NCBI GenBank assembly: GCA_964494945.1 | Contig: CAZBTX010000005.1 | Span: 1 to 57,437 of the forward strand | Source of the DNA: an uncultured Candidatus Saccharibacteria bacterium | Lineage (GTDB): Bacteria > Patescibacteriota > Minisyncoccia > Sungbacterales > JACQCQ01 | Direction: 5' to 3' | Length of the DNA stretch: 57,437 nucleotides | Shown: positions 1 through 57,437 of the stretch, piece after piece | Numbering within the stretch: position 1 is the first letter of the stretch | How the letters are laid out: the number at the start of each line of letters is the position of its first letter | The notes under the pieces: generated by a model | Seen by the model: only the letters and a program-made list of their open reading frames with translations | What the model was told of the DNA's origin: nothing | The model's database searches: none | Made by a program: the position numbers and the translations under genes

Positions 1-12
1 AGGGTGTGGGGG

Positions 13-55
13 TTTATTCGTTAACTAACTCTAAAATTTAGAGAATACTGGCATG
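13..55 (+). repeat. Partial third copy of the repeat's 3' end, forming the rplF leader
   Basis: TTTATTCGTTAACTAACTCTAAAATTTAGAGAATACTGGCATG is identical to 1169-1211. Confidence 0.93.
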
Positions 56-598
56 AGCCGCATTGGGAAACAACCAATTCAAATACCGAACGCTGTTTCC
101 GTTTCTTTGGAGGGAAATTTGGTTTATATCAAAGGGCCCAAAGGAGAAATTACGAGGGCTTTTCCTTCTGAAATTAACGTTAGCGTGAAAGACGGGATTA
201 TTACGGTTTCGCCCGCGCGTGAGACCAAGAGAACCAAAGCGCTTTGGGGCTTGACACGGGCAATCTTGGCGCATTCTGTTTTAGGCGTTTCTCAAGGATT
301 TGAAAAGAAGTTGGAACTTGAAGGAGTGGGATACCGCGTGAATTTAGACGGCAAAGACCTAGTACTGCTTTTGGGATTTTCCCATCCCGTGCGTTTTCAG
401 GCACCCCTAGGCGTTGATTTTAAAGTTGAAAAGAATACCATTACGGTTTCCGGCTTTGATAAAGAATTGGTCGGCGAGACGGCCGCCAAAATAAGGGCTC
501 TTAAAAAACCCGAGCCCTACAAGGGCAAGGGCATAAAATATCAGGGAGAAGTTATACGAAGAAAAGCGGGCAAGAAGGTTACAGCTACTGTTACCTAA
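53..598 (+). CDS. rplF: 50S ribosomal protein L6
   Basis: MSRIGKQPI N-terminus and PEPYKGKGIKY C-terminal motif; spc operon position. Confidence 0.98.
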   Translation: MSRIGKQPIQIPNAVSVSLEGNLVYIKGPKGEITRAFPSEINVSVKDGIITVSPARETKRTKALWGLTRAILAHSVLGVSQGFEKKLELEGVGYRVNLDGKDLVLLLGFSHPVRFQAPLGVDFKVEKNTITVSGFDKELVGETAAKIRALKKPEPYKGKGIKYQGEVIRRKAGKKVTATVT

Positions 599-613
599 AG
601 ATCATATAAAATT

Positions 614-982
614 GTGGAAATTACCGTTAGGAGAAAACGAGAAAAACAAAGTATACGGGCGCGCCGAACGCGGGCTCGCATTCGCACGCATACTGAAACA
701 CCCCGTCTTTCCGTATTTAGGTCGGGCAAGCATATTTATGCCCAAATTATTGATGACCGGGCGAGTAAAACGCTGGTTTCAGCCCATGATATCGTAAAAA
801 ATAAAGGCAAAAAGGAAACCAAGACCCCATTAGGGGCCGCGGTATCGGTGGGAACGGCCATTGCCAAGAGAGCGTTAGAGAAAAAAATTAAAAAAGTGTC
901 TTTTGACCGCGGCGGATACAAGTATCACGGCAGGGTCAAGGCCTTGGCCGAAGCGGCGAGAAAAGCGGGATTACAGTTTTAA
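614..982 (+). CDS. rplR: 50S ribosomal protein L18 (GTG start)
   Basis: [18 protein letters not shown] and [20 protein letters not shown] motifs. Confidence 0.98.
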
Positions 983-1206
983 AGGGCTTTGTCTAAAATT
1001 ATGAGCGAAGCGAAATCAATTTTAGGAACAAAACCTTTATCCCGTTAGAAATTAACACTAGAGTCAATATGCAAAATATCCGCGACAAGCAGAATATAGA
1101 CGAAGCCAAAGGAGCGTTAGGTCATCTAGCGTTAATTTCTAACGGGATGCTCAGTATTCAACCTAAATTTTATTCGTTAACTAACTCTAAAATTTAGAGA
1201 ATACTG
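980..1206. repeat. spc-operon intergenic repeat copy 1 (186 bp, 1021-1206, identical to 2176-2361); contains an 18-bp inverted repeat at 1039-1056/1131-1148
   Basis: Direct comparison; arms ATCCCGTTAGAAATTAAC / GTTAATTTCTAACGGGAT; the 5' part TAAAGGGCTTTGTCTAAA is also shared. Confidence 0.95.
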
Positions 1207-1208
1207 GC

Positions 1209-1700
1209 ATGGCACGACCACCACGAGGCGGTATGAGACGCGGCAGATTTCCGAAAGAAAGATCGGAATTCGACCAAAAAACTTTGGATATTAGGCGTGT
1301 AGCACGCGTGGTGAAAGGCGGGCGGCGTTTTAGTTTTCGCACCACCATTGTTTTGGGCAACAGAAAAGGCAAAGTGGCGGTGGGACTCGGTAAAGGGGCG
1401 GATGTGGCGCTTTCCATTGATAAGGCCGTGGCCAACGGCAAAAAGAACATGATTTTCGTACCCACCACGAAGAGCGGCAGTATTGCGCACGATGTTTCGG
1501 CAAAATACGGGAGTGCCATGGTACTACTGCGTCCGGCCGCCGATGGTCGCGGTCTAATCGCCGGCGGGCCAGTTCGGGTCGTGGCATCTTTGGCCGGTAT
1601 TCAAAATCTTACATCTAAGATTTTATCCCGAAGCTCCAATAAACTTAATAACGCGAGAGCCACTATTGAGGCCTTGAAAAAGTTAAAACAAAACTCTTAA
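1209..1700 (+). CDS. rpsE: 30S ribosomal protein S5
   Basis: RRVARVVKGGRRFSFR and GLIAGGPVR motifs. Confidence 0.98.
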   Translation: MARPPRGGMRRGRFPKERSEFDQKTLDIRRVARVVKGGRRFSFRTTIVLGNRKGKVAVGLGKGADVALSIDKAVANGKKNMIFVPTTKSGSIAHDVSAKYGSAMVLLRPAADGRGLIAGGPVRVVASLAGIQNLTSKILSRSSNKLNNARATIEALKKLKQNS

Positions 1701-1704
1701 AACC

Positions 1705-2136
1705 ATGCAGCTTCATACTTTAAAGTCGAATACCAAAATGCGTAGAGGCCAAAGGATAGGCCGCGGCGGAAAACGCGGCACTACTTCCGGTCGGGGCACT
1801 AAGGGCCAGAAGTCCAGAGCGGGACATAAAATTCGTCCGCAAATCCGCGAGATAATAAAGCGTATTCCCAAGCTTCGCGGCTATAAGTTCCGGTCGTTCC
1901 GCAAGCAGGCCGTGTCGGTCTCACTTGCAACTCTTGAGAAGAATTTTTCAAAAGGCGATAGGATATCCGCGAGGGCGCTAATGGAGCGCGGAATAGTTAA
2001 AAATGCCGGAGGTATTAAACCGCGCATTAAGATTCTTGGTTCTGGACCCGTTAGCAAAAGTTTTTCCATTGTAGGTCTTGAAATGTCCCGTGGGGCTCGG
2101 GCGGCAATTGAGAAAGCCGGGGGCAGCATTAAGTAA
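1705..2136 (+). CDS. rplO: 50S ribosomal protein L15
   Basis: RIGRGGKRGTTSGRGTKGQKSRAG motif; directly follows rpsE with no rpmD. Confidence 0.97.
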   Translation: MQLHTLKSNTKMRRGQRIGRGGKRGTTSGRGTKGQKSRAGHKIRPQIREIIKRIPKLRGYKFRSFRKQAVSVSLATLEKNFSKGDRISARALMERGIVKNAGGIKPRIKILGSGPVSKSFSIVGLEMSRGARAAIEKAGGSIK

Positions 2137-2361
2137 AGGGCTTTGTCTAAATTTTGGAGCCGTGAAGCGACAAAATTTAGGAACAAAACCTTTATCCCGT
2201 TAGAAATTAACACTAGAGTCAATATGCAAAATATCCGCGACAAGCAGAATATAGACGAAGCCAAAGGAGCGTTAGGTCATCTAGCGTTAATTTCTAACGG
2301 GATGCTCAGTATTCAACCTAAATTTTATTCGTTAACTAACTCTAAAATTTAGAGAATACTG
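2134..2361. repeat. spc-operon intergenic repeat copy 2
   Basis: 2176-2361 is identical to 1021-1206. Confidence 0.95.
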
Positions 2362-2363
2362 TC

Positions 2364-3629
2364 ATGTTCCAGAAACTTCGCTTACTCGTTACTTCTCCAG
2401 AACTTCGGAATAAGTTCTTATTTGTAATAGGGGCTCTGGCAGTATTTAGATTATTCGCGGCCATTCCGGTGCCGGGGGTGAACGCCGAGCGTCTCAAAGG
2501 ATTTTTGGAGGGCAATCAGTTCTTCGGGCTTTTGAATATATTTTCCGGCGGGGCGCTTTCCAATCTGTCTATCGTAATGTTGGGGGTGGGACCTTATATC
2601 ACCGGCTCCATCATCATGCAGCTTTTGACCATGATATTTCCGCGTTTAAAGGAAATGTATCAGGAAGAAGGCGAGGCGGGGCGCCGACGCTTTAACCAGT
2701 ATTCCAGGATTCTTACTGTGCCCTTGGCCATTTTACAGTCATACTCGCTGCTTATCCTTTTGATAAAACAGCAAGTAATTGGTCAATTGACGCCTTTTGG
2801 ATTCGCCACGAATATCTCGGTGATTACGGCGGGGACTTTAGTATTAATGTGGCTGGGAGAACTGATAACCGAAAAAGGGATAGGCAACGGCATCTCACTT
2901 TTGATATTTGCCGGCATTGTTTCCAGATTCCCTACTGATATCCGGCAAGCCCTCATAACTTTTGATGTTTCTCAATCGCCGACTTACCTCATATTTATTA
3001 TCGTCGCGCTTTTGGTTATTGCGGGCGTCGTGATCGTTAGTGAAGGGCAAAGAAACGTTCCGGTCTCTTATGCTAAACGTATTCGCGGCATGCGGGTATA
3101 TGGCGGCGTTTCCACGCACCTACCTTTAAGAGTTAACCAGGCCGGCGTTATTCCCATTATATTTGCCATTTCTATAGTGCTTTTTCCGGGGCTTATCGGA
3201 AATGTTTTGGCGGCCGTCCCGCAGTCATGGGCGCAAACGGCCTCGCAATTTTTAATTTCGGCTTTTAATAACACCTGGGTATACGGCTCCGTGTATTTCT
3301 TGCTGGTTTTTGCTTTCACTTATGTTTACACGGCCATTACTTTTGACCCGCAGTCCATTGCCGACAACATCCAAAAACAGGGCGGATTCATTTTGGGGAT
3401 TCGCCCGGGGCGCCCCACGGCGGAGTATTTGACCTCCATTCTTTCCCGCATCACTTTGGCCGGGGCTTTGTTCCTAGGCGTGATTGCTGTTTTGCCTCTG
3501 ATTGCGCAAGGCGTTCTGAAAATCAACGCTTTCACGCTGGGCGGCACGGCGCTTTTGATAGTGGTTTCGGTGGTGCTTGAGACCATGAAGCAGATAAATT
3601 CGCAGCTTGTAATGAGAGAATATGATTAG
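2364..3629 (+). CDS. secY: Preprotein translocase subunit SecY
   Basis: LGVGPYITGSIIMQLL, GIGNGISLLIFAGI, IRPGRPTAEYL and GGTALLIVV motifs; about 10 TM segments. Confidence 0.98.
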   Translation: MFQKLRLLVTSPELRNKFLFVIGALAVFRLFAAIPVPGVNAERLKGFLEGNQFFGLLNIFSGGALSNLSIVMLGVGPYITGSIIMQLLTMIFPRLKEMYQEEGEAGRRRFNQYSRILTVPLAILQSYSLLILLIKQQVIGQLTPFGFATNISVITAGTLVLMWLGELITEKGIGNGISLLIFAGIVSRFPTDIRQALITFDVSQSPTYLIFIIVALLVIAGVVIVSEGQRNVPVSYAKRIRGMRVYGGVSTHLPLRVNQAGVIPIIFAISIVLFPGLIGNVLAAVPQSWAQTASQFLISAFNNTWVYGSVYFLLVFAFTYVYTAITFDPQSIADNIQKQGGFILGIRPGRPTAEYLTSILSRITLAGALFLGVIAVLPLIAQGVLKINAFTLGGTALLIVVSVVLETMKQINSQLVMREYD

Positions 3630-3650
3630 CTCGATAGCTTTTTGGAAATC

Positions 3651-3680
3651 AGCAAAAACCCTCCAGCGAGGGTTTTTGCT
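3651..3680. terminator. Intrinsic terminator after secY
   Basis: AGCAAAAACCCTC-CAGC-GAGGGTTTTTGCT hairpin. Confidence 0.8.
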
Positions 3681-3785
3681 TCACCGGGCTCCTCATCTTG
3701 GTTGTTTGCTTAAGGTAGCCGCTTCGCGGCTTTTATTTTACTTGCTTTTGTTTTTGTTGAATTTAGGTATGATTACGATAAGGAT

Positions 3786-4274
3786 ATGATATATACCGCG
3801 CGCCAATTTTTTATAGGCATATTAGTGGCCATTATCGTGGCGGGCGCTGTTGGCTATTATTTGGGCCAACGTAGAGCTAAAACAGAGAGCAAAGTTGAAC
3901 CCGAAGTGTCAACTGGTCTTGATATTACTTCTTCCGTATTGCCGGAGGGGGACGCGGGTATTGCGGTTGACGATCAATTGCCGGGTAATCAAGTTTTTAT
4001 TTCCAAAGTTACATTAAATGAATCGCGCTGGATCGCCATTCACGAAGACAAAAATGGCGCCCCGGGCAATATCATAGGCGCTGGACGTTATGCCAAAGGC
4101 CTTACCGCTTCCACATCCATTGAATTACTGCGCCCCACGGTGAGCGGCGTATATTACGCCATGATCCATACGGATGATGGGGATAGCGAGTTTGATTATC
4201 AAAAAGACGTTCCGGTAATTTCCGATGGTCATGCTCCAATGACGCGATTTTTGATTGGTAAGGAAGAGGAATAA
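3786..4274 (+). CDS. Membrane-anchored beta-rich hypothetical protein (CPR-typical)
   Basis: N-terminal TM helix followed by a WIAIHED...GNIIGAG / YYAMIHTDDGD domain. Confidence 0.75.
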   Translation: MIYTARQFFIGILVAIIVAGAVGYYLGQRRAKTESKVEPEVSTGLDITSSVLPEGDAGIAVDDQLPGNQVFISKVTLNESRWIAIHEDKNGAPGNIIGAGRYAKGLTASTSIELLRPTVSGVYYAMIHTDDGDSEFDYQKDVPVISDGHAPMTRFLIGKEEE

Positions 4275-4281
4275 AAATCGG

Positions 4282-4962
4282 ATGAACCCGCGTCCCTTCA
4301 TTCTTTTTATTTTCGGCCCTCCGGGGTCGGGAAAATCCACGCAGGCGGAATTGGTAGCCGGAGAATTTGGTGCTACGCATTTTAATACTGGTGAAGTATT
4401 GCGGCGCATTTTTAAAGACCCGGCCAACGCACTTGACCCCAAAATCGTTTATGAAAGCAAGGCCGAAGAGCGCGGAGAATTGACCGATTCTAACTGGGTT
4501 AAAGACATAGTTTTAGAGGAAATTGCCAAGTTGAGAGCTGAAAATAAAAGTGTTATTTTTTCCGGCTCCCCCCGAACCATTTTTGAGGCCGAGGCGGAAC
4601 TCCCGAAATTCAAGGAACTTTACGGCGAGCTGATTTTTCTTTGTATCCTGCAAATTCATGAAGAAACGACGATGTACCGCAATTCGCACCGCAAGGTGTG
4701 CTCATCCTGCGGCAAGGTTTTTGCTTGGTCATCTCAATCCGAAAGAATGATGATCTGCGATGTTTGCGGTGGGGGATTAGTGACGCGCCCCGACGACGCT
4801 CCCCAGGTCATAAAAAAACGACTGCGGGTTTATCGCCAGTTGACCTTGCCCATTTTGAAATTTCTTGAATCAGGGGGGGTGAGATCCTTCACCATTGACG
4901 GCGAGCCGCCGCCCGAGATAGTATTTCAATCTTTGAAGAAAGAACTCCAGAAGTTAATCTAA
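4282..4962 (+). CDS. adk: Adenylate kinase with Zn-type LID
   Basis: GPPGSGKSTQA P-loop; CSSC...CDVC LID; RPDD motif; start moved to ATG 4282 because the rplF-style longer ORF start overlaps the upstream gene. Confidence 0.9.
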   Translation: MNPRPFILFIFGPPGSGKSTQAELVAGEFGATHFNTGEVLRRIFKDPANALDPKIVYESKAEERGELTDSNWVKDIVLEEIAKLRAENKSVIFSGSPRTIFEAEAELPKFKELYGELIFLCILQIHEETTMYRNSHRKVCSSCGKVFAWSSQSERMMICDVCGGGLVTRPDDAPQVIKKRLRVYRQLTLPILKFLESGGVRSFTIDGEPPPEIVFQSLKKELQKLI

Positions 4963-4966
4963 CGAT

Positions 4967-5152
4967 CCCGTTAGCGATCCGCGACCGCAAAAACAACTAA
5001 AGGTACAATAGGATATCCTATTGTACCAATGAAGAATAAGATGACGAATAGCATGAATGGAATAAAATTAAAGTGGAATGATCGCGACCTGCCCGCCAGC
5101 CCGCTTCGCCATAGCTTCAGCGGGGCGAGCAGACAGGTCTGCTTCTAACAGG
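4967..5152. repeat. CCCGTTAG...TCTAACAGG element filling the adk-map gap, with an internal 26-bp perfect palindrome (5002-5027)
   Basis: Left end CCCGTTAGC, right end GCTTCTAACAGG; GATCGCGACCTGC (5080-5092) is the exact reverse complement of 57167-57179. Confidence 0.75.
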
Positions 5153-5965
5153 ATGATTACGATAAAAACTCCTGAAGAAATTGAGACATTGAAGCGCGGC
5201 GGACATATTTTGGGCCGAATTCTTTCCGAAATTGCCGAGTCCGTACGTCCCGGCATTTCCACCAAGGACTTGGATGATTTGGCCGAACGCTTGATTTTGG
5301 CATCGGGCGGCGAGCCGTCGTTCAAGGGATATAACCCATATGGCGCCAAGGCCGCCTATCCTTCGGCGCTTTGCGTATCCGTGAACGACGAGGTAGTGCA
5401 CGCCATACCGCATCGTAAGCGAATTTTAGAAGAGGGAGACATTGTGGGGCTGGATATTGGCATGTGGTGGCCCGATAGAAAATCAAAAATCAAAAATCAA
5501 AAATCAAAATTTTGGAGGCCGATGGCGACGGATACGGCCGTGACTGTCGGCGTAGGAAAAATTTCCAAGACGGCCGAAAAGCTGATTCGCGTTACAAAAG
5601 AAGCGTTGGAGCTTGGTATTAAAGAAGTGCGCGCTGGCGCCAAAATCGGGGACATCGGAGCCGCAATTCAGAAACATATTGAAAAATATGGATTCGGCGT
5701 GGTGCGTGATTTAGCGGGGCACGGCGTGGGGTATAAAGTTCACGAGGATCCTTTTGTGCCAAATTATGGAACACGTGGCGAGGGGCTAGTTCTAAAAGAA
5801 GGCATGGTGATTGCGATTGAACCAATGGCAACCGAGGGCACCTGGAAAGTTATTTTGGACAAAGACGAGTGGTGTTTTAGAACGGCTGACGGCAAGCTGG
5901 CGGCCCATTTTGAGCATACGGTGGCGGTGACCAAAAACGGCGCTAAGGTACTAACTTTACCATGA
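5153..5965 (+). CDS. map: Methionine aminopeptidase type I
   Basis: LCVSVNDEVVHAIP, DIG, GHGVG, IAIEPM and AHFEHTV motifs; start at ATG 5153. Confidence 0.96.
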   Translation: MITIKTPEEIETLKRGGHILGRILSEIAESVRPGISTKDLDDLAERLILASGGEPSFKGYNPYGAKAAYPSALCVSVNDEVVHAIPHRKRILEEGDIVGLDIGMWWPDRKSKIKNQKSKFWRPMATDTAVTVGVGKISKTAEKLIRVTKEALELGIKEVRAGAKIGDIGAAIQKHIEKYGFGVVRDLAGHGVGYKVHEDPFVPNYGTRGEGLVLKEGMVIAIEPMATEGTWKVILDKDEWCFRTADGKLAAHFEHTVAVTKNGAKVLTLP

Positions 5966-6348
5966 AGTATCTGGGGCTGGATTACGGCAGAGCGCGGGTC
6001 GGCGTCGCTGTTTCCGACGACGAGGGGAAAATGGCGTTCCCGCGGTCAGTTTTGCTTTCTCAACCGGAGGAGAAGCTTTTTAAATCGCTGGCAGAGATCT
6101 CAGAAGCAGAAAAAATTAAAACCATAGTTTTGGGTATGCCGCCAGCTATGCCGGACGTAGACCAGAGCTTGGCCGGCGAAATCAAAGAATTCAGTCGTAA
6201 ATTGAGAGAGTTGGGTATGGAAGTTCTGTTTGAAAACGAGATGTTTACGACCAGGATCGCCGAGGCGCACTCTAAGAAAGATACGGACGCCTCGGCAGCA
6301 GCCCTGATTTTGCAGAGTTTTTTAGATAGGAAGAATAAGATAGAATAA
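5962..6348 (+). CDS. ruvX: YqgF/RuvX RNase-H-fold nuclease
   Basis: YLGLDYGRARVGVAVSD, NEMFTT and DASAAALILQSFLD motifs. Confidence 0.92.
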   Translation: MKYLGLDYGRARVGVAVSDDEGKMAFPRSVLLSQPEEKLFKSLAEISEAEKIKTIVLGMPPAMPDVDQSLAGEIKEFSRKLRELGMEVLFENEMFTTRIAEAHSKKDTDASAAALILQSFLDRKNKIE

Positions 6349-6558
6349 AGTAAAAGCCCAACGGGCTACCCCAGCAAACCCTAAACGAAGAACCTCTTTT
6401 TAAAACGCTCGATTGACGAGGAGAGACGCGAGAGCGACTGCGAATGCAGAAGCTCCCGTCTTCGGCCATGGTTTCCGAAGGAAGAGCGAGGAAATCGGCG
6501 AGTCTGATTTTCTCGGTTGGAAAATCAGACGATTTTGAAAAGATGGTTCGAGTGACCT

Positions 6559-7284
6559 ATGCACTTATCCTGGATTATTCCCTGCTATAACGAAGAGCAC
6601 CGCATTGAAAAGACCATCCGCGAAGTAGCGGATTATTTACGCACCAAAGGATTTGATTACGAAATTATCGCCGTCGACAATAATTCCAAAGACCGCACAC
6701 GTGAAGTCATCAAACGATTGTCAAATGAGATAATGGGACTGCGTCTAGTGGAAGCCAGCAAGGGGGGCAAGGGAGGGGCGGTGAAGCGCGGTATGCTGGA
6801 AGCCCGTGGAGACGTACGTATTTTTTCTGATGCCGACAATTCAACTTCGCCGGACCACTTTGATAAAATGGAGCCGCTATTCCAGCAAGGTTACGATGTA
6901 GTCATTTCGTCGCGGGATCCTAAAGATGCCAAGGGCGCTGGTCGTGACGTTGAAGAGCCGTGGCATCGCGAGATATTTGCCAATGTCGGAAACCTTATCA
7001 TCCAGATTCTTGGGGTCTGGGGTATTTGGGACACCCAAAACGGCTTTAAAGGATTTACCGCCAAAGCCGCCGATCAAATTTTTGGTGCTTTGACAATTAG
7101 CGGCTGGGCTTTTGATGTGGAAGTTCTGGTATTGGCAAAACGCTTGGGGTATCGTGTGGGAATTATTCCGGTTTCATGGCGATACGAGATTGACAGTAAA
7201 ATCACCCTAGGGTCTTACGTAGAAGTCTTTAGAGACGTTTTTCGTATTCGTTGGAATATAATCACTGGAAAATATGCCAAGTAA
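6559..7284 (+). CDS. GT2 glycosyltransferase (polyprenyl-phosphate glucosyltransferase-like)
   Basis: IIPCYNE, VDNNSKD, FSDAD, DTQNGFKGF and WAFDVE motifs. Confidence 0.9.
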   Translation: MHLSWIIPCYNEEHRIEKTIREVADYLRTKGFDYEIIAVDNNSKDRTREVIKRLSNEIMGLRLVEASKGGKGGAVKRGMLEARGDVRIFSDADNSTSPDHFDKMEPLFQQGYDVVISSRDPKDAKGAGRDVEEPWHREIFANVGNLIIQILGVWGIWDTQNGFKGFTAKAADQIFGALTISGWAFDVEVLVLAKRLGYRVGIIPVSWRYEIDSKITLGSYVEVFRDVFRIRWNIITGKYAK

Positions 7285-8320
7285 AAGTATCAAAGGAAAA
7301 TACTCGGAGCTTCGCCAAGACATTGTTTCGGGCGAGTGGGTGGTGATTGCCACGGGCCGCGCCAAGCGACCCAATGATTTCATTGCCAAAGCGCCCAAGG
7401 CGCACATCAATAACAAGGATGAATGTCCCTTTGAATCATTGGAAGCGGACGCCGAGCTCGTAGTCACCAAAAGCGGTGAAATTCTGGAGAATGCCAAGGA
7501 CTCTCGCGCCAGAGATTGGTTCGTGGAGGTCATCCCGAATAAATTCCCGGCCTTTTCGCCGCGAAGCGTTTGCGCGGTATTTTACGATAATGGGCCGCAT
7601 CGGTTTACCGATGGCATCGGGTTCCATGAAGTTATCGTTTTCCGTCCGCACGAAAAGTCGCTGGCGCTGATGACGTCCGGCGAGGTTGCTCTAGTGATCC
7701 GCGCTTACAAAGAGCGCATGAAGGCCTTAAATCCCGAGGAGTGCGTGGAATATATTAGCATCATTCATAATCACGGGCCCTTATCCGGGGCTTCCGTGTC
7801 GCATCCCCATTCGCAGTTGATCGCTATTCCCGTGATACCGCCGGATGTTCTGCGCTCTTTGTCTGGTTCAGAGCGTTATTTTATTGAAAAAAAAGAGTGC
7901 GTGCATTGCGTTATGATCGCGCACGAGCTTAAAGAAAAAACGCGCCTAGTTTTTGAAAACGATCACTTTGTGGCCTTTGCGCCCTATGCTTCACGCGCCG
8001 CTTTTGAGACAAGGATATTCCCCAAACTGCATAGCGCGGAATTTCAAAATATAACAGACGAAGAGATCAATCCTTTGGCCCAGACCCTGCGGGCAGTTCT
8101 CGCCAAACTTTATCACGGCCTCGGCGATCCTTCATATAATTTTTTCATTCACACCGCTCCCACGACTTCTAAGCGCGGCTACGGGCACTATCACTGGCAC
8201 TTGGAGATCCTTCCCAAAACCGGGGTCTGGGGCGGGTTTGAGTTTGGTACGGGCATTGAGATTTCAACCATAGCGCCCGAGAACGCCGCCAAATTTCTTC
8301 GCGGCGTAAAAGTCCCATAA
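7274..8320 (+). CDS. galT: Galactose-1-phosphate uridylyltransferase
   Basis: RAKRP, CPF, NKFPA, GASVSHPHSQ (HxHxQ) and YHWHLEILP motifs. Confidence 0.93.
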   Translation: MPSKSIKGKYSELRQDIVSGEWVVIATGRAKRPNDFIAKAPKAHINNKDECPFESLEADAELVVTKSGEILENAKDSRARDWFVEVIPNKFPAFSPRSVCAVFYDNGPHRFTDGIGFHEVIVFRPHEKSLALMTSGEVALVIRAYKERMKALNPEECVEYISIIHNHGPLSGASVSHPHSQLIAIPVIPPDVLRSLSGSERYFIEKKECVHCVMIAHELKEKTRLVFENDHFVAFAPYASRAAFETRIFPKLHSAEFQNITDEEINPLAQTLRAVLAKLYHGLGDPSYNFFIHTAPTTSKRGYGHYHWHLEILPKTGVWGGFEFGTGIEISTIAPENAAKFLRGVKVP

Positions 8321-8324
8321 TTCC

Positions 8325-9128
8325 ATGTCAAAGCTTATAGTCGTTGCCAATTGGAAAATGAATCCGCAAATGGAGTCGGAGGCTCTAAATCTTTTTGAGA
8401 AAACCCTAGCCGCTGCCAAGTCCGCCCAAAATGTCTCCGTGATTGTAGCGCCCCCATACCCGTTCCTGGAATCAATTAGCAAACGCTGGGGTCTATACGA
8501 GGCCGAAAAGCGGCAAGAAGCGGCGCTGCATTTGGCGGCCCAGGATGTTTTTTGGGAGCGGGACGGCGCTTACACCGGCGAGGTCTCGCCGTCCATGGAA
8601 AAAAATATGGGCGTGGCTTACGTCATCGTGGGACACTCCGAACGCCGTCGGCATTTGGGGGAGACGAACCAAATGATAAATCAAAAGCTAAAAAAAGCGC
8701 TGGAATTCGGTATTAAGCCAATTCTTTGCGTAGGCGAGGAGTCAAGGGCTGGAGACGAAATACCCGAAAGCGTAGGTAATCAACTACGAGCCGCATTAGA
8801 CGACGTTTCAGCGGAGTCCGCGGAGTCGGTTGTCGTGGCATACGAACCCGTTTGGGCGATTAGCGGCGGCGCCAGCAGTCATCCCGATACGCCGTCCGAT
8901 ATGCATAAAGCCGCGCTTTACATTAAAAAAATACTTTTGGATATGTACGGTCGGAAGTCCGCCGACAAGATTACTGTTCTCTATGGCGGATCGGTGGATT
9001 CGAGAAACGCGGTGTCCTTTATTGCCGAAACCGGGGGTGAAGTTCACGGACTCCTTGTTGGTCGCGATTCATTAACTCCGGATTTTGCCAGGGTCATTCA
9101 ACTTCTTGATCGGTATGCGCGCCAATGA
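8325..9128 (+). CDS. tpiA: Triosephosphate isomerase
   Basis: VANWKMN, VGHSERR, AYEPVWAI and LYGGSV motifs. Confidence 0.97.
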   Translation: MSKLIVVANWKMNPQMESEALNLFEKTLAAAKSAQNVSVIVAPPYPFLESISKRWGLYEAEKRQEAALHLAAQDVFWERDGAYTGEVSPSMEKNMGVAYVIVGHSERRRHLGETNQMINQKLKKALEFGIKPILCVGEESRAGDEIPESVGNQLRAALDDVSAESAESVVVAYEPVWAISGGASSHPDTPSDMHKAALYIKKILLDMYGRKSADKITVLYGGSVDSRNAVSFIAETGGEVHGLLVGRDSLTPDFARVIQLLDRYARQ

Positions 9129-10386
9129 TCTCAACTTTCTCGTCGTTGGAGCGGGCGACAGTTACATATTTCCGCCAGATAGCCAGGGCAGAAGCCAGCG
9201 GAAGAATAAAAACAAGATATCGCAACTCCACCAAGAGTTTTAATCCCCAGGCGATAACGCCCGAGGCGCGGATGTAAATCAGGTCGGCAATGGCGTATTT
9301 TCTGCCGACCGCCAGAATGAACGGGTATTTTTTCCAGGGACGAAACGTCTCTTTTTTGCTTTGATTGATATCGGCAAGTACATTTTTGGCGGCTACCCGG
9401 GCTTCGGCTTCCGCAATGGGTACGTTCCAGGGCAGTGGTTTCCCTGTATCGGAATTTACGAACATGGCGTTATCGCCGATGGCGTATATTCGTGGCTCAA
9501 CTTCTAGAAACTCGTTTACGGGAACGGAGTTTTTGGGAGAAAGTGTTAACCCCATGGTGGTCAAAACGCTCGCGGCCTTAACGCCACCAGCCCAAATGAG
9601 AATATCGTAAGATAGGGAAGTATTATCTTTTAAGGTAATCTTGTCTTTGGATACGGCAGTAATCAGCGCCCCGGTCTTTATGGTAACGCCGATATTCGCC
9701 AGGCGCTCGCGCGCTTTTTTTACGACCCACGCGTCAAATCCTCCCAGAATTTCCGGTGAGCCCTCCAGGAGCATTATCTGCATGCGGCATACCTTACCCA
9801 CATGATACTGGACTCTTAAAGAGCAAATGAAGTTTTCCAGTTCGGCCGCGACTTCAACCCCCGAAGCGCCCGCGCCCGCTATGGCGATGCGGATGGGGGA
9901 TTTTTCCGATTCAATCGCCATTTGAATGCGGTCTCTTAAGCGCACTGCGTCATTAAAAGTTTTTAACGGGAAGCTGTACTCTTTGGCGCCCGGTGTTTCA
10001 AAATAGTTCGTTTCCGAGCCCAGCGCCAATATCAAATACTCATAGTTCAGCGCTTTGCCGTTCTCTAAAGTTAGCGTTCTGGTTTGGCGGTCAATATTTA
10101 CAATGGCGTTTTCTTTCCATTTGACATGAGTATTATGGAAAATGTCGGTTAAGGGGATAGTAATGGAAGATTTAACGTACTGGAGACCGTGCCCGCCTCG
10201 GGGTATGGCCGCGATCTCGTAAAGAGCCGGAGTATAAAGATGCGAATGGCTGTTATTTACCAGCACAATGGAGTATGTGTTGCGAAGATCCAGGGATCTT
10301 TTAAAAGCCCGGTTTAGATGCAAAGCGGCGGTTATGCCGCCGAATCCTCCTCCCGCTATAATTATGTTTTTTCTTTCAGCTTTCAT
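9094..10386 (-). CDS. ndh: Type II NADH dehydrogenase-like FAD oxidoreductase
   Basis: GGGFGG, LALGS, AGAGASGVEVAAE, IWAGG and YAIGD motifs; the quinone-site AQxAxQ is degenerate (VPIAEAE). Confidence 0.8.
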   Translation of the reverse strand: MKAERKNIIIAGGGFGGITAALHLNRAFKRSLDLRNTYSIVLVNNSHSHLYTPALYEIAAIPRGGHGLQYVKSSITIPLTDIFHNTHVKWKENAIVNIDRQTRTLTLENGKALNYEYLILALGSETNYFETPGAKEYSFPLKTFNDAVRLRDRIQMAIESEKSPIRIAIAGAGASGVEVAAELENFICSLRVQYHVGKVCRMQIMLLEGSPEILGGFDAWVVKKARERLANIGVTIKTGALITAVSKDKITLKDNTSLSYDILIWAGGVKAASVLTTMGLTLSPKNSVPVNEFLEVEPRIYAIGDNAMFVNSDTGKPLPWNVPIAEAEARVAAKNVLADINQSKKETFRPWKKYPFILAVGRKYAIADLIYIRASGVIAWGLKLLVELRYLVFILPLASALAIWRKYVTVARSNDEKVEIIGAHTDQEVE

Positions 10387-10519
10387 GACGCTTTCGTAGG
10401 CATTATACAGGGTAGTGAAACTTCGGCAATATGCTGCACCCCTGATTCTGCTTTCAGCAGAATCAGCCGAAGTTCTACTACCCCGTATACCAATATCGGG
10501 CTACAATAAGAATTGTAGT

Positions 10520-11671
10520 ATGAAGCTAAAAAGTGTCAGGAGCGTCAAAAATTTCAATGGTTCCCGTGTGATTGTCCGGGTTGATTTCAATGAGCCCCTT
10601 GATACTCGGGGCCGGATCTTGGACGATTTTCGTATTCAACATACTCTGCCGACTCTTAAGTGGATATTGGGTCATAACGGCAAAGTTTTTATAATTACTC
10701 ATTTAGGCCAACCAAAGGGCCGAGATATGCGTCTTTCCGTTAGCCCCGTAGCGCGACACCTTGCCAAACTTCTAAAGCGCGATGTCGGCGTGGTTGGCGA
10801 CCCCATAAAGCAAAATCCCTGGTCTTTTAAGGAAGCCGTGATTATTTGCGAGAACATTCGTTTTTGGCCGGGCGAGTTAAAGAACAGTGCCGGATTCGCC
10901 AAGGCCTTAGCTAAGTGGGGGGGGTTCTATGTCAATGATGCTTTTGCTGAATCTCATCGGCTGGCCGCTTCCATCGTTGGTTTGCCCAAAGTTTTGCCTT
11001 CTTTTGCAGGGATACTTTTGGAACACGAGGTTAAAACTCTCAACAGGATATTCCGAAAACCGAAACGACCGTTTTTAGTGATCGTGGGCGGCGCCAAAAT
11101 CTCAACCAAGATGGAATATCTTAAAGCGTTTGTAAAAAAAGCCGACCAGGTTGCCATCGGCGGAGCTCTGTTCAATACAATATTGGCCGCCCAGGATCAT
11201 GAAATCGGCAGGTCTCTCATTGAAAAGGGGTCTGTGTCCGAAGCCCGCCGGCTTGGGAAGCATAAAAAGTTATTGCTGCCGGAAGATGTTTGCGTTATTA
11301 GGCGGTTGGGGGACGGGATGCGCCCCGCGGTGCGTGCTATAGGCGCCATTGGGCCAAACGATTATATCTGTGATATCGGGCCGCGGTCAGTCGCGGCATT
11401 TTCCAGAGCCGTTAAGAGCGCTAAGACCATTCTTTGGAACGGACCTCTGGGATATATGGAAATGCACTATTGTCGCCGCGGTACGGTGTCGGTCGCCAGA
11501 TCGCTTAAAAAAACGCGGGCGCGGGTTGTGGTGGGCGGCGGGGATTTAGTGGCGCTTTTTGATACCGAACGCATCCTAGTGAGACGGGTATATTTTTCTA
11601 CCGGCGGGGGAGCGCTGCTTGAATTTGTGACTAAGGGTACATTGCCGGGGATAAAAGCATTGAGAAGGTAA
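10520..11671 (+). CDS. pgk: Phosphoglycerate kinase
   Basis: RVDFNEP, THLGQP, ENIRF, VNDAF, GGAKISTK, WNGPLG and STGGGALLE motifs; start at ATG 10520. Confidence 0.96.
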   Translation: MKLKSVRSVKNFNGSRVIVRVDFNEPLDTRGRILDDFRIQHTLPTLKWILGHNGKVFIITHLGQPKGRDMRLSVSPVARHLAKLLKRDVGVVGDPIKQNPWSFKEAVIICENIRFWPGELKNSAGFAKALAKWGGFYVNDAFAESHRLAASIVGLPKVLPSFAGILLEHEVKTLNRIFRKPKRPFLVIVGGAKISTKMEYLKAFVKKADQVAIGGALFNTILAAQDHEIGRSLIEKGSVSEARRLGKHKKLLLPEDVCVIRRLGDGMRPAVRAIGAIGPNDYICDIGPRSVAAFSRAVKSAKTILWNGPLGYMEMHYCRRGTVSVARSLKKTRARVVVGGGDLVALFDTERILVRRVYFSTGGGALLEFVTKGTLPGIKALRR

Positions 11672-11770
11672 TTCAAAAGTCAAAATTCAAAATGCAAAAC
11701 TTCAACTCAAAATTCAAAAGTTTTAATTTTTTAGTTGCAATTTTAACTTTTGCCTTTTGAGTTTTGAATT
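11670..11770. repeat. Heptamer-periodic imperfect hairpin (TCAAAAT-type repeats followed by reverse-complement repeats)
   Basis: AATTCAAAAGTCAAAATTCAAAATGCAAAAC...TTTTAACTTTTGCCTTTTGAGTTTTGAATT. Confidence 0.85.
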
Positions 11771-11778
11771 CTTAATAT

Positions 11779-12585
11779 ATGCGCTACGACGGTGCCGGAC
11801 ACTTCAAATCAGTATGCGGATATACAATAGAGGGAATTTGGTATCCCCGAGTGACTAAAATTCTGGACATTAAATCCAAACCCGCGCTGGATAAATTTTT
11901 CCAGGAGATGGGCTCATACGATTCGGCCGAGGCCGTGAAGAATAAATCCGCCGAGGAAGGGTCTTTGGTGCATGAAGTGGCGCAGAAACTATTAACGGGA
12001 GAAGATATTGCCATTCCGCCGGAAATGGAGCCCGCCATTAAAAAACTTCTGGAGTTCAACGAGGAACGGAAAATGGCGTTTTATCCCGAGTTCGTGGAGC
12101 GCCAAGTTTGGTCCAGAACGCACCGCTACGCGGGGACGGTGGATGCCTTGGCGGTGATTGACGGAAAGTTCGGCGTTCTGGACATCAAAACCTCACCCGG
12201 CTTTTATCCGGAATACAATCTGCAAACGGCCGCCTATATGTCGGCTTTGCAAGAATACGAAATAAAGAAAGTACTGGGCCTTACGAGACCCATAGAAACC
12301 CGCTGGATATTAAGAATTAACCAGCATAGCATTTGCGCCCGATGTGGCGCTAAACTCCGTGAAAAGGGCGGAAGGTCAAAAATCAGGAACGGCAAGTCAA
12401 ACGGCGTAAAACCCTGCCTTGAGGCCGAGCACGAGTGGGAGAGCCCTGAAGGTGACATTGAATTAAAAGAGTTCCCTTATTACTATAAAGACGCAAAAGC
12501 ATTCTTGGCGGCTAAAACTCTTTGGGAATGGGAGAACGATTATTGGTTGAGGCAAATAGGTTATCTTAAGAACGGTTATGCCTAA
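11779..12585 (+). CDS. PD-(D/E)XK (RecB/Cas4-like) nuclease with Cys/His insert
   Basis: YAGTVDAL...VLDIKTS...YNLQTAAY motifs; CARC...CLEAEH insert. Confidence 0.85.
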   Translation: MRYDGAGHFKSVCGYTIEGIWYPRVTKILDIKSKPALDKFFQEMGSYDSAEAVKNKSAEEGSLVHEVAQKLLTGEDIAIPPEMEPAIKKLLEFNEERKMAFYPEFVERQVWSRTHRYAGTVDALAVIDGKFGVLDIKTSPGFYPEYNLQTAAYMSALQEYEIKKVLGLTRPIETRWILRINQHSICARCGAKLREKGGRSKIRNGKSNGVKPCLEAEHEWESPEGDIELKEFPYYYKDAKAFLAAKTLWEWENDYWLRQIGYLKNGYA

Positions 12586-13027
12586 AGCCGTTGGAGAAAA
12601 TTTGATTGTCTATACCGACGGCGGGTCCAGGGGCAATCCCGGGCCAGCGGCTTTGGGTGTCTACATCACCGACCACTTGGGGCACCCCATAAAGTCATAC
12701 AGCGAAGCGCTGGGTACAAAAACCAACAATGAAGCCGAGTACAGCGCCGTCATTTTCGCCTTAAAAAAGCTGAAGGCCCTGGTCGGCAAAGAACGGACGA
12801 AGGAGATGAAAGTGGACATGCGGAGCGACTCGGAGCTACTCGTCCGGCAGTTGAACCACCACTATAAAATCGAAAACAAGAAAATCATTCCGCTTTTCAT
12901 TGAAATTTGGAATCTTATGATAGATTTCGGCTCGGTGACATTTACTCACGTAATGCGCGAACGGAACCGCGCGGCTGACAAATTGGTGAACCAAGCGCTG
13001 GATAAGGAATCCAAGCCGTTATTTTGA
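12578..13027 (+). CDS. rnhA: Ribonuclease HI
   Basis: YTDGGSRGNPGPAA, TNNEAEY, SDSELLVRQ and HVMRERNRAADKLVN motifs. Confidence 0.93.
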   Translation: MPKAVGENLIVYTDGGSRGNPGPAALGVYITDHLGHPIKSYSEALGTKTNNEAEYSAVIFALKKLKALVGKERTKEMKVDMRSDSELLVRQLNHHYKIENKKIIPLFIEIWNLMIDFGSVTFTHVMRERNRAADKLVNQALDKESKPLF

Positions 13028-13608
13028 TGAAGCGTGTTTTTATTGTTCATGGCTGGGGAGGGGATCCAAATGAGGGATGGTTTTCTTGGTTAGCAAATGA
13101 ATTGGAACAACGCGGTTTTATTGTTCAAGTTCCCACCATGCCGGATACGGATACCCCCGTTATAGAAAAGTGGGTTAGTCATCTTGCGCATTTAGTGGGA
13201 GAGCCGGACGAGAGTACCTATTTGGTTGGCCACAGCATCGGCTGTCAAGCGATCATGCGTTATACAGAAACACTGGATAATAAAATCGGCGGGGCGTTGT
13301 TCGTTGCCGGTTGGTTCCATCTCACCGCCGATTCGTATGAAAAGGAAGGAGATGAGGAGATTGCTAAACCTTGGATTGAAACATCCATAGATTTTCCAAA
13401 AGTGAGAAGTTCCGCCAATGATTTTGCAGCCATTTTTTCCGATGATGATCCATTTGTTCCACTAGGCGATGAGGAACTTTTTAAAGAAAGGTTAGGAGCG
13501 TCCACCATCGTTCTTTCTAAAAGAGGACACTTCAGCGGCAGCGATGGTATCACGAAATTACCCGAGGCACTTGAGGCGTTGCTTAGAATGTCACGAGACC
13601 GCGTTTAG
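13027..13608 (+). CDS. RBBP9/YdeN family alpha/beta hydrolase
   Basis: VHGWGG, GHSIG nucleophile elbow, SDDDPFVP and GHF motifs. Confidence 0.9.
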   Translation: MKRVFIVHGWGGDPNEGWFSWLANELEQRGFIVQVPTMPDTDTPVIEKWVSHLAHLVGEPDESTYLVGHSIGCQAIMRYTETLDNKIGGALFVAGWFHLTADSYEKEGDEEIAKPWIETSIDFPKVRSSANDFAAIFSDDDPFVPLGDEELFKERLGASTIVLSKRGHFSGSDGITKLPEALEALLRMSRDRV

Positions 13609-13620
13609 AAATCTCTAAAT

Positions 13621-13651
13621 CAAAATCCCCGCTTTTAGGGCGGGGATTTTG
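13621..13651. terminator. Bidirectional intrinsic terminator between the hydrolase gene and rnpB
   Basis: CAAAATCCCCGC-TTTTAGG-GCGGGGATTTTG hairpin. Confidence 0.8.
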
Positions 13652-13659
13652 ACGTTTGC

Positions 13660-14174
13660 TTTCACATCCGTAAGCCGAATTCTGTTGTCACCGTGCCTCG
13701 CTACCGCTCGGCACTCAGCAACATGGGGCAAGCGACATGCGACATGGCAGTTACGCTAAAAGCGAACAGTACCTTGTCCCTTGTCGCTTGTTGCTTGTCA
13801 CTCGTGCTGAACAATAGTGAGGCACGATGCGTGGCCATCTGTCTTGGCGTACGATTGCTCGCACGCTCCAGCGGACTACTTGTCTTAGGGCGAGTTTGGA
13901 CCTCGCACTAGTTTGTCCTTGCACCAGATAGGGTTTTCCACCCGTGTATGTTGCCAAACACGGAAGTCGCGTTCGACGCGACACTTTTCACCTTTGGTCG
14001 TGACATTATTGTGGCGGTCACAACTAGTATAGTCTCTGTGGCACTTATCCCGCCAGCGCGCTCCGCGCGCAGCGTACAGCGGTTAGCGGACAGCGGATAG
14101 TCAAAACTATACGCTACGCGCCATACGCTATGCGCTAGGTGCGAAGCACACCGGGCGGCCATCTCGATGTAAAA
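13660..14174 (-). ncRNA. rnpB: RNase P RNA (type A-like) with expanded P3/P19 and no CR-I/P4 5' strand
   Basis: Minus strand shows P1 (uuuacauc/gaugugaa), P2 (UGGCC/GGCCA), CR-II AGUGCCACAGAGA, CR-III AGGUGAAA, GGUGCAAGGACAAA, P18 with GCAA loop, CR-IV AGACAGAUGGCC and CR-V ACAGAAUUCGGCUUAC. Confidence 0.9.
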
Positions 14175-14183
14175 GACCCTCTT

Positions 14184-14212
14184 ATTATATAGTATTGACT
14201 TTAGTTTGGCAA
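14184..14212 (-). promoter_or_regulatory. sigma70 promoter of rnpB
   Basis: TTGCCA-17 bp-TATAAT on the minus strand, about 10 nt upstream of P1. Confidence 0.85.
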
Positions 14213-14243
14213 TAGGTTAGCTACGTTCTCAAAGCCAGTTTGA

Positions 14244-14366
14244 CCCCGTTAGAGGTCCGATTTGCCTGCAAATTGGCGGCAATCTTAAGTCGGTTTTCTG
14301 ATAAAATGGCGTTTAGCCATGCTAAGGGTATTATGGCACTAAAGCGATTGCCTACCCCTAACGGGG
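14244..14366. repeat. CCCCGTTAG...CTAACGGGG element
   Basis: TTGACCCCGTTAGAGG at the left end and CCCCTAACGGGGTTTGAC at the right end. Confidence 0.85.
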
Positions 14367-14448
14367 TTTGACGCATGTCTTTATTCTAAACTAAGATGAG
14401 TGTACTATTAGTCAGGCGTAACACTATAACTTCTTAAATTACTGCATC

Positions 14449-16995
14449 ATGGCGATTGATTTACTATCATGGGTGGGTAGGTTTAGAGCGATGAGTCAGC
14501 CGCCGCAAGGCGTTGAGACATCGGAAGAGGCCGTGATAATGGGGGATACTAATTGGAGGCGCGTAGCGCGCTTTGCGCTTTACGCCATTGCGTTTTTGAC
14601 GCCGCTTCTCTTTTCCACACTGACACTTCCCCCCACACTGATAAAACAAGCGGCCGTATCGGTTTTGGCCTTGATTGCTTTTATCGCCTGGCTGGGAGAG
14701 TTGCTGCTTACCGGCAGGATCTATTACAAGCGCTCCCTGATCAACGCGTTTTTATTGTTGCTGCTTTTTGTGCTTTTTCTCTCAACGCTGTTTTCTCCCC
14801 AGGCCTTGAAGGGCCTCTGGGGTATGGACCTGGCCGGAGAGCGTTTCATCAGTTTCCTGGTATTAGGTATTATTGTTTTTATTGCCGGAGGGGTGTTGCG
14901 TAAACCAGAAGAGTCCAAGCGCTTGACCATGGCTTTGCTTTGGGGGGGATTTTTGCTTTCAATATTGACACTCCTTCAACTTTTTGCTCCCCAAACCATC
15001 ACGCTGGAGGCCTTGTCGCGCATTGATTTAAATACTGTCGGCACCATCAATGCTCTAGCATCGCTGCTCGGCCTTTTTTTCGTGCTGACTCTGGCACTAT
15101 TAACCACGGGCAATAAGGATTTCTTCCCGAAGCGCGTAAGGATAGTGTTATATGCGGCCCTGGTTACTTTCCTGGTAAATTTAATAGTCATTAATTTCCA
15201 ACCAATTTGGATCGGGATAATCGTTGCCGTCGTCATAATCCTGGCCTTTAAGTTCCGTTTGCTGCATCAGGGGTTGCGCGTGGCGGGCGAGCCGACGTTA
15301 AGAGACGGCCGCGCGGCACCACTTTTTCTGATACTGGCGCTGGTAACGTTTTTCTTTCTTTCCGGCACCACGCTCGTGAGATTTATCTCCATCTCTCCGG
15401 AAATATCCCCATCTTATAAAGCTACTATGGATATCGCCGCGAAGGTCTTAAATAAGTCGCCGCTTTTGGGATCTGGCCCCGGCACTTTTGGTATTGATTA
15501 CAGCATGTATCGCGACGTTTCCATCAATAAAACAAACTTCTGGGGCGTCAGGTTCAATAACGGCAACGCTTTTGTCCCGACGATCTTAGCCACCACGGGG
15601 GTTCTAGGCGCGTTGGCACTTATCGGTTTTATGCTTGTCGCGACCTTTTCGCTTCTGCGCCAGATAGCCAAGACAACCGCTGACGACCCGATTGTCTTGG
15701 GGGGCGCGGCAGCAACAATTTTCGGGTTCTTAATGTGGTGGCTTTACACTTCCACCCCGGCCTTCCAAGTGTCGCTATTTATGGTCATTGGGATTGTTGT
15801 TTCTCGTTTGAACGAAACGACCTCGGCCGGCGAAACAAGGTCGCGTTGGCGCATCTCCGAGCGTTCCATCAGTTTTACCGCTCCCTGGGTCACCTTTATT
15901 ACTTCGCTCGCCATAATCTTTTTTATGGTGGGCGGGATAACGCTTTTGTATCACACGGCCCAGCAATATTTGGCAGCTGTTGATTTCACCAGGGGCGTCA
16001 ACACTCTTTCCGTTAAGGGTGATGTCAATGAGGCCATTTCTAGGATAACCAACGCCACTGGCCTGGATAGCGACAATGATCAGTACTATCGGGCGCTGGC
16101 GCAAGCATTACTTGCTAGGATTCAGTCCATCGTCAATCAAGCGGCCACATCCCCGAGCCCGAATGTTCAGAATGATTTCCAAACGGCGGTTTCCGGCGCC
16201 ATTTCCGCGGCACAGCGCGCCACTCAAATCAATCCGAGCGACTCTTTGAATTGGGCAACGCTGGGATTTGTTTATCAATCCATTGTGCCCTTCATACAGG
16301 GTTCGGAGCAGTTCGCCGTTCAAGCGTACGACATGGCCATCGCTAACGATCCTCAAAGCCCGTCCTACAATTTCAGTAAAGCCAATACCTACCTGGCTTT
16401 GGCTGATCGGGCTCAAGTATTGATTGACCAAGCCGGTCAAAATAAAGACCTAAGGGATGCGCTTTCCAAGCAGCGCGTGGACGCGATAGAGGCCGCGAGG
16501 TCAGCACTGGAAAAGTCAACCCAGTTAAAACCGGATTACGCCCAGGCCAATTATCTGCTGGCCCAGGTTCTGATTCGCCAGGGCAATATCGCTCGCGCCG
16601 TAGAAAAAGTTGAGGCCGTTCGCGCCTCCGCCCCCTTTGACATAGGCGTGGCGTTCCAACTGGGCGTCCTTTATTATCAATCCGGCCAATTCGACAAGGC
16701 CAAGGAGGAGTTCTTAAGAGCTCTGGGCTTGAACAACAATTACTCCAACGCCCGTTATTTCCTGGGGCTTATCTACGATAAAGAGGGTGACAAGCCGAGG
16801 GCTATAGCGGAATTTGAGCGCATTGAGATTTTAAACCCCGATAATCAAGAAGTAAAAACCATTTTGCAGAATCTTAAGGCCACTCGCCCCGCCCTTGCCA
16901 ACATTTCGCCGCCCGGGCCCAAACCTACAGAAAGAAAAGAGCCCCCGGTCAAGGATTCAGGCGGGCCGGCGACTGGCAGTCAAACCTTACCCTAG
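14449..16995 (+). CDS. Polytopic membrane protein, O-antigen-ligase-like region plus C-terminal TPR repeats
   Basis: About 12 TM segments; PLLGSGPGTF motif; TPR signatures (A..NLG..Y, NARYFLGLIY). Confidence 0.82.
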   Translation: MAIDLLSWVGRFRAMSQPPQGVETSEEAVIMGDTNWRRVARFALYAIAFLTPLLFSTLTLPPTLIKQAAVSVLALIAFIAWLGELLLTGRIYYKRSLINAFLLLLLFVLFLSTLFSPQALKGLWGMDLAGERFISFLVLGIIVFIAGGVLRKPEESKRLTMALLWGGFLLSILTLLQLFAPQTITLEALSRIDLNTVGTINALASLLGLFFVLTLALLTTGNKDFFPKRVRIVLYAALVTFLVNLIVINFQPIWIGIIVAVVIILAFKFRLLHQGLRVAGEPTLRDGRAAPLFLILALVTFFFLSGTTLVRFISISPEISPSYKATMDIAAKVLNKSPLLGSGPGTFGIDYSMYRDVSINKTNFWGVRFNNGNAFVPTILATTGVLGALALIGFMLVATFSLLRQIAKTTADDPIVLGGAAATIFGFLMWWLYTSTPAFQVSLFMVIGIVVSRLNETTSAGETRSRWRISERSISFTAPWVTFITSLAIIFFMVGGITLLYHTAQQYLAAVDFTRGVNTLSVKGDVNEAISRITNATGLDSDNDQYYRALAQALLARIQSIVNQAATSPSPNVQNDFQTAVSGAISAAQRATQINPSDSLNWATLGFVYQSIVPFIQGSEQFAVQAYDMAIANDPQSPSYNFSKANTYLALADRAQVLIDQAGQNKDLRDALSKQRVDAIEAARSALEKSTQLKPDYAQANYLLAQVLIRQGNIARAVEKVEAVRASAPFDIGVAFQLGVLYYQSGQFDKAKEEFLRALGLNNNYSNARYFLGLIYDKEGDKPRAIAEFERIEILNPDNQEVKTILQNLKATRPALANISPPGPKPTERKEPPVKDSGGPATGSQTLP

Positions 16996-17014
16996 ACGCT
17001 TATTTCACGGACGC

Positions 17015-18712
17015 ATGGTGCTTGGTCTATTGAAGAAAGAAATCCCGTCAATTCACGCAGCGGCCTTCCTCATCGGGGCCGCTGGGTTTTTGTCGCGAAT
17101 TTTAGGGCTTTTTAGGGACCGTTTGCTGGCCTCCGAGTTTGGCGCTTCCAGAACTCTGGATGTTTATTACGCTTCGTTTCAAATTCCCGATTTTCTTTTC
17201 ACCGTATTTTTGGTAGGGGCCGCTTCAGCCGCGATCCTTCCGACCTTCATTGGGTTTTGGCAGCAAGATAAAGTCAAGGCCAGATTATTTATTGGAGGGT
17301 TGCTCTCGGTATTTTCTTTGGGGGCCTTGATAATTTCTATAACGGTGGCGGTTTTTGCCCCCTTTTTGACGCGCTGGGTAGCGCCGGGATTTGACGAGGA
17401 TGGACAAGCACTTATGGTGCTTATGACCCGCATTATGATGCTCTCCCCAATATTTTTGGGAGTATCCAATATTTTTTCTTCAGTGGTTCAAGCCAATCGC
17501 CAATTCTTGGTTTTCGCGTTAACTTCCATTTTTTATAACTTGGGTATTATATTCGGCATTTTGGTTTTTGTGCCATGGTTGGGCCCTTCAGGACTCGCCC
17601 TGGGGGTGGTGTTGGGGGCATTTTTGCACATGGCCGTTCAGATCCCAGCTGTTTCTAAACTCAATTTTCGTCCCGTATTTCGGCACTGGCAAAAAATTCC
17701 CGGACTTAAAAATGTCTTAGTTTTGTCTTTGCCGCGCGTAGCGGCCCTGTCTTTGGCGCAGGTCATTATAATTGTGCTGGTGGGGCTTGGTTCTAAATTG
17801 ACGCCGGGGAGCGTGGCCGTCTTCCAATTCTCCAACAATCTGCGCTATTTGCCGATCGGTATCATTGGCGTTTCTTATGCCATGGCGGCTTTTTCTCAAT
17901 TGACTGAAGATGCGGTAAGGAAAATGGGCACTAATTTTTATACCAAGCTTTCAGCTGTTACCGAAACCATTCTTTTTTGGCTGGTGCCCATTGCCTTTTT
18001 CACGATTATCTTGCGTGCGCACATAGTCAGAATGGTTTTGGGGGCGGGGCTTTTTAATTGGGAAGACACCCGGCTAACTGCCGCGGCTCTAGCTATTTTT
18101 TCTTTGGCCATTATCGCGGAGGGCCTAAGTCCGCTTTTTTTAAGGTCTTTTTACGCTATCGGCAATACCAAGTTGCCGCTTTATATCTCTCTTTTTACCG
18201 CGACACTTGTCATAGGGTCAGCGCCCTTTTTTGTGGCTATGTTCACGACCGGACGCGCCTCCGGACACTTTATCGCCAATTTGATGAAAGTCGGTGATTT
18301 GCCGAATGTCGGGGTTTTGGGCTTGGCGATGGCGTTTACTCTGGGGAGCGTCGTTGACGCTATGCTCCTTCGCTTGGCACTATTCTCCGAGGCCAAGAAA
18401 TACTTCGGCAGCAGTTATACCAACGGTTTTGGGGTGGCTTTTGCGAAAATTATAGTGGCGGCCTTTTTGGCGTCGGTGCTGGGATACGGGACGCTTTACT
18501 TACTTTCTCCCCATATTTCGCTTTCAACTTTCTGGGGTGTCATGGGGCAGGCAACTATAACTTTTTTGGTATCAGCTTCTTTTTACGGAGCTCTTATGCA
18601 TGTTATGGGGAGCCAAGAAACGGAAGACATAATTAATCTATTCCGTCGTAAATTATTATCAAAAGAAATTGTGCCGTTGGAGCTTGACCACGAGCGCGAG
18701 TCGCTTAAGTAA
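17015..18712 (+). CDS. murJ: Lipid II flippase MurJ/MviN
   Basis: LSRILGLFRDRLLASEFGA, DVYYASFQIPD, LPIGIIGVS and LRSFYAIGNTK motifs; start at ATG 17015. Confidence 0.93.
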   Translation: MVLGLLKKEIPSIHAAAFLIGAAGFLSRILGLFRDRLLASEFGASRTLDVYYASFQIPDFLFTVFLVGAASAAILPTFIGFWQQDKVKARLFIGGLLSVFSLGALIISITVAVFAPFLTRWVAPGFDEDGQALMVLMTRIMMLSPIFLGVSNIFSSVVQANRQFLVFALTSIFYNLGIIFGILVFVPWLGPSGLALGVVLGAFLHMAVQIPAVSKLNFRPVFRHWQKIPGLKNVLVLSLPRVAALSLAQVIIIVLVGLGSKLTPGSVAVFQFSNNLRYLPIGIIGVSYAMAAFSQLTEDAVRKMGTNFYTKLSAVTETILFWLVPIAFFTIILRAHIVRMVLGAGLFNWEDTRLTAAALAIFSLAIIAEGLSPLFLRSFYAIGNTKLPLYISLFTATLVIGSAPFFVAMFTTGRASGHFIANLMKVGDLPNVGVLGLAMAFTLGSVVDAMLLRLALFSEAKKYFGSSYTNGFGVAFAKIIVAAFLASVLGYGTLYLLSPHISLSTFWGVMGQATITFLVSASFYGALMHVMGSQETEDIINLFRRKLLSKEIVPLELDHERESLK

Positions 18713-18805
18713 GTTTCATGCTCATCAGGAATTTGTTATCGTTTCATGGGAATACGCAATTTTGTTATTATTGCACAAATTGTTAGATTTCATTAGACTT
18801 ATTGG

Positions 18806-19636
18806 GTGGGGCGCATAAGGTTAAAGATAGAAAAAGAAAAACTGAAAAATTTTTACATTGAGCAAAGACTTCCTTATCGGAAAATTGCCAAGTGTTTTTC
18901 TTGCTCCCGCGATACCATACGAAATCGCTTGCTTGAGTACAAAGTTAGAATAAGGAATAGGGGTGAATCACTTACCAAATATCCTAAAGTTGATTTTTCG
19001 GGGAATAAAGTCGAAGGAGCGTACCTGATGGGGTTTAGAATCGGTGATCTTAACGTTTATAAACCTTGTGCTGGGTCATCTGTTATAGTCGCAAGATGTC
19101 ACACTACTCATCCCAATCAAGTTCGGCTTATGAAAGAACTGTTCGGGCAGTATGGGCGCGTAACAGTATCACATTCTGCCACAGGCTCATTCCATATCAA
19201 TTGTTATTTAAATCAAACATTCAATTTCTTATTTTTGAAAGATTCAATACCACAATGGGTGAAGAAAAATAGGCATACATTCTCAGCATTTATTGCTGGC
19301 TATACTGACGCCGAGGGTAATTTTATTTTGAATCAAAAGCGCGGAAGGTTTAAGATAGATTCTTATGATTTTAAGATACTAGATGGAATTAAAGACTTTT
19401 TAATCATGAGTGGCGTGGGAGTTAGGTTTAGGCGAATTGCTCAAAAAGGAGGAGAAAGAGGGCGGGGTAAAAAATGGAATAATGACCTTTGGCGTCTCAA
19501 TGTTAATGAGGCAAGGTCCTTGAAGAAATTTATTAGATTTATCTGGCCATATTTGCGGCATGAAAAAAGAAGGGCCGACGCTGGGGTAGTTTTAGAAAAT
19601 GTGAATTCTAGGATAAGCAATGAAACCACCAGATAA
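18806..19636 (+). CDS. Free-standing LAGLIDADG endonuclease-like protein with N-terminal HTH
   Basis: AYLMGFRIGDL and AFIAGYTDAEGNF motifs; LYxxQRLxYRKIAKxFSCSRDTIR HTH; AT-rich relative to neighbours. Confidence 0.82.
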   Translation: MGRIRLKIEKEKLKNFYIEQRLPYRKIAKCFSCSRDTIRNRLLEYKVRIRNRGESLTKYPKVDFSGNKVEGAYLMGFRIGDLNVYKPCAGSSVIVARCHTTHPNQVRLMKELFGQYGRVTVSHSATGSFHINCYLNQTFNFLFLKDSIPQWVKKNRHTFSAFIAGYTDAEGNFILNQKRGRFKIDSYDFKILDGIKDFLIMSGVGVRFRRIAQKGGERGRGKKWNNDLWRLNVNEARSLKKFIRFIWPYLRHEKRRADAGVVLENVNSRISNETTR

Positions 19637-21503
19637 TCATATTAGGAACTTTGTAGTTATAAGCCACGTTGACCACGGCAAATCCACACTGGCCGATCGT
19701 CTCTTGGAAATTACTCATACTATTGAGGAACGCAAAATGCGCTCTCAGGTCCTCGACCAGATGGATTTGGAGCGGGAGCGCGGTATCACCATAAAAATGC
19801 AGCCCGTGCGCATGATATATCATCCGCCATCAACGAATAGCGAATTGATTACGAATAAACGAATAAACGAATTCGCCAATTCGCAAATTCGTACAGATTC
19901 GTTATCCGCTGATGAATATGTTCTGAACCTGATTGATACGCCCGGGCACGTGGATTTTACGTATGAGGTCTCAAGGGCTCTAGCGGCGGTTGAGGGCGCC
20001 ATTCTTTTGGTGGACGCAACCCAGGGCATTCAGGCGCAGACCATCGCTAATTTGCATATGGCTCAAAAAGAAGGTCTTACCATAATTCCGGTCATCAATA
20101 AAATTGATCTGCCCAATGCCGATATTCCGGGGACGATCAAAGAGTTGGCAGCACTACTGGGAATTAACGAAGAACGCGTTATCCGTATTTCCGGCAAAAC
20201 GGGGGAGGGTGTAGAAAACCTGCTGTATGAAGTGACTCGCGTTGTTCCTCCGCCTCAAGACGAGAAGGACTCACCCTTCCGTGCGCTTATTTTTGATTCT
20301 CAATTTGACCAATATAAGGGGGTGATAATTTATGTTCGCGTAGTTTCGGGGAGTGTTAAGAGCGGAGACAAGATACGCATGATACGTACCAAAATATCAA
20401 GCGAAGTGCTGGAAGTTGGCGGATTCAAGCCGGAACTTTTTAAAACCGAGGGACTGGCGACGGGCGAGATCGGTTACGTAGCTACGGGTCTTAAAGAATC
20501 GGGTATCCGTGTGGGGGATACGATTGTGCTTGAGTCCGACAGTAAAAATGGTCTTGAGCCATTGCCGGGATACGCGGAGCCGAAACCCGTGGTGTTTGCG
20601 TCTGTTTATCCCACGGACGCTGACGAGTTCCCGCAACTGAAAGAAGCGTTTGATAAATTGCGTTTAAATGATGCCGCGCTTTCTTACGAAATTGAGTCAT
20701 CTGAAGCGCTGGGGCGCGGGTTCCGCGCCGGATTTCTCGGGCTTTTGCATTTGGAAATAGTGAGTGAGCGCATTCGCCGCGAGTTCGGCATTGATATGAT
20801 GATCTCAACTCCCTCGGTCTCATACAAAGTTAAATTGCGAAAAGGTATCGAGGAAACCGTTTATTCCGCAGCCGACATTCCTGATGAGAACGAACTTATG
20901 GAGATTGCCGAACCCTGGGTGCGGCTTGAAGTCATAACCCCCACGGAGCATTTGGGGAAAGTTCAGAAGCTCTTTGAATCTACTAGGGCTAAATTCATTG
21001 AAAAGACCTATCTTTCAGAAATACGCATCCTCGCGGTTTACCGTATGCCCTTAAAGGAGGTTATTGTGGACCTTTATGATCGCTTAAAAAGCGCTACGTC
21101 GGGGTATGCCTCCATGGGGTATGAATTTGAGGGATACGAAGCGGGGGATTTAGTGCGGCTGGATATACTGGTCGCGGGAAAAAGAGAGCGGGCCTTCTCG
21201 GCCGTAGTACCCAAAAATGAGGCCTTCAACGAGGGTAAGCGCATTGTTGCTAAGTTAAAAGAACTTTTACCCTCTCAAGTATTCGCCGTGCCCATTCAGG
21301 CATCAGTCGGGGGGCGCGTAATAGCCCGCGAAACCTTGGGTGCCATGTCTAAAGACGTAACGGGGTATCTCTACGGCGGCGACCGCACGCGCAAAATGAA
21401 GCTTTGGAAAAAACAAAAAGAGGGCAAAAAACGCCTAAAAGAACGCGGCATGGGAAGCGTAGAGATCCCGCCGGATGTATTTTTAAAAATGCTTAAGCGT
21501 TAA
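19620..21503 (+). CDS. lepA: Elongation factor 4
   Basis: HVDHGKSTLADR, ERERGITIK, LNLIDTPGHVDF, RGFRAGFLGLLH and GGDRTRKMKL motifs. Confidence 0.98.
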   Translation: MKPPDNHIRNFVVISHVDHGKSTLADRLLEITHTIEERKMRSQVLDQMDLERERGITIKMQPVRMIYHPPSTNSELITNKRINEFANSQIRTDSLSADEYVLNLIDTPGHVDFTYEVSRALAAVEGAILLVDATQGIQAQTIANLHMAQKEGLTIIPVINKIDLPNADIPGTIKELAALLGINEERVIRISGKTGEGVENLLYEVTRVVPPPQDEKDSPFRALIFDSQFDQYKGVIIYVRVVSGSVKSGDKIRMIRTKISSEVLEVGGFKPELFKTEGLATGEIGYVATGLKESGIRVGDTIVLESDSKNGLEPLPGYAEPKPVVFASVYPTDADEFPQLKEAFDKLRLNDAALSYEIESSEALGRGFRAGFLGLLHLEIVSERIRREFGIDMMISTPSVSYKVKLRKGIEETVYSAADIPDENELMEIAEPWVRLEVITPTEHLGKVQKLFESTRAKFIEKTYLSEIRILAVYRMPLKEVIVDLYDRLKSATSGYASMGYEFEGYEAGDLVRLDILVAGKRERAFSAVVPKNEAFNEGKRIVAKLKELLPSQVFAVPIQASVGGRVIARETLGAMSKDVTGYLYGGDRTRKMKLWKKQKEGKKRLKERGMGSVEIPPDVFLKMLKR

Positions 21504-21562
21504 ACAATAAACCAACCTCAGCATCTGGGTTGGCTTTTGCCCATATTCGGGTTGGATTATAT

Positions 21563-21673
21563 TTAACGGAGAGTCAGGAGCGGCAAAACAGTAAAGGCCA
21601 CCATGGAAGCAATGGCAATAACTGAGACGATCATCCAAATAAATGTCGCGCGCCGTTTGTGTTTCTTCTCCAT
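21563..21673 (-). CDS. 36-aa single-TM small protein (not in the ORF track)
   Basis: MEKKHKRRATFIWMIVSVIAIASMVAFTVLPLLTLR: basic N-terminus plus hydrophobic helix; fills the lepA-ftsB gap. Confidence 0.55.
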   Translation of the reverse strand: MEKKHKRRATFIWMIVSVIAIASMVAFTVLPLLTLR

Positions 21674-21742
21674 ATTTCGGAAATATGTTCTACAGTATTC
21701 TATTAGATTATGAATGAATTTTCAATCCTGCTTTAAACGAGT

Positions 21743-22111
21743 ATGGGGAAACGCGCCATTTGGTCCATAACAGCCATTATAATTTTAGGAGCTCTGATAA
21801 TCTCCGGGGGTCGGCTTGTCCAAGTTTGGCGCGCTTACAGCCAGTTAAAAGCCAACGCCGATAAACTTGAGAAAAAGTTGGCCGATTACGAATTGGAGAA
21901 CCGTGAATTGCGTGACCAATTGCGCATCGCTGAAACCCCCGAAGCCATTGAACGTGACAGCAAAAGCCGTCTTAACATGAAAAAACCCGGCGAGAAAGTG
22001 GTGATTGTTGTGCCCCCCCAAGTACCCTCTTCCACGGCACCCGCCGCTACCGAAGGACTGGTAGAGCGCTTGGGGCAATTTTTCCGTTCTTTAATTTCAC
22101 CGTGGCGTTAG
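21743..22111 (+). CDS. Septum formation initiator (FtsB/DivIC-like)
   Basis: TM helix, coiled coil and IERDSKSRLNMKKPGEKVVIV motif. Confidence 0.85.
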   Translation: MGKRAIWSITAIIILGALIISGGRLVQVWRAYSQLKANADKLEKKLADYELENRELRDQLRIAETPEAIERDSKSRLNMKKPGEKVVIVVPPQVPSSTAPAATEGLVERLGQFFRSLISPWR

Positions 22112-23007
22112 CGGGCCAGAAATCTTTTTATTAAACGTTCGGCCTCGGTTTCGTTTTTTATCCAATGGATATCGCGATGTCGGCGGAACCAGGTTTGTTG
22201 GCGTCTTATATAATTCCAATTGGCTTCTTCAAGTTTTTTAGACAATTGATCGCGGGTAATTTCTTTCTTTATGGCCGTAATGGCTATGCGATAATCAAGC
22301 CCAAGTTCACCTAGCCGTTTTGCCGGAACATCTTGTTTAAGCAACCTTGCGGTTTCCCGCAAGAGTCCTCGTTTCAGCCGTGTTTCAATGGCGCGCCGTA
22401 TGCGGCGGCGAAGTTCCCTGAGCGTCCGGTCAATGCCAATAAATAGCGTTTGATACGAGCTTTTTGTTTGTAGGATCGGTACTGGCTTTTTAAGCGCTTC
22501 AACGATTTCAAGTGCTCTAATCAATCGCCGCGGATTTTGCCGGTCAATCGTAGCCGCTCGTTCGGGGTCTAGACGTTTTAGCATTTTAAAAAGTCCAGCC
22601 GCACCTTTCTTAGATAATTTCTTTCGCAGTTTGTGATTGGGCGGGACCTCGGGGAAAACCATACCCCGCGCCACAGCGTCAATATAAAGTCCCGTGCCGC
22701 CGACAAGCATCGGAATCCTGTTTCGCTTATTGATTTCGCGAATGAGCGCGTGCGCTTTTTTGGCATACTCTGCCGCCGAGAAGTTTTGCCGGGGACTTAC
22801 AATATCCAAGAGATGGTGGGGGACGCCTCGCATCTCGCGCTTGGTGATTTTGCCCGTGCCGATATTCAGCCCTTTATAAATTTGTCTGGAATCAGCTGAT
22901 ATAACCTCCCCGCGAAATTTTTTAGCCAGTTTTACGGCCAACGCTGATTTACCCGAAGCGGTGGGGCCAAGGATGACGATAAGTTTTGGTTTGCGGGCAG
23001 GCGGCAT
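22108..23007 (-). CDS. miaA: tRNA dimethylallyltransferase
   Basis: GPTASGKS, ISADSRQIY, PHHLLD, VGGTGLY and RRQQTWF motifs. Confidence 0.97.
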   Translation of the reverse strand: MPPARKPKLIVILGPTASGKSALAVKLAKKFRGEVISADSRQIYKGLNIGTGKITKREMRGVPHHLLDIVSPRQNFSAAEYAKKAHALIREINKRNRIPMLVGGTGLYIDAVARGMVFPEVPPNHKLRKKLSKKGAAGLFKMLKRLDPERAATIDRQNPRRLIRALEIVEALKKPVPILQTKSSYQTLFIGIDRTLRELRRRIRRAIETRLKRGLLRETARLLKQDVPAKRLGELGLDYRIAITAIKKEITRDQLSKKLEEANWNYIRRQQTWFRRHRDIHWIKNETEAERLIKRFLAR

Positions 23008-23068
23008 TTACAAAATTGCGGTTTTTTATATACTGATTCCAGTTGTTAATAACACACTTTTTAACTAT

Positions 23069-23296
23069 ATGAAAGCAGGACGCATGGAGGAACCGCCCGA
23101 AATTGAAATTGAGAATGAAACCCCGCTTGAGAAAGCTGAAAGGTTGAAGTTAATGACTTGGGAAGAAAGACAGGCCGAAATGAAAAAAAACCGCGCTAGA
23201 TTAAGGGAGGGTAGATTTAAACTGACGCCGGAAGAAGCCGCGGCCAGGACCGAGAGACAAAAACGTCTAGAGCAAGATCAAGAAGAAGCGGCGTAA
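23069..23296 (+). CDS. Small charged helical hypothetical protein
   Basis: Open frame MKAGRMEEPPEIE... ending just before a terminator; start uncertain. Confidence 0.55.
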   Translation: MKAGRMEEPPEIEIENETPLEKAERLKLMTWEERQAEMKKNRARLREGRFKLTPEEAAARTERQKRLEQDQEEAA

Positions 23297-23301
23297 GCCA
23301 T

Positions 23302-23337
23302 AAATCCAAAAGGCCCCCACGGGGGCCTTTTGGATTT
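23302..23337. terminator. Bidirectional terminator
   Basis: AAATCCAAAAGGCCCCC-AC-GGGGGCCTTTTGGATTT between convergent genes. Confidence 0.85.
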
Positions 23338-23340
23338 GAG

Positions 23341-24489
23341 TTATTCAACTATTACAACGCCCGTCATCCAGGGATGCGGCTTACAGAAGTAAGTGAATTT
23401 ACCCCTTTGGTTGAAAGTAAAGGAGAACGAAACGCCCCCGGAAAGCAGATCGCTTGAGAACGAGTTATCATCGGCGGTCACAGTGTGCCCGACGCCGTCA
23501 GCATTAGTCCAGGTAACGGTGCCGCCGACGGGTACGCGGATTTCTTTTTCAAAGGCGAACCCCCTTATGAACGTGGAAACCCCTGATACGGGTGAGGGAG
23601 CGGGGCTTGATTCGGCGGCTGGGGGAACGGAAACATTACATTCGCCTTTGGATTTGACACCGACACCAGCCTTTCCGGCGAAGCAGGAGTTAGAGTAAGT
23701 TTTGCCGTCCAAGCCGCAGACGGGCTCAAACAAGTTTATGCAGACATTCTCGGGTTCCCCCTTTTTTATTTCGGCGGGGTGCTCCGGTTTTGTTGGCGAT
23801 GCCGCATTTTTATTATTAGAATCAGCTTCTTCGTAAAGATCTTTCAATTCCTTGAAGGCATTATCAATATCATCCTGTAATTCGCCATCATCCAATCCTT
23901 TGCCGAGTTCATCAAATTCGCCCTCATGCACGAATGACTTCAATTTCCCGAATGATTTCTTGGCGGCTTGGGCGTCAAACTTCGCCGCCTCGTTCAGCGT
24001 TTCCTTCAAGGTCTTATCTATACTCTCTAGCTCTTGGTCTGAAATGTCCGCGGCGGTTTTTACCTCTTCAAAAACGGCCTGATGCTTTTCGGCGATATCT
24101 CCCAGTTTTTCGATCAGGTCTTCCGTATTTTTGTTCTTATCTCCAAGCGAGGCGATGTTTTGTTTAAGCTTCTCAAAATTTTCCGAGTATTTTACTTCGG
24201 CTTTTTGCAGGGCCTCTTTGGCCTCCGGCGATTTCTCGGTCAATTTCTTGATCTCCGCGAGTCGCTCGCGGGCCAGTTCCAATTCCACTTTGGCTTTTCG
24301 CTCGGCGGTGAAGGCGAAAGTGCGCGTTAAGGCGCGCCGCATCTCTTTTAAGAAATAAAAGGGACTGGTGGGGAGAATTAACGGCTCTCCGCCCAGGTCC
24401 TCAAAACTTACTTGGTCGCCGTGAGCCAATGTCGGCAGGCCTAGGGCCATGATCACAACGATGAATAAAGTGATGGTAAATGATCTCAT
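23341..24489 (-). CDS. Secreted DUF5667-like + Kazal-like + cupredoxin fusion
   Basis: Signal peptide; ILPTSPFYFLKE..ERLAE; CINLFEPVCGLDGKTYSNSCFA..GEC; HTVT...YFCKPHPWMTG type-1 copper ligand set. Confidence 0.82.
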   Translation of the reverse strand: MRSFTITLFIVVIMALGLPTLAHGDQVSFEDLGGEPLILPTSPFYFLKEMRRALTRTFAFTAERKAKVELELARERLAEIKKLTEKSPEAKEALQKAEVKYSENFEKLKQNIASLGDKNKNTEDLIEKLGDIAEKHQAVFEEVKTAADISDQELESIDKTLKETLNEAAKFDAQAAKKSFGKLKSFVHEGEFDELGKGLDDGELQDDIDNAFKELKDLYEEADSNNKNAASPTKPEHPAEIKKGEPENVCINLFEPVCGLDGKTYSNSCFAGKAGVGVKSKGECNVSVPPAAESSPAPSPVSGVSTFIRGFAFEKEIRVPVGGTVTWTNADGVGHTVTADDNSFSSDLLSGGVSFSFTFNQRGKFTYFCKPHPWMTGVVIVE

Positions 24490-24504
24490 AGTTTTTTAAT
24501 TATA

Positions 24505-26247
24505 TTATATTATTTTTACGCTATTTATTCTTTCTATAAATTTAGGTATTGATTCAGCGCCCAGATCGCCCTTGCCGCGCTCTCTCACGGCCACGGTATT
24601 GGCCGCGGCTTCGCGGTCGCCAATGACCAAAAGATAGGGGATTTTTTGAAGTTCGGCGTCGCGGATTTTGCGGCCAATGGATTCGTTGCGTCCGTCAATT
24701 TCCAGGCGCACACTTTTCTCTCTAAGTGTTTTTACGACCGATTCCACGTACGTCTGGTTTTTGTCGTTTAGCGGCAGAATCGCCACTTGCACCGGCGCGA
24801 GCCAGAAGGGGAAAACGCCGGCGTAATGCTCAATCAGAAACGCGATGAAGCGTTCGTGCGACCCCAGAGGAGCCCGGTGTATTACATACACTGGTTTCTC
24901 CTTTCCGTCCTTGTCTATGTAAGAAAGATTGAAGCGCTTGGCGGCAAGAAAGTCCAATTGATTGGTAGAAGCTGTTTCTTCACGGCCGATAATGCTTTTG
25001 ATTTGGAAGTCCACCTTGGGGCCGTAGAACGCCGCTTCGCCTTCTGTCTCAACATAAGACAGCCCCGATTTTTTCATTGCGCTCCGCACAATAGCCACGG
25101 ATTTTTCCCATCCTTCGGGGGCGTTGGCGAATTTCTTTTTGTCTTTGGACGGCAGCGAAAGGCGCATGTAAAAGTTAGTAATGCCGAAAACCTGCTTGTA
25201 CCAATACTCGTGGAGTTTCATCACGTTGAGAAATTCTTCTTCTGCCTGATCTTCGCGGCAGTAAATGTGCGCATCGTTTTGCGTAAAGCCTCGTGTGCGC
25301 AGAAGACCGGCGAGGGTTCCTGAAAGTTCGTAGCGATACAGTGTTCCGTACTCGGCGTAGCGGATAGGCAGTTCCCGGTAACTGTGGGGTTCGGCTTGAT
25401 AAATAAGGTGGGTGTGCGGGCAGTTCATGGCTTTCAGGTAGTAATTTCCGTCGTCGAGTTTCATGGGGGGGTACATACTTTCAAGGTAATAGGGGATGTG
25501 CCCCGAAGTTCGGTAAAGGTCTTCTTTGGCAATGTGAGGAGTGGTGACTCGTTGATAGCCCCATTCAGTTTCTACCTTCTTAGCTCGTTCTTCGATGGCG
25601 TCGCGTATAGCAGTTCCGCGAGGCAGCCATAGCGGCAGGCCGGGGCCGACAAGCGGAGAAAAAGTAAAAAGTTTGAGCTTTTCGCCAAGAATACGGTGGT
25701 CTCGTTTTTTTGCTTCTTCCTGTTGCCAGAAATACTTTTCAAGCTCTTCTTTAGTTCCAAAAGCCACGCCGTAAATGCGAGTCAGTTGCGGGTTTTTTTC
25801 ATCGCCGCGCCAGTACGCCCCGGCCAATTTAGTTAGCTTGAAAGCATCGGGGTTTATCTCTCGGGCGCTGGCCAAATGACCGCCGCGGCAGAGATCCCAG
25901 TAATCGCCGGATTTGTAGAAACTGACTTTTTTTCCGCCCTTGGCAAATTCCTTGATGAGTTCGTGCTTATAGGGATTTTTCGGGTATTCTTTTTTGGCTT
26001 CGGCGGCAGTTAGCATGTGCTTCTCAAATTTGTCCCAAGTCGGCAGGATTTCCCGCATTTTTTTCTCAATTTTGGGGAGGTCGGCCTCGCTAATCGGTTT
26101 TTTAAACTCAAAGTCAAAATAAAACCCGTTCTCAATCGCGGGGCCGATGGTGCGCTTGGTGCCGGGCCATAATTGCATTACGGCAGCGGCTAGGAGATGG
26201 GCTAAGGAGTGGCGAAGATTTTCCAGTTCTAATCCTTCTTTTGCCAT
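24505..26247 (-). CDS. thrS: Threonine--tRNA ligase
   Basis: LRHSLAHLLA, DLCRGGH, LKAMNCP, LLRTRGFTQNDAHIYC, AAFYGPK and IHRAPLGSHERF motifs. Confidence 0.98.
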   Translation of the reverse strand: MAKEGLELENLRHSLAHLLAAAVMQLWPGTKRTIGPAIENGFYFDFEFKKPISEADLPKIEKKMREILPTWDKFEKHMLTAAEAKKEYPKNPYKHELIKEFAKGGKKVSFYKSGDYWDLCRGGHLASAREINPDAFKLTKLAGAYWRGDEKNPQLTRIYGVAFGTKEELEKYFWQQEEAKKRDHRILGEKLKLFTFSPLVGPGLPLWLPRGTAIRDAIEERAKKVETEWGYQRVTTPHIAKEDLYRTSGHIPYYLESMYPPMKLDDGNYYLKAMNCPHTHLIYQAEPHSYRELPIRYAEYGTLYRYELSGTLAGLLRTRGFTQNDAHIYCREDQAEEEFLNVMKLHEYWYKQVFGITNFYMRLSLPSKDKKKFANAPEGWEKSVAIVRSAMKKSGLSYVETEGEAAFYGPKVDFQIKSIIGREETASTNQLDFLAAKRFNLSYIDKDGKEKPVYVIHRAPLGSHERFIAFLIEHYAGVFPFWLAPVQVAILPLNDKNQTYVESVVKTLREKSVRLEIDGRNESIGRKIRDAELQKIPYLLVIGDREAAANTVAVRERGKGDLGAESIPKFIERINSVKII

Positions 26248-26319
26248 ATACCTAAAGATAAATTATGTTAAAAGAGTACCGCAAAATTCGCCCTTAGGCA
26301 AAGGAAGGAGGCGGGCTGA

Positions 26320-26547
26320 ATGAACGGGTTCTGGCGAGGGTTTTGGAAGTTCCTGAATGCCGAACTGGAGCCGGCGGATGCGATCAGAATTCCCTTTTTG
26401 GTTCTAGCACTCGTTTTGCTTTCCGTTCCGGCGTCAGTCCACCGCTGGAAGCAAAAAAGAGCCGAGAGAGCGCGCCGGCAACTGGAGGTCGCTGACCTCG
26501 CAGTGTATCGGGGGGAGATGGAACCAAAAACCGGAGAGTCGCCCTGA
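26320..26547 (+). CDS. Small membrane hypothetical protein
   Basis: AGGAGG upstream, one hydrophobic segment, followed by a hairpin. Confidence 0.55.
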   Translation: MNGFWRGFWKFLNAELEPADAIRIPFLVLALVLLSVPASVHRWKQKRAERARRQLEVADLAVYRGEMEPKTGESP

Positions 26548-26548
26548 C

Positions 26549-26578
26549 ACGGCCCCCATCGCAGACGATGGGGGCCGT
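26549..26578 (+). terminator. GC-rich hairpin terminator
   Basis: ACGGCCCCCATCG-CAGA-CGATGGGGGCCGT. Confidence 0.65.
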
Positions 26579-26674
26579 TATCAATTGTATTTATTAAATT
26601 AACTCACTCGCCCGGCCGCAAAACTTTTCTAATCAATCATTTCAATCATTCTTAGTTAGTTATTATTGATCATT

Positions 26675-26694
26675 TACATAATTTATTCCTATAG
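26675..26694. promoter_or_regulatory. 20-bp site upstream of the PaaX-like gene (direct repeat of 27270-27289)
   Basis: TACATAATTTATTCCTATAG abutting a TAAAAT -10-like box. Confidence 0.75.
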
Positions 26695-26711
26695 TAAAAT
26701 AATATGTATAT

Positions 26712-27269
26712 ATGAAAAAACTGCGACGGTTGGGGAGTGTGCAACGCGGGATTATGCAGCTTTTGGATCAAGTTGGAGCGATGAGTTTTGTGTTACTAAC
26801 TTCTGGAAAACACGCTAAAACTATTCTACGGAATTATCATCAACGTTCGCACGAGCGAGTTATTAGCTCTTTGGAGTCATTGAAACGTCGTCGGCTGATT
26901 AATATCGCGGATGACGGAACGGAAACCCTTATAACTCTAACACGTGATGGCAAACGCGAGTTGCTTCGTTACGGTTTAAATACCATGGTGCTCTCGCGTA
27001 AACAAAATTGGGATGGTGTGTGGCATATGGTAATTTTTGATATTCCAGAGCGGTATGGGAAAGCGCGACGCGCGCTGTCTTTCAAAATTCAATCTATTGG
27101 AGCATTTCGTTTGCAGGATAGCGTGTATGTGTATCCATTTTCTTGGCAGAATGAAATTGATTTCTTGAGTGAGTTTTTTCATGTAAGTCCGTTCATCCGA
27201 TACATTAAAGCCAGTTTTGTGGAAGGAGAAGAAGATCTTTTGCGGCGCTTCTCTTTGCATAAACGATAA
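26712..27269 (+). CDS. PaaX-like regulator (wHTH plus Cas2/ferredoxin-like domain), CPR family
   Basis: SLESLKRRRLI..ITLTRDGK wHTH; WDGVWHMVIFDIPE..RALSFKIQSIGAFRLQDSVYV. Confidence 0.82.
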   Translation: MKKLRRLGSVQRGIMQLLDQVGAMSFVLLTSGKHAKTILRNYHQRSHERVISSLESLKRRRLINIADDGTETLITLTRDGKRELLRYGLNTMVLSRKQNWDGVWHMVIFDIPERYGKARRALSFKIQSIGAFRLQDSVYVYPFSWQNEIDFLSEFFHVSPFIRYIKASFVEGEEDLLRRFSLHKR

Positions 27270-27303
27270 TACATAATTTATTCCTATAGGAATAAATTAT
27301 GTA
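27270..27303. repeat. 34-bp perfect palindrome directly after the PaaX-like stop codon
   Basis: TACATAATTTATTCCTATAGGAATAAATTATGTA equals its own reverse complement. Confidence 0.92.
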
Positions 27304-27343
27304 AGAATCTCTGCTATGCAGAAATCCCTGCATTGCCGCGGAT

Positions 27344-30300
27344 TTACAGAAGTTCGCTCACCTGGTCGCAAAGGACCTTGGGTTCGCCGTCTTTTTCCGA
27401 GACCTTGCCTCTGACTAAGAGCACTTTATCCATTTGCCAGATATTCGGGTTTTTGGCGAGCAGCGATGGGAATACCAGAACTTCGGTTCTGGCGGTGGTG
27501 TCTTCCATGGTTACAAATAGCATGGAGTCGCCGCTTTTGGTGAGAATTTTCTTGACTTCGGAAACAATGCCGCCAATTGAGACCTGGCGGCCTCTAACGG
27601 ATTCGGCACCAAGTCCGCGTATGGGTATAGCTTTTTCTTTGAGTTGGGAAACGAAATCAGAAAGCGGGTGCTCCGTTACATAAAGACCCAGTAATTCTTT
27701 TTCCCATTGGAGGCGCTCTTTTTTGGAGGCAGATTCAGTGGGGGTGAGACGAAGCGCCGAGGCGACCTCGGGGCTCCCGCCGAATAAACTGGTTTGATTG
27801 GCGGTATTTTGACTCGCCAAACTGCGCGCATAGTTTAAAATTAAATCCATATTTTGCAATATCTGGTTTCTTTCGCCCAAACTATCCAGTGCTCCGCATT
27901 TGGCAAGTGCTTCAAGCGATTTCCGGTTTAGGTCTTTCATCAGCAGTCGTTCTATGAAGTTAGCCAATCCCGTAAACTGGCCATCGGCTTTTCGTGCCTT
28001 GATAATGGCCTCCACAATATTAGACCCGACATTTTTTATGGCCGAAAGCCCAAAACGGATTTTCATGGGCGGCTCAAAATTGATAACGGTAAAGTTCTCA
28101 AAACTCTCATTTACATCCGGCGCCAAGACCTCGATGTCCATGGATTTGGCCTCGTCAATCAAGGTCGCCACGCGTTCAATATCAAATCCTTCCGCCGTCA
28201 TTAAGGCCGCCATGTATTCGGCGGGGAAGTGGGCCTTTAAGTATCCCGTCTGATACGCCACGAGCCCGTAGCAAGCGGCGTGCGACCGGTTAAATCCATA
28301 TCTGGCAAAAGCCGGGAAAAGTTCCCAAATATTCTCTGCCGTTTGGCGGTCAATGCCTTGCCGCACCATACCGGCTATCAATTTTTCTTCCTGCTCGGCT
28401 AAAAGCGATTTTATTTTTTTGCCAATGGCTTTTCTAAGCGTATCGGCTTCGGGAAGCGTGTAGCCCGCCAAATCGCGCGCGATTCTCATCATTTGCTCCT
28501 GATAAACGCCGATGCCATAAGTGGGGGAGAGTATGGGTTTTAATTTGGGATGCAGATAGTGTATGTCCTCTTTGCCATGTTTTCGTTTGATATAACTTGG
28601 CAGATATTCCATGGGGCCGGGGCGGTATAACGCCACCATGGCGATTAGGTCTTCCAATTCCGTTGGCCTTAGGTCTTTTAGGAAACGCTTCATGCCGGAT
28701 GACTCCATTTGGAAAACGCCGGTGGTCTTGGCATCCTGAAAAAGCTTGTATGTTTTTTTATCGTCCAGCGGCAAGTCGTCAATATTTATATCAATACCTC
28801 GCAGTTTTTTAATAATTTCCACGGCTCGCTCAATGATAGATAAGTTGCGAAGCCCCAGAAAGTCCATTTTCAAAAGTCCCAGGTCTTCCACGCCGTGCAT
28901 GTCATATTGGGTTACCAGAACCTCTTCTTGGGACTGGCCTTGGGAACGAGTGGCGTATTGCAAGGGCACGAAATTTTCCAAGGGTTCCGGCGCTATAACG
29001 ACACCCGAGGCGTGTATTGAAGCGTGCCGCGCTACGCCCTCCAGTTTTAAGGCGGCATCAATTAGGCGCTTGGCTTCGGGATCGTTGGCGTATAAGGTCT
29101 TTAATTCCTGCACTTCCCCCAAGCACTGTATCAACCATCCCTCTTTCATGCCTTGAGTGGGATTGAAAGGAATAAGTTTGGCGAGCTGGTCGCAGAAAGC
29201 ATACGGCATACCAAGGGCTCTTCCCGTATCACGAATGGCGGCACGCGCCGCCATAGTTCCAAAGGTAATAATTTGCGCCACCCTGTCGGCCCCGTATTTC
29301 TTCTGAACATATTCAATAACTTTGTCTCTCCCGGTATCGGCAAAATCCAAGTCAATATCGGGCATGGCAATGCGCTCGGGATTTAAGAAGCGTTCAAAAA
29401 GAAGATTGTAGTGAATGGGGTCAATGTTGGTAATGTTCAAAACATAAGAAATTAAAGAGCCGGCAGCCGAGCCGCGCCCGGGACCGACGATGATATTTTG
29501 AGTTCTCGCCCAATTTACAAAATCCTGCACTACCAGGAAATAAGAAATGAAGCCGGTCTTTTTGATTATTTCAAATTCGTAATTATAGCGCTCGCGGATA
29601 GCTTTTACGGCAGGGTCTTGGCTTTTAGCTAAGTCGTTTGGTTTAATGCCGTACCGTTTTTCTATGCCGCCTAAGCATAACTTTTGAAAATAGGTTTCTT
29701 GAGTAAATCCCGGGGGAGTGGCGTAGGGAGGAATCTTATTTTTGCCGAGCTCAATTTCAAGATTTACCGAATCGGCGATTTTCGCGCTATTTTCAATGGC
29801 TTCCGGCAGGTCGATAAAGAAAGAAGCCATTTCTTCCGGTGAGCGGATAGAAAGATTTGCCTCACGCATGGTCAAGCGATTTTCGTCTTCAAACCGGGCG
29901 CCGGTTTGGACCGAAACCAGAATGTCCTGGGCTTCCGCGTCATCGGCGCGGCAGTAATGAATATCGTTCGTGGCAACCAGCTCCGCCCCCGTTTTTTTGC
30001 CGAGTTCCCGCAGCATTTCGTTTTTTACTTTTTGGTCCGGGTAGTTAAAATGCGGCATTATCTCAAGGTAGAAGTTTTCTTTGCCGAAAATGGATTGGTA
30101 TTCGCGGATTAATTTTTCCGCTTTATCCAATTGCCCGGCTTCCAGTGCTCGAGACACCTCTCCGTTAAAACAGCCGGAAAGGGCTATTAACCCTTTTGAA
30201 TATTTACCCAAGAGCTCTTTATCAACTCGCGGCTTGTAATAAAAACCCTTAAGGTGCGCGGCCGTAACCAATTTGACCAGATTGTGATACCCCTCGGTGG

Positions 30301-30580
30301 TTTTAGCGAGCACCGTTAAGTGAAATCGGCGGTCATCCAATCCCGCGTCTTTATCCGTCATTTTGCGGGCCGCGATATACATTTCGCATCCGATGATGGG
30401 TTTTACTCCCGCCTTTTTGGCTTTTTGGTAAAACTCAATGGCGCCGTATAAATTGCCGTGGTCGGTGAGCGCCACGGAGTCCATTCCCAGTTCTTTTACG
30501 CGCGCGACAAGTTCATCAATTTTGGTGAGGCCATCAAGCAGAGAATAGTGAGAGTGGACGTGCAAGTGCGCGAATCGCAT
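27344..30580 (-). CDS. dnaE: DNA polymerase III alpha subunit
   Basis: HLHVHSHYSLLDG PHP domain; GPGRGSAAGSL, MPDIDLDF, LLKMDFLGLRNL and GFNRSHA motifs; start at ATG 30580; no intein seen. Confidence 0.98.
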   Translation of the reverse strand: MRFAHLHVHSHYSLLDGLTKIDELVARVKELGMDSVALTDHGNLYGAIEFYQKAKKAGVKPIIGCEMYIAARKMTDKDAGLDDRRFHLTVLAKTTEGYHNLVKLVTAAHLKGFYYKPRVDKELLGKYSKGLIALSGCFNGEVSRALEAGQLDKAEKLIREYQSIFGKENFYLEIMPHFNYPDQKVKNEMLRELGKKTGAELVATNDIHYCRADDAEAQDILVSVQTGARFEDENRLTMREANLSIRSPEEMASFFIDLPEAIENSAKIADSVNLEIELGKNKIPPYATPPGFTQETYFQKLCLGGIEKRYGIKPNDLAKSQDPAVKAIRERYNYEFEIIKKTGFISYFLVVQDFVNWARTQNIIVGPGRGSAAGSLISYVLNITNIDPIHYNLLFERFLNPERIAMPDIDLDFADTGRDKVIEYVQKKYGADRVAQIITFGTMAARAAIRDTGRALGMPYAFCDQLAKLIPFNPTQGMKEGWLIQCLGEVQELKTLYANDPEAKRLIDAALKLEGVARHASIHASGVVIAPEPLENFVPLQYATRSQGQSQEEVLVTQYDMHGVEDLGLLKMDFLGLRNLSIIERAVEIIKKLRGIDINIDDLPLDDKKTYKLFQDAKTTGVFQMESSGMKRFLKDLRPTELEDLIAMVALYRPGPMEYLPSYIKRKHGKEDIHYLHPKLKPILSPTYGIGVYQEQMMRIARDLAGYTLPEADTLRKAIGKKIKSLLAEQEEKLIAGMVRQGIDRQTAENIWELFPAFARYGFNRSHAACYGLVAYQTGYLKAHFPAEYMAALMTAEGFDIERVATLIDEAKSMDIEVLAPDVNESFENFTVINFEPPMKIRFGLSAIKNVGSNIVEAIIKARKADGQFTGLANFIERLLMKDLNRKSLEALAKCGALDSLGERNQILQNMDLILNYARSLASQNTANQTSLFGGSPEVASALRLTPTESASKKERLQWEKELLGLYVTEHPLSDFVSQLKEKAIPIRGLGAESVRGRQVSIGGIVSEVKKILTKSGDSMLFVTMEDTTARTEVLVFPSLLAKNPNIWQMDKVLLVRGKVSEKDGEPKVLCDQVSELL

Positions 30581-30649
30581 GGTGTTACTATTATAGTCAG
30601 GCGAGGGGGTTAATTGGTAGTAGACAGCCAGTTGATTTATAGTCAAATC

Positions 30650-31336
30650 ATGCGACAGCGTTTTATCCCCACATCTTCCAGAGGGCCCAGTGGTCTTACC
30701 GCGGGGATGAGGAGACATGCCTTAAGGTCATTACCACGGAATGCAGTACCCCCTAAGAAGGTGTGGGGATTTATCGGCGGTATTGATGAAGCGGGGAGAG
30801 GGCCTTTAGCTGGGCCGGTGTCATTGGCGATGGTAGTAGCTCCTAAAGGATTTAGATTTTATCATCCCGAACTGGGAAAAATCAGGGATTCAAAGAAGCT
30901 TACTCCCAAGCGCCGCGAGATCTGGCATAAGTTTTTAACGACTCATCCTAAGCTCTCGTATGTCAGGACCTATGTCCATCCCAGAGTCATTGATAGGATA
31001 AATATCGCCAAAGCCGCGCATCGGGGGGCCTTGAGATTGGTGCTTCGTTCCGAAACGCGGCCGCATTTTGTTTATCTTGATGGGGCGCTCTCGCTTCCTC
31101 CGGAAATCCTGCACAAGGTGGTAATCCGGGGGGACGACAGAATTCCTATAGTCGCGGCCGCTTCTATTATTGCCAAGGTCGCGAGAGACAGGTACATGAC
31201 GCGGCTGGCTAAAAAATTCCCCAAATATAGGTTTGACGCGCACAAAGGATACGGCACCCGCGTTCATATAAAGGCCATTAAAAAGTACGGTCCGTCTCCA
31301 TTCCATAGGGAGTCATTTATTTCGTCGTTTGTTTGA
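30650..31336 (+). CDS. rnhB: Ribonuclease HII
   Basis: GIDEAGRGPLAGPV, DSKKL, RGDDRIPIVAAASIIAKVARD and HKGYGT motifs; start uncertain. Confidence 0.95.
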   Translation: MRQRFIPTSSRGPSGLTAGMRRHALRSLPRNAVPPKKVWGFIGGIDEAGRGPLAGPVSLAMVVAPKGFRFYHPELGKIRDSKKLTPKRREIWHKFLTTHPKLSYVRTYVHPRVIDRINIAKAAHRGALRLVLRSETRPHFVYLDGALSLPPEILHKVVIRGDDRIPIVAAASIIAKVARDRYMTRLAKKFPKYRFDAHKGYGTRVHIKAIKKYGPSPFHRESFISSFV

Positions 31337-31361
31337 CCAGTGTTCAGTTTTTCCGTACTAT
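31333..31361 (+). promoter_or_regulatory. Putative sigma70 promoter for tRNA-Ile
   Basis: TTGACC-17 bp-TACTAT. Confidence 0.55.
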
Positions 31362-31411
31362 AGCGGGGTATAATTTTAGAATAGATTAGCTCAGCTTGCC
31401 CCGCCACCTCT

Positions 31412-31483
31412 GGGCGTGTAGCTCAGTGGTAGAGCGCGTCACTGATAATGACGAGGTCCCAGGTTCAATCCCTGGCACGCCCA
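31412..31483 (+). tRNA. tRNA-Ile(GAU), CCA not encoded
   Basis: Acceptor GGGCGTG/CACGCCC, D arm, anticodon arm CGTCA-CTGATAA-TGACG, T arm CCAGG-TTCAATC-CCTGG. Confidence 0.95.
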
Positions 31484-31506
31484 CCCAGAGGTGGCGGGGT
31501 GAAGTA

Positions 31507-31562
31507 GGGCGGTCCGATGTCCATCGGACAGGTCGGAAGTTCGATCCTTCCGTCGCCCACCA
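31507..31562 (+). pseudogene. Truncated tRNA-like element (acceptor stem, T arm, CCA)
   Basis: GGGCGGT/GTCGCCC-A-CCA; T arm GGAAG-TTCGATC-CTTCC; D and anticodon arms replaced by one hairpin GTCCGAT-GTCC-ATCGGAC. Confidence 0.75.
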
Positions 31563-31640
31563 GATGGAACTTTCCCGATTTTTGCCCGCTCGCCGGAAAG
31601 TGATTGCAGAAGAACGAAAAAAGAGCTATTAATATCTGCA

Positions 31641-33290
31641 ATGAAAGGATTCTCCACAATTGTATTAGCTTTGCTGTTGGTGGTCGCTTTTTCTCTGCCC
31701 GCCTCTGCTTCAGCCGCAACAAATCCAGGCGTAAAGCCTGGGAGCTTCTTTTATTTTTTTGATACGACTTTTGAGAAAATAGGTTTGTTTTTCACATTTA
31801 GTTCCGAAGGTAAAGCGAGGAAAGCATTGGAATATGCCGATGAACGCTTAGCTGAAGCGGAAGTAGTCACAGAGAATGCCGAGGCGGTAAAAACGGCCAT
31901 AACGAATTACGAGAGCAATATCGCTTTCGCGGAGGAAAAATCTAAAGATATCGGAGACAAAGAAAAAGCTGGGGCATTACTCACTTCAATTGCCGACAAT
32001 ACTTCAAAACACCAAGAAGTTTTGACGGATGTTTTAGCTAAAGTCCCCGATGAGGCGAAAGAAGCTATAACGAGAGCAATCGAAGCAAGTAGAAAAGGAC
32101 ATGAAGAAGCAATGCAGAAAATAGCCGAGCTGAAAGGCGAGGTTGAGCAGTTAAAACAAGAAGTTACCGAATTGAAAGCAAAAGACGAGGAACGAGAAAA
32201 AATAATTGAGGAACTGAGCAATCAGAAGCAAAAAACCACACCTCCGCCTGCCAAGTCATCTACCCCAAAAACCTCTGCCACGCCGATCCCTAAACCAGCA
32301 ACGATCCCATCTCAAACTCAAACGCCAGTGAACGAGCCGCAAAGCACCCTACCAACTAACCAACTTCCAAACAATACAACTAATACCACGCCGCCTCCAA
32401 CAACCCAACCCACTACCACACAACCGCCGACGCAACCCTCAGTGACGCCAGAACCATCACCAGTGGTCTCGCCTTCGCCAACTCAAACCCCAACACCTAC
32501 ACCTGCTCCAACTCCGGCTCCGACCCCAACATCCGCCCCATCGGCACATTTTTCAAAATATGGTTTTGACGCGCCGGAAATTGTTAATTGGACAACCAGG
32601 CAAGAGAGCTGGGCCCCTAATGTGGCCGAGCTTAAAATCGATTTAGTAGAAAAAGACATGAGGGAAGCTGTGGTATCGCCTACATTAACCAGTGTTAGTT
32701 TGGGTAAATTTTCTCTACATCTACCAAGAGATACCTACATCGGAAGTGATATCAGCGTTTCAGCAGCTTTTTGGAGCAATGATTTAAGCAACAGAAATGA
32801 TCAGCTCTACGGCATAAATAAAAATGTTTTCAAAAGATTATACCTGAAGAACGACATATACGGCGAAATAACTTTCCCAGCCGTGCTAACCGAATCCACA
32901 GACTACTACTTCAAAGGGAATTACTACGTTAATTTCTTTGGCGCAAAACTGACAAATACAATAATTCCAAATACTGTTGTTTCTAAAGTTAATATTTCTG
33001 GGAATAGGCTAGTTTTGCAGGATACCGAAATAGTGTTTGAAATTTTTCTTGAACTCCAGTGCACAAATACGCAGTGCCTAGACCCCGACGGTCAAAGTAT
33101 TAACTATCTTAATAATGGGCATCTGCAACCGAAGATTGGTGTTGGTTATAAAAGCTATAACTATAATCAAGAAACTAATAATTATACGAGCGTAGAGGTT
33201 CAAAATGTATTGTTAAATTCTGACGGTAGTTTGAAAGAACTCGGGATAAATTTCTTTGGCAGACTTTTAGTTTTCAAAGCAACAAATTAG
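31641..33290 (+). CDS. Secreted DUF5667-like protein with coiled coil, Pro/Thr linker and unknown C-terminal domain
   Basis: Signal peptide; GVKPGSFFYFFD..ERLAEAE; PT-rich linker. Confidence 0.8.
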   Translation: MKGFSTIVLALLLVVAFSLPASASAATNPGVKPGSFFYFFDTTFEKIGLFFTFSSEGKARKALEYADERLAEAEVVTENAEAVKTAITNYESNIAFAEEKSKDIGDKEKAGALLTSIADNTSKHQEVLTDVLAKVPDEAKEAITRAIEASRKGHEEAMQKIAELKGEVEQLKQEVTELKAKDEEREKIIEELSNQKQKTTPPPAKSSTPKTSATPIPKPATIPSQTQTPVNEPQSTLPTNQLPNNTTNTTPPPTTQPTTTQPPTQPSVTPEPSPVVSPSPTQTPTPTPAPTPAPTPTSAPSAHFSKYGFDAPEIVNWTTRQESWAPNVAELKIDLVEKDMREAVVSPTLTSVSLGKFSLHLPRDTYIGSDISVSAAFWSNDLSNRNDQLYGINKNVFKRLYLKNDIYGEITFPAVLTESTDYYFKGNYYVNFFGAKLTNTIIPNTVVSKVNISGNRLVLQDTEIVFEIFLELQCTNTQCLDPDGQSINYLNNGHLQPKIGVGYKSYNYNQETNNYTSVEVQNVLLNSDGSLKELGINFFGRLLVFKATN

Positions 33291-33300
33291 TAAAATTCTC

Positions 33301-33576
33301 ATGAAGATGTTTTCTCCCTACGCTTCAAGTCAAATCTTTAAGTTCCTAGCACTGATCGGAATTCTGGGAATAATATATTTTGTTAGGCATTGGGTAGTCG
33401 CTTCCGTTGGTATTTTTATATTGGGTACGTTCATAGCTTCAGAGGCATTTATATTGATGTTGGCTCGCTCGATGTTTAAGAATCCTACAGACGAGAATGT
33501 AGTAAAATTGTTTATGGTTTTACTCTTTAAAGACGCGGAGCAAGCCAACAAGATATTAGGTCAGTATAAGAAATAA
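33301..33576 (+). CDS. Small two-TM hypothetical protein
   Basis: AT-rich 91-aa ORF in tandem with the upstream gene. Confidence 0.6.
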   Translation: MKMFSPYASSQIFKFLALIGILGIIYFVRHWVVASVGIFILGTFIASEAFILMLARSMFKNPTDENVVKLFMVLLFKDAEQANKILGQYKK

Positions 33577-33653
33577 AATTTCTTCTTTCCGCAACCTTTC
33601 TCCAGCGAGCGGGCAAAAAATGGAGGGGGTGAGGGGGGGGAATTTTGCCCGCG

Positions 33654-33808
33654 AGCCGTCCGAAGCCCCGCCGCCCGCTCGGGAATAGCAGAGCCAAGCA
33701 AAATACTCTTTTCCTTTTAGAAGAATTTTTTGGTGGCGCGCGCAAATCGGAAATCGTAGAGAGTATTTTGCTTGGCGGCGAGCGTTAGCGAGCGGCGGCG
33801 GGGCGGCT
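33654..33808. repeat. Long GC-rich foldback (MITE-like) element
   Basis: Inner perfect 17-bp IR GCCAAGCAAAATACTCT (33693-33709) / AGAGTATTTTGCTTGGC (33760-33776); outer arms GCCCCGCCGCCCGCTCG / CGAGCGGCGGCGGGGC. Confidence 0.85.
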
Positions 33809-33869
33809 GTTTCCGTTCAGCAATTCCTGCTAAAATAGGTTCGAGCAAACTCGTAAAGATACACAAATT

Positions 33870-33899
33870 TAAACACCGGCAATGCATTGCCGGTGTTTA
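33870..33899. terminator. 30-bp perfect palindrome, probable terminator
   Basis: TAAACACCGGCAATGCATTGCCGGTGTTTA. Confidence 0.7.
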
Positions 33900-33926
33900 G
33901 GTGTCGGGTCGTGAGATGTCCTTGCT

Positions 33927-34166
33927 TCAAATCTTCGGCGTTACTTCTCCCAGTACTTTAGGATTAAACCCCATTTTCTTAATGCGAGTTCCTAGTTTCC
34001 ACTTGCCGTTCTAGAAGTGAGTTATCTGCATCTGACCTAACACGATCCTACCTTTACCAATTAATTTGGTAGCCCTATTCTTTATGAGAAAAATATATTT
34101 GTCAAGAAACTCAATTTTCTATTAGTTGCTTTTTTAATTTTCTAAATCGTCTAAGATGACACTCAC
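33927..34166 (-). pseudogene. 79-codon minus-strand frame interrupted by one TAG (34011-34013)
   Basis: VSVILDDLEIKKATNRKIEFLDKYIFLIKNRATKLIGKGRIVLGQMQITHF*NGKWKLGTRIKKMGFNPKVLGEVTPKI, ending before the palindrome. Confidence 0.35.
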
Positions 34167-34370
34167 ATCTTATTTAATTGACTTTATCCTAGTAGTATGC
34201 AATGGTAAGTATCTCCGCTCGGGTTATGCCCACACACCAATCTCGGCGAGACACTTTCGTATGCCGAGATGACAAGGCGAAGCCGCCTATCGGCTTGCAC
34301 ATCTGTTGTTGAGAATGTTTCTTCAAGATTGGTGTGGGGGTGAACCGAGAATTAGTGCAGGGGACGTTTA

Positions 34371-34476
34371 ACCCGTTAGAAAATTTATGGCAGGATTTAT
34401 ATCTGGTTAAAGCTCTAGATTTTAAATCCGGAGGACTTAACCTTTTTGAGCCCCTAGTTAAATTTTCTAATTGGGT
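34371..34476. repeat. Degenerate CCCGTTAGAAATT element in the helicase leader
   Basis: ACCCGTTAGAAATTTA ... TAAATTTTCTAATTGGGT. Confidence 0.7.
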
Positions 34477-34549
34477 CTAGCCCCACCCCCTCGACAAGCT
34501 CGGGGCAAGTCCGCACTAATGGCGGAGTTATAGATTAGGTTATAGATAG

Positions 34550-35800
34550 ATGAAAACATTTGATGAGTTAGCGATTTCTCCTTTGATAAAGGAGAATATT
34601 GCACGCGCAAAATTAATAACGCCAACGCCCGTTCAAGCCGGAGCCATTCCGCCGGCTCTTTTAGGCAAGGATGTTTTAGGGACAGCCCAAACGGGGACAG
34701 GCAAAACGCTGGCTTTTGCCGTGCCTATTTTAGAAAGATTGATCAGTTCTCCAACGGTTGGCGTTAGCGCCTTGGTTTTAATACCTACAAGGGAACTGGC
34801 TATGCAGGTTTACGACACTTTCGCGCACATCGGTAAGGGCTCGCGGCTTTCCGCGGTTCTCGTTGTCGGGGGGCTGGCTGAATCGCGCCAATTGGATGAA
34901 ATTCGCCGCGGCGCCCAAATCATAATCGCCACCCCCGGACGTTTAAATGATTACATTAAAAGACATTTGGTTAATTTGCAGAATGTAAAAGTTCTAGTGC
35001 TGGATGAGGCCGATCGCATGGTGGACATGGGATTTTTGCCGCAAATGCGAAGTATCATGAATGCTTTACCAAAACAAAGGCAAACCATGTGTTTTTCTGC
35101 CACGCTGGAAAAATCCGTAGCGCATTTGGTGCATGACTATCTGAAAAATCCCGTGCGAGTGGAAATCGGCTCAACCCAAAAACCGGCCGAGGGTATCACG
35201 CTCCGCGTGTATGAAGTATTCCGCGAACAGAAAGTGGCGCTGATATTGCATATGCTTGCAACCGAGCCGGGGACATTTTTGATATTCACGCGCACCAAAT
35301 ACGGCGCGGACAAATTGGCGAAGAAAATAATTCGTGGAGGGTTCAACGCCTCTGTGATTCATGGCGGCCGTTCGCAATCGCAACGCACCGCCGCACTTCA
35401 CGGTTTCAAAGAGGGGAAACACCGCGTGCTCGTGGCGACCGATATTGCCGCGCGCGGTATTCATGTTTGGGGCATTGCGCATGTAGTGAATTACGACTTG
35501 CCGCAAGCGCCCGAAGATTTTATTCATCGCGTGGGTCGCACGGGGCGCATGGATGAAAGCGGCATTGCTTCAACCTTCGTCACGCCAGAAGATATTTCCG
35601 AGATGCGCGTAATTGAAAGAATGCTGGGAGCCAGAATCGAACGTTTACCCTTGCCTAAAAATCTCGCGGCCGAACCAAGATCGCTCCATGAAGAGCACGC
35701 CGAGCGCCAGGCCCGAGGATTTGGGAGCTTTCGGAGCGCCGGTGGACCAAGTGCCCGTCCTAATCGCAGGCAAGAGCGCCGCCGATTCCATTTGCGTTAA
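34550..35800 (+). CDS. DEAD-box RNA helicase (RhlE-like)
   Basis: AQTGTGKT, PTRELA, TPGRL, DEAD, SAT, ARGI and HRVGRTGR motifs. Confidence 0.95.
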   Translation: MKTFDELAISPLIKENIARAKLITPTPVQAGAIPPALLGKDVLGTAQTGTGKTLAFAVPILERLISSPTVGVSALVLIPTRELAMQVYDTFAHIGKGSRLSAVLVVGGLAESRQLDEIRRGAQIIIATPGRLNDYIKRHLVNLQNVKVLVLDEADRMVDMGFLPQMRSIMNALPKQRQTMCFSATLEKSVAHLVHDYLKNPVRVEIGSTQKPAEGITLRVYEVFREQKVALILHMLATEPGTFLIFTRTKYGADKLAKKIIRGGFNASVIHGGRSQSQRTAALHGFKEGKHRVLVATDIAARGIHVWGIAHVVNYDLPQAPEDFIHRVGRTGRMDESGIASTFVTPEDISEMRVIERMLGARIERLPLPKNLAAEPRSLHEEHAERQARGFGSFRSAGGPSARPNRRQERRRFHLR

Positions 35801-35873
35801 GGAAATTGATCTTAACTGCGCCTGGGGATAGGCCCTTTCCTTTTTAAGCTAAATAGGTTAATATGGGAATACT

Positions 35874-36041
35874 ATGGCTGAAGAAAAAGTAATGGGGTAT
35901 TGCGTAAAGTGTCGAGACAAGCGCGAGATGAAAAACGCGCAAGAAGTGTCAATGCCTGGCAAGGGCGGCCCACGCCGTGCCATGAAAGGCAATTGCACGG
36001 TCTGCAACACAGGTATGTACAGGATTCTCGGCAAGAAATAA
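35874..36041 (+). CDS. 55-aa zinc-ribbon protein (DUF5679-like; not in the ORF track)
   Basis: MAEEKVMGYCVKCRDKREMK...KGNCTVCNTGMYRILGKK with two CxxC motifs. Confidence 0.85.
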   Translation: MAEEKVMGYCVKCRDKREMKNAQEVSMPGKGGPRRAMKGNCTVCNTGMYRILGKK

Positions 36042-36058
36042 GCCAACTCCCTATTAGC

Positions 36059-36095
36059 AAACAAAAGAGCCCCGCTTCGGCGGGGCTCTTTTGTT
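36059..36095 (+). terminator. Intrinsic terminator
   Basis: AAAAGAGCCCCGC-TTCG-GCGGGGCTCTTTTGTTT. Confidence 0.9.
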
Positions 36096-36550
36096 TTTGG
36101 GTCCAATAGCTATTTTAAGCTAAAAATCTGCCTTATCCACAATCATTGACGGACAGAACTTTTCAATGCATAAAACCTGCTATATACTTTAAAACAAGGT
36201 TTACCAGTATATCGGTATACCTGCCCGCATGAAGCAGGCCGCTAGGGAATGGACTAAGCTCTAAAACTTTCAGTCCTATCCTTAGTGAAGTAGGCGAGAA
36301 ACATACTTGGCTAAGAAGACGGGGCGCTCGAAAGAGCGTTTTTCGTTTTTATCCGCCGTCGCAGAAAACTTTGGATGTAGGCCCAGAGATGAATGCGAAA
36401 AAGCATTAGATAATCCTATGCGAAATTAAACAGTAGATGCTTTGGCGGATTCCGCCGATCTCACAAGAGTTCGTCCGCCCCCGGCGGACGAAATGCGAGA
36501 TGACACGGCCTGAAGGCCGCGGGCTTCATTTCTAAGATTGTTTCTCACTC

Positions 36551-39500
36551 ATGGAATCCGAACATTATCAATTGGTAGACATCATCAAAAGAACCGGTCG
36601 TCCCAAGACGACCCTTTTGCGTTGGGAGCGGGAAGGCAAAATTCCCGTGGGACAGAGAGACGTACACGGATGGAGATATTACACGCGTGGCGAATTTGAA
36701 ATGATAATCCAATTTGCCGAGCGAATGCAGAAAAATATTTTTACTTACATCCCGAGGCATACTCGCATGGTCGCACAGGACTCCGCGCCCAAACAAAAAA
36801 AGATTTTCAACACGGTGCTGGCGCGTCTCGGTATCCGGATGTTCCTTACGATATTAATTTTCGTGGCTATTGCGGCACCCCTTAGTTTATCCGCGACCGC
36901 GGGTGTCCCGAGTGTTATAAATTATCAGGGACGACTTTTGAATTCCAGTAGTAGTCTCCTGGGCGGCGCCGGAACCAATTACTGCTTTAAATTTTCGATT
37001 TACGACAATCCGACAGTTGATTTAGGAACGAAGCTCTGGCCCTCGGGTTCACCCGCCACTACCACCATCAGCGTCAAAGAGGGCGTTTTCAACGCGGCCA
37101 TCGGCGCGGGCGACGACGCCTTGACTTATGATTTCAAACAAAACAACACGATCTATTTGAACGTTGAGGTGGGAAGTCAGGTAAGCGGATCGTGCGCCTC
37201 GGCTTCGTTTGAAAATCTTAGCCCGCGGCAAAGGATAGTTTCATCCGGTTACGCCATCACTGCCGGTTCTGTTTTTGGCACGGCGCAGTCCGCCGTTGGC
37301 ACTACTTCACTTATTGCCAGCACTTCTCTAACCGTAGAAGCTACTTCCACGTCCGTCATTCCTTTGACACTTCGCGGATTCGCCAATCAATTGGCCGATC
37401 TCTTCCGCATTGTAACCGCGGCCGGTTCTCAACTTTTGACGTTCACGAGCGGAGGATATTTAGGCATCGCGACATCTTCCCCGTCGGAGGCCTTGTCGGT
37501 CGCAGGAAATCAATATGTTACGGGGACCGGACTTTTTGGCGGCGCTTTGAGTGCTGGTACCATCCTCCTTAATGGTTCTTCTACTTTCCAAAACTTCACC
37601 TTCATAAATGCCACGGGTACGGCGGCTACCACGACCTCTTTGACTGTCACGGGCTATGCTTCCACCTCGGCTTTGACGGTGTCCAACTTGAACGCCGCCA
37701 GCTGCGACGTCAAATCCAGCATCACTGGCGTGCTTTCCTGCGGCACGGACGCCGCAGGCGGCGGCACCGGTTCCAACTGGTCCTTCTACTCCCAGTTCGT
37801 TATCACGCCTTCCACTACTCCCATCGGCGTCATCGTTTCGGCCGCCTCCTCCACCATTCCCGGTCTTAGCATGACTTTTTCCACGACGACATATGCCACC
37901 ACCACGTCCCTGGCTGTTACCGGCGCGGCTTCCACTTCTGTTCTCACTGTATCTAACGATGCCACTCTCATGGGCGGCCTCACTCTCACCTGCACCGACT
38001 GCCTCACCGACACCAACGTGGCCAACGGTCTCACCATCTCCGGCGGCAGTATCAACTCCACCCCCATCGGGGCCTCCACCGCCAGCACCGGCGTCTTCTC
38101 CAACGCCACTTCCACCAACTTCTACATCTCCGGGAACTTCCTATCAGGTGCCGCCTCTTCCACCATTACTTTCCTGCAGACATCTTTCTCCACCACCACC
38201 GCTGCCACCACCACGTCCCTGGCGGTGACGGGCTATGCTTCCACCTCGGCTTTGACGGTGTCCAACTTGAACGCCGCCAGCTGCGACGTCAAATCCAGCA
38301 TCACTGGCGTGCTTTCCTGCGGCACGGACGCCGCAGGCGGCGGCACCGGTTCCAACTGGTCCTTCTACTCCCAGTTCGTTATCACGCCTTCCACTACTCC
38401 CATCGGCGTCATCGTTTCGGCCGCCTCCTCCACCATTCCCGGTCTTAGCATGACTTTTTCCACGACGACATATGCCACCACCACGTCCCTGGCTGTTACC
38501 GGCGCGGCTTCCACTTCTGTTCTCACTGTCTCGGGCGCCTCCATCCTTAACGGCAATGTCACCCTGGGCCAGTCCAAGTTACAGACCCTAACCTTAAATG
38601 CCGGACGGCTGGACTTCATCAATGCCGCCACCTCCACCGTCATCAATGACATCGCCACCGCCTGGAGCATCGCCACTTCCACTACCGACATCACTCCCAT
38701 ACTTGTCATCTCCACTGCGTCCACCACGCCCGCCGGCGAGGGAGCGGTGGGCATCGGTACCTCATCTCCGGTCCAGCACCTCTCGGTCTCGGGCAACGCG
38801 TACTTCACCGGAGGCCTGGGAGTGGGAGCAGCCACCAGTACCAACGGCAACTTCCAGCTAACTGGGGACGCTCAAATCGGGACCGCTCTCTCGGTGGGAG
38901 GCATCGCTTCCTTCGGAAACACCATCACCGGCACCGTCTTGAACAGCACCACCGGTATCAACACGGGAGCGGGCGCCGGCACCCAAAGGATTGACTCCTC
39001 CGGCAATCTTTCCAGCATCGGCACCATCAGCGCCTCGGGCCTGGCCACTCTCTCGGGCGGCATTCTCGCCAACTACGCTTCTTCCACCATTCGGGGACTA
39101 TTCGTGGACATGGGGACGACGACATACGCCACTTCCACTTCTCTGGCGGTCACGGGATACGCCTCCACTTCGGCCTTGACGGTGTCTAACCTCAGCACGC
39201 TCATGGGCGGCATCCTTTCTAACTACGCCTCCTCCACCATTCGGGGACTATTCGTGGATATGGGCACCACCACCTACGCCACCTCAACCTCTCTTGCCGT
39301 TACCGGAGCCGCTTCTACTTCAGCGCTTACGGTTTCCAACACATCCATTCTTAACGGCAACGTAACTCTCGGCGCCACTTCGGCGCAGACGTTGACGGCG
39401 AACGCTTCTTCCACTTTTGCCAATAGTGTTGCTCTCAACGGGGATATTGCCATGGGGAATGCCATTGGAGACCGCATTTCCATCAGCGCCGGACTCGTAA

Positions 39501-41470
39501 ATTACGGAAATAATTCCACTACCACGATCCCTAATAACTTCGTCAACGCCTGGAGCATAGCGACTTCCACGGGCGTTATGCCGATTCTTTCAGTGAGCAC
39601 CTTTAGCGGCACGGGCCTTGCCAGTTCCACCAGTCCCGGCCGCATCGGAATTGGCACGACCACGCCCGAAGCTCGTCTTTCCATTGACAGCCGGACGGCC
39701 TCGGACGTCGGTATCGCGGGAATTCATGAGGTCTTGACGATACAACCGACGGCTGGCGGCACGCAGTTCGGCAATCGCTTGGTCGTGGTGAATAGTTCTC
39801 AATTCTCGGCCAATACCATGGTGGGGCAATTCATCCGCGTGGTTGATGATTCAGGCCTGGCTAATACCGTAAGAGGTCTGGAGATACAATCCAATAGCGG
39901 CACCACCACTCTAGGTGTTAACACCGGCCTTTACGCCCAGGGAAAAACTTTCGGCGTCCAAGGCATTTCCACCGGTGTCGCCGGTGGCTCGCTCATTCCA
40001 GCGGAGGTCTATGCTGAAATCCAGGAGCCCACGCAGGGGCAAGCCCTCCGCGTTTACACCGCGACCACCACCACTTCGGACTTAGCGCTCTTTTTCCAGG
40101 AAGGGTCGCAAACATTCTCGGGCACGGGGCTTAAGATGAACTTCCATAAAGGCGCGGGAACGTTCACGGGCAACTTCCTGGACTTGCAGGATAACGACAC
40201 TTCCAAGTTCCGCGTTACCGCATCGGGCAATCTGGAGATCGGCAACGGCAGTATCTGCGTGGACTCCGACGGCAGCTGCACCGCCTCCACTTCGGGCGGC
40301 GCCATTTCAGCCAATCGCTACAACACCGGTTCGGCCGACATTGCGGAAAATTATTTCTCAAATTCTTTGCTGGAGAAGGGCGACATTGTGAGTACCAAAG
40401 GCGGCCTCATGGTGGATAAGGCAGAAAATTCAACCGACCCCATCATCGGCGTTGTTTCAACCAAACCCGGTATTGTTCTGGGAGAAGACGAGGACGTAAC
40501 CGTTCCCGGGGCCAGCGCATATCCCATAGCGCTGGCGGGGCGGGTCCCCGTGAAGGTGTCCGATGAGAACGGGACAATAAAGATAGGCGACAAGCTCCAG
40601 CTCTCGTCACTCACGGGCATCGGCATGAAATACTTGGCTTCTTCCACGGGGGTTACCGTTATCGGCGTGGCCTTGGAGGACTTTGACGGAACGAATTATC
40701 TTTCTGAAGTCACGGTAAAGGTGGAAACCGAAAAGAAGATCTTGATAACTGAAGAAATGGTGCCATCCGACGACACCCAGGATTACAGCGGTGGTGAAGG
40801 CGGCACCAGCGACCAAAACGCGGGAGCGCTGATAGAGAAAAAATCGGTGGCGCGGCTCGCCGCTTCCACCACGATTGAGAAAATCTTCATGCCCCCCGCG
40901 AATTCTCCGGCCCAAGATGCCAATATCTCGCCTGGACGCACGGTTAAGGTCGGAAAAGTCATGGTTTTCGTAACACTCGGCTGGTCGCGACTGGACGAAA
41001 GGATTTCGCAACTTGCGACAAGTGGCACGGGGCAAGTGGCAACGAACGGTTGGAGCGTGGATCAGTCCACTGGCAAGGTGAATGTCAATTTCTACGGGGA
41101 TGTAAGTTTATCCGGCAACAACCTTATAAATGTAAAGAAGATCGTGGGCGCGGACGCCAAGTTTGTTTTGGATGAGACCGGTAAGCTTGTCGTAAAAGAA
41201 ATTGAAGCCGATGCGGTTAGAACGAAAAAACTGGAAATAGGGGATACGGCGACACCGGCGGGTATCATCCTCTATGACCAGATAACCAAAGAGCCGTACT
41301 GTGTTTCAATCGCGAACGGCGAATTCGTAAAAGTCGCGGGCGTTTGCGGTGCTGTTTTAAGTCCACCGCCCGCGCTGGAGCCGCCCCCCGCCGAGCCAAG
41401 CGGGACAGAAACCCCGCTCGTTTCCGAGCCGACTTCTGGGGTCACAACTGAACCGGCAAGTGCGCCATAA
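36551..41470 (+). CDS. Giant Ser/Thr-rich surface fibre protein with N-terminal MerR-type HTH and a C-terminal autoproteolytic-chaperone-like domain
   Basis: IIKRTGRPKTTLLRWEREGKIP..HGWRYY; hydrophobic segment at about aa 97-117; ATTTS/ASST repeats; SADIAENY..IGVVSTKPG..IALAGRVPVKV..IKIGDKL. Confidence 0.8.
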   Translation: MESEHYQLVDIIKRTGRPKTTLLRWEREGKIPVGQRDVHGWRYYTRGEFEMIIQFAERMQKNIFTYIPRHTRMVAQDSAPKQKKIFNTVLARLGIRMFLTILIFVAIAAPLSLSATAGVPSVINYQGRLLNSSSSLLGGAGTNYCFKFSIYDNPTVDLGTKLWPSGSPATTTISVKEGVFNAAIGAGDDALTYDFKQNNTIYLNVEVGSQVSGSCASASFENLSPRQRIVSSGYAITAGSVFGTAQSAVGTTSLIASTSLTVEATSTSVIPLTLRGFANQLADLFRIVTAAGSQLLTFTSGGYLGIATSSPSEALSVAGNQYVTGTGLFGGALSAGTILLNGSSTFQNFTFINATGTAATTTSLTVTGYASTSALTVSNLNAASCDVKSSITGVLSCGTDAAGGGTGSNWSFYSQFVITPSTTPIGVIVSAASSTIPGLSMTFSTTTYATTTSLAVTGAASTSVLTVSNDATLMGGLTLTCTDCLTDTNVANGLTISGGSINSTPIGASTASTGVFSNATSTNFYISGNFLSGAASSTITFLQTSFSTTTAATTTSLAVTGYASTSALTVSNLNAASCDVKSSITGVLSCGTDAAGGGTGSNWSFYSQFVITPSTTPIGVIVSAASSTIPGLSMTFSTTTYATTTSLAVTGAASTSVLTVSGASILNGNVTLGQSKLQTLTLNAGRLDFINAATSTVINDIATAWSIATSTTDITPILVISTASTTPAGEGAVGIGTSSPVQHLSVSGNAYFTGGLGVGAATSTNGNFQLTGDAQIGTALSVGGIASFGNTITGTVLNSTTGINTGAGAGTQRIDSSGNLSSIGTISASGLATLSGGILANYASSTIRGLFVDMGTTTYATSTSLAVTGYASTSALTVSNLSTLMGGILSNYASSTIRGLFVDMGTTTYATSTSLAVTGAASTSALTVSNTSILNGNVTLGATSAQTLTANASSTFANSVALNGDIAMGNAIGDRISISAGLVNYGNNSTTTIPNNFVNAWSIATSTGVMPILSVSTFSGTGLASSTSPGRIGIGTTTPEARLSIDSRTASDVGIAGIHEVLTIQPTAGGTQFGNRLVVVNSSQFSANTMVGQFIRVVDDSGLANTVRGLEIQSNSGTTTLGVNTGLYAQGKTFGVQGISTGVAGGSLIPAEVYAEIQEPTQGQALRVYTATTTTSDLALFFQEGSQTFSGTGLKMNFHKGAGTFTGNFLDLQDNDTSKFRVTASGNLEIGNGSICVDSDGSCTASTSGGAISANRYNTGSADIAENYFSNSLLEKGDIVSTKGGLMVDKAENSTDPIIGVVSTKPGIVLGEDEDVTVPGASAYPIALAGRVPVKVSDENGTIKIGDKLQLSSLTGIGMKYLASSTGVTVIGVALEDFDGTNYLSEVTVKVETEKKILITEEMVPSDDTQDYSGGEGGTSDQNAGALIEKKSVARLAASTTIEKIFMPPANSPAQDANISPGRTVKVGKVMVFVTLGWSRLDERISQLATSGTGQVATNGWSVDQSTGKVNVNFYGDVSLSGNNLINVKKIVGADAKFVLDETGKLVVKEIEADAVRTKKLEIGDTATPAGIILYDQITKEPYCVSIANGEFVKVAGVCGAVLSPPPALEPPPAEPSGTETPLVSEPTSGVTTEPASAP
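37649..38529 (+). repeat. 302-bp identical intragenic direct repeat (37649-37950 and 38228-38529)
   Basis: Direct comparison; period 579 bp = 193 aa. Confidence 0.92.
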
Positions 41471-41494
41471 AAATAAAACTGCGAACGTCCAGCT

Positions 41495-44400
41495 ATGAAT
41501 AAAATTAACAGGTTTAAATATCTTTCCGGGGCAATCTTGTTTTTGACGTCCTTCGGATATTTATTCGTCGCGTTCCATATTCCAGAAACGCAGGCGTCTG
41601 TTTACACGGCGCAGGGGACGTTTACTAAGTGCTCGGGTTATTGCAGTTCAACGGTCAATATCGGATTTCAGCCCAAAGCCGTTTTCTATTATTGGAACAC
41701 GGCGACCGCCAACGGTTTCGTGGCTGACGCCTCCGCCGGGTACGGGTTTGCTGCCTCCACCACCGCCGCCAATCCGGTGAACCGGTCGGTGGCCGTGGGG
41801 TCAAACGACGCCGACACCACTTCCGAACATTCATCCGTCATATCGGCGACGACTTCCATAATTATGATCACCCAGGGAGCTTCAGCCGGAACGGTAGATG
41901 CGTTCGCGAGCACCACGGCCTTCACCGCCGACGGTTTTACCCTCGGCTGGGGAGGAGACGCAAATGCTTACATTATCCATTATTTCGCGCTCGGCGGGGA
42001 TGATATCACGAATACCGACGTTGACACGTTCTCGGTTACAACTTCGGGCACCTCCCAGGCGGTTTCGTCGCTCTCGTTCCAGCCGGATTTCCTGATGTTC
42101 ATTTGGGGCGCCACAACTACGGCAATGGCGATAAATAACTCGTCCATGCAGATCGGGCTTGGCATTGCCACAAGTTCCACGGGCCAGGCAGCCATCGCAA
42201 TGGCATCGGGGGACGCCAACGCCAACAACACCAGCAAGGTCTGGCAGCAGCAGTCAACCTCAACCATACTCACGATTCAGCCATCCCTCGCGCCTACACA
42301 GGATTCCATCTTGAGTTTGTCCACTATGGACCCTACCGGATTCACCATGAACAAAATTGATCCTCCGGCGGCGACCTACCCTGTTTATTTCATGGCCATC
42401 AAGGGCGGCCGGCACCGCGTGGGCGGGTTTGGCCAACCGACTTCCGCCCAGGATCAGGCAACCACCACTCTCGGTTTCCAGCCCGACGGACTTTTCCTGA
42501 TGACGGCTTCTTCCACGTTGGACGGCGCGCTTTTTGGCGTGACGGCGGTTACAACTGGCGCTAAACCGGGCGGCAGTATCTCGGTCGGTACGGCTTCTTC
42601 CACCGCCAACCAGAGCGCTGTTTGGTTCCAGGACATCAACCTTGACTCTTCGGACGCCAACATGCATTCAACTACCACGGTTCTCGCCGCGAAATTGAAT
42701 CGTTCAACGGTGTATCTATCACAGGCAAAACTTAAAAGTTTTGATACGACCGGCTGGACGCTGACCTGGCTGCAGGCCGATGCCTACGGAGGCCAGTTCT
42801 TCTATTGGGCGGTGGGGGACAATCCGGCCTCAAATATCACTATTTCGGGGAATGCTTACGAAAACGATTCCGGCACGGCGGCTTTGCAGGCCTGCGACGA
42901 CGCTACGCCGAATATAAAGCTTATTGTCGCGACTTCCACTCCCGGCCAGTATTCCACCACCTGCGCTGACGTGACGGGGCTGTATCAATTCTCCAGCGTT
43001 TTTCTTGCTCCCGCGGCCGATACCAAAATGTTCGCCTACATTGACGACTCGGCCTCCACCTACGGCGCGACATTGACGCTTTATGCCGGCTCGGGAAATC
43101 TTACCGGTCTGGATATTCGCGCCAGCACCACCATTGTGAGAAGCGAGACGGCGACTTCCATTGGCACCGAGGACTTCGGTTATTGGGAAAACGCCCAGGA
43201 TTCCGACATCCTCTGGGAAGTTACGGCCGAGGGAATTACGTTTGAACAAAATACGAAACTCTGGATAAATTCCGGCGATACATTTGTGGCATCCAGCACG
43301 GCTTCCACCACGCCCGGCGGGACGTTCGCGCGGGGCGGCGACGTACAGATTGACGGAACATTGAATATGGGGACGCAGGGGCTCACAGTCGGCGGGAATT
43401 TAATGAACTTTGGAACGCTTACCGTCTCCGCCGGGCAAACCACTACCTTTAACGGTACTAGGGCCGGCGGCAACAGCTTCGCTCCCGGCAATGATTTCAC
43501 TTTTCAGGGGCTCACTGTCGGCGGGTCGGTGGCTATAACGGCATCCAGCTCGGTTAATGTCGCCCAAACCTTAACGGTGGGGAGCGGGGCGGTACTAACC
43601 GTGCCCTCCGGCAAAAACGCGACTACGACTTCAACCGTAACTTTGACGGGCACTATCAACGGCACCGGCACCACCACTTTCGGAAGCGCCGCTATCGCCT
43701 GCACCAACGTGCCTTCGGGCGGCACTTTGTCCGTCAACGTGCGGGTGGAGGCGACATTTGGCGGGTGCACCGTACCGTCCAGAACCTACGGGGCTAATCT
43801 GGAAATCCACAACGGCGGTACTACCGTTACGGGTGTTTCAGCCGAGACCTCGGGCACGCTATCGGTAAGCGGCAGTTTATATTTAAGGGCCGACGGCACG
43901 GCCAATACGACTTTCAGCGGAACGGGTAGCGCTTTAAGCGTTACCGGGGGTGTTCTTTATAACGGCGGCGGGTCGGGCAGTGAAATAATCCTGACCGGAG
44001 CCGGCGCTTGGACAGTTTCGGGCAACACAGATTTTACCGGCGGCACTTTTGCCGCTTCTTCCACCAATGTTTTTACCATGAACGGTACCGCTAAAACCCT
44101 GACTTCCGCCGCGCAGGCCTTCGCGGGATTGACACTCTCCGGCACCATCACAGTGGCCGACGCCGCTTCTTCCACGGCCTCACTTGTGCTTTCGGGGAGC
44201 GCCATAACTTTAAATTCCACCGCGAGCACCACGGGAGACGCCACGCTTTCGGGGACAATTTATCCTCAATCGCAAGCAGTAGTTTTGAACGGTGCATCAA
44301 AAACACTAACGGGAGGAGGCATTGTAGGTTCACTTCGCACTAACGGCTCCTACACGCTCTCGGGCGCCGATCTTACCGTAGGTACCTCAACCATCTATAC

Positions 44401-46588
44401 GAACGGGTCTTTAACCATCGGCTCCGGGCGGTTCTACACTTCCACTTCCACGCTTACGCTTTCCGGGACGCTTGCCAGCGCTTCGCTGGGGAACGGGACA
44501 ACCACCATCCAGCATTCCAACTTAAGCACGGGGGGTACTTTGAATTCCAATCTCCGGTTTGACGCGACCACTGCCTCCTCCACCATGCCCAATAGAACTT
44601 ACGGAGGCAATATTGAGATTTATTCCAACTCCGCGTCAGCCCGGGGTGTCGCAATGACGGCGGGGACTTACACCATTGGTTCAAGCCACTTGATACTGAA
44701 CGCCGCCAATTCGGGGAATCTTACTCTGGACGGAGGAACGAATAACGTAACGCTTACCGCCGCGAGCACAACCTTCATCGGCGCTGGCGCGGGAAGAGAA
44801 ATAATGCTCGCCGGCACCAATCCCTGGACGTTCAATCAAAACTTAACTACCACGGCCGGGACGTTCAAGGCCTCTTCGGCGACAACTTCCATCGCGGGGG
44901 ATTACGACAATTCATCGGGACTTTTCGTGCATTCTTCCGGTGTGGTGGTTTTGGACGGGCTGAACCAGCAAACCGTATCGGGAAATGCCACGTCCACTTC
45001 CGCGTTTTATGACCTCACCATTTTCAACAATTCCGGCACCAACGGCACCACCAGTCCCTCTGTGATATTCACCGACTCCGCTTCTACCACCAATTTGTTC
45101 ACCGCCACCACTACGGGGGTGAAAATACGCTTGGCGCAGGGAGCGGGGAAAATGCACACCTTCCAAAATATCAAGTGGGACGGCTTAAACTCGGTAATGC
45201 CCTTGATGTTCCGCTCCGCCAATTCCGGCTCGCAGGTGTCTATCCACGTTCCGGGGACCCAGAACACCGTATCGTTTACGGACTTTATGGACATGAACGC
45301 GTATGTAACGGCGATTACGGCGGACGACGGAACGAACGTTGATTCCGGCGATAACACGAATATCACTTTCCCCGCGGCTTTCCAGGCCCCCACCGCCGTT
45401 TCGGCCGCCAATCAGGTTTTTGAGGTCGGGCAGGCAGCGACCACCAATTCACAGATCACGGTTACCGGCGGGGCGGCCGCGGGCGCCATCACCGCCTCCG
45501 GCGGACTTCGTATCGCCATTGCCACTTCATCGGCTATGACGGCAAGCCCGGTTGATATGCGCTGGGATAAGACCATTACCACGGCCAAATTCGGCGGCAC
45601 GGCTTCATCCACGGCCGTGACCACCGCCACCGTTTCTTATGAAGGACTGGACGCGAGCGGAGACGCCAGCGTCCTTTCCATAGCGGTGGCCAACAATTTC
45701 AGCACCGGCAATACTCTTACCATTGATAATCTCAAGTTCAAGAGTTTTGGTACGGCCGCGGCTTCATCCTCGGCCTTGGTACTTTTCCTGAACGGGGCGA
45801 CCGACCAGAGTTCCAACGCCACGAATACGAACCAGTACGTCGCCATCAAGGGCGCCGAGGTCCTGGCCAATCAAACCGCGACACAGGAAGCGAATAAATT
45901 GAACATTACGCAATCAAGCGTTACGGACGCTGAACTTTTCGCTTTCAAATTAACGCCTGCCAGCGAGAGCGTGAATGTAACAGGACTCGTTATCCAAATC
46001 CCAGACGTCAACGGATTTGCCTGCGCGAACATCACCGCCAATATGGGATTATACGCCGACTACAGCGACAACGGCGACGTAGACGGCTTGGAAGCGACTT
46101 TCGGCGGCACGCCAGTCTGCTCCATCAGTGCCTCCACTCATACCGGCACTCTGACCTTCAGCGCGGCTTTTGCTACCTCCACGGCCCGCGGTTATATTTT
46201 GCGCTCCGATATCGCGAGCAACGACGCGGGTGATAAGATACTGTTCTCCATCAGCCCCTCCGATATAACCGCCTCCGGCGTCGTGTCTTTACAGACCATT
46301 ACGCCTTCCGGTAGCGCATCACAAGCCGCGCAATTTCGTGAGAGTAACTTGATAGGTAGTGGCAGCACCGGGGCCTCTCCGGTATATGAAACGCCCGTCG
46401 GTGGCGGGACACCCGGCGGTGGAAGTACTCCGCCTCCGTATGAACCGCCCACCGGCGGCGGGGTAGATCAAAGCGGCGGCGGCGGGAGCGTGCAAGCGCC
46501 GGACACTCGCTTCTTCGCGGGCATTGGGTTTGCGCTCGGTGACATTATTGGGAAAGTCATTGACCTTTTTAGGCCCCTAGGTAAGTAG
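41495..46588 (+). CDS. Giant secreted Thr/Ser/Gly-rich beta-solenoid-like surface protein
   Basis: Signal peptide; recurring (L/I)GFQP(D/K)-type modules; long GTLT/GSLT beta-repeat region; Gly/Pro-rich tail. Confidence 0.78.
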   Translation: MNKINRFKYLSGAILFLTSFGYLFVAFHIPETQASVYTAQGTFTKCSGYCSSTVNIGFQPKAVFYYWNTATANGFVADASAGYGFAASTTAANPVNRSVAVGSNDADTTSEHSSVISATTSIIMITQGASAGTVDAFASTTAFTADGFTLGWGGDANAYIIHYFALGGDDITNTDVDTFSVTTSGTSQAVSSLSFQPDFLMFIWGATTTAMAINNSSMQIGLGIATSSTGQAAIAMASGDANANNTSKVWQQQSTSTILTIQPSLAPTQDSILSLSTMDPTGFTMNKIDPPAATYPVYFMAIKGGRHRVGGFGQPTSAQDQATTTLGFQPDGLFLMTASSTLDGALFGVTAVTTGAKPGGSISVGTASSTANQSAVWFQDINLDSSDANMHSTTTVLAAKLNRSTVYLSQAKLKSFDTTGWTLTWLQADAYGGQFFYWAVGDNPASNITISGNAYENDSGTAALQACDDATPNIKLIVATSTPGQYSTTCADVTGLYQFSSVFLAPAADTKMFAYIDDSASTYGATLTLYAGSGNLTGLDIRASTTIVRSETATSIGTEDFGYWENAQDSDILWEVTAEGITFEQNTKLWINSGDTFVASSTASTTPGGTFARGGDVQIDGTLNMGTQGLTVGGNLMNFGTLTVSAGQTTTFNGTRAGGNSFAPGNDFTFQGLTVGGSVAITASSSVNVAQTLTVGSGAVLTVPSGKNATTTSTVTLTGTINGTGTTTFGSAAIACTNVPSGGTLSVNVRVEATFGGCTVPSRTYGANLEIHNGGTTVTGVSAETSGTLSVSGSLYLRADGTANTTFSGTGSALSVTGGVLYNGGGSGSEIILTGAGAWTVSGNTDFTGGTFAASSTNVFTMNGTAKTLTSAAQAFAGLTLSGTITVADAASSTASLVLSGSAITLNSTASTTGDATLSGTIYPQSQAVVLNGASKTLTGGGIVGSLRTNGSYTLSGADLTVGTSTIYTNGSLTIGSGRFYTSTSTLTLSGTLASASLGNGTTTIQHSNLSTGGTLNSNLRFDATTASSTMPNRTYGGNIEIYSNSASARGVAMTAGTYTIGSSHLILNAANSGNLTLDGGTNNVTLTAASTTFIGAGAGREIMLAGTNPWTFNQNLTTTAGTFKASSATTSIAGDYDNSSGLFVHSSGVVVLDGLNQQTVSGNATSTSAFYDLTIFNNSGTNGTTSPSVIFTDSASTTNLFTATTTGVKIRLAQGAGKMHTFQNIKWDGLNSVMPLMFRSANSGSQVSIHVPGTQNTVSFTDFMDMNAYVTAITADDGTNVDSGDNTNITFPAAFQAPTAVSAANQVFEVGQAATTNSQITVTGGAAAGAITASGGLRIAIATSSAMTASPVDMRWDKTITTAKFGGTASSTAVTTATVSYEGLDASGDASVLSIAVANNFSTGNTLTIDNLKFKSFGTAAASSSALVLFLNGATDQSSNATNTNQYVAIKGAEVLANQTATQEANKLNITQSSVTDAELFAFKLTPASESVNVTGLVIQIPDVNGFACANITANMGLYADYSDNGDVDGLEATFGGTPVCSISASTHTGTLTFSAAFATSTARGYILRSDIASNDAGDKILFSISPSDITASGVVSLQTITPSGSASQAAQFRESNLIGSGSTGASPVYETPVGGGTPGGGSTPPPYEPPTGGGVDQSGGGGSVQAPDTRFFAGIGFALGDIIGKVIDLFRPLGK

Positions 46589-46797
46589 CGCCGAGGCCGC
46601 GTGACGGAGTCCTCGCGGCGATTAGTGGAAATTCTGGTATGGAACATACCGGTAGTATCGAGGTACGAGATTAAGCTAGGAAAGTGCAACACCGCTGATT
46701 ATCTTGTAAAATCAAAGGTGAGTTCAACGTTCTTATTTAAGGAAACAGTGAGTTTATAACGCACAGCTCGCGGATAAAGCTCGCTCACGATATTTCA

Positions 46798-48135
46798 ATG
46801 CCAAAATCTGGTCGTTTAATAGGGATAGTGGGTGGGACAATTCTTATAGCATTTAGTTTTAGTTCTCATATTTCGTGGGCTGATGATTTTACAAGCTCCA
46901 ATTTTATCGTGAGGGATCCCGTAATGAACATCGGCGGCGAACGTTCCACTTCCACGGCCTTTGAGTTATTCAGCAGTTTGGATTCACAACCTATCGGCGA
47001 AAACTCCTTTGGCGCTTTCATTTCACGTTCTGGGTTTATCTATTTTCCCGTTGTAAGTTCTCCCGTGGTCTCGGCCACGGCGGGGGATAGTCAAGTTTCT
47101 CTTTCCTGGTCAGCCGCGGTAGGGGCTCTGGGCTGGGTCGTATCCGGTTACAATGTGGGACAATCAACAACCGCTGGCGGGCCGTACACTTTTTCAGCTT
47201 CTTTGGGGAGTGATACGAGTTCAACGCGGACAGGCCTCACCAACGGCACCACTTATTACTTTGTGGTAAGGGCTGAAGATGCCTTCGGCAACTTTATTGC
47301 TACCTCAACCGAAACATCGGCAACCCCGGTTGCCGCGACACCAGCTCCAACGCCAGCTTCTTCGTCAGGAAATAGCGGAGGAGGTGGTGGTTACATTACG
47401 CCATCAGGAACTAGCGATGTTATTTTTTCCGGCCGCGCCTATCCCTTAAGTACCGTAGTACTTTTAAAAGACGCTCAAATCGCTGTTTCAACCATTGCTG
47501 GTCCAGATTCAAATTTTCAGATTTCTCTTACCGGTCTCTCAGCGGGCAGTTACACATTTTCTTTATACGGGCAGGATAAAAACGGCTTGAGATCTACGCT
47601 TTTTACTTTTTCTGTTACTTTAACAGCCGGCGCTGCTACAAATGTAGGTGGTATTTTTGTTGCTCCGACAATTTCAGCTGATAAAATTGAAGTAAAAAAA
47701 GGCAACGACATATCGATTTTCGGGCAGACCGCCTCACAAAGCGAGGTTACTATTATAGTAAACTCTGATAAAGAATATTTTGCTAAAACCAGATCTGATA
47801 AAAACGGTGTATATTTGTATAACTTTGATACTTCTCCTCTGGATTTGGGGAATCATAGCACGAAGTCAAAATCAGCTATTAACGGTTCTGCGTCAAGTTT
47901 CAGCAGTATTATATTGTTTAAAGTTGGCATGGAGAATGTTTTAGCGTCGAAACGCGTAGACCAGATAATTTTAAAGGGAGATGTTGACGGTGGCGGTCGG
48001 GTTAACTTAGTTGATTTTTCCATTATCGCGTATTGGTATCAAAGACCGTCCCCTCCGTCAAAAGTTGATTTAAACGGCGATGGTGAAGTTGATTTAGTTG
48101 ATTTTAGTATAATGGCTTATTATTGGACTGGCTAA
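46798..48135 (+). CDS. Secreted FN3 + dockerin-type protein
   Basis: VSLSWSA..GLTNGTTYYFVVRA (FN3); duplicated DxxGxGxVxLVDFSI.AY.W Ca-binding repeats. Confidence 0.85.
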   Translation: MPKSGRLIGIVGGTILIAFSFSSHISWADDFTSSNFIVRDPVMNIGGERSTSTAFELFSSLDSQPIGENSFGAFISRSGFIYFPVVSSPVVSATAGDSQVSLSWSAAVGALGWVVSGYNVGQSTTAGGPYTFSASLGSDTSSTRTGLTNGTTYYFVVRAEDAFGNFIATSTETSATPVAATPAPTPASSSGNSGGGGGYITPSGTSDVIFSGRAYPLSTVVLLKDAQIAVSTIAGPDSNFQISLTGLSAGSYTFSLYGQDKNGLRSTLFTFSVTLTAGAATNVGGIFVAPTISADKIEVKKGNDISIFGQTASQSEVTIIVNSDKEYFAKTRSDKNGVYLYNFDTSPLDLGNHSTKSKSAINGSASSFSSIILFKVGMENVLASKRVDQIILKGDVDGGGRVNLVDFSIIAYWYQRPSPPSKVDLNGDGEVDLVDFSIMAYYWTG

Positions 48136-48138
48136 AAT

Positions 48139-49026
48139 ATGAATTACTTCATGGAAAAAATAATAATTATTTTTATTACAGTAATTTTGTTGTTTTCAGC
48201 CAATCATGTCTTAGCGGCACAGCTCTATTTCTCGCCCGTAGAAGGCAACTTTTCACAAGACCAAACCTTGGTCGTAGAGTTAAAAATTAATACTGAAAAC
48301 GTGCCGGTGAATACCATTGAAGGATATCTGCGATTTTCGCAAGATATTTTTTCTTTAGAAGGATTGTCAGACGGTAATTCTATAATTAATTTTTGGGTAA
48401 AAAAGCCGATTTCTAAAAACGGATTAATTTCTTTTATCGGAATTATCCCGGGCGGTTATAATGGCAAGGACGGCACCTTAATAAAGATCCTTTTAAAACC
48501 AGTTAAAGTTGGGCTCGGCGAAATTAAGATTGAACAAAATTCCCAGGTTTTACTTAACGATGGCCAAGGTACCAAGGCAAAAATAAATTATGGTATCGCT
48601 TTTTTAAATATCATTAAAAACGGCATTTATCTTGAGGTTAATAAAGATGTAGAGCTTCCGGAATCATTTTCCCCACAAATTGCGAGAGACCCAGATATTT
48701 TTGGCGGCCAATGGTTTTTAACTTTTTCCACACAAGATAAAAACTCCGGCATTGATCACTACGAAGTACAAGAGACAAGAGATAAAGAACAAAGAACAAA
48801 CCGATGGATTGTAGCAGAAAGCCCCTATGTTCTAGAAGACCAAAAATTACATAGCTATATATATGTAAGAGTCGTTGATAAAGCAGGAAACAAAAAAATA
48901 GCATCACTATCTCCGACATTTGTACCTTGGTATAAAAAGCCAATTGTACGTACATACGTGGTTTTGGCAATTGTAATTGTGCTATTATTACTTGAACGGC
49001 TATGGAAGAAGTTAAAACGCAAATAG
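48139..49026 (+). CDS. Cohesin-like domain protein with C-terminal TM anchor
   Basis: VELKINTE..VNTIEGYLRFS..GNSIINFWV..FIGIIPGGY..VLLNDGQGT. Confidence 0.75.
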   Translation: MNYFMEKIIIIFITVILLFSANHVLAAQLYFSPVEGNFSQDQTLVVELKINTENVPVNTIEGYLRFSQDIFSLEGLSDGNSIINFWVKKPISKNGLISFIGIIPGGYNGKDGTLIKILLKPVKVGLGEIKIEQNSQVLLNDGQGTKAKINYGIAFLNIIKNGIYLEVNKDVELPESFSPQIARDPDIFGGQWFLTFSTQDKNSGIDHYEVQETRDKEQRTNRWIVAESPYVLEDQKLHSYIYVRVVDKAGNKKIASLSPTFVPWYKKPIVRTYVVLAIVIVLLLLERLWKKLKRK

Positions 49027-50060
49027 TCGCTAAACAAAATTATACGCAAAACAGACGCAAAATCTTTAGCGTTTATTCGGTGTTTTTATTTGGCGTCAGT
49101 TTGGCATTGCCCGCAATAGCAGAAGCGGCAAGTTTACATTTTTCTCCTTCTTCGGGGAGTTATGCGCATGGCCAAAATTTTAGCGTTAGTGTATTAGTAA
49201 ATGCCGATCAATCAGCAAATGCAGTTCGCGGGGTGATTTTATTTCCCACCGAATATATTAGCGTTATTTCAGTAGATTATACGGATACAGTCGTTGACCT
49301 TTGGGTTCAAAAACCGTCATTTTCTAATTCCAGCGTTGACGGGAATGTTATTTTCGAAGGGGTTATATTAAACCCCGGTTTTACGGGATCGGGCGGCAAA
49401 ATATTTAATATTATTTTAAAAGTAAAAAAACAAGGTTCTGCCAGCGTAAGAATGACTGATTTTGCCGTACTTGCCAATGATGGCTTGGGAACAAATATAG
49501 CAGTCGCCAGCGATGATGCTAATTTTGCTTTTACAAAGCCGCTTCCGCAGGGAGAAAGTAAATCAGTTGAAGACAAAATAAACACAATAGGGGAGAAAGT
49601 TAAAAAAATTGAAGAACAAAACAAATTACTACATTTAGTGCAAGAATCCGATTTTTATCAAAGGATAGATAATCTTTGGAAAATTTTGCCGCTTTGGATA
49701 AAATTTGTCGCAATAATTCTTATTGGCGCGGCTATTGTATTTTCATTGTTTGTTTTCAGTTTGATAATAGTGCTGGTTATATGGGCTTGGAATTATTTAA
49801 GATACAGACGTGAATACGTAAGATTTCAATTTGAACATTTTATTAAGACTATTAAACTTTTCAGCCGCAAAATAATGTTGTTTTTAGGTATGGTGGAAAA
49901 AGAATTGGAAAGTGACATAGTTTACGACTACGATCAACTTAAAGAAAATTATCGCGAAGCTAAAAGACATTTATCCATAAAAAAATTATTAAAAGATCAT
50001 TTTTCTATGTCTACACGTATTATTAAAAGATTTTTTATTATAAACAGTAAAAAACGATAA
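49002..50060 (+). CDS. Cohesin-like domain protein with TM segment and basic tail
   Basis: FSVSVLVNADQSANAVRGVILFP..LWVQKP..VLANDGLGT; start uncertain. Confidence 0.75.
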   Translation: MEEVKTQIVAKQNYTQNRRKIFSVYSVFLFGVSLALPAIAEAASLHFSPSSGSYAHGQNFSVSVLVNADQSANAVRGVILFPTEYISVISVDYTDTVVDLWVQKPSFSNSSVDGNVIFEGVILNPGFTGSGGKIFNIILKVKKQGSASVRMTDFAVLANDGLGTNIAVASDDANFAFTKPLPQGESKSVEDKINTIGEKVKKIEEQNKLLHLVQESDFYQRIDNLWKILPLWIKFVAIILIGAAIVFSLFVFSLIIVLVIWAWNYLRYRREYVRFQFEHFIKTIKLFSRKIMLFLGMVEKELESDIVYDYDQLKENYREAKRHLSIKKLLKDHFSMSTRIIKRFFIINSKKR

Positions 50061-50187
50061 GGAATTTATGAAAACAAATAAGGGAATATATTCTCAAAAA
50101 AGAGATTGAGGACATAGAGAAGCTGGGTTAAATTTTAGGTAAAAATGCCCTGATGGGCGGGTCTGTCTTTGACTAGGTCTCTATTTT

Positions 50188-51390
50188 TTGTGTACTCTTT
50201 TAGTCATGTATCTCCCAGCGGAGATTAGTAAAAAGAAAAAAGTTATAGTGGGGATGTCTGGGGGCGTGGATTCATCTGTCGCCGCGGCTTTGCTGAAACA
50301 TGCCGGATATGATGTGGTCGGCGTTTTCATGAAAAACTGGGCTGACCCCAAGTATCCCTGTCCGTGGGAAGACGACCGGCGGGACGCCATGAGAGTGGCG
50401 GCGATTTTGGATATTCCTTTTCAGACATGGGATTTTAGCCGCGAATACCGCGCGGCCGTGGTTTCTTATATGATCCGCGAGTACGCGGCCGGTAGAACTC
50501 CCAATCCAGATGTGATGTGCAACCGGGAAATTAAGTTCGGCATATTTTTGAATAAAGCACTTTCGCTAGGCGCGGATTTCGTGGCGACGGGGCATTATGT
50601 CCGGCTGTTGCCGGAATTCTCAATTTCCAATTCTCAATTTTCAAACAGTGAAAAAAACTTGGGAAATTATGAAATTGAAAATTCATTGAAAATTAAAAAT
50701 TATAAATTGAAAATTGCAAAGGACTTGAATAAGGACCAGTCGTACTTTCTCTGGACTTTAACGCAGGATCAATTAAAGCACGTTCTGTTTCCCATCGGAG
50801 ATTACACCAAACCCGAAGTTCGCAAAATGGCGGCGGAATTGGGATTGCCAACGGCGGAAAAACCGGATTCGCAGGGCGTTTGTTTTGTGGGCGAAATTGA
50901 CGTGGTTGAATTTTTGAAAGATCACATTCCCACGGAGAAAGGCAAGGTACTGACGACAGCTGGAAAAATAGTAGGGGAGCATGACGGCGTTTCTTTTTAC
51001 ACCATTGGCCAGCGGCACGGCATGGGCGTCGGTGGCGGCATTCCCTTTTATGTCGCGGAAAAAGATATTAGAACAAATACGCTGGTAGTCGCCCAAGGCC
51101 CGAATGACAATAAGCTTTTTGCCAGGGAGCTTGTAGCTATTGATGTTAACTGGATTAGCGGTGTACCTAGTTTTCCGTTGAAATGCGAGGCACGCATTCG
51201 GTATCGCCAGCCGCTCCAACGATGCAGCGTTCGGCGACAAGCGACAAGTGACAAGCGACAAAGTAAGGGGACATATCACATATCACATGTCACATGTCAC
51301 TTTGAGGAAGACCAGCGGGCAGTAACACCGGGACAGTCGGTTGTTTTCTATAAAAATGGGGTGATGCTGGGGGGCGGAATTATCGCTTAG
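50188..51390 (+). CDS. mnmA: tRNA 2-thiouridylase with two repeat-derived insertions
   Basis: GMSGGVDSS, TPNPDVMCNREIKF, ATGHY, KDQSYFL, DSQGVCF, TIGQRHG and AVTPGQS motifs. Confidence 0.97.
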   Translation: MCTLLVMYLPAEISKKKKVIVGMSGGVDSSVAAALLKHAGYDVVGVFMKNWADPKYPCPWEDDRRDAMRVAAILDIPFQTWDFSREYRAAVVSYMIREYAAGRTPNPDVMCNREIKFGIFLNKALSLGADFVATGHYVRLLPEFSISNSQFSNSEKNLGNYEIENSLKIKNYKLKIAKDLNKDQSYFLWTLTQDQLKHVLFPIGDYTKPEVRKMAAELGLPTAEKPDSQGVCFVGEIDVVEFLKDHIPTEKGKVLTTAGKIVGEHDGVSFYTIGQRHGMGVGGGIPFYVAEKDIRTNTLVVAQGPNDNKLFARELVAIDVNWISGVPSFPLKCEARIRYRQPLQRCSVRRQATSDKRQSKGTYHISHVTCHFEEDQRAVTPGQSVVFYKNGVMLGGGIIA

Positions 51391-51459
51391 TTAAGCCAAA
51401 TTTTTCCATATTCCACACTTTATCCTCATTTGATACACAGCTTGACCCAATTTTTGGTG

Positions 51460-51488
51460 TTGACAAAGGAAGACCCGGCGGCTAGAGT
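51460..51488 (+). promoter_or_regulatory. sigma70 promoter
   Basis: TTGACA-17 bp-TAGAGT. Confidence 0.8.
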
Positions 51489-51493
51489 GACAC

Positions 51494-51988
51494 ATACCAG
51501 AAGTCCTGGAATTTACAAGAATCCAATCGCGGGGTGCCTCTCGGGGTGCTGCGCGTGCGGGTGGGAAGGCAGAGAGGTAAGCCTGAGAGCCGGAGCTAGA
51601 AGGCGAGGGTAACCTCAAGGCCGTTCTAGGTCCAACTTTATCCCCTCTGATCCGTGTCGGCACGCAAAAGCCGACGCTATACTTCGCAAGCGACCCACAG
51701 GGTCGCGGGCAGGTAAAATGATCAGGGCTGGAAAGCATCTTTGCTACGCTAAACAATGCGGCGCGGGTTACACCGCGCGGCTAGTAAGGCGAGTATCCTC
51801 TATGGCGGAGGATACGGCAGGATGCAGTTGGGCTGTAGGGAGGCGCGAGTCTCCAAGACAGTCCTGGTGGCGAGTTAAAAGTAAGCCGCCTAGCTGACTC
51901 CGGAACACCAGCTCTCTCTGTCTCCCACTTCGTTTTCGATGGACGCCCTGCGATGTGGGGCGGGGCCCGTGCGCAAGCCGGGCCTTTA
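51494..51988 (+). ncRNA. Unassigned large structured RNA candidate (~490 nt)
   Basis: Promoter upstream, at least 10 helices, GNRA loops (GTAA, GCGA, GCAA), terminal hairpin followed by TTT, no credible ORF. Confidence 0.65.
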
Positions 51989-52026
51989 ATTTTGGAGAAA
52001 ATCGGAAAATCTGCTTTAATACCCAA

Positions 52027-53952
52027 ATGGACTCGCAGGAGATACGCAAACGATTTCTTAAATTTTTTGAATCAAGAGGACATACTATCGTACCTTCATC
52101 TTCACTAATCCCGAGTGACCCCTCGGTGCTTTTAACCACAGCGGGCATGCAGCAATTCAAGCCCTACTACACCGGCGAAGCAGACCCCCTTTCAACCACA
52201 CATCCCACTCTTGGTAAACCGCTGGGGTCAAAAAATGCCGTTTCAGTCCAAAAATCATTTCGCACCTCGGATATTGACGAGGTCGGGGATGAAACGCACC
52301 TGACATTTTTTGAGATGCTCGGCAACTTCTCGTTTGGCGGGTATTTTAAAGAGGAGGCGATTAAACTTGCTTACGATTTTTTTAAGGAAATAGGACTTTC
52401 TATTGAGTATGTAACCGTATTCGGGGGCGATTCTGAAGTGCCGGCCGATACCGAATCTGAAGAAATTTGGAAGAAATTAGGTATTACCGATGTACAGAGA
52501 AGGGGCCGTGAAGACAATTTTTGGGGGCCGACGGGCACTGAAGGTCCTTGTGGCCCGACAACAGAGATTTATGTTAGAGATACGGAAATTTGGAACATTG
52601 TTTTCAATGAATATTATTGCAAGTCAGATAAAACCCTAGAGCCGCTTCCGCAAAAGGGCGTGGATACTGGCATGGGGCTTGAGCGGCTAGCTATGGTTTT
52701 ACAGGGCAAGGAAAACATTTTTGAAACTGACCTTTTTGCGCCCCCGCTTGAGCTTTTGCCGAACGAAGTTGATGTCCGCCACAAACGGATTATTACCGAT
52801 CACCTTCGCGGTTCAACTTTTCTGCTGGCTGACGGAGTAAGGCCGTCAAATAAGGAAGCTGGTTTTATCTTAAGAAGGCTTATGCGCCGGGCCTTTGGAT
52901 ACGAAAAGTTATACAATATTCCGGCTCATGTTTTTGACGCGATTGTTCATGATATTGTACAGGAATACGGTGAATCTTATCCTGAACTTCTGACGCATAA
53001 CGAAATAATTCGGGAAGAACTGCATTTAGAAAAGGAGCGCTTTATTAAAGCTAATGAGATAGTGACAGAAGCCGGAGAAAAATTGATTATCGAAAAAGCT
53101 AAAAAAGCTAAACCGGAATTAAAAATCACAAAGATGAACGAAGAAAGTCGGCATCAGCTAATTGAGCTATTCAGTGAGTTAAAAAAAGAGAAAAAGGCTA
53201 GATTACCATTAGGTCAGTCTATTCTTATACCCGGCAAACCGGTTTATCCAGTTCCATATCAGGATTTAATCGAGGCTACGACAGTATCTGGAAAAGAAGC
53301 TTTTGATATGCACCAAAATACTGGAGCTTCTCTGGAGTTGGTCGTTCAAATCGCTCAACGATTCAATCTGGACGTTGATGAAGAGGGTTTTTGGCAGGAA
53401 TTCGAAAAGCACCAAGAGATCTCTCGGGCCGGAGTTGAGAAAAAATTCGGAGGGCACGGGCTCCTGCTTGATACGGGAGAGTTAAAAGCGTCTGACGAGG
53501 GTGAGCTGAAAATTGTTACTCGTCTCCACACGGCGACCCACCTTCTCAATGCGGCGCTTCACAAGGTTCTTGGTGACGAAGTTGAGCAGCGAGGGTCGGA
53601 TATTACTGTGGAGCGGACGCGTTTTGATTTTCTTTTTCCCAGAAAATTGACACCCGAAGAAATTTCAAAAATCGAAGATTTAGTTAATTACGCAATTCAA
53701 AAAGATTTTCCGGTAACTATTCAAGAAATGGACGTAGAGGAGGCCAAAAAATCAGGAGCTTTGTTTTTCTATAAAGGGCACTACCCGGAACGCGTAAAAG
53801 TGTATACAGTAGGTGAGAAGGCGGAGGTCTTTTCCAAAGAGCTTTGCGGCGGGCCGCACGTGGCTCGTACGGGAGAAATAGGCATTTTTAAGATAATCAA
53901 AGAAGAAGCGTCATCGGCCGGCATCCGGCGTATCAGAGCCGTTATCTCGTAG
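52027..53952 (+). CDS. alaS: Alanine--tRNA ligase, short form (no C-Ala domain)
   Basis: LLTTAGMQQFK, HLTFFEMLGNFSFG, DTGMGLER, HTATHLL and ELCGGPHV motifs; ends at GIRRIRAV. Confidence 0.97.
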   Translation: MDSQEIRKRFLKFFESRGHTIVPSSSLIPSDPSVLLTTAGMQQFKPYYTGEADPLSTTHPTLGKPLGSKNAVSVQKSFRTSDIDEVGDETHLTFFEMLGNFSFGGYFKEEAIKLAYDFFKEIGLSIEYVTVFGGDSEVPADTESEEIWKKLGITDVQRRGREDNFWGPTGTEGPCGPTTEIYVRDTEIWNIVFNEYYCKSDKTLEPLPQKGVDTGMGLERLAMVLQGKENIFETDLFAPPLELLPNEVDVRHKRIITDHLRGSTFLLADGVRPSNKEAGFILRRLMRRAFGYEKLYNIPAHVFDAIVHDIVQEYGESYPELLTHNEIIREELHLEKERFIKANEIVTEAGEKLIIEKAKKAKPELKITKMNEESRHQLIELFSELKKEKKARLPLGQSILIPGKPVYPVPYQDLIEATTVSGKEAFDMHQNTGASLELVVQIAQRFNLDVDEEGFWQEFEKHQEISRAGVEKKFGGHGLLLDTGELKASDEGELKIVTRLHTATHLLNAALHKVLGDEVEQRGSDITVERTRFDFLFPRKLTPEEISKIEDLVNYAIQKDFPVTIQEMDVEEAKKSGALFFYKGHYPERVKVYTVGEKAEVFSKELCGGPHVARTGEIGIFKIIKEEASSAGIRRIRAVIS

Positions 53953-53968
53953 TCCATGGAGGAAGACA

Positions 53969-54412
53969 ATGCTCCATCTCCGTATAGTCGCGGTTCTTTG
54001 TTTCGCGGTGATGTGTTCGGCTACCGATCTAAGGGCGGGCCAGTTCTCGCTTGAACGGCTCTGGGGCGCCGAGCGTTACGATATGCGCGTGGTGATAGAC
54101 CCCAAACCGCCGCGTGAGCGCGGTATCACCGAGCATCTGTTGCTCTTTGTTCGTCGGCTTTCCGATCCGGCGGAGGCGCTCGTTTGGGAATTGGAAGTAA
54201 CGCCCCTCTCGGCGGTATCAAATATGGTGGCGTGCGATCCACCACCGGCTGCTGCCCGCGTTTACTTCTACCAATTCACCCAGGACGGGTTAGTCATCCG
54301 TTCATGGACGCGCGTCCTTGACTGCGAACTCTTCGCCGATCCATTGCGGCTACTCTGGACGGACGAAGAAGCCCTGGGCGCCGTACGAAGTTTCCTGGAT
54401 TTGCGCATATAG
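53969..54412 (+). CDS. Secreted hypothetical protein
   Basis: GGAGG RBS, signal-peptide-like N-terminus, downstream hairpin. Confidence 0.6.
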   Translation: MLHLRIVAVLCFAVMCSATDLRAGQFSLERLWGAERYDMRVVIDPKPPRERGITEHLLLFVRRLSDPAEALVWELEVTPLSAVSNMVACDPPPAAARVYFYQFTQDGLVIRSWTRVLDCELFADPLRLLWTDEEALGAVRSFLDLRI

Positions 54413-54430
54413 GGCGATGTTTAGGTTCCA

Positions 54431-54463
54431 CGCCCCCTCCCGACAACGTGTCGGGAGGGGGCG
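54431..54463 (+). terminator. Intrinsic terminator
   Basis: CGCCCCCTCCCGACA-ACG-TGTCGGGAGGGGGCG. Confidence 0.7.
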
Positions 54464-54507
54464 CTACTTTTGGGGATAGGATAGGGGAGCTATACTGAAA
54501 TAAGTTT

Positions 54508-55683
54508 ATGGCTTCAAGTGTTGGCAGAACGTCACGTATTCAAGTCGTCGCCGATTTTGGCGCGGTTTTACCGAGCGTTCTGGCATTTAGATTTTCCAAG
54601 AGAGATAAAAACATCCTATTTCTGGAACGTGAATCTTTGCACGTTCCGTCCTCGCTGGAAGGGCTGGAGTTTTTTCGTGCTTCTTTAAAAGCGCTGATTG
54701 ACTTTACGGATGGTCTGGGGCGTAAAACCGGAGATAAGGTCAAGAATATTCTTGTGGCCTTGCCTAATGATGCCGTTATTCGCTCTGTCCCCAGGCAAGT
54801 TAGGGCTACTCGTCCTCATCCTAACCTTCCCACGAGCCAAGAAGAACTTAAAGCACTCTGGAAAAGAATTTCAAGCCCTGAAACTATGGGCCAATTCATG
54901 GAGAACGGTACATTAAATCATTACGAGCCGATATCATACGAGCTTGAATCCATTGAACTTGATGGGTATCCCTTAGAGAACTCTTACGGCGCCAGTGGCA
55001 AAGAACTTTCAGTTTCGTTTATTGCCACGTTCTGGCCCCGTTCATATCGGGAAGTCGTTGAAAAAATCAAGCCGGCAGTACATTCGTCAAATTTGGATTT
55101 CATGCCAAGGATTGAGGCGCTCCGTTCCTATTTTCTTTTTTGCGAGGGGAGCAATGCCTCGGGGATATTTTTGGATATCGGTTTTAGGGATTCCCTTATT
55201 TTAGTATTTAAAGACGGCATAATAGCCGCTTCAAGTATTTTCCCGTTTGGCGCCGGCAATATTATGCGTTCTATTGGTGAACATTTTAAATTAACGGCAG
55301 ATAACGCTAGAGTTATTTATGGCCAATGGATTCGGGGAGAAGCGGATGCTGGTGTCGCGGGTCGGCTGGATAAGATCGCAACCCGCCAAATAGAGCTTTG
55401 GGAAAGAGAATCATCGTTCTTTTTGGGTAAGATCGCGAAACATCACGTTTTGAATCCCAACATTTATTGCACCGGTTGGGGCTCAACATTGCCAATATTG
55501 CTCGCTGAGCTTTCCGAGCCCAAGTGGCGGGAACATTGGTCGTCGGGCAGCGGTGAAGTTTCAGTGCTATTTCCTAGAGAACAAATATCCAAAATATTCT
55601 GCAACAACTCTATATTCAAAACCCCAGATGACTCCGTACTTTTCGCTTTGGTTTTACGTATGATGCAAAAGGATATAAAATAG
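54508..55683 (+). CDS. Divergent FtsA/actin-like protein
   Basis: VADFG, FLDIGFRDS, FPFGAGNI..IGEHFKLTADNA and CTGWGSTLP actin-fold signatures; C-terminal amphipathic helix. Confidence 0.7.
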   Translation: MASSVGRTSRIQVVADFGAVLPSVLAFRFSKRDKNILFLERESLHVPSSLEGLEFFRASLKALIDFTDGLGRKTGDKVKNILVALPNDAVIRSVPRQVRATRPHPNLPTSQEELKALWKRISSPETMGQFMENGTLNHYEPISYELESIELDGYPLENSYGASGKELSVSFIATFWPRSYREVVEKIKPAVHSSNLDFMPRIEALRSYFLFCEGSNASGIFLDIGFRDSLILVFKDGIIAASSIFPFGAGNIMRSIGEHFKLTADNARVIYGQWIRGEADAGVAGRLDKIATRQIELWERESSFFLGKIAKHHVLNPNIYCTGWGSTLPILLAELSEPKWREHWSSGSGEVSVLFPREQISKIFCNNSIFKTPDDSVLFALVLRMMQKDIK

Positions 55684-55704
55684 CGGAGGGTCTGGTAATT
55701 TCAT

Positions 55705-57141
55705 ATGGCAAGTATTTCACCAAAAAATAATTCTGGCTCACTCAATAATTCGCGGCGTGTTAGCGATATCCGCGTACGAAAGTCGCCCAGCGAATCGCGG
55801 AGTTTGCCGATTTCACGTCCGTCTCACACTAAAGAACCCTTGGCGGAGGAAAGTTTGGATAGAGTCAAGGAAACCGCGAATGACGCCAACATAAAAGATT
55901 TTTTCGCTCCCAGGGCGCCCGCCGAAACAAAATCATTCAAATCGGCTGATCAACTCAAAATTCGGGCCTGGCGTCCCCAAAGTCGCGTCAAATCAAAGAT
56001 ATTTATCTGGGGTGGAGGAATTCTCGGGGGTCTTATAGGTATTGCGGTTATACTTTCAACAGTTTTCGCGAGGGCCATTATCATTATTCGTCCGGGAACG
56101 GCCACTTTTGCCATCCCCGCAACCGTCCTTCGGGTAACACCCGATGCCCGCGCTATTGATCTCGCGCGCGGCATTATACCGGGGGAACTTATAGAATTTT
56201 CGGAAACGGGCCAGTTGGGTGCCGCCACGGCCACCGGAAAAAAATTCATAAAGGAAAATGCCAGGGGCAAGATAATAATCTCTAACGCCTACAGTTCCCA
56301 GCCGCAAGTGCTGGTGACGGGAACACGCTTTGAAGGTCTGGAGGGAAAAATATTTAAACTGGAAAAGGGTCTTACGGTACCGGGGGCTAAGGTAAATAAC
56401 GGAGAAATTGTGCCTAATGTCATTGAAGCGACCGTAATTGCCGCCGAGCCGGGAGCCGAATACAATATCGGCCCCACAAACTTTAAGCTCCCAGGATTCA
56501 AAGGAACTCCTAAATATCAGGCCTTCACAGCCAAGTCAGAAGCGGATTTCCAGGGCGGTTTTAACGGTGAGGCGGCTGTCGCCACCGAATCGGATATCGC
56601 CAAAGCCAGCGAGCGCGTAACATCCGAGCTTTATAATTTCCTTAAGAACGCCCTGCAGGCAAAAATTCCGGAAGGATTTTTGGTGATTGAGGGAGCGCGT
56701 GATATCGCGATAACCAGTGTCGTACCGCCGCCAGTGGGGACGCCCGGCGAGAAATTTTCCGTAACAGCCGCGGGCAGGGTCCGGGCTTTAGCGTTTCGAC
56801 CGGTTGACGAGGGGAACTTCATAGCGGCGTCATTTTCAACTTCCACGCCTTATACTCTGGTTCCCGAAAATAGCGTTATCAATCACTCTTCCATAAATTT
56901 TGATTTGAATAAGCGGCAACTATCCTTGACACTTTCGGGGAATGCCGCGCTCGGCGCCCGCGTAGATTACGATAAGCTAAAAAACGACCTAGCCGGAAAA
57001 TCCAAGGATGAGATAAAACAAAAACTGGATACTTCGCCGGGTATCAGTTCTTATGAGCTTAAATTCTTTCCGTTTTGGCTGACAGGTGCTCCGCGGGACC
57101 CCGAGGGAGTCAGGATAACCATTGAGCCCTTCACATTTTAG
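55705..57141 (+). CDS. Bitopic membrane protein with baseplate-J-like beta domain (CPR-typical, follows ftsA-like gene)
   Basis: Disordered N-terminus, TM helix, ATGKK..ARGKIIISN..GTRF..VIAAEPGAEYNIG. Confidence 0.65.
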   Translation: MASISPKNNSGSLNNSRRVSDIRVRKSPSESRSLPISRPSHTKEPLAEESLDRVKETANDANIKDFFAPRAPAETKSFKSADQLKIRAWRPQSRVKSKIFIWGGGILGGLIGIAVILSTVFARAIIIIRPGTATFAIPATVLRVTPDARAIDLARGIIPGELIEFSETGQLGAATATGKKFIKENARGKIIISNAYSSQPQVLVTGTRFEGLEGKIFKLEKGLTVPGAKVNNGEIVPNVIEATVIAAEPGAEYNIGPTNFKLPGFKGTPKYQAFTAKSEADFQGGFNGEAAVATESDIAKASERVTSELYNFLKNALQAKIPEGFLVIEGARDIAITSVVPPPVGTPGEKFSVTAAGRVRALAFRPVDEGNFIAASFSTSTPYTLVPENSVINHSSINFDLNKRQLSLTLSGNAALGARVDYDKLKNDLAGKSKDEIKQKLDTSPGISSYELKFFPFWLTGAPRDPEGVRITIEPFTF

Positions 57142-57150
57142 GCATCTTTG

Positions 57151-57437
57151 GTTGACCCCGTTAGAAGCAGGTCGCGATCAGATTAACTTTTTTCTATACA
57201 ACATCTTAAATGAAACATTGTTTGTATGCTGTTAAAGAAACTACCGCGATCGCGGCTTCTAACGGGGTTGACCCCGTTAGAGACCCGCATAGAATCATGT
57301 CTAATTCCATGACAAGCCGAAACAAAAAACCACCCTTGATCGTTGTTAACTTCCAGAAATGCGGAACGTCGCATTTCTTGTCTCTAACGGGGTTGACCCC
57401 GTTAGAGACCCGCATAGAATCATGTCTAATTCCATGA
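57151..57437. repeat. Head-to-tail array of GTTGACCCCGTTAGA...TCTAACGGG units
   Basis: Units start at 57151, 57267 and 57392; junctions form TCTAACGGGG-TTGA-CCCCGTTAGA; 57383-57437 duplicates 57258-57312. Confidence 0.92.

Follow-up and report, generated by a model that had tools for sequence, protein, structure and literature searches.

Several families of short, gene-less elements with inverted ends are known to occur in many copies in bacteria, among them the Correia/NEMIS elements of Neisseria, ERIC and RUP. Miniature elements of the Correia type (MITEs) are often co-transcribed with their neighbors and form long hairpins which RNase III can cut. The Correia elements carry their own conserved 26-bp ends, duplicate a TA and land generally in intergenic regions, and we know of no nuclease-bearing form linked to elements of this type. 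The cassette described here is also short, gene-less, multi-copy and provided with inverted ends; unlike the Correia elements, it lies flush with a stop and a start codon, and the two have no sequence likeness. The IS200/IS605 elements and the miniature PATEs have hairpins at both ends and a fixed orientation to a short target, and IS200/IS605 elements are moved by the HUH (Y1) transposase TnpA through a single-strand DNA mechanism. The cassette resembles them in its end hairpins, its fixed orientation and the lack of an evident target duplication, and a single-strand mechanism would fit a hairpin-dependent recognition. No TnpA was noticed here, however, and the only element-borne protein found for the cassette family is a GIY-YIG nuclease. 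The Rickettsia palindromic elements (RPEs) insert in frame within coding sequences and are translated, and to our knowledge they have no nuclease partner. They resemble the cassette as selfish palindromic repeats that are tolerated inside essential genes or operons of a reduced genome, but the cassette is located between a stop and a start codon.

The Ssn nucleases and their NTS/SRM hairpin repeats were described by Chenal et al. (2025, Nat Commun, PMC11893778), who noted that the repeat-gene-repeat layout resembles an insertion sequence. The IS200/IS605 family and its miniature forms are discussed in that paper too, and Patescibacteria are absent from it (PMC11893778).

Two copies of a 227-bp cassette in the spc operon

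The stretch of DNA analysed here (the window) is a whole contig of 57,437 nt which starts inside a leader repeat. The following features were located in it.

13..55, + strand: partial hairpin X, the 3′ 43 nt to the rplF start codon, 100% identical to 1169-1211
53..982, + strand: rplF (53-598) and rplR (614-982), a tight pair with a 15-nt gap (ORFs, tblastn)
980..1038, + strand: copy A, rplR stop codon TAA and hairpin hp1, AGGGCTTTG...CAAAACCTTT (fold)
1039..1148, + strand: copy A, element Y, palindrome ATCCCGTTAGAAATTAAC...GTTAATTTCTAACGGGAT (fold, inverted repeat)
1147..1211, + strand: copy A, hairpin X, ATGC-T-CAGTATTC...GAATACTG-GCATG (covariance model R1)
1209..2136, + strand: rpsE (1209-1700) and rplO (1705-2136), 4-nt gap, rpmD absent between them (ORFs, tblastn)
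2134..2193, + strand: copy B, rplO stop codon and hp1 (fold, alignment)
2194..2303, + strand: copy B, element Y, identical to the Y of copy A (repeat search, alignment)
2302..2366, + strand: copy B, hairpin X with the start codon of secY (2364-2366) at its end (R1)
2364..3629, + strand: secY, then terminator-like hairpins (ORFs, tblastn)
14245..14366, + strand: solo Y-type element with CCCGTTAGA...CTAACGGG ends and flanking TTTGAC direct repeats
34372..34474, + strand: solo Y-type element, CCCGTTAGAAAATTT...AAATTTTCTAATTGGG
57157..57437, + strand: tandem Y-type elements, two and a half, with GTTGAC between; the contig end falls inside the third

Global alignment showed that the rplR-rpsE gap (983-1208) and the rplO-secY gap (2137-2363), each about 227 nt long, are homologous from stop codon to start codon. 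A repeat search aligned 1018-1211 with 2173-2366 (194 nt, 99% identity). These stretches differ in one base, a G/T mismatch three bases 5′ of the ATG (T at 2361 in copy B), which breaks one pair of hairpin X in copy B, and all other differences between the gaps are confined to the hp1 tip, within about 25 nt (~998-1020). The last 43 nt form a leader that is present at 13-55, 1169-1211 and 2324-2366, and the 22-mer CTCTAAAATTTAGAGAATACTG occurs three times against 0.00 expected by chance. The partial X before rplF is without its 5′ arm and has AGGGTGTGGGGG upstream, at the contig start. In all, two full and at least two partial copies were found. The preliminary description had reported an identical 186-bp block in the two gaps, its last nucleotides also before rplF, and a shared leader without a canonical Shine-Dalgarno. 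The block was confirmed at the length and with the one mismatch given above, its 43-nt end does precede rplF, and the start codons of rplF, rpsE and secY are indeed supplied by the module. The leader has no AGGAGG-like Shine-Dalgarno, and neither have the tight rplF-rplR and rpsE-rplO junctions. The duplication or gene conversion it had considered was also borne out, the blocks being recent copies of one module.

Both gaps are occupied, exactly from stop to start codon, by one copy each of a palindromic DNA cassette that has no gene and is composed of hp1 (left), Y (center) and X (right). The basal stem of hp1 includes the upstream stop codon, which in copy A pairs with a 3′ UUA. Y is a palindrome of the form ATCCCG...CGGGAT, with an 18-bp perfect stem, 5 further pairs and no gene in copy A. 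The AT/AT flanking Y belong to the stem, and another genome (L096) has AC/GT instead, a compensatory change. X, which is the "shared leader", ends in ...TGGCATG and regenerates the downstream ATG in its basal stem, where the A and the U of the rpsE start codon (1209-1211) are paired. The hp1 tip of copy B differs from that of copy A, and the stem is kept through compensatory changes. When the reverse complement of copy B hp1 was aligned with the X core, the score was 40, compared to 18.2 ± 3.6 for shuffles, indicating that hp1 is an inverted relative of the X core and that the pair serves as the terminal inverted repeats of the frame. The two cassette copies have minimum free energies of -70.6 and -74.5 kcal/mol, with z-scores of -7.1 and -7.7. 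Covariance model R1 scored 53.5 bits (E 2e-12) on the X of copy A and 43.8 bits on that of copy B, and the X stem is 98% paired with 6 pairs changed on both sides, a value reached by 0 of 500 shuffles.

The junctions were checked in the Logan contigs of four public groundwater runs. These contigs link rplR through the hp1 of copy A into the block (505-1050), the block end through rpsE, rplO and the hp1 of copy B into the block again (1184-2205), and the block end with the T variant to secY (2332-2543). At the rplF leader junction a 77-nt contig extends 35 nt past the first base of the window. Relative to unique sequence, the shared block, which is assembled as a single contig, has about 2x the depth and the leader core about 3.5x, and no contig skipping a block was found in the four runs. 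Since the window is a short-read metagenome contig beginning inside the repeat, and de Bruijn graphs collapse repeat interiors, one repeat copy might have been placed twice or two copies made identical by the assembler. Such an artefact is highly improbable, because each copy has its own entry (hp1-A after rplR, hp1-B after rplO) and its own exit (G variant into rpsE, T variant into secY) in the contigs of the four runs, the block is at double depth with no block-free joint, and the gene order agrees with all relatives. The junctions are supported by these independent contigs. Logan contigs break at repeats, and a whole copy is spanned by one contig in run X3 alone (633-1198). The identity inside the repeat may be overstated by de Bruijn assembly. 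A concerted change of the two copies is suggested by position 1081/2236, which is C in both window copies and A in the collapsed double-depth contig of runs X1 and X4. In the reads, the leader was also observed before a fourth gene, the product of which begins MPKQTGEFGRN.

The cassette family in other CPR genomes

A search with the family pattern ATCCCG-N-CGGGATGCTCA-N-TGGCATG returned 44 metagenome loci. About 36 of them are AT-rich true copies with inverted ends, and the other GC-rich loci without inverted ends (about 8) are approximately as many as estimated for chance. Of the 49 X hairpins found with the covariance model, 42 close on an ATG that opens an ORF of 50 codons or more, and the final ATG of another three belongs to a real gene that is short or broken (rpmJ or a broken rplN). 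The three-hairpin layout was found at the start codons of dozens of unrelated CPR genes, including mreB, mraZ, hypA, hypC, nrdR, smc and secG. The hp1 frame follows a stop codon in at least ten cassettes of other genomes, and in L095, L096, L104, L108 and L126 hp1 is directly 3′ of the stop codon. At secY the X family was seen in only one (L015) of 59 CPR secY loci. No published description of such elements in CPR bacteria was found in the literature. Judged by these sequences, the cassette appears to be a small three-hairpin mobile DNA that is common in the ultra-small (CPR) bacteria.

Three Sungbacteria, roughly equidistant at 74-76% identity over five proteins, were compared. In one relative (L129) the cassette is absent from every junction from rpsH to secY, with gaps of 19, 6, 5, 5 and 25 nt, and these gaps are tight in most CPR relatives as well. 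Because L129 has none in rpsH-secY, the cassette is dispensable. The other relative (L126) has inserts at ten junctions, one of which contains the hp1 and X frame of the window with a different Y. The other suggestion of the preliminary description, a translation-initiation, protein-binding or processing signal specific to the operon, did not hold, given the dozens of unrelated CPR genes, the nuclease-bearing form described below, the empty junctions of L129 and the lack of Rfam matches.

The sequence comparisons also indicate that the Y hairpin is an element in its own right which can be exchanged. In the window, 11 occurrences of CCCGTTAGA were counted compared to 0.41 expected, and solo Y elements with the same CCCGTTAGA ends and unrelated interiors were found in the window, L010 and L033. 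Direct repeats of 5-6 nt (GTTGAC, TTTGAC, ATGAT) lie beside the solo Y elements, whereas no flanking target-site duplication is evident for the whole cassette. A cassette frame without Y, in which hp1 is joined directly to X, was not found at any of the loci searched.

A nuclease-bearing form and the probable origin of the copies

In one locus of the family (L095), the order is groEL stop codon, hp1, CCCGCCCTCT, a 72-aa ORF, AGAGGGCGGG, X and the ATG of rpsP. The ORF is located inside Y and matches the Pfam GIY-YIG family (E 1.5e-11), and gene-less copies on the same contig have the same CCCGCCCT ends as the nuclease-bearing form. This small GIY-YIG gene is thus placed between hairpin repeats, hp1 to its left and X to its right. 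The Ssn nucleases are likewise very small single-domain GIY-YIG proteins (94 aa in Neisseria versus 72 aa in L095), with inverted repeats that form hairpins on either side of the gene and numerous copies without a gene across the genome (PMC11893778). The differences are that SRM repeats are 20-50 nt long, compared to 227 nt for the cassette, and that neither start or stop codon placement nor a three-hairpin cassette was reported for them (PMC11893778). Neither strand of the 57-kb window contains the published SRM motif HGTCWY...RNCYNB (0 matches). As expected for a MITE, the cassette is 227 nt long (less than about 500 bp), contains no gene and has inverted ends, and it occurs in several copies per genome and is variably present among relatives, with L129 empty and other sites filled in L126.

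We propose as the probable reading that the cassettes are miniature mobile elements linked to a nuclease, and that recent copying or gene conversion has kept them alike. In the autonomous relatives, Y would hold the gene of the 72-residue GIY-YIG nuclease. The nuclease would act on hairpin or single-stranded DNA, most likely starting the copying or gene conversion of the cassette, and the gene-less copies may be served in trans by a nuclease encoded elsewhere in the genome. Recent copying, or nuclease-triggered conversion between copies, would have produced both spc copies as well as the partial ones before rplF and the fourth gene, and would account for their near identity. Its restoration of both codons, stop and start, is presumably why the cassette persists in an essential operon. 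Once transcribed, the three compact hairpins may leave both codons few unpaired bases apart, so that downstream translation continues. Several points count against the proposal or limit it. No nuclease gene was found in the 57,437-nt window, the link of the CCCGTTAGA-type Y to a nuclease comes from another subfamily (L095), and we know of no GIY-YIG nuclease that is a transposase. The whole cassette lacks a clear target-site duplication, and a recent transposition of the complete unit does not by itself account for the hp1 tip, which differs between otherwise identical copies.

Should the link to the nuclease prove correct, the CPR bacteria would possess a mobile element of very small size that rebuilds both codons and targets the stop-start junction, the only site of a compact genome at which an insert is harmless. 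This would explain many unexplained intergenic blocks and contig breaks in the genome bins of CPR bacteria. It would offer a naturally occurring case in which to study how translation begins 3′ of long folded inserts in organisms that make weak use of Shine-Dalgarno sequences, and would widen the biology of the hairpin-specific (Ssn-like) GIY-YIG nucleases, which are under development as single-strand DNA tools.

Possible roles of the cassette for the host

The cassette may also be used by the host, as it is strictly in sense orientation and fits exactly from stop to start codon. A ribosomal-protein autoregulatory operator before the three genes, for instance an rRNA mimic that binds S8 or an L protein, might be expected of a strong structure within the spc operon. 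This explanation is scarcely credible, as the same hairpin precedes non-ribosomal genes in other genomes and is absent in relatives. A search of the gaps against Rfam 15, which contains ribosomal-protein leaders, gave no match at E up to 5; at the gathering scores, a tRNA was the only hit in the whole window. The leader might instead be an outward-facing promoter for leaderless mRNAs, giving each gene pair its own transcript with GAGAAT as the -10 box. GAGAAT ends 7 nt before the A of the ATG, a spacing which fits a transcript start at that A, and the leader has no Shine-Dalgarno. The promoter was rejected as improbable, because a consensus scan of the leader reported nothing promoter-like and the family does not keep the -10-like sequence: in its place the stem reads variously CAAAAT, AAAAAT or ATAAAAC, 3-4 nt from the ATG, so that the pairing is conserved and a -10 box is not.

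A host-selected intercistronic RNA device has somewhat more in its favor. The stop and start codons, located at adjacent helix bases, could couple downstream translation to upstream termination, or cleavage of the 18-23-bp stem by RNase III could divide the operon mRNA into rplF-rplR, rpsE-rplO and secY units. The cassette spans exactly from stop to start with both codons paired in basal stems, in all cases it lies in sense orientation with X adjoining the ATG, and it recurs in the ribosomal-protein operons of several CPR genomes. Several other copies have a good Shine-Dalgarno at a normal distance from the left edge of the insert, and the hairpins would therefore need to return it to the ATG. 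G-U pairs are also slightly more common in the sense fold of the whole Y+X (143/1847) than in the antisense fold (90/1699). This excess is weak and was not taken as evidence of RNA function, and the comparison of sense and antisense folding was set aside as a test of RNA selection; the antisense strand of the window copy folds better than the sense strand (-65.4 versus -57.5). Since nearly all pairs of the verified stems are Watson-Crick (G-U in 2 of 495 cells in X, and 5 G:T versus 414 Watson-Crick at the Y ends), nothing points to selection on RNA. Moreover, L129 and most CPR relatives do without the cassette, Y is exchangeable and its ends recur outside gene junctions, and the substitutions in the short upstream frame between the window and L126 are mostly amino-acid-altering. 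An RNA device of this kind is hence considered unlikely.

A joint reading, which we offer tentatively and regard as doubtful, would combine a new class of mobile DNA bearing a lone GIY-YIG nuclease of about 70-100 residues with a cassette that works as a portable translational coupler. The mobile part, about 350 bp with end hairpins, would undercut every insertion sequence known to us. The three hairpins would keep the upstream stop and the downstream start codon at adjacent helix bases, and a terminating ribosome could restart across 226 folded nt. Such a coupler, if real, would be the bacterial analogue of ribosome shunting, and would account for the tolerance of such inserts between essential genes.

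Reading frames within the inserts were also inspected. The 42-codon frame at 1069-1197 was rejected as a gene, since it has no Pfam match and the part common to L126 differs mostly non-synonymously. The short ORFs of 97 and 50 residues in such gaps of L126 are probably spurious annotation.

Structure of the repeated spc-operon gaps

The repeated feature at the window start is real. It probably represents a miniature, nuclease-associated palindromic mobile cassette, present in two recent copies at stop-start junctions. The genes concerned and the hairpins of the first copy are as follows.

Genes of the spc ribosomal operon and cassette hairpins (copy A)
53-598, rplF
614-982, rplR
983-1038, hp1, left hairpin: conserved frame AGGGCTTTG...CAAAACCTTT, tip variable
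1039-1148, Y, central palindrome ATCCCGTTAGAAATTAAC...GTTAATTTCTAACGGGAT
1147-1211, X, right hairpin: ATGC-T-CAGTATTC ... GAATACTG-GCATG
1209-1700, rpsE
1705-2136, rplO
2364-3629, secY

The rplF-rplR and rpsE-rplO gaps are 15 nt and 4 nt, and those of rplR-rpsE (copy A) and rplO-secY (copy B) are 226 nt and 227 nt, respectively. A repeat search of the window returned a 194-nt pair of 99% identity (1018-1211 and 2173-2366) and a 43-nt leader at three places (13-55, 1169-1211 and 2324-2366), of which one 22-mer occurs three times against an expectation of 0. Global alignment showed homology along both long gaps, from the stop codon through to the start codon. The gaps differ by a single G/T three bases 5' of the ATG, and all other differences are confined to the first hairpin's tip, over some 25 nt. 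The preliminary description of a repeated block in two spc gaps with a common leader was borne out.

The gaps folded at -70.6 and -74.5 kcal/mol (z = -7.1 and -7.7 relative to shuffled sequence), each with three predicted hairpins. In the predicted fold of every example, the upstream stop UAA pairs with a 3' UUA in the basal stem of hp1. Within X, the first two bases of the start codon (A and U) are base-paired. The AT/AT flanking Y is part of its stem, and one copy at L096, a locus compared from outside the window, has the compensatory AC...GT. The right-end hairpin of the cassette is X, and its 3' half constitutes the leader. The reverse complement of hp1 from copy B aligned to the X core with a score of 40 (shuffles 18.2 ± 3.6), and thus hp1 and X behave as inverted frame ends with Y in the centre.

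Assembly and likeness of the two copies

The window is an entire contig whose start lies inside the leader repeat, and assemblers do break in this way at multi-copy repeats. The stretch is present in four public groundwater runs, in each of which contigs were built independently. These contigs connect rplR through hp1 of copy A to the block interior (505-1050), the block end through rpsE, rplO and hp1 of copy B to the block again (1184-2205), and the T-variant block end to secY (2332-2543). The entries and exits of both blocks were supported, and no contig of the four runs skipped a block. The common block formed a single contig with roughly double the unique depth, and the leader core reached about 3.5 times the unique depth, with a fourth gene, beginning ATGCCAAAACAAACC..., also downstream of the leader. 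It is highly improbable that an assembly artefact made the repeated blocks.

Strain variants in the Logan contigs of these runs (X1-X4) were concentrated in the cassette, at window 998 and 1081-1082, and no such variants were found in the flanking genes. A minor fraction carried an inserted T at the hp1 tip of copy A (998), and run X2 had two alternative alleles at 1081/1082.

Copies A and B lie 1155 bp apart in direct orientation with two essential genes between them, so that crossing-over between them would be lethal and homogenisation could proceed only via copying or gene conversion. The earlier proposal of duplication or gene conversion was upheld. Both window copies have C at position 1081/2236, where the double-depth collapsed contig of runs X1 and X4 has A, a state that fits concerted change and that assembler collapse could mimic. 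Two copies at another locus (L104) likewise have identical Y and X and a differing hp1 tip, as in the window. Several hp1 tips carry GAGCGAAGCGA, containing GCGAAGC, which is a very stable DNA mini-hairpin.

Distribution and turnover in CPR genomes

Among the genomes of the species collection, the closest (L001, 72% SecY identity) was without such blocks at these junctions, and in most CPR relatives the genes there are 0-30 nt apart. Closer relatives were reached via RpsE homologues. Three Sungbacteria are roughly equidistant from one another, with 74-76% identity over five proteins.

Junctions in three Sungbacteria
L129, rpsH to secY: gaps of 19, 6, 5, 5 and 25 nt
Window, rpsH to secY: two full cassettes and one partial
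L126, rpsC to secY: inserts at ten junctions

The rpsN-rpsH gap of L126 has the same hp1 as the window, an almost identical X core and a different Y, and its rpsH-rplF gap holds a stacked hp1-Y-hp1-Y-X (L126:3679-4700). Solo Y-type elements with the same CCCGTTAGA ends and unrelated interiors were found at window 14245, 34372, 57157 and 57273 and in other genomes. This distribution is a pattern of insertion and turnover and not an inherited operon signal; an operon-specific regulatory site, as previously suggested, was not supported, and the repeat may yet act as a processing site. A called 97-residue ORF without family spans the L126 stack and a called 50-residue ORF lies in its rplR-rpsE cassette; both are probably spurious. 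At window 57157-57437, Y-type elements with CCCGTTAGA stand in tandem with GTTGAC between each; the third is cut off by the contig end, so that repeat families lie at either end of the contig.

At a Moranbacteria locus (L015), ATCCCG...CGGGATGCTCA...TGGCATG was found upstream of secY, and its X stem has three compensatory changes. This layout was converted to a pattern, and scanning the metagenome collection gave 44 loci, about 36 of which were AT-rich with true inverted ends; the other 8 or so, about the number estimated for chance, were GC-rich without inverted ends. A covariance model of X matched 47 times in the loci and twice in the window. In 42 of these 49 matches, the terminal ATG opens an ORF of 50 codons or more; three others terminate on rpmJ or a broken rplN. 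The genes downstream are highly diverse, including ribosomal genes (rpsH, rplF, rplN, rplO, rplQ, rpsC, rpsG, rpsP, rpmG, rpmJ) and others such as secY, secG, mreB, mraZ, hypA, hypC, nrdR and smc. Cassettes that also have hp1 occur at L095, L096, L104, L108 and L126, and hp1 always follows a stop codon immediately.

X covaried strongly: 98.2% of the alignment cells were paired, six pairs changed on both sides, and none of 500 shuffles attained the observed value. The stem changes were nearly all Watson-Crick to Watson-Crick, with G-U in 2 of 495 cells. The Y ends gave 414 Watson-Crick pairs, 5 G:T and 2 A:C, and hp1 had 8 G-U among 268 predicted pairs. Whole-element folds showed only a small sense-strand excess of G-U, and the window copy folded better in antisense than in sense. 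A palindrome maintained as DNA fully accounts for these data; selection on RNA is not required, and an effect on RNA may still occur.

Nuclease-bearing forms and other repeats

At L095 the order is groEL stop codon, hp1, AT, CCCGCCCTCT, a 72-codon ORF, AGAGGGCGGG, X and the rpsP ATG. The ORF matched Pfam GIY-YIG (E = 1.5e-11), and copies without the gene on the same contig have the same CCCGCCCT ends. A small GIY-YIG gene between inverted repeats also stands at a start codon in L017. In a Moranbacteria bin (L007:12440-12760), a 16S rRNA gene is interrupted, some 60 nt in, by a GIY-YIG ORF of roughly 80 codons with TCGCACCTTTCA...TGAAAGGTGCGA as its bounding inverted repeat. No small GIY-YIG gene bounded by inverted repeats was found within the 57,437-nt window. 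We consider the chances evenly balanced that a GIY-YIG nuclease moves or homogenises the cassette.

Ssn proteins are GIY-YIG nucleases of 94 residues; they cleave single-stranded DNA next to hairpin repeats, which flank the nuclease's own gene and are also scattered genome-wide (PMC11893778). That paper makes no mention of Patescibacteria or of start codons. This family is the nearest published analogue that we found for the cassette, and the published SRM motif had no match in the window. Our literature searches returned no account of stop-to-start cassettes in CPR. Some behaviours of the cassette are also seen in Correia-type MITEs, IS200/IS605 miniature elements and Rickettsia palindromic elements; to our knowledge, these elements differ from it in sequence, target and partner enzyme.

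Other repeats were observed as well. In a Patescibacteria bin (L029:3955-5991), homologous modules of 166-194 nt occupy the rplF-rplR, rplR-rpsE, rpsE-rplO and rplO-secY junctions; they belong to a different sequence family with a CCCCGTGGAGTAG...CTACTCCACAGGG core, each finishing ...ATTACTAAC-ATG, and are alike in behaviour but unrelated in sequence to the window cassette. Three different CPR genomes (L013:1539-2267, L025:5865-5988 and L126:6866-6976) have spc-operon junctions filled by another palindromic family, built from ACGAATATAC/GTATATTCGT-like units. In the window, the arms of an inverted repeat, CCCGCCACCTCTGGG...CCCAGAGGTGGCGGG, lie on either side of a complete tRNA-Ile(GAT) at 31411-31487. 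One flank shows an apparent 5' part (TAGCTCAGCTTG) of another tRNA-like gene and the opposite flank an apparent 3' part (...GGTTCGATCC-like arm, ...GCCCACCA), and the unit (within 31380-31565) looks like a tRNA-carrying Y-type hairpin element inserted within a tRNA gene. Long imperfect direct repeats at 37600-39600 (300 nt at 97%; 145-nt units at 61-79%) seem to lie inside a large repetitive coding region. At 26674-27304, an AT-rich inverted repeat of 36 nt (TTACATAATTTATTCCTATAG...), with arms 559 nt apart and 89% complementary, belongs to a different repeat family.

Follow-up and report, generated by a model that had tools for sequence, protein, structure and literature searches.

The window analysed here, a stretch of 57,437 nucleotides whose source genome is Candidatus Sungbacteria (CPR), contains seven complete elements bounded by the same inverted-repeat arms and an eighth that is truncated at the window end (Table 1). 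The window contains 11 occurrences of the arm motif CCCGTTAGA or its complement, compared with 0.41 expected, and none of 100 shuffled windows gave as many, confirming the original prediction of a dispersed family with terminal inverted repeats. Its count of about eight copies also holds, with the correction that the copies at 1039 and 2194 are not independent: both lie inside a 194-nt duplication. A relaxed scan of the window, allowing up to three mismatches, did not reveal additional convincing copies. The elements are short, about 100–190 nt (106–188 nt), no reading frame runs through them, and in each one the paired arms close a long hairpin, with folding z-scores of −3.8 to −6.8. Their ends are (C/T)CCCGTTAGA and TCTAACGGG(G/A), the outermost pair being kept in 96% of 127 elements. 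Genes for a transposase, a recombinase or a GIY-YIG protein are all absent from the window, so its frameless copies are, as anticipated, non-autonomous. No full-length copy, as described below, occurs within the window (the remaining genome was not covered), and we found no published description of these elements.

Table 1. Inverted-repeat elements and associated repeats in the window.
Feature	Position	Strand	Arm pair (left/right)	Remarks
Composite intergenic repeat	1018–1211	+		194 nt; carries copy 1; ends at rpsE start codon
Short element copy 1	1040–1147	.	1041/1138	T at 1040 to A at 1147; perfect 18-bp basal stem
Composite repeat, second copy	2173–2366	+		ends at secY start codon
Short element copy 2	2195–2302	.	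2196/2293	sequence identical to copy 1; between rplO and secY
Degenerate long copy, GATCGCGACCTGC subfamily	4966–5153	+	4967/5144	arms CCCGTTAGC and TCTAACAGG; one mismatch per arm
Short element, one-mismatch right arm	14244–14366	.	14245/14357	between RNase P RNA gene and TPR protein gene
Degenerate short element	34371–34476	-	34372/34466	right arm degenerate, TCTAATTGG on + strand; upstream of DEAD-box helicase gene
Terminal array unit 1, GATCGCGACC subfamily	57156–57267	-	57157/57258	- strand reads ...RDLLLTG
TTGA tetranucleotide between adjacent array units	57268–57271	.		also 57152–57155 and 57393–57396; flanking direct-repeat position
Terminal array unit 2	57272–57392	+	57273/57383	+ strand reads ...HFLSLTG, the tail of the GIY-YIG proteins
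Terminal array unit 3	57397–57437	+	57398 onward	identical to start of unit 2; truncated by window end

Copy 1 is the central hairpin of the composite repeat, and copy 2 lies likewise inside the second composite copy. The two composites show 99% identity, their 3′ part recurs at 13–55 as a third, partial copy, and related Sungbacteria contain the same composite repeat with different central hairpins. At the adk–map junction the arrangement is as predicted: the adk stop codon (TAA, 4960–4962) falls within a TCTAAC (4958–4963) just upstream of the element, and the base after the right arm is the A of the map ATG (5153), the 3′ end of the element reading ...LLLTG followed by a TGA that overlaps this ATG. 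The same copy shares a reversed motif with array unit 1, GATCGCGACCTGC (5081–5093) being the reverse complement of 57167–57179. A 7-nt direct repeat, GTTTGAC, flanks the copy at 14244–14366 on both sides (14238–14244 and 14366–14372), and the minus-strand 3′ end of the copy at 34371–34476 reads ...FLTG followed by TAA.

The arm pair was found in at least 120 genome loci, all of them in CPR, Omnitrophota, Planctomycetota, Deltaproteobacteria and a few other candidate phyla. There is also a full-length form of about 275–290 bp, likewise bounded by inverted repeats, whose sole gene encodes an 86-residue GIY-YIG nuclease of the UPF0213/Slx1-like type. Its left arm, (C/T)CCCGTTAGAR, precedes a leader of 10–20 nt and then the 86-codon reading frame, and its right arm constitutes the final codons of this frame, TTC CTN TCT CTA ACG GGR (FLSLTG), with the next three bases, T(G/A)A, serving as stop codon. 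On metagenome contigs, 95 of the 123 arm pairs that are 245–275 nt apart enclose a GIY-YIG homolog, near full length in 81 of them. The same layout appears at genome loci L110, L011, L034 and L123, and at three loci retrieved via the protein alone (L133, L135 and L261), the last of which has a decayed second gene copy in tandem.

The enclosed protein matches the Pfam GIY-YIG family (PF01541) with E = 6e-14, and has 1744 family members (E ≤ 1e-5), mostly of exactly 86 residues and ending in KRFLSLTG. Residues Y5, G18, R26, H30 and E50 are invariant in the 86-residue protein. Its predicted structure, with a mean pLDDT of 91.6, best matched the solved structures of UPF0213 protein 1ZG2, Slx1, At-HIGLE and I-TevI, and UvrC was also matched. 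By its motifs, catalytic Arg/His/Glu and alpha/beta fold, the protein belongs to the GIY-YIG nuclease superfamily. According to a published survey (PMC12455944), the genes that other bacteria are inferred to have received from Patescibacteria include one for a GIY-YIG domain protein.

Apart from the arms, the window copies resemble the cassette over no more than about 60 nt at the 3′ end. A profile of the full-length element matches short copies over their last 25–60 nt, and the 3′ tails of the window copies read ...FLSLTG, or ...LLLTG and ...FLTG followed by a stop. Inside the short copies, nothing resembles the 5′ two-thirds of the gene and no remnant of its start is present, and simple internal deletion therefore fails as an explanation. 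Contigs selected for the full-length element (754 kb) also contain 40 arm pairs of short size. The elements meet the MITE criteria of short length without coding capacity, terminal inverted repeats and orthologous presence/absence; as for an autonomous partner, the one with the same ends encodes the GIY-YIG nuclease, and mobilization by this nuclease has not been demonstrated. We conclude that the CCCGTTAGA...TCTAACGGG elements are probably gene-less miniature relatives of this very small inverted-repeat cassette, with the mobilizing role of the nuclease being inferred.

Comparison with empty-site orthologs, suggested along with the original prediction, revealed differences in occupancy at two junctions. 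The pilB–pilC junction carries an element in L060 and L130 but not in L131 or L132, and at adk–map the window and L124 have one and L125 and L126 lack it. Nested insertions occur at L126 and also at L011, the latter having a GIY-YIG gene split by a short copy, and tandem copies are also present in related genomes. Filled and empty junctions, together with nested insertions, bear out the mobile half of the predicted "mobile or recombination-site family"; a recombination site is not the reading we favour. The cargo is indeed variable, with unrelated interiors, one of which encloses a tRNA gene, and with the GIY-YIG gene enclosed by the full-length forms.

Both forms are located at gene boundaries, typically where the upstream stop overlaps the next start (ATGA). 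The upstream stop codon is preserved by the left copy of the flanking TGAA, and the terminal A/G of the element and the right TGAA together create the ATG or GTG with which the downstream gene starts. Accordingly, a reading frame of at least 60 codons begins at the last base of the element in 58 of 109 cases, the terminal A/G completing its start codon, and arms and flanks supply stop codons, so that the elements do reshape gene junctions as had been proposed. At L135, for instance, the upstream TGA is retained and the downstream start is altered from ATG to GTG. In some copies, the frame that opens at the stranded original ATG, which has its ribosome-binding site, runs across the left arm (MNPVR...) and continues in frame with the nuclease.

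A 4-nt flanking direct repeat (TNNA) accompanies most short copies, in one register only and at 77–83% per position, and arm pairing is one base longer in 96% of cases. Among full-length elements ending in C...G, just 7 of 38 have a flanking direct repeat, and most show instead an inverted repeat 5 bp longer, with covariation (TTYAC/GTRAA). Within the window the direct repeat is clear only at 14244–14366 and in the terminal array. Since it is not universal, a true target duplication cannot be distinguished from insertion beside a tetranucleotide ending the element.

These data support the earlier reading that the family is mobile and non-autonomous and that it reshapes gene junctions; it now has a candidate parent, although the mobilizing enzyme and its chemistry remain unproven. 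As a tentative proposal, possible rather than established, the 86-residue GIY-YIG protein might itself be the mobilizing enzyme, one that recognizes 10–15-bp hairpin-forming ends of its own, targets the element to T(G/A)AA stop/start junctions and relies on a borrowed host start codon and ribosome-binding site; it would represent a GIY-YIG-based class of prokaryotic transposons of about 275 bp, with miniature derivatives, that crossed between CPR, Omnitrophota, Planctomycetota and Deltaproteobacteria. There is no biochemical or genetic evidence of the protein moving anything. The nuclease would recognize the arm duplex, or the foot of a hairpin or cruciform formed by the arms, and would cut beside the arms, with host repair or ligation moving or copying the element into T-N-N-A sites. 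Short copies might be mobilized in trans or be decayed remains of full-length copies, and insertion exactly at a stop/start junction, combined with translation re-initiation, would be nearly harmless. The eight window copies are short forms of this kind, two of which spread further when a larger, lineage-specific intergenic module of 194 nt was duplicated. Two identical GIY-YIG proteins, P0290 and P0348, occur across many samples, each at one locus only, so that there is no demonstration of the full-length form having recently transposed into multiple copies.

Should these elements indeed be moved by the small GIY-YIG protein, the bacterial transposases would be joined by a nuclease family that is not known to act in this way, and a near-minimal selfish gene would be defined, among the smallest autonomous DNA elements known (~275 bp). 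This would also provide a function for the widespread UPF0213-type small GIY-YIG proteins, which have solved structures and no assigned function, and a source of intergenic expansion, ATG to GTG start changes and contig breaks in streamlined CPR genomes. Identical ends in several phyla provide a marker in the sequence by which gene exchange of ultra-small bacteria with their neighbours can be traced, and an 86-residue protein with a putative recognition site of about 10 bp would be of interest to enzyme engineers.

Alternatively, the elements could be host-selected RNA structures, acting as processing or stabilizing stems or in translation coupling within polycistronic mRNA, with the GIY-YIG gene using the same 5′–3′ clamp and DNA mobility being secondary; we regard this as unlikely. 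Every copy does have a strong hairpin, yet sense and antisense folding energies do not differ significantly (33 vs 25, p = 0.13), and covariance models from Rfam gave no match, at gathering or E-value thresholds, in the window and eight loci. The stem past the conserved 10 bp changes in sequence and remains paired, and the flanks of C/G-ended full-length copies lengthen it by 5 bp with covariation, as expected for a selected structure; a purely structural stem, however, would not be expected to keep its exact sequence across phyla, and conservation of the 3′ arm is explained by its coding for FLSLTG. Also in line with a role in RNA are the orientation of the arm-adjacent module toward the downstream gene (30 of 34), the processing-stem-like enclosure of a tRNA gene by one element, and upstream mini-frames that all end at or before the second start codon, with in-frame spacing the rarest (8 of 47). 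Against these stand the filled and empty sites and the nested insertions, which indicate DNA-level events.

Miniature-element superfamilies with only their ends in common are well known, and a conventional DDE transposase (e.g. IS1380- or piggyBac-related, with CC(C) ends and a 4-bp duplication) could move the elements, leaving the GIY-YIG gene as a passenger. This seems very improbable, since no transposase gene lies between such arms in about 1.7 Mb of retrieved loci; at a spacing of 245–275 nt, 95 of 123 arm pairs enclose a GIY-YIG gene, whose final codons form the arm. Ends that start with CCC and finish with GGG, and a 4-nt direct repeat with the symmetric consensus T-N-N-A (cf. TTAA) next to terminal inverted repeats, do recall piggyBac/IS1380, but no DDE transposase was found and the resemblance is formal only. 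Moreover, orientation relative to the asymmetric flank is fixed in one subfamily (7 of 7), which a symmetric transposase would not impose. A relationship between IS1380 and piggyBac has been described in the literature.

We give very little credence to the idea that the arms are half-sites of a tyrosine or serine site-specific recombinase and the elements small exchanged cassettes, like integron attC or Xer/pdif modules. Tandem junctions form a core-site-like palindrome of 24–26 bp, TCTAACGGG-RTNNAY-CCCGTTAGA, with the direct repeat located where the overlap region would fall, but isolated copies have half-sites only. Fixed orientation relative to the asymmetric direct repeat and cassette-like variable interiors could likewise reflect such exchange; however, a recombinase is neither encoded in the window nor recurrent among the clusters of neighbouring genes at 120 loci (neighbours without Pfam scan), and the arm is coding sequence of the nuclease. 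Integron attC cassettes were rejected on the order of motifs, GTTAGA...TCTAAC being opposite to that of attC (RYYYAAC...GTTRRRY), with no integrase in the window and no recombinase-like family prominent among the same unscanned clusters.

REPINs are similar to these elements in size and hairpin form, but REP/REPIN-type palindromes moved by a RAYT (HUH Y1) transposase are already largely refuted, because RAYT-like genes at 4 of 120 loci are about the chance level, those at L016, L040 and L105 are flanked (two even interrupted) by their own, quite different hairpins, with none seen at L073, and REP families are lineage-specific, unlike the cross-phylum arms here.

The elements resemble known small gene-less inverted-repeat elements in being 100–190 bp long, hairpin-folding, intergenic and co-transcribed, with a short direct repeat beside most copies and a longer relative with the same ends. 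They differ in that this longer relative encodes an 86-residue GIY-YIG nuclease and no recognized transposase, copies within a genome have only their ends in common, the 10-nt ends are identical across several phyla, and the end is both coding sequence and donor of a start-codon base. Like free-standing GIY-YIG homing endonuclease genes (the I-TevI family and phage T4 Seg proteins), the full-length form is a selfish nuclease gene between housekeeping genes, present or absent among relatives; unlike them, it encodes a catalytic domain plus one helix without a separate DNA-binding domain, is bounded by inverted repeats, has its stop codon in the flank, and has gene-less derivatives at many unrelated sites. 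The closest matches in sequence and fold are UPF0213 proteins (PDB 1ZG2 BH0048 and 1YWL EF2693), for which we found no description with inverted-repeat ends, and the structure-specific nucleases Slx1 and HIGLE. These two cleave branched DNA, which fits action at the foot of a hairpin or cruciform, although Slx1 requires Slx4 and has a RING domain. Rickettsia palindromic elements and REP/REPIN–RAYT systems are also dispersed palindromes tolerated in or between essential genes, and REPINs are hairpins of ~100 nt with conserved ends, as here; both differ in being restricted to particular lineages and in having interiors that are conserved, and the partner of REPINs is a HUH transposase.

The terminal array does not qualify as CRISPR under criteria of 24–40-nt repeats, unique 26–72-nt spacers and cas genes: its "spacers" measure 92 and 101 nt, units 2 and 3 do not differ, and cas genes are absent. 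The NCBI contig of the same organism likewise terminates in this array.

The window contains 11 occurrences of the arm motif CCCGTTAGA, counting its complement too, where 0.41 would be expected, and none of 100 shuffles reached that number. The arms pair, with TCTAACGGG on the right, and every element in the window folds into a long arm-closed hairpin (z-scores −3.8 to −6.8), confirming the observation of a repeated hairpin family; what had been predicted in detail for the adk stop codon, for the map ATG and for the shared GATCGCGACCTGC was likewise borne out. A relaxed arm scan revealed no further convincing copies in the window. The prediction needs correcting on one point: the copies at 1039 and 2194 lie within the two copies, 99% identical, of a 194-nt duplication. 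The NCBI contig from the same organism (GCA_016181625.1) likewise ends within the terminal array.

Coordinates and tails of the arm-bounded elements and of the composite element
Feature	Location	Tail
Paired arms	1041/1138	
Paired arms	2196/2293	
Paired arms	4967/5144	
Paired arms	14245/14357	
Paired arms	34372/34466	
Head-to-tail terminal array	arms 57157/57258, 57273/57383, 57398 to window end	
Array unit 1		...RDLLLTG
Array unit 2		...HFLSLTG
Element	4966-5153	...LLLTG then TGA, overlapping map ATG
Element	34371-34476	...FLTG then TAA
Composite element, window	1018-1211 and 2173-2366 (the 194-nt duplication); 13-55 (its 3' part again)	
Composite element, fetched loci L124/L125/L126	ribosomal-protein junctions	

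The duplicated copies, at 1040 and 2195, are the central hairpin in a composite of approximately 230 nt that is specific to Sungbacteria. This composite starts with a hairpin (AAGGGCTTTG...), continues with a long central hairpin whose arms vary, and has a 3' part (TGCTCAG...TTTAGAG..ACTGGCATG) whose end coincides exactly with the downstream start codon. With other central hairpins, this composite was found at many ribosomal-protein junctions of related genomes.

The family extends well beyond this genome: scanning one genome per species for exact matches to CCCGTTAGA-N80-110-TCTAACGGG retrieved at least 120 loci, and the matches listed were all from CPR lineages, Omnitrophota, Planctomycetota, Deltaproteobacteria and a few other candidate phyla. 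Chance matches would have been scattered across all bacteria. A phage origin was discarded, with merely three matches among 2.9 million viral contigs, and neither the window nor eight of the loci matched any Rfam family at gathering or E-value thresholds. The neighbours of 120 short-copy loci resemble diverse housekeeping genes, and clustering of 874 reading frames from 120 loci yielded no recurrent associated gene of at least 90 residues.

Of 127 short copies, 96% have one further base pair outside the motif (C/T left, G/A right), and the next four bases form a direct repeat, in one register only, with 77–83% identity per position and the consensus T-N-N-A (most commonly TGAA, TAAA, TGGA and TGAG). 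Past the conserved 10 bp, stem sequences differ between copies but pairing is kept, and the interiors show no relationship to one another. In 58 of 109 testable cases the last base of the element begins a reading frame of 60 codons or more, the downstream ATG or GTG being composed of the terminal A or G of the element plus the TG of the flanking repeat. Many short copies carry a short module beside one arm only, which in 30 of 34 cases faces the gene downstream, and in an Omnitrophota/Deltaproteobacteria subfamily the orientation of the interior was tied to a (G/A)TAAA flank (7/7). At one locus (L103, 432-538), within a tRNA cluster, an entire tRNA-Val(GAC) gene lies between the paired arms; a 1-kb arm pair in L062, considered as a long element, was a chance match within a gene.

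Comparison of orthologous junctions provided evidence for insertion. Two loci, L060 and L130, contain an element at the pilB-pilC junction (...gataaATGAAT[element]ATGAAAttt), which is absent from their 85–86% identical relatives L131 and L132, the latter reading ...ATGAAAttt. Likewise, the adk-map junction is filled by a degenerate element in the window and L124, and empty in L125 and L126, where stop and start overlap. Additionally, the L16-L29 junction of L126 (CP066690.1) harbors a nested insertion, in which the inner element has its own ATAAAT flanks. This presence/absence variation, together with the nested element, supports the original prediction of a mobile family. The reshaping of gene junctions that it proposed was also found: in L135 the TGA of the upstream gene is retained in the left repeat copy, and the start of the downstream glycosyltransferase is now GTGAAAATC (MKIGIVLHPYGED) because the last base of the element is G.

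The longer arm pairs of two loci, L110 and L011, contain a small GIY-YIG gene (Pfam E = 6e-14), defining a full-length form. Its right arm constitutes the final codons of the gene, ...AAG CGC TTC CTA TCT CTA ACG GGR (KRFLSLTG), and the stop codon is a flanking TGA or TAA. Scanning metagenomes for arms 245–275 nt apart retrieved at least 120 loci, with a GIY-YIG homolog in 95 of the 123 pairs listed, 81 of them near full length; the codon following GGR was TGA or TAA in 58 of 78 full-length copies. Protein-first look-ups identified L133, L134, L135 and L261 without selecting on arms, so that these loci independently confirm the cassette layout: both arms are present in L133 and L135, the left arm is decayed in L134, and L261 contains a full copy followed by a decayed second one (junction GGGG-GTAAAC-CCCG). 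A stranded upstream ATG is in frame, via the left arm (MNPVR...), with the nuclease gene in 15 of 35 T/A-ended copies (named by their outermost base pair), and in L133 it is the sole start codon of that gene.

The GIY-YIG family includes 1744 members at E ≤ 1e-5, most of exactly 86 residues and 70–85% identical, with source annotations of Omnitrophota, Patescibacteria, Portnoybacteria and Flavobacteriales. None of the catalytic residues varies, and the predicted structure (pLDDT 91.6) consists of a GIY-YIG core and a basic C-terminal helix, its nearest structures being the UPF0213 protein 1ZG2, the structure-specific nucleases Slx1 and At-HIGLE, and I-TevI. Recent multi-copy spread was not supported, since P0290 and P0348, two identical GIY-YIG proteins, each occur at a single locus across many samples.

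A DNA profile of the full-length form matched the short copies only over their last 25–60 nt, which, together with the tails of the window copies, indicates that these are gene-less relatives keeping the arms and part of the 3' end. This limited coverage led us to reject an internal-deletion origin. In short-copy interiors nothing of the 5' part of the GIY-YIG gene was recognizable, and its start signature M-[FYWVI]-Y appeared in only one of 58 short copies, in either orientation. The predicted non-autonomous mobile family is supported, and extended by a candidate parent, the GIY-YIG form.

Selection by the host for RNA structure could explain the hairpins, and would account for the covariation in the stems and for their biased orientation. 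However, it fails on the empty sites, the nesting and the coding nature of the arm, and there was no clear sign of RNA-level selection, folding of sense and antisense strands not being significantly different. The form of the element ends is compatible with movement by a conventional transposase or by a site-specific recombinase, but neither was found in the fetched loci; an IS1380/piggyBac lead lacked a transposase and was superseded by the GIY-YIG result. A RAYT/REP system was dismissed, because RAYT-like genes occurred in four loci, three of them (L016, L040 and L105) flanked by their own, different hairpins, with none seen at the fourth. A mobile family with a candidate GIY-YIG parent form is the preferred reading, in which the role of the enzyme in mobility is an inference. 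The direct repeat is frequent in T/A-ended copies, whose flanks showed no excess of inverted repeats over chance once the fixed T and A were allowed for; most C/G-ended full-length copies have in its place a covarying 5-bp inverted-repeat extension, so that target duplication cannot be separated from insertion beside an element-terminal tetranucleotide.

In their behavior the short copies resemble bacterial miniature inverted-repeat elements, and the full-length form is similar to a free-standing GIY-YIG homing endonuclease gene. Our literature searches, which covered the arm motif, miniature elements of CPR bacteria, and GIY-YIG in connection with inverted repeats, transposons, cruciforms, Omnitrophota or UPF0213, found no description of this family; the only related item lists a GIY-YIG gene as one of the transfers it infers (PMC12455944). 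Not found in the literature is the combination of four features: inverted repeats that enclose an 86-residue nuclease and also serve as its coding end, a stop codon situated in the flank, gene-less derivatives at numerous sites, and ends identical across phyla.

The RAYT-like (HUH Y1) genes of L040 (278-988), L105 (3586-4245) and L016 (from 7360) have their own short REP-like hairpins, copies of which also occur in frame within the gene in L040 and L105. L124 contains a 96-residue GIY-YIG gene (12273-12563) of another subfamily, without CCCGTTAGA arms, between glycosyltransferase and GalT genes; no such gene occupies this junction in the window, L125 or L126.

The window, part of a Candidatus Sungbacteria (CPR) genome, is gene-dense, with the order rplF-rplR-rpsE-rplO-secY-DUF7282-adk-map-ruvX followed by many other housekeeping genes, and encodes no transposase, recombinase or GIY-YIG protein. 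A match to bacterial class A RNase P RNA (13655-14175, minus strand; 94.7 bits, slightly below the gathering score of 100) covers 521 nt where the model has 367 nt, and hence carries insertions; an 84-residue ORF inside it (13908-14162) is probably not a gene. Between murJ and lepA, a 276-residue ORF (18806-19636) matches LAGLIDADG_3 weakly (E = 5e-5) and may represent a homing-endonuclease-like gene of the free-standing type. A palindromic hairpin of about 34 nt occurs twice (26674-26709 and 27269-27304), on either side of a 185-residue ORF (26712-27269) with a PaaX central (Cas2-like) domain, and two adjacent giant ORFs (36551-41470, 1639 residues; 41495-46588, 1697 residues) contain internal repeats of 145–300 nt.

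Follow-up and report, generated by a model that had tools for sequence, protein, structure and literature searches.

What accounts for tandem units of about 7 nt, arranged as palindromes and kept in frame, inside conserved genes of a CPR bacterium? Such bacteria have tiny, gene-dense genomes, generally regarded as containing little mobile DNA. In the 57,437-nt stretch of Sungbacteria DNA analysed here (the window), insertions of this kind lie in map, lepA and mnmA. The original prediction, made from the sequence of the window, ascribed them to one generator that seeds heptamer hairpins at surface loops of essential genes. 'Essential' is too strong for LepA and MnmA, which are dispensable in E. 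coli, while map usually is an essential gene. A single generator finds no support here: the families are several and unrelated in sequence, and the analysis turned up no enzyme. We consider it probable that the blocks belong to several families of palindromic, non-coding dispersed repeats of small size (about 70-130 nt), selfish or neutral passengers, in Sungbacteria and related Parcubacteria. In each repeat arm a box of about 7 nt is iterated three to five times.

Heptamer arrays in the window

Tandem arrays in the window were mapped with Tandem Repeats Finder (TRF). All five heptamer blocks initially cited have the sequences and positions that were described, but four others had been overlooked: two elements inside the gene for RNase P RNA (13721-13799 and 14071-14135) and two weaker arrays (41019-41042 and 48768-48800). 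The heptamers differ from site to site and share one architecture, as had been proposed, with the exception of map, which has only the forward arm (Table 1).

Table 1. [quoted passage not shown]
Feature	Position	Strand	Details
Perfect array of AAAATCA (4.4 copies) within map (ORF 5078-5965)	5479..5509	+	TRF 100% matches; encodes KSKIKNQKSK
Intergenic heptamer palindrome (AAATTCA/AAAGTCA units, then complement)	11668..11776		TRF 11670-11719
RNase P RNA gene, bacterial class A	13655..14175	-	Rfam RF00010, 94.7 bits, E 2e-29
Long hairpin in RNase P RNA, (GACAAGN)n / (CATGTCG)n heptamer arms	13700..13830	-	-57 kcal/mol, z -4.8 on sense strand; lag-7 autocorrelation 0.57
Hairpin in RNase P RNA, (TAGCGYA)n / (CCGCTRW)n heptamer arms	14062..14142	-	Fused directly to P3; -38.3 kcal/mol, z -3.0; lag-7 autocorrelation 0.62
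ACGAAT-box palindromic element in lepA (ORF 19620-21503)	19833..19913	+	Encodes STNSELITNKRINEFANSQIRTDS
Degenerate short GCGACAAGTGGCA... heptamer array in giant ORF 36551-41470	41008..41042	+	TRF period 7, 3.4 copies, 76%; weak member, no hairpin, fold z -0.08
Two adjoining short arrays (ACAAGAG x2.1, AAAGAAC x2.4) in ORF 48139-49026	48768..48800	+	TRF; weak member, no hairpin, fold z 0.16
Palindromic element, mnmA site 1 (AATTCTC/AATTTCC units, loop, GAAAATT units)	50612..50722	+	TRF 50615-50644, 50685-50720; encodes PEFSISNSQFS...IENSLKIKNYKLKIA
Palindromic element, mnmA site 2 ((GCGACAA)x4, loop, (CATRTCA)x4)	51230..51304	+	TRF 51234-51261, 51271-51300; encodes RRQATSDKRQSKGTYHISHVTCH

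Across periods 2-21, arrays scoring at least 12 number five at period 7, three at 14, one at 8 and zero at every other period, and 30 dinucleotide shuffles of the window yield approximately none; period 7 is the only one enriched. For six blocks out of seven the autocorrelation is highest at lag 7, the seventh being the lepA block, with its maximum at lag 8 and two TRF arrays of period 8 rather than 7 within 19851-19891. A sliding-window lag scan, used in place of an RNAfold-based hairpin census that was too permissive, gave 28 lag-7 regions in 366 kb of related CPR DNA, with period statistics of metagenome loci biased upwards because these loci were picked through the ACGAAT element itself, compared with 7 in 1196 kb from unrelated bacteria, where lags that are multiples of 3 prevail. 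The control loci, drawn from among the matches listed in a LepA-alignment profile scan of genome contigs, are mostly from unrelated bacteria. Enrichment of period 7 is peculiar to this lineage.

Extra segments in Map, LepA and MnmA

Despite their 7-nt period, the coding blocks contain zero stop codons, and the peptides originally quoted for them are present in the translations. In Map, LepA and MnmA the inserts form extra segments of about 13-29 residues at beta-hairpin turns, consistent with the predicted placement at surface loops. They are genuine insertions: LepA residues 69-96 and MnmA residues 142-178 (site 1) and about 348-366 (site 2) have no counterpart in solved structures. Relative to PDB MnmA there are about 23 extra residues at site 1 and an 11-residue gap at site 2, and Map shows a 15-residue gap against T. 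maritima MetAP, located between the two invariant Asp residues. An AF2 model of MnmA assigns pLDDT <50 to both inserts, each lying between two strands, and elsewhere only to the N-terminal 7 residues and residues 275-277.

Among close relatives, the inserts in all three proteins are absent or of another type. The lepA element adds 78 nt in comparison with L084, an insert-free ortholog, and in a LepA tree the insert types are scattered, such that sister sequences carry different families or none, a pattern that speaks for repeated gain. The mnmA site-1 type is shared with about 15 Sungbacteria orthologs, other orthologs carrying different types, and the site-2 element has an orthologous copy in L087 that is 82% identical. 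MnmA orthologs range from 343 to 490 residues, and the Map insertion site is as variable among orthologs as the MnmA sites.

[quoted passage not shown] This is hardly credible, since the same insert types occupy the same sites, always in frame, in independent NCBI, ENA, JGI and Logan assemblies.

Dispersed families and their spread

The family to which the lepA element belongs is bounded by the terminal inverted repeats CATCAACGAATA / TATTCGTTGATG, and each arm contains four ACGAAT boxes, although an alignment to 29 other copies reveals a degenerate 3' terminal repeat and one additional 8-nt unit in the lepA copy. BLAST matches it at >20 loci, and a metagenome scan for exact ends recovered 40 loci, against approximately one expected by our own estimate, with about 35 alignable copies. 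Identical copies occupy two spacers of a single ribosomal-protein operon, and the site-1 element in mnmA of another Sungbacterium (L086) has ends and boxes in common with the lepA element (CATCAACGAATA...CAGATTCGTTATTCGTTGATG). A second family, AAATCCN, with GC-rich paired ends, is present in a relative's contig (L081) as near-identical 120-nt copies at about seven sites: four in RNase P RNA, one in LepA and two in operon spacers. Elsewhere, AtpA and an ABC ATPase contain GGGACAW arrays similar to the ones at mnmA site 2 and in RNase P. Judged by this distribution of copies, the elements have evidently spread to unrelated sites. The original suggestion of a mobile-element origin thus holds for at least the lepA insert, with its dispersed family and terminal inverted repeats, but 'scar' does not fit, as these are whole elements and not footprints.

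Mobility is inferred from distribution only, given that the usual hallmarks were not recovered: 42 flank pairs, compared without true empty sites, have no consistent direct repeat indicative of target-site duplication; across about 0.4 Mb of related loci, no transposase lies between two such ends spaced 0.7-3 kb apart; and the 20 window ORFs scanned include no transposase or autonomous partner.

An alternative that dispenses with movement is a purely local origin, wherein slippage with a 7-nt step builds an array in place and template switching by fold-back then creates the inverted arm. Several features are consistent with this process. First, the perfect map array has no second arm. Second, indels between copies are exactly 7 nt, as in L081, where copy c2 is shorter than its sisters c3 and c4 by exactly one unit. 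Third, units within one arm of mnmA site 2 resemble their neighbours more than their pairing partners. Fourth, heptamers are over-represented among bacterial simple repeats, which has been ascribed to polymerase slippage (PMC4692102). Moreover, among the window blocks, sequence links only the lepA element to a dispersed family; for mnmA site 1, the first RNase P element, the intergenic block and map, BLAST gave orthologous or weak matches and no non-orthologous ones in the DNA fetched, and an AAATCC-family profile (nhmmer) has no match in the window. Nevertheless, a purely local origin seems unlikely to us: the ends, box order and spacing of the lepA element are kept at about 35 unrelated loci and in another gene of another genome, the AAATCC copies are near-identical at their several sites in one contig, and both families reappear at that same position of LepA in lineages far apart.

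Slippage itself, which the original prediction offered along with a templating enzyme, fares better. Judging from the perfect map array, from copies that differ by exactly one 7-nt unit and from the additional unit of the lepA copy, arms evidently gain and lose whole units, and slippage would therefore act on top of the dispersal that we favour.

Elements in RNase P RNA and between genes

Elements of the same construction reside outside protein-coding sequence. The window's gene for RNase P RNA falls below the Rfam gathering threshold because of its inserts. Its longer hairpin is an insertion of about 128 nt at RF00010 model positions 335/336, with the P2 3' strand on one side and the P4 3' strand on the other, which is the P19 position. 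Compared with relatives, this RNA lacks the segment from the P4 5' strand through P8. We rejected a permuted gene within the contig because motif searches found no P4 or P8 motif in the whole window.

The intergenic palindrome takes up the entire spacer that separates the stop codon of pgk (11669-11671) from the start codon that follows (11779). It folds with -27.8 kcal/mol (z -4.1) on the - strand.

Hairpins, reading frames and possible function

Hairpins were predicted for these blocks, and on the better-folding strand the lepA, both mnmA and the intergenic blocks have z scores of -3.3 to -6.1; map, with its single arm, forms no hairpin (z 0.43). The original prediction further held that RNA structures or operators might act within ORFs, an idea for which we found no support. 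Folding of the coding copies is distinctly poorer on the mRNA strand than on its antisense counterpart, and this counts against selection for a hairpin in the mRNA. The lepA z score is -4.8 for sense and -6.1 for antisense, and mnmA site 2 gives -32.2 kcal/mol (z -5.8) antisense versus -16.7 sense.

Could the hairpins nevertheless be selected functional modules, either processing, stability or termination signals in operon RNAs or arrays of binding sites for a box-recognising protein, with adaptive presence in genes? In the ACGAAT family, only the spacers vary from copy to copy; the boxes that they separate do not, and no covariation was found in the stems, which are these same invariant boxes. 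Such stems fit recent spread and, equally, a conserved protein-binding function. Elements fill whole spacers in ribosomal-protein operons and downstream of pgk, and copies appear aligned in direction with the host transcript on both DNA strands, albeit in a small number of cases. In the other direction, the elements are patchy among close relatives, different families are interchangeable at one site, the sense-strand hairpins of the two mnmA copies are weak (z -0.8 and -1.1), and orthologous copies decay, with no significant fold at mnmA site 2 in L087 and L086. On balance, a selected function appears a little less likely even than a local origin, and the elements are probably passengers.

How passengers could come to lie in frame within genes may be explained by filtering. 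In gene-dense genomes many insertions would fall in genes, and the copies that persist would be only those that are a multiple of 3 nt, lack an in-frame stop and occupy a tolerant place, be it the tip of a protein beta-hairpin, the tip of a peripheral helix of RNase P RNA or an operon spacer. Such genic copies would be translated into low-complexity loops. The mRNA-strand hairpin may later be eroded by transitions that produce A.C mismatches on the sense strand, and this erosion could partly reflect avoidance of stop codons. Evidence for a filter is that coding copies are stop-free in their reading frame, in comparison with 0/6 open frames in the intergenic copy. We claim no pre-adaptation for coding, because open frames in the ACGAAT family (1.23/6) are only slightly more numerous than in shuffles (0.77/6).

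The same data bear on the notion that the inserts are excised from RNA in the manner of introns or intervening sequences, guided by the hairpin, so that the mature proteins and RNase P RNA would be free of them. Paired arms would draw the two insertion boundaries together, animal mRNAs are described as losing transposons by hairpin-triggered removal (PMC12779559), and inteins and a homing-endonuclease ORF are also present in these genomes. However, excision would render a frame and stop filter unnecessary, yet every coding copy examined is in frame and stop-free. In addition, orthologs share conserved insert peptides, and the Map insert has no second arm with which to pair. We therefore regard excision as very improbable.

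Comparison with known repeats

By analogy, the elements are best read as selfish palindromes resembling the RPEs of Rickettsia or the STRRs of cyanobacteria. Cyanobacterial STRR heptanucleotide repeats and small dispersed repeats were reportedly described by Mazel in 1990 and Elhai in 2008. STRRs consist of 7-nt units in tandem, and one genome contains several heptamer families unrelated to each other; both properties are found here. The known hosts of STRRs are heterocyst-forming cyanobacteria, and STRRs are not noted for lying often in frame within conserved proteins. No heptamer in the window matches the STRR consensus units CCCCAGT, TTGGTCA and CAACAGT, and the host is a CPR bacterium, not a cyanobacterium. 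Work on cyanobacterial heptanucleotide repeats (Vioque, 1997) is cited in PMC2858038.

RPEs (Ogata et al., 2000, 2002), according to a summary (PMC10969869), are about 100-150 bp and occur in Alphaproteobacteria. As here, they are small palindromic dispersed repeats of several families in hosts with reduced genomes, located in frame at fold-compatible positions of unrelated housekeeping genes and also in non-coding DNA. Unlike the arms of 7-nt boxes in our CPR host, RPEs are not described there as composed of heptamers. Homology with RPE families is unlikely, the host being a Parcubacterium.

The elements also resemble MITEs in size (66-125 nt, against about 50-800 bp for MITEs) and in having no coding capacity of their own. 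Terminal inverted repeats are evident in the lepA and AAATCC families and not definable for map, and copies at non-homologous sites were found for these two families and, in the DNA fetched, for none of four window blocks. The Coxiella elements QMITE1 and QMITE2 (150-400 bp, flanked by direct repeats) are likewise short, non-autonomous and present in many copies with terminal inverted repeats, lie in 3' UTRs and spacers, and sometimes overlap ORFs and add peptides (PMC5896051). In contrast, no direct repeats or parent IS were found for the elements here, and heptamer periodicity is no feature of MITEs.

The G-rich heptamers of Xanthomonas and Nostoc (PMC4692102) are comparable in that 7-nt tandem repeats are in lineage-specific excess, their unit number varies and arrays are sometimes paired in inverted orientation, but they comprise a single motif (GGGAATC / GGGGAYT) that is intergenic and quadruplex-forming, whereas the motifs here are many, mostly A/T-rich, paired in hairpins and inside genes. 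Mitochondrial genes of Nematomorpha contain coding perfect palindromes up to 284 bp (PMC6649704), which are also long in-frame inverted repeats with both arms translated (presumably so here). Those, however, are animal mitochondria, with neither heptamer substructure nor a dispersed family.

Other identities were dropped. The blocks have no template/variable repeat pair as in DGR target regions, no spacer array as in CRISPR, and no integrase context as for integron attC sites. REP/REPIN sequences consist of a 20-40 bp palindrome with a GTAG or CGTC end tag, in genomes with a RAYT (Y1 transposase) gene. The ends here are CATC...GATG or GC-rich clamps without a GTAG/CGTC tag, and the window ORFs scanned include no RAYT.

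Implications

We found no description in the literature of such elements in CPR bacteria. Selfish palindromes within genes are already known from Rickettsia. In the CPR lineage studied here, LepA, MnmA, Map, AtpA, UvrD and RNase P RNA have all been colonised by short palindromic repeats, to which much of the difference in length between orthologs, such as those of MnmA, is due. These repeats constitute a concrete source for the many lineage-specific insertions in CPR proteins and RNAs. For those who annotate genomes or build covariance models, the low-scoring RNase P RNA serves as a practical caution. Besides the cyanobacterial STRRs, there is now a second, independent lineage in which to study the origin of heptamer repeats.

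A bolder proposal, which we think improbable, is that a structure-directed, sequence-independent process with a 7-nt step is at work in Parcubacteria and, through convergence or homology, in heterocystous cyanobacteria. Either a dedicated enzyme or some quirk of replication or repair would spawn and spread transcription-oriented heptamer hairpins, serving as a mutational engine and not merely as a source of MITEs. Were this true, core proteins would continually be given new loops, and structured RNAs new helix extensions, promoting protein and RNA innovation in ultra-small genomes.

Finally, the map array, with its 100% matches, agrees with a simple-sequence contingency repeat, as do the unit-number differences of exactly 7 nt between other copies. 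The array is a built-in frameshift hazard. A change of one unit would frameshift map, and the logic of phase-variable genes does not apply.

Heptamer arrays in the window

All five repeat-bearing sites named in the original prediction are present, and their arrays, confirmed by Tandem Repeats Finder, occur far beyond chance. The 7-nt period proposed for them holds at every site but lepA. Autocorrelation is maximal at lag 7 in all of the seven blocks except lepA, where the maximum is at lag 8. When the whole window was scanned for periods 2 to 21, arrays scoring at least 12 were recovered at period 7 (five), period 14 (three) and period 8 (one) and at no other period, and 30 dinucleotide-preserving shuffles of the window yielded essentially none. 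The inserts also stay in frame as predicted: the ORF translations are free of stop codons and contain the expected peptides. The map array is perfect; adding or losing a single unit would shift the frame of this usually essential gene, which suggests that the array is very recent.

Repeat arrays and other features (window coordinates unless a locus is named; arrays called by Tandem Repeats Finder; folding energies in kcal/mol)
Feature	Position	Description	Sense / antisense
map array	5479-5509	(AAAATCA)x4.4, 100% matches
Intergenic array	11670-11719	period 7
lepA, two arrays	19851-19891	period 8, not 7	-29.9 / -39.5
mnmA site 1 arrays	50615-50644, 50685-50720	period 7	-18.4 / -26.5
mnmA site 2 arrays	51234-51261, 51271-51300	period 7	-16.7 / -32.2
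Arrays absent from the original prediction	13721-13746, 13772-13799, 14078-14100, 41019-41042, 48768-48800	period 7
LepA copy of L081			-27.8 / -40.3
MnmA site 1 of L087			-26.3 / -36.8
MnmA site-1 copy of L086		equal on both strands	-32.2 / -32.6
Two giant ORFs	36551-41470 (+), 41495-46588 (+)	1639 and 1697 residues
LAGLIDADG_3 ORF	18806-19636 (+)	between murJ and lepA
DnaE with intein	L082 16949-21331
RNase P RNA	13655-14175 (-)	in 840-nt gap 13608-14449
Intergenic module, ~230 nt	980-1211, 2134-2366, 13-55	copies spaced 1155 nt apart, identity 98-100%
TCTAACGGGG-TTGA-CCCCGTTAGA motif	57258-57312, 57383-57437 (contig end), 14240-14370; L081 5300-5430
pgk inverted repeat	10404-10489	24-nt arms, 88% complementary

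The two giant ORFs lie in a G+C-rich stretch (55-59%, versus about 48% elsewhere), and the first of them carries internal 145-300-nt repeats with identity of up to 97%.

Insert sites in LepA, MnmA and Map

The expectation that the repeats were added at loops is borne out by segments that have no counterpart in solved structures. Where EF4 of T. thermophilus makes a 3-residue turn, directly upstream of the DTPGH motif, LepA has residues 69-96 instead; MnmA has about 23 additional residues at 142-178 and faces an 11-residue gap at about 348-366; and Map has 15 additional residues flanked by its two invariant Asp. In the AlphaFold model of the window MnmA (mean pLDDT 84.9), pLDDT falls below 50 in four segments: the short stretches of residues 1-7 and 275-277, and the two inserts (140-161 and 350-357 in the numbering of P0121, a database entry for this same protein), each of which is flanked by two beta strands. 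We take the LepA and Map sites to be beta-hairpin turns as well, given their Ras-like G domain and MetAP fold.

The nearest LepA and MnmA homologs, named Candidatus Sungbacteria (Parcubacteria, CPR), are 66-75% identical. Among close relatives, the LepA site is empty in seven proteins (P0005, P0007, P0009, P0010, P0012, P0013 and P0015) and the others have an insert, of one of several types that recur. These types are scattered over a neighbor-joining tree computed without the insert columns, and sister sequences differ in type. In the close homologs listed, which share 57-77% identity and range from 343 to 490 residues, the two MnmA sites are hypervariable; the Map site behaves alike. The same loops have thus been filled repeatedly and independently.

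Parcubacteria core genes host several kinds of insertion. Seven Parcubacteria LepA proteins (P0006, P0025, P0026, P0033, P0034, P0055 and P0070; 745-802 residues) contain an inserted PD-(D/E)XK nuclease domain (PF13366), and the related locus L082 has an intein in DnaE. Next to the window lepA stands a free-standing ORF with a homing-endonuclease domain (LAGLIDADG_3), which is missing from the syntenic relatives L081, L082, L084, L088 and L089.

Dispersed element families

The window lepA insert has its ends and internal boxes in common with the MnmA site-1 insert of another genome (L086). When metagenome contigs were searched for exact occurrences of CATCAACGAATA followed after 40-70 nt by ATTCGTTGATG, 40 loci matched, where we estimate from pattern length that about one would be expected by chance. 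The consensus of 30 aligned copies of this ACGAAT family reads CATCA-ACGAATA-ACGAATC-(4-5 nt)-ACGAATA-AACGAAT-loop-ATTCGTA-AATTCGT-(5 nt)-ATTCGTT-ATTCGTTGATG; the stems are invariant boxes and exhibit no covariation. Copies are mostly intergenic, and some contigs hold several. In the ribosomal-protein operon of another CPR-like genome (L123, 1-4872), two identical ACGAAT-box elements fill the L6/L18 and L14/L24 spacers, and translations of the L5/S14 and S17/L14 spacers suggest related copies there.

Other units recur as well. A profile of the AAATCC family, whose AAATCCN-unit element occurs in L081, has four matches in the RNase P of one contig, along with matches in its LepA and in two of its operon spacers; other contigs are matched as well. 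GGGACAW, the unit of mnmA site 2 and of the second RNase P hairpin, forms in-frame arrays in an ABC ATPase and in the alpha subunit of ATP synthase; on other CPR contigs, UvrD and MiaA contain different heptamer arrays.

The mobile origin proposed originally is supported for at least one block, lepA; mnmA site 1, the first RNase P hairpin, the intergenic block and map gave no non-orthologous BLAST match in the DNA of the loci compared. No target-site duplications were seen in the element flanks, and no transposase or long partner element was found in the window ORFs scanned and about 0.4 Mb of related loci. The further proposals of a single generator and of an operator role found no support.

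There is also sequence evidence that slippage acts in addition to dispersal, because the map array is perfect, copy c2 in L081 has exactly one 7-nt unit fewer than its sisters c3 and c4, the window lepA copy has three ACGAATAA units versus two in the family consensus, and the variant units of mnmA site 2 cluster within an arm without being mirrored in the other.

Hairpins and strand asymmetry

The shared hairpin architecture, predicted for all sites but map, was confirmed. The lepA, intergenic and both mnmA blocks form long imperfect hairpins (z-scores of -3.3 to -6.1 on the better-folding strand), whereas map and the weak arrays at 41019 and 48768 gave no hairpin in the folding test. In the regular hairpins, each heptamer contributes about six base pairs and one mismatch.

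In most coding copies the antisense strand folds better than the mRNA strand by 6-16 kcal/mol, and the sense strand therefore has A.C mismatches opposite G.U pairs of the antisense strand. In RNase P copies, the RNA strand folds as well as or better than its opposite. The A.C mismatches would represent an eroded mRNA hairpin, and this erosion may derive partly from stop-codon avoidance, because in mnmA site 2 the only unit that reads GTGACAA has its TGA outside the reading frame.

RNase P RNA

The minus strand encodes a class A RNase P RNA (RF00010, 94.7 bits, E 2e-29, slightly below the gathering score), and two additional heptamer hairpins, absent from the original prediction, both lie inside it. 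Peripheral helices of the relatives' RNase P RNAs also carry insertions, of 100-130 nt. In the L081 RNA, one element of about 100-125 nt, with AAATCCN-unit arms and GC-rich paired ends, is present four times; three of the copies are near-identical and the fourth has diverged.

Missing from the window RNA are P5-P8 and the universally conserved 5' strand of P4 (GAGGAAAGUCCG), both present in L081, L082 and L084, and a heptamer hairpin is fused straight onto P3. The missing motifs occur nowhere else in the window. The core may genuinely have been deleted between elements, the gene may be a pseudogene, or the assembly may have collapsed here.

Lineage distribution and known systems

A sliding-window lag scan of 366 kb of related CPR DNA gave counts of 28 at lag 7, 8 at lag 8, 11 at lag 14 and at most 3 at each other lag, versus 7, 14 and 1 in 1196 kb from unrelated bacteria, where multiples of 3 dominate the remainder; this contrast is inflated because the metagenome loci were chosen through one of the elements. 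The same lag-7 bias is evident in the window and three syntenic relatives alone.

Cyanobacterial STRR heptamers reportedly occur in RNase P, as the title of a 1997 paper by Vioque has it. The window elements match these repeats in how their units are built and in occupying RNase P; in behavior they match the palindromic elements of Rickettsia, which sit in frame within housekeeping genes (PMC10969869). Both traits are combined here in a third, unrelated lineage. Over-represented heptamers, with occasional inverted arrays, have been reported from Xanthomonas and Nostoc (PMC4692102). Our literature search found no account of such elements in CPR bacteria.

Other palindromes

Three ribosomal-protein operon genes are each preceded by an intergenic module, about 230 nt long, that holds a palindrome with a 24-bp stem (ATCCCGTTAGAAATTAACACTAGA...TCTAGCGTTAATTTCTAACGGGAT). 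A palindromic motif unlike the above, TCTAACGGGG-TTGA-CCCCGTTAGA, recurs at the contig end and beside RNase P, in the window as well as in L081. Finally, an inverted repeat overlaps the GTG codon annotated as the pgk start. Because the PGK domain starts only at residue 46 of the annotated product, translation probably begins further downstream, and the repeat is probably another intergenic palindrome.

Follow-up and report, generated by a model that had tools for sequence, protein, structure and literature searches.

Apparent loss of the 5′ strand of P4 from a CPR RNase P RNA gene, most probably through collapse of an internal repeat during assembly

The window, by which we mean the whole 57,437-nt stretch of DNA analysed here, carries an RNase P RNA gene (rnpB) in which the 5′ strand of P4 is not found. 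An RNase P RNA truly built in this way would overturn the view of P4 as an indispensable catalytic core, and we therefore asked whether the absence belongs to the gene or to its assembly. The evidence set out below makes it very probable that the CR-I-less rnpB is an assembly collapse of two near-identical copies of an internal repeat, R, and not a real feature.

The RNase P RNA gene as assembled

The gene lies at 13655..14175 on the minus strand, as do all of its parts given below. A cmscan search with permissive filters matched 14175..13655 to positions 1-367 of the type A model RF00010 with 94.7 bits and an E value of 2.8e-29 (90.8 bits in a second scan). Both scores fall below the RF00010 gathering score of 100 bits because the columns from CR-I to P8 are absent and large insertions are present, and at Rfam gathering thresholds no RNase P RNA is called within the window. 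The first-pass annotation had described a gene without CR-I or the partners of P5 and P7, with its other conserved regions and promoter in place, and the alignment bears this out. CR-I/P4 5′, P5 5′, P7 5′, and P8 are absent, the CR-I model columns (GAGGAAAGUCCGG) being deleted or unpaired. The assembled gene keeps P1, P2, P10-P19, CR-II to CR-V, the promoter, and the terminator; P1, P2, CR-II, P12, CR-III, P13, P14, P15-17, P18, CR-V, and the P4 3′ strand ACAGAAUUCGGCUUAC are aligned with high posterior probability.

Read in the direction of transcription, the locus begins with a sigma-70-type promoter, TTGCCA-17-TATAAT, at 14184..14212 (11/12 matches); the layout TATTGCCAAA...TATAAT likewise stands upstream of rnpB in the relatives G001, G003, and G004. 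Between this promoter and the next gene, window 14196-14365, are 168 nt that include an inverted repeat (GACCCCGTTAG...CTAACGGGGT). A related, minor strain or species (depth 2-11 vs 80-100) has 40 other letters in their place, and a 27-44-nt core of them is repeated on four other contigs. The RNA opens with a segment that we call flank A (14156..14175), comprising the 5′ strands of P1 (14175-14165) and P2 (UGGCCG, 14161-14156) and matching the P1-P2 5′ side of G004. Next comes R, at 14053..14155, the proposed site of collapse, which occurs once in the assembly and at least twice in read-derived contigs. What had been annotated as an enlarged P3 is a 103-nt insertion module of three hairpins, 14155->14053, and not a simple helix: a closing stem CCCGG/CUGG encloses a hairpin GUGC-UUCG-GCAC, a long heptamer-repeat hairpin, and a hairpin GCGCGC-GGA-GCGCGC. 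Flank C (14032..14052) follows directly, with the 3′ end of P9, the P10/P11 5′ strand, and CR-II (C GGGAUAAGUGCCACAGAGAC), and is near-identical to the sequence 3′ of the P9 module in G004.

The specificity domain is intact, with CR-II (J11/12, ACAGA), CR-III (J12/13, GGUGAAA), and P12-P14 aligned at posterior probabilities near 1; within 13942..14026 the RF00010 alignment places P12 at 14026-13995, CR-III (AAGGUGAAAAG) at 13994-13984, P13 at 13982-13966, and P14 at 13963-13942. The 3′ strands of P11, P10, P7, and P5 (GUGGAAAACCCUAUCUGGUGCAAGG) occupy 13917..13941, of which the P7 and P5 strands are partnerless in the assembly. These strands are identical to CCCUAUCUGGUGCAAGG of G004, in which the partners AGAUAG and CAC are present. 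P15-P17 (13918-13873), P18 (13866-13847), and the P2 3′ strand UGGCCA (13837-13832) fill 13832..13918, again by the RF00010 alignment, and the aligned AGUCCGCUGGAGC and P18 GCGUGCGAGCAAUCGUACGC give P15-P18 and CR-IV in the type A arrangement rather than the type B layout of P5.1/P15.1. A by-eye comparison finds that the J15/16 region, window 13873-13885, reads AGU (CAAGUAGUCC). We take this position to be that of the GGU in E. coli M1 RNA (CGGGUAGGCU) that pairs with the tRNA 3′-CCA.

Between the P2 3′ strand and CR-V lies an enlarged P19 (13692..13826), an insertion that forms a long heptamer-repeat hairpin closed by the stem CGUGCCUC/GAGGCACG. It is made of a CGACAAG-type tract. Tandem-heptamer tracts (CTTGTCG/CGACAAG, AAATCAA, and others) are scattered through the genome, in P19 itself (13692-13826) and about 47 other places, examples being C1:125520, C2:109634, C8:6838, C9:4203, and window 51233. 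The RNA ends at 13659..13685 with the CR-V 3′ strand of the P4 pseudoknot (ACAGAAUUCGGCUUAC, 13685-13670), orphaned here by the missing CR-I strand, and the P1 3′ strand (13670-13659). A bidirectional intrinsic terminator hairpin at 13620..13652 ends both rnpB and the upstream serine-hydrolase gene.

The rest of the genome offers no replacement for the missing strand. The window is contig 5 of an 11-contig, 722,788-base assembly with a completeness score of 100%. No second rnpB was found in it, the remaining RF00010 matches having E values of 0.04-0.05 and 12 bits. The first-pass annotation had pointed to CR-I-like fragments, rnpA, and a protein-only RNase P as things to look for. A word search that allowed two mismatches for GAGGAAAGTCCG and took shorter words exactly turned up no GAGGAAAGUCCG-like CR-I word with rnpB-like surroundings in the rest of the 722-kb assembly; the matches that it did return are scattered in unrelated contexts, and none is followed by GAACAC. 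R was found nowhere else in the assembly. The protein subunit gene rnpA is intact (PF00825, 66 bits, C10:386-700, an ORF of 114 aa with a yidD-like ORF after it), and a search for a HARP/PIN_5 (PF08745) protein-only RNase P gave no match at E <= 0.01. Where no protein-only enzyme exists, cells cannot do without RNase P RNA. With rnpA present, no alternative enzyme, and an rnpB carrying all of its signals, a loss of P4 is not expected. The suggestion that the gene is decaying is likewise unlikely, as its promoter, terminator, conserved regions, and orphan 3′ strands are intact and the same as in relatives, and rnpA is intact.

Repeat R in read-derived contigs and a sister assembly

Four groundwater metagenome runs of a single study (X1-X4) carry the rnpB stretch and may include the source of the MAG itself; the runs of this study include SRR12113384, SRR12113385, SRR12113420, and SRR12113424. 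The data used are k=31 Logan contigs rather than raw reads. In three of the four runs (X1, X2, and X4), one flank contig stops at 14082 and the other begins at 14126, breaks that match the ends of R, and a separate 103-nt contig corresponds exactly to 14053-14155. This contig overlaps the flank contigs by 30 nt, which is k-1 and thus the signature of a repeat node at R. Its depth is 240, 24, and 270 in X1, X2, and X4, vs 61-93, 6.9-7.9, and 79-148 for the flank contigs.

The content of the gap is visible in X2, where a 156-nt contig reads, in RNA sense, the last 30 nt of R, 96 other letters (segment B), and the first 30 nt of R. This contig is a path from the end of R through B to the start of R. 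The extra depth at the two ends of R is equal in each run by depth bins (129.7/129.7, 13.0/13.1, and 132.4/132.3 for X1, X2, and X4), which indicates that the same kind of R-B-R contig exists in X1 and X4. The ratio of R to B depth is 1.85, 1.84, and 2.04 in the same order, and a ratio of about 2 means that R is traversed twice per B. The deposited assembly lacks at least one copy of R and a 96-nt segment between R copies. The hallmarks of repeat collapse, namely excess depth over the repeat, breaks at its ends, and a path from its end back to its start, are thus found in three of the four runs.

A second deposited assembly is in error at the same place. The 848-aa protein flanking rnpB is also encoded on contig JACOYZ010000002.1 of GCA_016181625.1, a sister MAG whose rnpB flanks are 100% identical to the window. 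Its rnpB contains window 14082-14151 twice in tandem, [..14151][14082..], a 70-nt duplication at L036:2564-2703. CR-I is absent there too and is thus found in neither of the two deposited assemblies. The first piece stops at the 99th base of R, as would be expected for the end of a k=100 unitig, and we read the sister MAG as carrying two R copies that are cut short and joined end to end, so that the remainder of the first copy, B, and 4 nt of the second (129 nt) are missing. Two assemblies of one population disagree exactly within R, the sister MAG keeping two copies of it; the deposited rnpB is wrong in both, and differently in each. Exact-protein look-ups with the flanking genes matched only Logan contigs that stop at R and this one NCBI sister MAG, a look-up with the 33-aa open frame across R returned no record, and JGI metagenome contigs scanned with the start of R and with the CR-II region gave no match.

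These data bear on the first-pass proposal of a deletion, real or in the assembly. The repeat and the depths favour the assembly. The AAGU microhomology suggested as the mechanism finds no support and is rejected; the breakpoints lie within the 103-nt repeat R. A real deletion allele, in which homologous recombination between R copies removed CR-I to P8, throughout or in part of the population, and left a dead or crippled rnpB, is the strongest of the other readings, and we consider it very improbable. Direct repeats of about 100 nt set 96 nt apart would be a good recombination substrate, neither deposited MAG contains CR-I, and in X3 a single 2405-nt contig runs straight through R, from flank A to R to flank C as in the window. 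However, the depth in X3 is only 4-6, a level at which graph cleaning could remove a short side path. In the other three runs, an R depth of about twice that of B leaves no room for genomes with a single R: a model of a single-R strain mixed with B from another strain predicts an R depth of 321-352, 33-34, and 344-413 vs the observed 240, 24, and 270, an overshoot of 34-47%. A deletion would also have struck an essential RNA in a 100%-complete genome in which neither HARP nor a second rnpB was found, and would have left the orphan 3′ strands of P4, P5, and P7 and all of the signals perfectly conserved.

A variant of this reading confines the A-R-C allele to part of the population, for example that sampled in X3. 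An essential ribozyme gene would in that case be disrupted time and again as its intragenic modules recombine, and would persist either as a dead allele among intact ones or with a partner to complete it. We regard this as very improbable.

The preferred reading, collapse of two R copies, has its own discrepancy in that B stands at 1.4-2.1 times the depth of the long flank contigs, vs 1.0 expected. This excess could stem from a coverage bias toward the G+C-rich gene, from related strains with R and B in common, or from two or more extra units. We hold our confidence at highly probable, short of certain, because of the read-through in X3, the 1.4-2.1x depth of B, and the origin of all runs in one study.

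The insertion module in relatives and the missing segment

Among 31 genomes (G000 and 30 relatives), 27 have an RF00010 match, 12 of these reaching the cut-off and 15 scoring below it. The three matching genomes of the same family, G001, G003, and G004, all contain GGGAGGAAAGUCCGAACAC. The P4 3′ strand of the window, ACAGAAUUCGGCUUA, recurs unchanged in G001, G003, G004, G006, and G008, and all five have its partner AAGUCCGAA; the P7/P5 3′ strand of the window (CCCUAUCU.GUGCAAGG) is common to G001 and G004.

The rnpB genes of G001, G003, and G004 each contain two to three direct copies of their own module of 97-149 nt, the copies being 84-100% identical and placed in different helices (P3, J5/7, P9, and P15-17). 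In G004, the copies lie at L024:1186-1310, 1520-1644, and 1823-1928, the first two (125 nt, 88.8% identical) in P3 and P9 and the third in P15-17. G003 has two identical 97-nt copies (100%; L025:688-784 and 1140-1236), and G001 has two copies of a 149-nt module at 88% (L017:1628-1776 and 1842-1983). The module of the relatives is built like R, with a closing stem CCCGG/CUGG, a hairpin GUGC-UUCG-GCAC, a long simple-repeat hairpin, and a G+C hairpin GCGCGC-GGGG-CGCGC. A genome search located the G004 module only within rnpB, in its three copies, and in one weak 58-nt match. A genome-wide mobile element was considered for this module and rejected, as it is restricted to rnpB apart from that match; its distribution suggests intragenic spread or gene conversion instead.

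The flanks of R belong to different modules of G004. By alignment, the left flank matches the P1-P2-P3 5′ side (ACAUCGAGAUGGCCG vs ACAUUGAGAUGGCCG) and the right flank matches the 3′ side of P9, P10, and CR-II (GCUGGCGGGAUAAGUGCCACAGAGACUAUACUA vs GCUGGCGGGAUCAGUGCCACAGAGACUAUACUA). Judged from these alignments, the single module of the window is a probable chimera that joins the start of a P3 module to the end of a P9 module, as expected when near-identical copies merge and all that separates them is lost. The G004 copies in P3 and P9 enclose CR-I, P5, P7, and P8. The true rnpB of the window would then be a normal, much-expanded type A RNA with two, perhaps more, three-hairpin modules of about 103 nt capping P3 and P9, in the order A (P1-P2 5′), R, B (about 96 nt), R, and C (P10 and CR-II onward). 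A short-read assembler would merge the R copies, walk from A through R to C, and lose B and one R, a total of 199 nt.

On position, size, and homology, segment B, which is known by its length and ends, would hold CR-I/P4 5′, P5 5′, P7 5′, and P8. The corresponding CR-I-to-P8 segment of G001 is about 63 nt by our own count, and a B of 96 nt is therefore of fitting size. We predict that B contains CR-I in a form like GGAGGAAAGUCC and P8 in a form like GCGGCUAACGGCCGC (GGAGGAAAGUCCGAAC...AGAUAGCGGCUAACGGCCGC; G(G)AGGAAAGUCCGAACAC ... AGAUAGCGGCUAACGGCCG(C)). The first-pass annotation had looked to reads for the CR-I segment: read-derived contigs do show 96 additional nt where CR-I would be expected, and the identification of these with CR-I is a prediction from position, size, and homology.

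Were B not to hold CR-I to P8 but, for example, to be the spacer of tandem modules, the RNA would truly be without the P4 5′ strand and would be catalytically dead or rely on a substitute. Segment B is defined by its length and ends, and its depth above that of the flanks could reflect tandem [R-B] units. Against this, CR-I to P8 lies exactly between the P3-type and P9-type positions in G004, G003, and G001, the 96 nt accommodate a segment that takes about 63 nt in G001, and the conserved orphan 3′ strands argue for existing partners. We judge this reading more improbable still. A split RNase P RNA, with CR-I to P8 supplied from another locus and paired in trans, is barely credible: nothing speaks for it beyond the apparent absence in cis, the rest of the assembly has no CR-I-like word in an rnpB-like context, no significant partial RF00010 match, and no further R, and B bears the ends of R itself on both sides, with the depth at those ends fully explained by the two flanks, R, and B.

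Two relatives show further features of module-bearing rnpB genes. In G001 (L017:1560-1790), CR-I is present and CR-II and P12 are absent, the module at the P9 position abutting CCAAAGGUGAAAAG. This absence, between two module copies, resembles the same module-to-module collapse and may point to a recurrent MAG artefact in the family. In G003, the P3 hairpin holds an 84-aa GIY-YIG ORF (PF01541, E 5.8e-18) at L025:396-650, between CCCCCCACCACUUUUGCAUU and AAUGCAAAAGUGGUGGGGGG, so that a nuclease gene is nested inside a ribozyme gene.

On the collapse of R copies that we favour, the lesson is one of data quality: the rnpB genes of this CPR family contain several near-identical modules of about 100 nt that short-read assemblers collapse. 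Where such a gene seems to have lost a conserved core, reads or assembly graphs should be consulted before any meaning is attached to the loss. The insertion modules as such genuinely belong to these RNAs and merit description.

Comparison with known systems

The window RNA shares with E. coli M1 RNA and the RF00010 type A family its P1-P2 frame, CR-II, CR-III, CR-IV/V, P12-P14, and P15-P18, as well as the P4 3′ strand ACAGAA..CGGCUUA and an rnpA partner in the genome. Unlike that family, as assembled it has no CR-I, P5 5′, P7 5′, or P8, and it carries the module of about 103 nt and a heptamer P19 of about 135 nt. It belongs with the diverged type A RNase P RNAs already reported from CPR bacteria. 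Those RNAs score below Rfam cut-offs, as do 15 of the 27 matches here, and have large helix extensions and missing peripheral helices; the GGU motif that pairs with tRNA CCA is missing in two thirds of CPR RNase P RNAs (Lui et al. 2021, PLoS Comput Biol, PMC8172020). None of the forms described there has lost P4/CR-I, in contrast to the window as assembled, where the loss is very probably not a biological variant. The same work describes a CPR bin misassembled at a repeat longer than the read span, an error that was detected through a missing RNase P RNA (Lui et al. 2021, PMC8172020).

The pattern at R is that of repeat collapse in a de Bruijn graph, with breaks at k-1, a repeat of high depth, a loop contig from its end to its start, and assemblies that disagree. 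It is unlike the usual case in that a single small RNA gene contains both copies of the repeat, so that their collapse looks as though the catalytic core had been precisely deleted.

Cyanobacterial RNase P RNAs reportedly contain short tandemly repeated heptamers (STRR) in P12, a finding said to go back to Vioque in 1997, and the heptamer tracts of the present genome resemble these repeats. Both the cyanobacterial and the window RNA are of type A and have peripheral helices lengthened by heptamer-repeat hairpins. The window RNA differs from the cyanobacterial examples in its phylum, in the helices concerned (P3, P9, and P19), and in the conserved three-hairpin module that surrounds the repeat hairpin.

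Follow-up and report, generated by a model that had tools for sequence, protein, structure and literature searches.

A probably autorepressed PaaX-type gene on an accessory cassette

The window, i.e., the whole DNA stretch of 57,437 nucleotides analysed here, contains a small accessory gene that probably codes for an autorepressed PaaX-type protein, termed mini-PaaX, with two operators on a passively mobile cassette. The host is a groundwater Sungbacteria-like (CPR) genome, and the gene (26712..27269, + strand, 185 aa) is inserted adjoining dnaE. In the proposed mechanism, the Cas2-fold domain of the protein would form a dimer, by analogy to PaaX, and we infer that this symmetric dimer binds a bipartite palindrome of 34-40 bp, composed of an 8-bp core, about 4 bp of non-symmetric sequence on each side and 9-bp outer boxes. 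Bound to the copy over its own promoter, the protein would repress its own gene. The second copy after the stop codon may be a second operator, acting as loop anchor, as transcriptional roadblock or terminator, or as titration site. The cassette would have inserted at the dnaE 3' end, most likely by a generic route and not by action of the protein, e.g., by short-homology or Campbell-type integration, a route that would also move unrelated cassettes in these genomes.

Palindromic sites and a predicted promoter in the window

The repeat TACATAATTTATTCCTATAG occurs at 26675-26694 (+), 27270-27289 (+) and 27284-27303 (-); further copies were absent from the 57-kb window even at 3 mismatches (0 expected, 100 shuffles). 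The upstream copy ends 17 nt 5' of the ATG at 26712 and is directly adjoined by TAAAAT (26695-26700), and the downstream copy begins at the base right after the TAA stop codon (27267-27269). The predicted upstream operator (26675..26708) is an imperfect 34-bp palindrome with the core CCTATAGt that overlaps the promoter; the predicted downstream operator (27270..27303) is a perfect 34-bp palindrome with the core CCTATAGG and 17-nt arms of 100% complementarity. The two palindromes agree at 30 of 34 positions; the four mismatches all belong to the right arm of the upstream one, the arm that contains TAAAAT. An earlier note on this DNA had described the flanking repeat with its positions, the 17-bp gap to the ATG, the TAAAAT box and the perfect 34-bp palindrome, and all of these were reproduced. 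A third match to the outer boxes, at 18627-18658, is situated inside a coding region, lacks the core and was treated as chance.

A sigma-70-like promoter is predicted at 26673..26700 (+), with TTTACA (26673-26678) as -35 hexamer, a 16-nt spacer and TAAAAT as -10 hexamer; it matches the consensus at 10 of 12 positions, and the region holds three such matches against 2.3 expected. With the transcription start placed from this promoter and the ATG at 26712, the mini-PaaX mRNA would be nearly leaderless. The upstream site is identical at 34 of 34 positions in the homolog locus L005 (P about 4e-7 at third-codon-position identity, dS 0.81), and the downstream site of L005 carries a symmetric double substitution that leaves the palindrome perfect. 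Judged from this comparison, the sites are under strong purifying selection.

The protein and its family

The 185-residue protein combines a winged helix (residues ~9-91) with a Cas2-fold domain (~100-180). Residues 98-174 match the Pfam model PaaX_M (PF20803; 6.3e-17, 61.9 bits against a cut-off of 24), and all listed homologs carry PF20803. Cas2 profiles matched weakly and below their cut-offs (TIGR01573, 22 against 24.5 bits; PF09827, 14.2 against 23.8 bits), residues 105-141 being aligned to positions 3-40 of the profiles. The Pfam model for the PaaX N-terminus gave no match, though the AF2 model (pLDDT 89.9) presents a winged helix with helix-turn-helix and β-wing in residues 9-91. The top match in Foldseek was E. 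coli PaaX (8a39, E 5e-6, full length, 183 columns), followed by the PaaX-like structures 3l09 and 3kfw, then by winged-helix repressors and Cas2; the N-terminal part was aligned to BpsR, AspA, RosR and PadR. The PaaX/Cas2-type fold with winged helix proposed in the earlier note is thus upheld by Pfam PaaX_M, the AF2 model and Foldseek. In comparison with the counterpart in L005, a dN/dS ratio of 0.13 was obtained for the whole gene, 0.20 for the N-terminal and 0.05 for the C-terminal domain (dS 0.81), values indicating that the gene is under strong purifying selection.

PaaX of E. coli and Pseudomonas responds to phenylacetyl-CoA and shares with mini-PaaX the succession of an N-terminal winged helix and a Cas2-like central domain (PF20803). 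Unlike PaaX, mini-PaaX ends at residue 185 and lacks the ligand-binding domain PaaX_C, for which no match was obtained (the 8a39 chain has 305 residues); TIGR02277 scored 12.7 bits against a cut-off of 264.55. Also unlike PaaX, its neighbours are thrS, a 75-aa ORF and dnaE, without paa genes, and the neighbours of homologs (PMT, DnaJ, trigger factor, miaA and others) showed no paa link either. The absence of PaaX_C, the low TIGR02277 score and the lack of paa neighbours bear out the earlier suspicion that the protein is not a phenylacetate regulator.

The mini-PaaX family is very large and centred on CPR bacteria: the search of cluster representatives yielded 2395 clusters at 50% identity (E <= 1e-3). 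A single-protein scan of genome contigs gave no matches; an alignment-based scan recovered the homologs. Relatives were not found in viral contigs or in plasmid and phage collections, and our literature searches on CPR proteins of the PaaX or Cas2-like type returned no description of this family. Where one genome has several paralogs (L013/L015/L068, L018/L058, L049), these are diverged, and their site specificities do not overlap. Near-identical copies within a genome were not observed, and the window has one copy.

Site pairs across the family

Among the 136 homolog loci with both flanks present, 109 (80%) have the gene flanked by a cognate pair of sites of about 40 bp. In the site plan, a core of 8 bp (GCGATCGC, GCTATAGC or CCTATAGG) is conserved; a 4-bp spacer without symmetry separates it from symmetric outer boxes that are specific for the locus. 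A core together with at least 8 of 12 symmetric arm positions was present upstream in 52% and downstream in 59% of the loci, compared to 0.1% of control windows. A word of 12 or more nucleotides common to the upstream and downstream flanks was present in 63% of loci, but in 3.5% of the pairs after permutation. The earlier note had named homologs without flanking repeats and with fixed synteny as evidence against its idea; the contrary was observed, with own palindromes in these 109 loci, arms that vary among homologs and gene positions that are not syntenically fixed. A purer palindrome on the downstream side, as in the window, was no general property of the family (40 loci each way, 29 ties).

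Outward from the site centre, symmetry is high over positions 1-4, drops at 5-8 (0.54-0.67), rises again at 9-17 (0.72-0.86) and has reached background by position 24. This bipartite profile fits a protein dimer and not a hairpin, because a hairpin stem would pair along its whole length. Sequences resembling a -10 hexamer began 14-24 nt past the site centre at 44 of the 109 upstream sites, compared to 10-12 downstream. The repression that E. coli PaaX exerts on its own promoter is due to steric hindrance, the protein binding to TGATTC-N27-GAATCA (PMC9493321); the PaaX operator, a palindrome of ~39 bp, has half-sites far apart (PMC9493321). The mini-PaaX sites of 34-40 bp with boxes at positions 9-17 appear to have a similar geometry, and differ by the extra conserved 8-bp core and by the second cognate site after the gene. 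Of the two roles offered in the earlier note, operators or recombination ends, the first is favoured by the promoter inside the upstream site, the family-wide -10 enrichment, the bipartite symmetry and the PaaX-like geometry. For a loop between the two sites, helical phasing of the site-to-site distance was neutral, as none was found (R 0.116, p about 0.23).

Specificity of the sites

The N-terminal domain has a mean pairwise identity of 29%, the C-terminal domain of 51%. The conserved 8-bp core is probably read by the conserved Cas2-fold domain, and the locus-variable 9-bp outer boxes probably by the fast-evolving winged helices. Among six clusters (50% identity) with G at half-site position 4, four have Arg as residue 120, which is situated in helix α1 of the Cas2-fold domain; among 22 clusters with C at this position, 21 have Glu, Asp or Asn as residue 120 and none has Arg. 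The earlier note had suggested looking for a covariation of the palindrome with the recognition helix. In this respect residues 47 and 53, both situated in the predicted recognition helix, are the best covarying partners of arm positions 10-12, but the covariation is confounded by shared ancestry and at cluster level the best pair fails correction for about 2500 tests. A partial Mantel test of arm similarity versus N- and C-terminal identity gave no N-terminal-specific signal; below about 50% protein identity arm similarity is saturated.

The Cas2 fold also invites a reading as a single-chain toxin-antitoxin-like or abortive-infection module, with the winged helix as autorepressor and the Cas2/VapD-like domain as latent RNase. 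The operators would be those of the autorepressor reading, and the purpose of the cassette would be addiction or defence. We consider this unlikely. It would accommodate the Cas2/VapD-type fold with the Cas2 profile matches over residues 105-141, the patchy accessory occurrence with several paralogs of non-overlapping site specificities per genome, the vicinity of other variable cassettes including a restriction-modification-like pair, and the strong purifying selection on the gene. However, a partner gene is lacking, PADLOC and PHROGs returned nothing beyond weak Cas2 similarity, and the C-terminal domain resembles PaaX_M (62 bits) far more than Cas2 (14-22 bits, below the cut-offs). That residue 120 covaries with a base of the core argues for DNA contact rather than RNA cleavage, and the second site is left unexplained. 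Type II antitoxins and small phage-type repressors are likewise small, accessory, patchy and multicopy, with orthogonal specificities and a palindromic operator on their own promoter; mini-PaaX differs from them as a single gene without a partner, with a predicted operator that is much longer and bipartite, and with a second putative operator downstream.

Insertion at the dnaE 3' end

Four relatives (L167-L170, DnaE 74-78% identical) have an empty site. Since the gene is absent between dnaE and thrS in these genomes, the comparison indicates that the unit of ~0.72 kb is an insertion; of the mobility suspected in the earlier note, this part is real. A solo palindrome was not present at the empty sites. 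The cassette (26629..27343, +) comprises a leader, the upstream site with the promoter, the gene, the downstream site and a 40-nt tail. It lies among a ThrRS-like ORF (24505-26247, -), a 75-aa ORF and its GC-rich hairpin (26320-26578, +) and dnaE (27344-30718, -). A GC content of 0.39 for the inserted segment and of 0.43 for the gene, against 0.49 for the whole window, agrees with the earlier description of an AT-rich unit between housekeeping genes; GC3 is 0.39 in the gene and 0.54-0.56 in thrS and dnaE.

On the left, the cassette is bounded by a decayed duplicate of the dnaE end (26594..26628, -), which covers the last ~30 nt of dnaE including the stop codon. The right-hand copy of the duplicated target is the functional 3' end of dnaE (…VLCDQVSELL*; 27344..27379, -). 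The duplicate in the window was aligned with the dnaE 3' ends of the window and of L005 and with the duplicate in L005. By hand count of this alignment it matches at 21 of 35 positions (~60%), with 19 columns invariant across all four sequences and a local match of 15/19; this remnant is non-significant alone and counts solely via its alignment to the copy in L005, which is well preserved (33/37 identical). The tail (27304..27343) holds a smaller hairpin, AGAATCTCTGC.TAT.GCAGAAATCCCT (- strand fold), just before the dnaE stop codon; its sequence is not conserved in L005, where the tail has 110 nt. Target duplications were observed as well at other cassettes: 36 bp in L005, a perfect 28 bp in L049 and 24-47 bp at miaA in L104, L110 and L164. 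The boundaries of insertions and duplications lie 11-110 nt outside the palindromes. Similar duplications of 28-39 bp accompany unrelated cassettes, namely a restriction-modification-like pair in L163 and a pair of a methyltransferase-like and a NYN-domain gene in L130. Cassettes whose proteins are 80-88% identical occur in unrelated contexts (L043/L145, L157/L163). A location always between convergent genes was ruled out, as 65 of 99 downstream neighbours are co-directional. A miaA fragment carried over at the right end of the L049 cassette was also rejected: the proteins are 40-43% identical, and no DNA homology exists outside the coding motif. Four groundwater runs contain the sequence as Logan contigs; excision joints were not seen in these, which break at the perfect palindrome and are therefore uninformative on excision or circular junctions.

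Such a cassette might be a self-mobilising one-gene element or a site-specific nuclease, with the Cas2-fold domain cutting or recombining the CGATCG/CTATAG centre through Asp110 and the two sites as substrates for cassette excision, homing or exchange. This is distinctly improbable, and so is the wider claim of a new kind of selfish element whose Cas2-fold domain would both read this centre and nick, cleave or strand-exchange it. The insertion with empty sites in relatives, the similar proteins in unrelated contexts and the long target duplications would all be in line with it, as would an insertion-sequence layout, i.e., a gene with protein-binding sites at both ends and the promoter in one. 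Residues F109, D110 and P112 are invariant in the homologs, with D110 at the position of the catalytic Asp after Cas2 β1, which could indicate an enzymatic activity beyond dimerisation alone. In some sites perfect palindromy extends over 50-64 bp (L111, L083, L105), beyond the expected need of a dimer, and in L112 and L118 a third copy of the site bounds neighbouring genes in an array-like layout.

On the other side, the duplication boundaries outside the sites, the mixed orientation of the site pairs (46 direct, 24 inverted, 39 symmetric) and the lack of solo palindromes at empty sites speak against the palindromes as recombination ends; in flanking DNA solo sites are rare, about 1 per 137 kb. 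The role of the protein as its own mobiliser, likewise raised in the earlier note, finds no support either, unrelated cassettes having a like duplication of ~30 bp. Near-identical copies per genome are lacking, paralogs being diverged with different sites, and no relatives were found in plasmid, phage and viral collections. The D-x-P-E motif is also a plain helix N-cap motif, and in PaaX the Cas2-like fold is a dimerisation module (PMC9493321). Insertion sequences in which the transposase binds terminal repeats overlapping its promoter share with the mini-PaaX unit the single gene between two sites for its own product (predicted here), the promoter in one of them and the target duplication. 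In contrast to them, each mini-PaaX site is a palindrome by itself and the two sites may have either relative orientation; the duplication, at 28-47 bp, is long and variable and is located 11-110 nt beyond the sites, and identical copies per genome are missing. A transposase or recombinase fold, a further difference, was not found in mini-PaaX, which resembles PaaX_M, Cas2 and winged-helix proteins alone. An integron gene cassette is a promoterless ORF with one attC site downstream, arrayed beside an integrase. The mini-PaaX cassette differs from it by a promoter-like site for its gene and by sites on either side of this gene; an integrase was not found in the neighbourhood in the window or in the annotated loci.

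Folding of the sites

The downstream site folds as RNA with -17.1 kcal/mol (z = -6.3), a strong hairpin from either strand, and passes a terminator scan on the - strand alone, the direction of dnaE. A T-rich tail 3' of the hairpin likewise exists on the - strand alone, none being present on the cassette's own strand. The upstream site does not fold (-3.9 kcal/mol, z = +0.47), and an Rfam search of the region gave no match. A separate GC-rich hairpin, ACGGCCCCCATCG / CGATGGGGGCCGT, with 13-nt arms of 100% complementarity is located at 26549..26578. It is probably the ancestral bidirectional terminator of dnaE and the small ORF, which the insertion has parted from dnaE; in L167, L168 and L170 a comparable hairpin is located within 4-25 nt after the dnaE stop codon. 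The central 4 nt of the sites are often non-palindromic (TATC 45, GACC/GGTC 16, TGGA 6) and thus loop-like. The fold and terminator score of the downstream site, the compensatory double change in L005, the parting of dnaE from its old hairpin and this loop-like centre could be taken to mean that the palindromes are structures alone, i.e., terminator or insulator hairpins or cruciforms unbound by protein and alike by duplication, but this is highly improbable: positions 5-8, beside the supposed loop, are the least complementary, the upstream copy has no fold and lies in the promoter outside the transcript, the core is conserved family-wide while the arms track the protein, and the sites adjoin almost exclusively genes of the mini-PaaX family.

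Significance and annotation of the family

As an autorepressor, mini-PaaX is functionally odd, a repressor without a ligand domain and without a target besides itself in the 57 kb covered by the search for further sites, and the autorepressor reading gives no reason for the retention of the second site. In contrast to PaaX, it belongs to a huge, CPR-centred, multicopy family of hypervariable specificity on accessory cassettes. If the autorepressor reading is true, a very large family of minimal PaaX-type repressors exists in CPR/Patescibacteria, and a private 40-bp operator pair for each member would make it a natural library of orthogonal repressor-operator pairs as well as a clean system for how a winged helix and a Cas2 fold read DNA. 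The success of a ligand-less repressor that seems to act on itself alone could have mundane reasons (local regulation, insulation) or reflect addiction, defence or mobility. Were the cassette a selfish element after all, each would combine a private site specificity with a means of spread or exchange, and the Cas2 fold would be tied to sequence-specific DNA transactions outside CRISPR. The window provides a documented case of single-gene cassettes being acquired and lost where conserved genes of reduced CPR genomes end; a duplication signature of ~30 bp accompanies them.

The annotation of the family is inconsistent: members are named hypothetical, PaaX or Cas2, and PGAP calls some of them Cas2. 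Mini-PaaX and Cas2 have in common the ferredoxin-like β-α-β-β-α-β fold and the invariant Asp after β1 (motif FDIPE). Unlike Cas2, mini-PaaX has a winged helix in the same chain, does not reach the Cas2 cut-offs and seems to be specific for a DNA sequence, with neither a CRISPR array nor cas genes in the loci examined. A systematic mis-annotation as "CRISPR-associated Cas2" is corrected here. Cas Pfam families were absent from the annotated homolog loci, and CRISPR arrays from the 57-kb window and, by k-mer scan, from 148 homolog loci. The scan flagged one of the 148, L033, where a 20-mer occurs three times with a period of 55 nt; it is probably a tandem repeat rather than a CRISPR array.

Paired palindromic sites in the window

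We think it fairly probable that the mini-PaaX gene (26712..27269, +) encodes an autorepressed regulator with two cognate operators, carried on a passively mobile accessory cassette. The 20-mer TACATAATTTATTCCTATAG was found at 26675 (+), 27270 (+) and 27284 (-), with no further copy in the window at <=3 mismatches and none expected by chance. Its first copy ends 17 nt 5' of the ATG (26712), abutting TAAAAT, and the second starts with the base right after the stop codon, inside a perfect 34-bp palindrome (27270-27303). These positions confirm a palindromic site on both sides of the gene, as described in the earlier note, which overlooked that the upstream site (26675-26708) is also a 34-bp palindrome. 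Upstream and downstream site match at 30/34 positions, with all four differences in the right arm. A sigma-70-like promoter is predicted within the upstream site (-35 TTTACA at 26673, 16-nt spacer, -10 TAAAAT ending at 26700; 10/12 consensus match), from which the mRNA would be nearly leaderless. In RNA folding the upstream site was unfolded (z = +0.47) and the downstream site folded (-17.1 kcal/mol, z = -6.3). In four groundwater metagenome runs the Logan contigs invariably begin or stop within the perfect palindrome (27274-27299), an assembly break due to the palindrome. A weak third match at 18627-18658, towards the 3' end of a 605-aa ORF and within it, has outer boxes with 3 mismatches, lacks the CTATAG core and is probably due to chance.

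Protein fold and family

The protein matches Pfam PaaX_M (6.3e-17). Its AF2 model (input of 98 homologs, pLDDT 89.9) consists of a winged helix (helices 9-21, 26-38 and 46-59, wing strands 63-76, helix 78-91) and, C-terminal to it, a β-α-β-β-α-β domain at 104-167. Among PDB structures, E. coli PaaX ranks first (8a39, E 5e-6, 183 columns), followed by PaaX-like 3l09 and 3kfw, the winged-helix repressors BpsR, AspA, RosR and PadR, and Cas2 5xvn_F. W100, F109, D110, P112, Q135, S137 and P142 are invariant in the 98 homologs. The protein ends where the PaaX ligand-binding domain would start; it departs from PaaX in this ligand domain, in the full-length model (12.7 bits vs a cut-off of 264.55) and in the paa context. 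The protein is not Cas2: Cas2 models match residues 105-141 at scores slightly under their cut-offs, and scans of the window and the homolog loci showed neither a CRISPR array nor a cas gene.

An exhaustive search over cluster representatives (clusters at 50% identity) yielded 2395 clusters at E <= 1e-3 and 1070 at E <= 1e-10. Members are almost all 180-200 aa long and annotated as hypothetical, "PaaX" or "CRISPR-associated Cas2". Genomic matches came nearly all from Patescibacteria (CPR) MAGs, a few from Thermodesulfobacteriota, and several genomes carry two or three paralogs. The viral contigs, plasmids and phages searched contained no relatives. A description of the family was not found in the literature, an absence of evidence only, at incomplete coverage.

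Paired sites across homologs

The expectation that homologs across CPR carry cognate flanking palindromes was borne out: local alignment detected a significant site pair in 109/136 loci. Each of the first four homologs inspected was flanked on either side by a palindrome of its own, centred on CTATAG and with differing arms. Among 150 distinct homolog genes, the core C[GT]A[TC][CA]G was present within 150 nt upstream in 84% and downstream in 83% (control 13%); together with >=8/12 symmetric arm positions it was present in 52% and 59%, respectively (control 0.1%). A 12-mer or longer was common to both flanks in 63% of loci vs 3.5% of permuted pairs. Sites have a median length of 40 bp; the median distance to the gene is 26 nt from the end of the upstream site to the start codon and 24 nt from the stop codon to the start of the downstream site. 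Third copies are rare and delimit neighbour genes (L112, with site copies at 2970/3604/5243, and L118, at 54/958/1605) or precede a downstream gene (L135, at 1514/2167/2251/2332). The genes bounded by third or fourth copies in L112 and L118 are a cell-wall hydrolase pair and two small membrane-like proteins; in L135 the locus-specific copies are stacked 5' of a fibronectin-III-domain gene.

The commonest cores were GCGATCGC (40), GCTATCGC (25) and GCTATAGC (19), followed by ACGATCGT (16), CCGATCGG (12) and CCTATAGG (11). Symmetry around the centre is bipartite: the complementary fraction is 0.63-0.96 at positions 1-4, 0.54-0.67 at positions 5-8 and 0.66-0.86 at positions 9-17, reaching background at position 24 and beyond. 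A hairpin stem would pair best adjacent to its loop; here pairing is lowest at positions 5-8. The profile corresponds instead to what a symmetric protein with one central and two distal contacts would leave, and likewise to the operator reported for E. coli PaaX, TGATTC-N27-GAATCA (PMC9493321). PaaX represses its own promoter (PMC9493321). The mini-PaaX has the same two domains and, by analogy, would share self-repression and a long operator whose half-sites lie far apart. Among the homologs, -10-like hexamers lie 14-24 nt after the centre in 44/109 upstream sites vs 10-12 downstream sites.

Selection and covariation

L005, the same insertion in a relative, encodes a protein 82% identical to that of the window (dS 0.81, dN/dS 0.13; N-terminal domain 0.20, C-terminal domain 0.05). 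The upstream sites are identical at 34/34 positions (P ~4e-7 at third-codon-position identity), and the downstream sites differ solely at two symmetric positions, so that the palindrome stays perfect. In the homolog loci L043 and L145 the proteins are 86% identical in unrelated contexts; DNA homology spans upstream site, gene and downstream site, with the spacer from stop codon to downstream site outside it. Mean identity is 29% in the N-terminal vs 51% in the C-terminal domain, which parallels the variable arms and conserved core of the sites.

Mutual-information analysis gave tentative signs of the covariation between arms and recognition helix proposed earlier. Residues 47 and 53 of the predicted recognition helix are the best partners by mutual information of arm positions 10-12. 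The top pair joins half-site position 4 to residue 120 of the Cas2-fold domain (helix α1): with G at position 4 this residue is Arg in 4/6 clusters (50% identity), with C it is Glu, Asp or Asn in 21/22 and Arg in none. These pairings are chemically sensible but count as leads, because shared ancestry confounds them and they fail strict multiple-test correction. In a partial Mantel test no signal specific to the N-terminal domain emerged.

The cassette as an insertion

DnaE (74-78% identity) places the organism near Candidatus Sungbacteria. The empty-site check proved positive: four relatives (L167-L170) have the order dnaE, terminator hairpin, thrS, in some cases with a small ORF on the opposite strand ahead of thrS, and neither a PaaX_M gene nor a palindrome was found in the interval. 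The mini-PaaX unit (26629..27343) is an insertion. Past the dnaE stop (dnaE 27344-30718, -) follow a 40-nt tail, the downstream site, the gene, the upstream site, ~50 nt, a degraded duplicate of the final ~30 nt of dnaE and the old hairpin terminator. The gene is compositionally foreign, as its GC3 is 0.39 vs 0.54-0.56 in thrS and dnaE. L005 retains the dnaE-end copy upstream of the cassette (33/37), and the duplication in L049 is a perfect 28 bp. Three further loci (L104, L110, L164) show this layout at the 3' end of a miaA-like gene, with the old gene end and terminator moved to the far side. The DnaE of the window has no intein; several close relatives have inteins in theirs (1445-1931 aa, Pfam Intein_splicing). 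Since the database version has 1078 aa, the true dnaE start is probably ~46 codons within the longest ORF.

The earlier note had left the sites as either operators or recombination ends. Bipartite symmetry and the predicted promoter in the upstream site argue for operators. As ends of an element the palindromes are disfavoured because 11-110 nt separate them from the duplications further out, the relative orientation of the sites varies (46 direct, 24 inverted, 39 indistinguishable), the empty sites hold no solo site, and two unrelated cassettes carry the same type of duplication. The latter encode a C5 DNA methyltransferase and an HNH-like protein (L163, 2564-4226), and a methyltransferase-like membrane protein and an NYN-domain protein (L130, 3670-5139); both lie within ~270 nt of a PaaX_M cassette and have 28-39 bp of a conserved gene end duplicated at their borders. 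The suggestion that the protein is its own mobiliser is thus not borne out on present evidence, and the cassette is probably not self-mobilised. Circular DNA may instead integrate by a single crossover at ~30 bp of homology in conserved gene ends, which would also account for an L005 duplicate fresher than the gene divergence predicts. The cassette classified neither as an insertion sequence nor as an integron cassette.

Other insertions and repeats

Relative to L163, L159 (2037-2770; also L157) has a 735-bp one-gene insertion immediately 5' of the PaaX_M cassette. It carries a promoter-like site and a hairpin of its own, encodes a 182-aa product of no assigned function and shows no visible duplication. 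In L033 the 20-mer GGTGAATGTTTTAACTAAAC occurs three times with a 55-nt period (613-723), ~200 nt upstream of where tblastn places the homolog gene (937-1296). No other locus of the 148 gave an array-like match. Within the window, 13-2366 contains a ~1155-bp unit in three copies, a 43-nt exact repeat at 13, 1169 and 2324, and 24-nt inverted repeats ATCCCGTTAGAAATTAACACTAGA at 1039, 1125, 2194 and 2280, and may be another repeat-bracketed gene set. Internal repeats of 145-300 nt (60-97% identity) at 37619-39340 probably belong to a repeat-containing protein gene. At the window edge (57258-57437), a 55-nt exact direct repeat, its copies 125 bp apart, includes the GC-rich hairpin TCTAACGGGGTTGACCCCGTTAGA.
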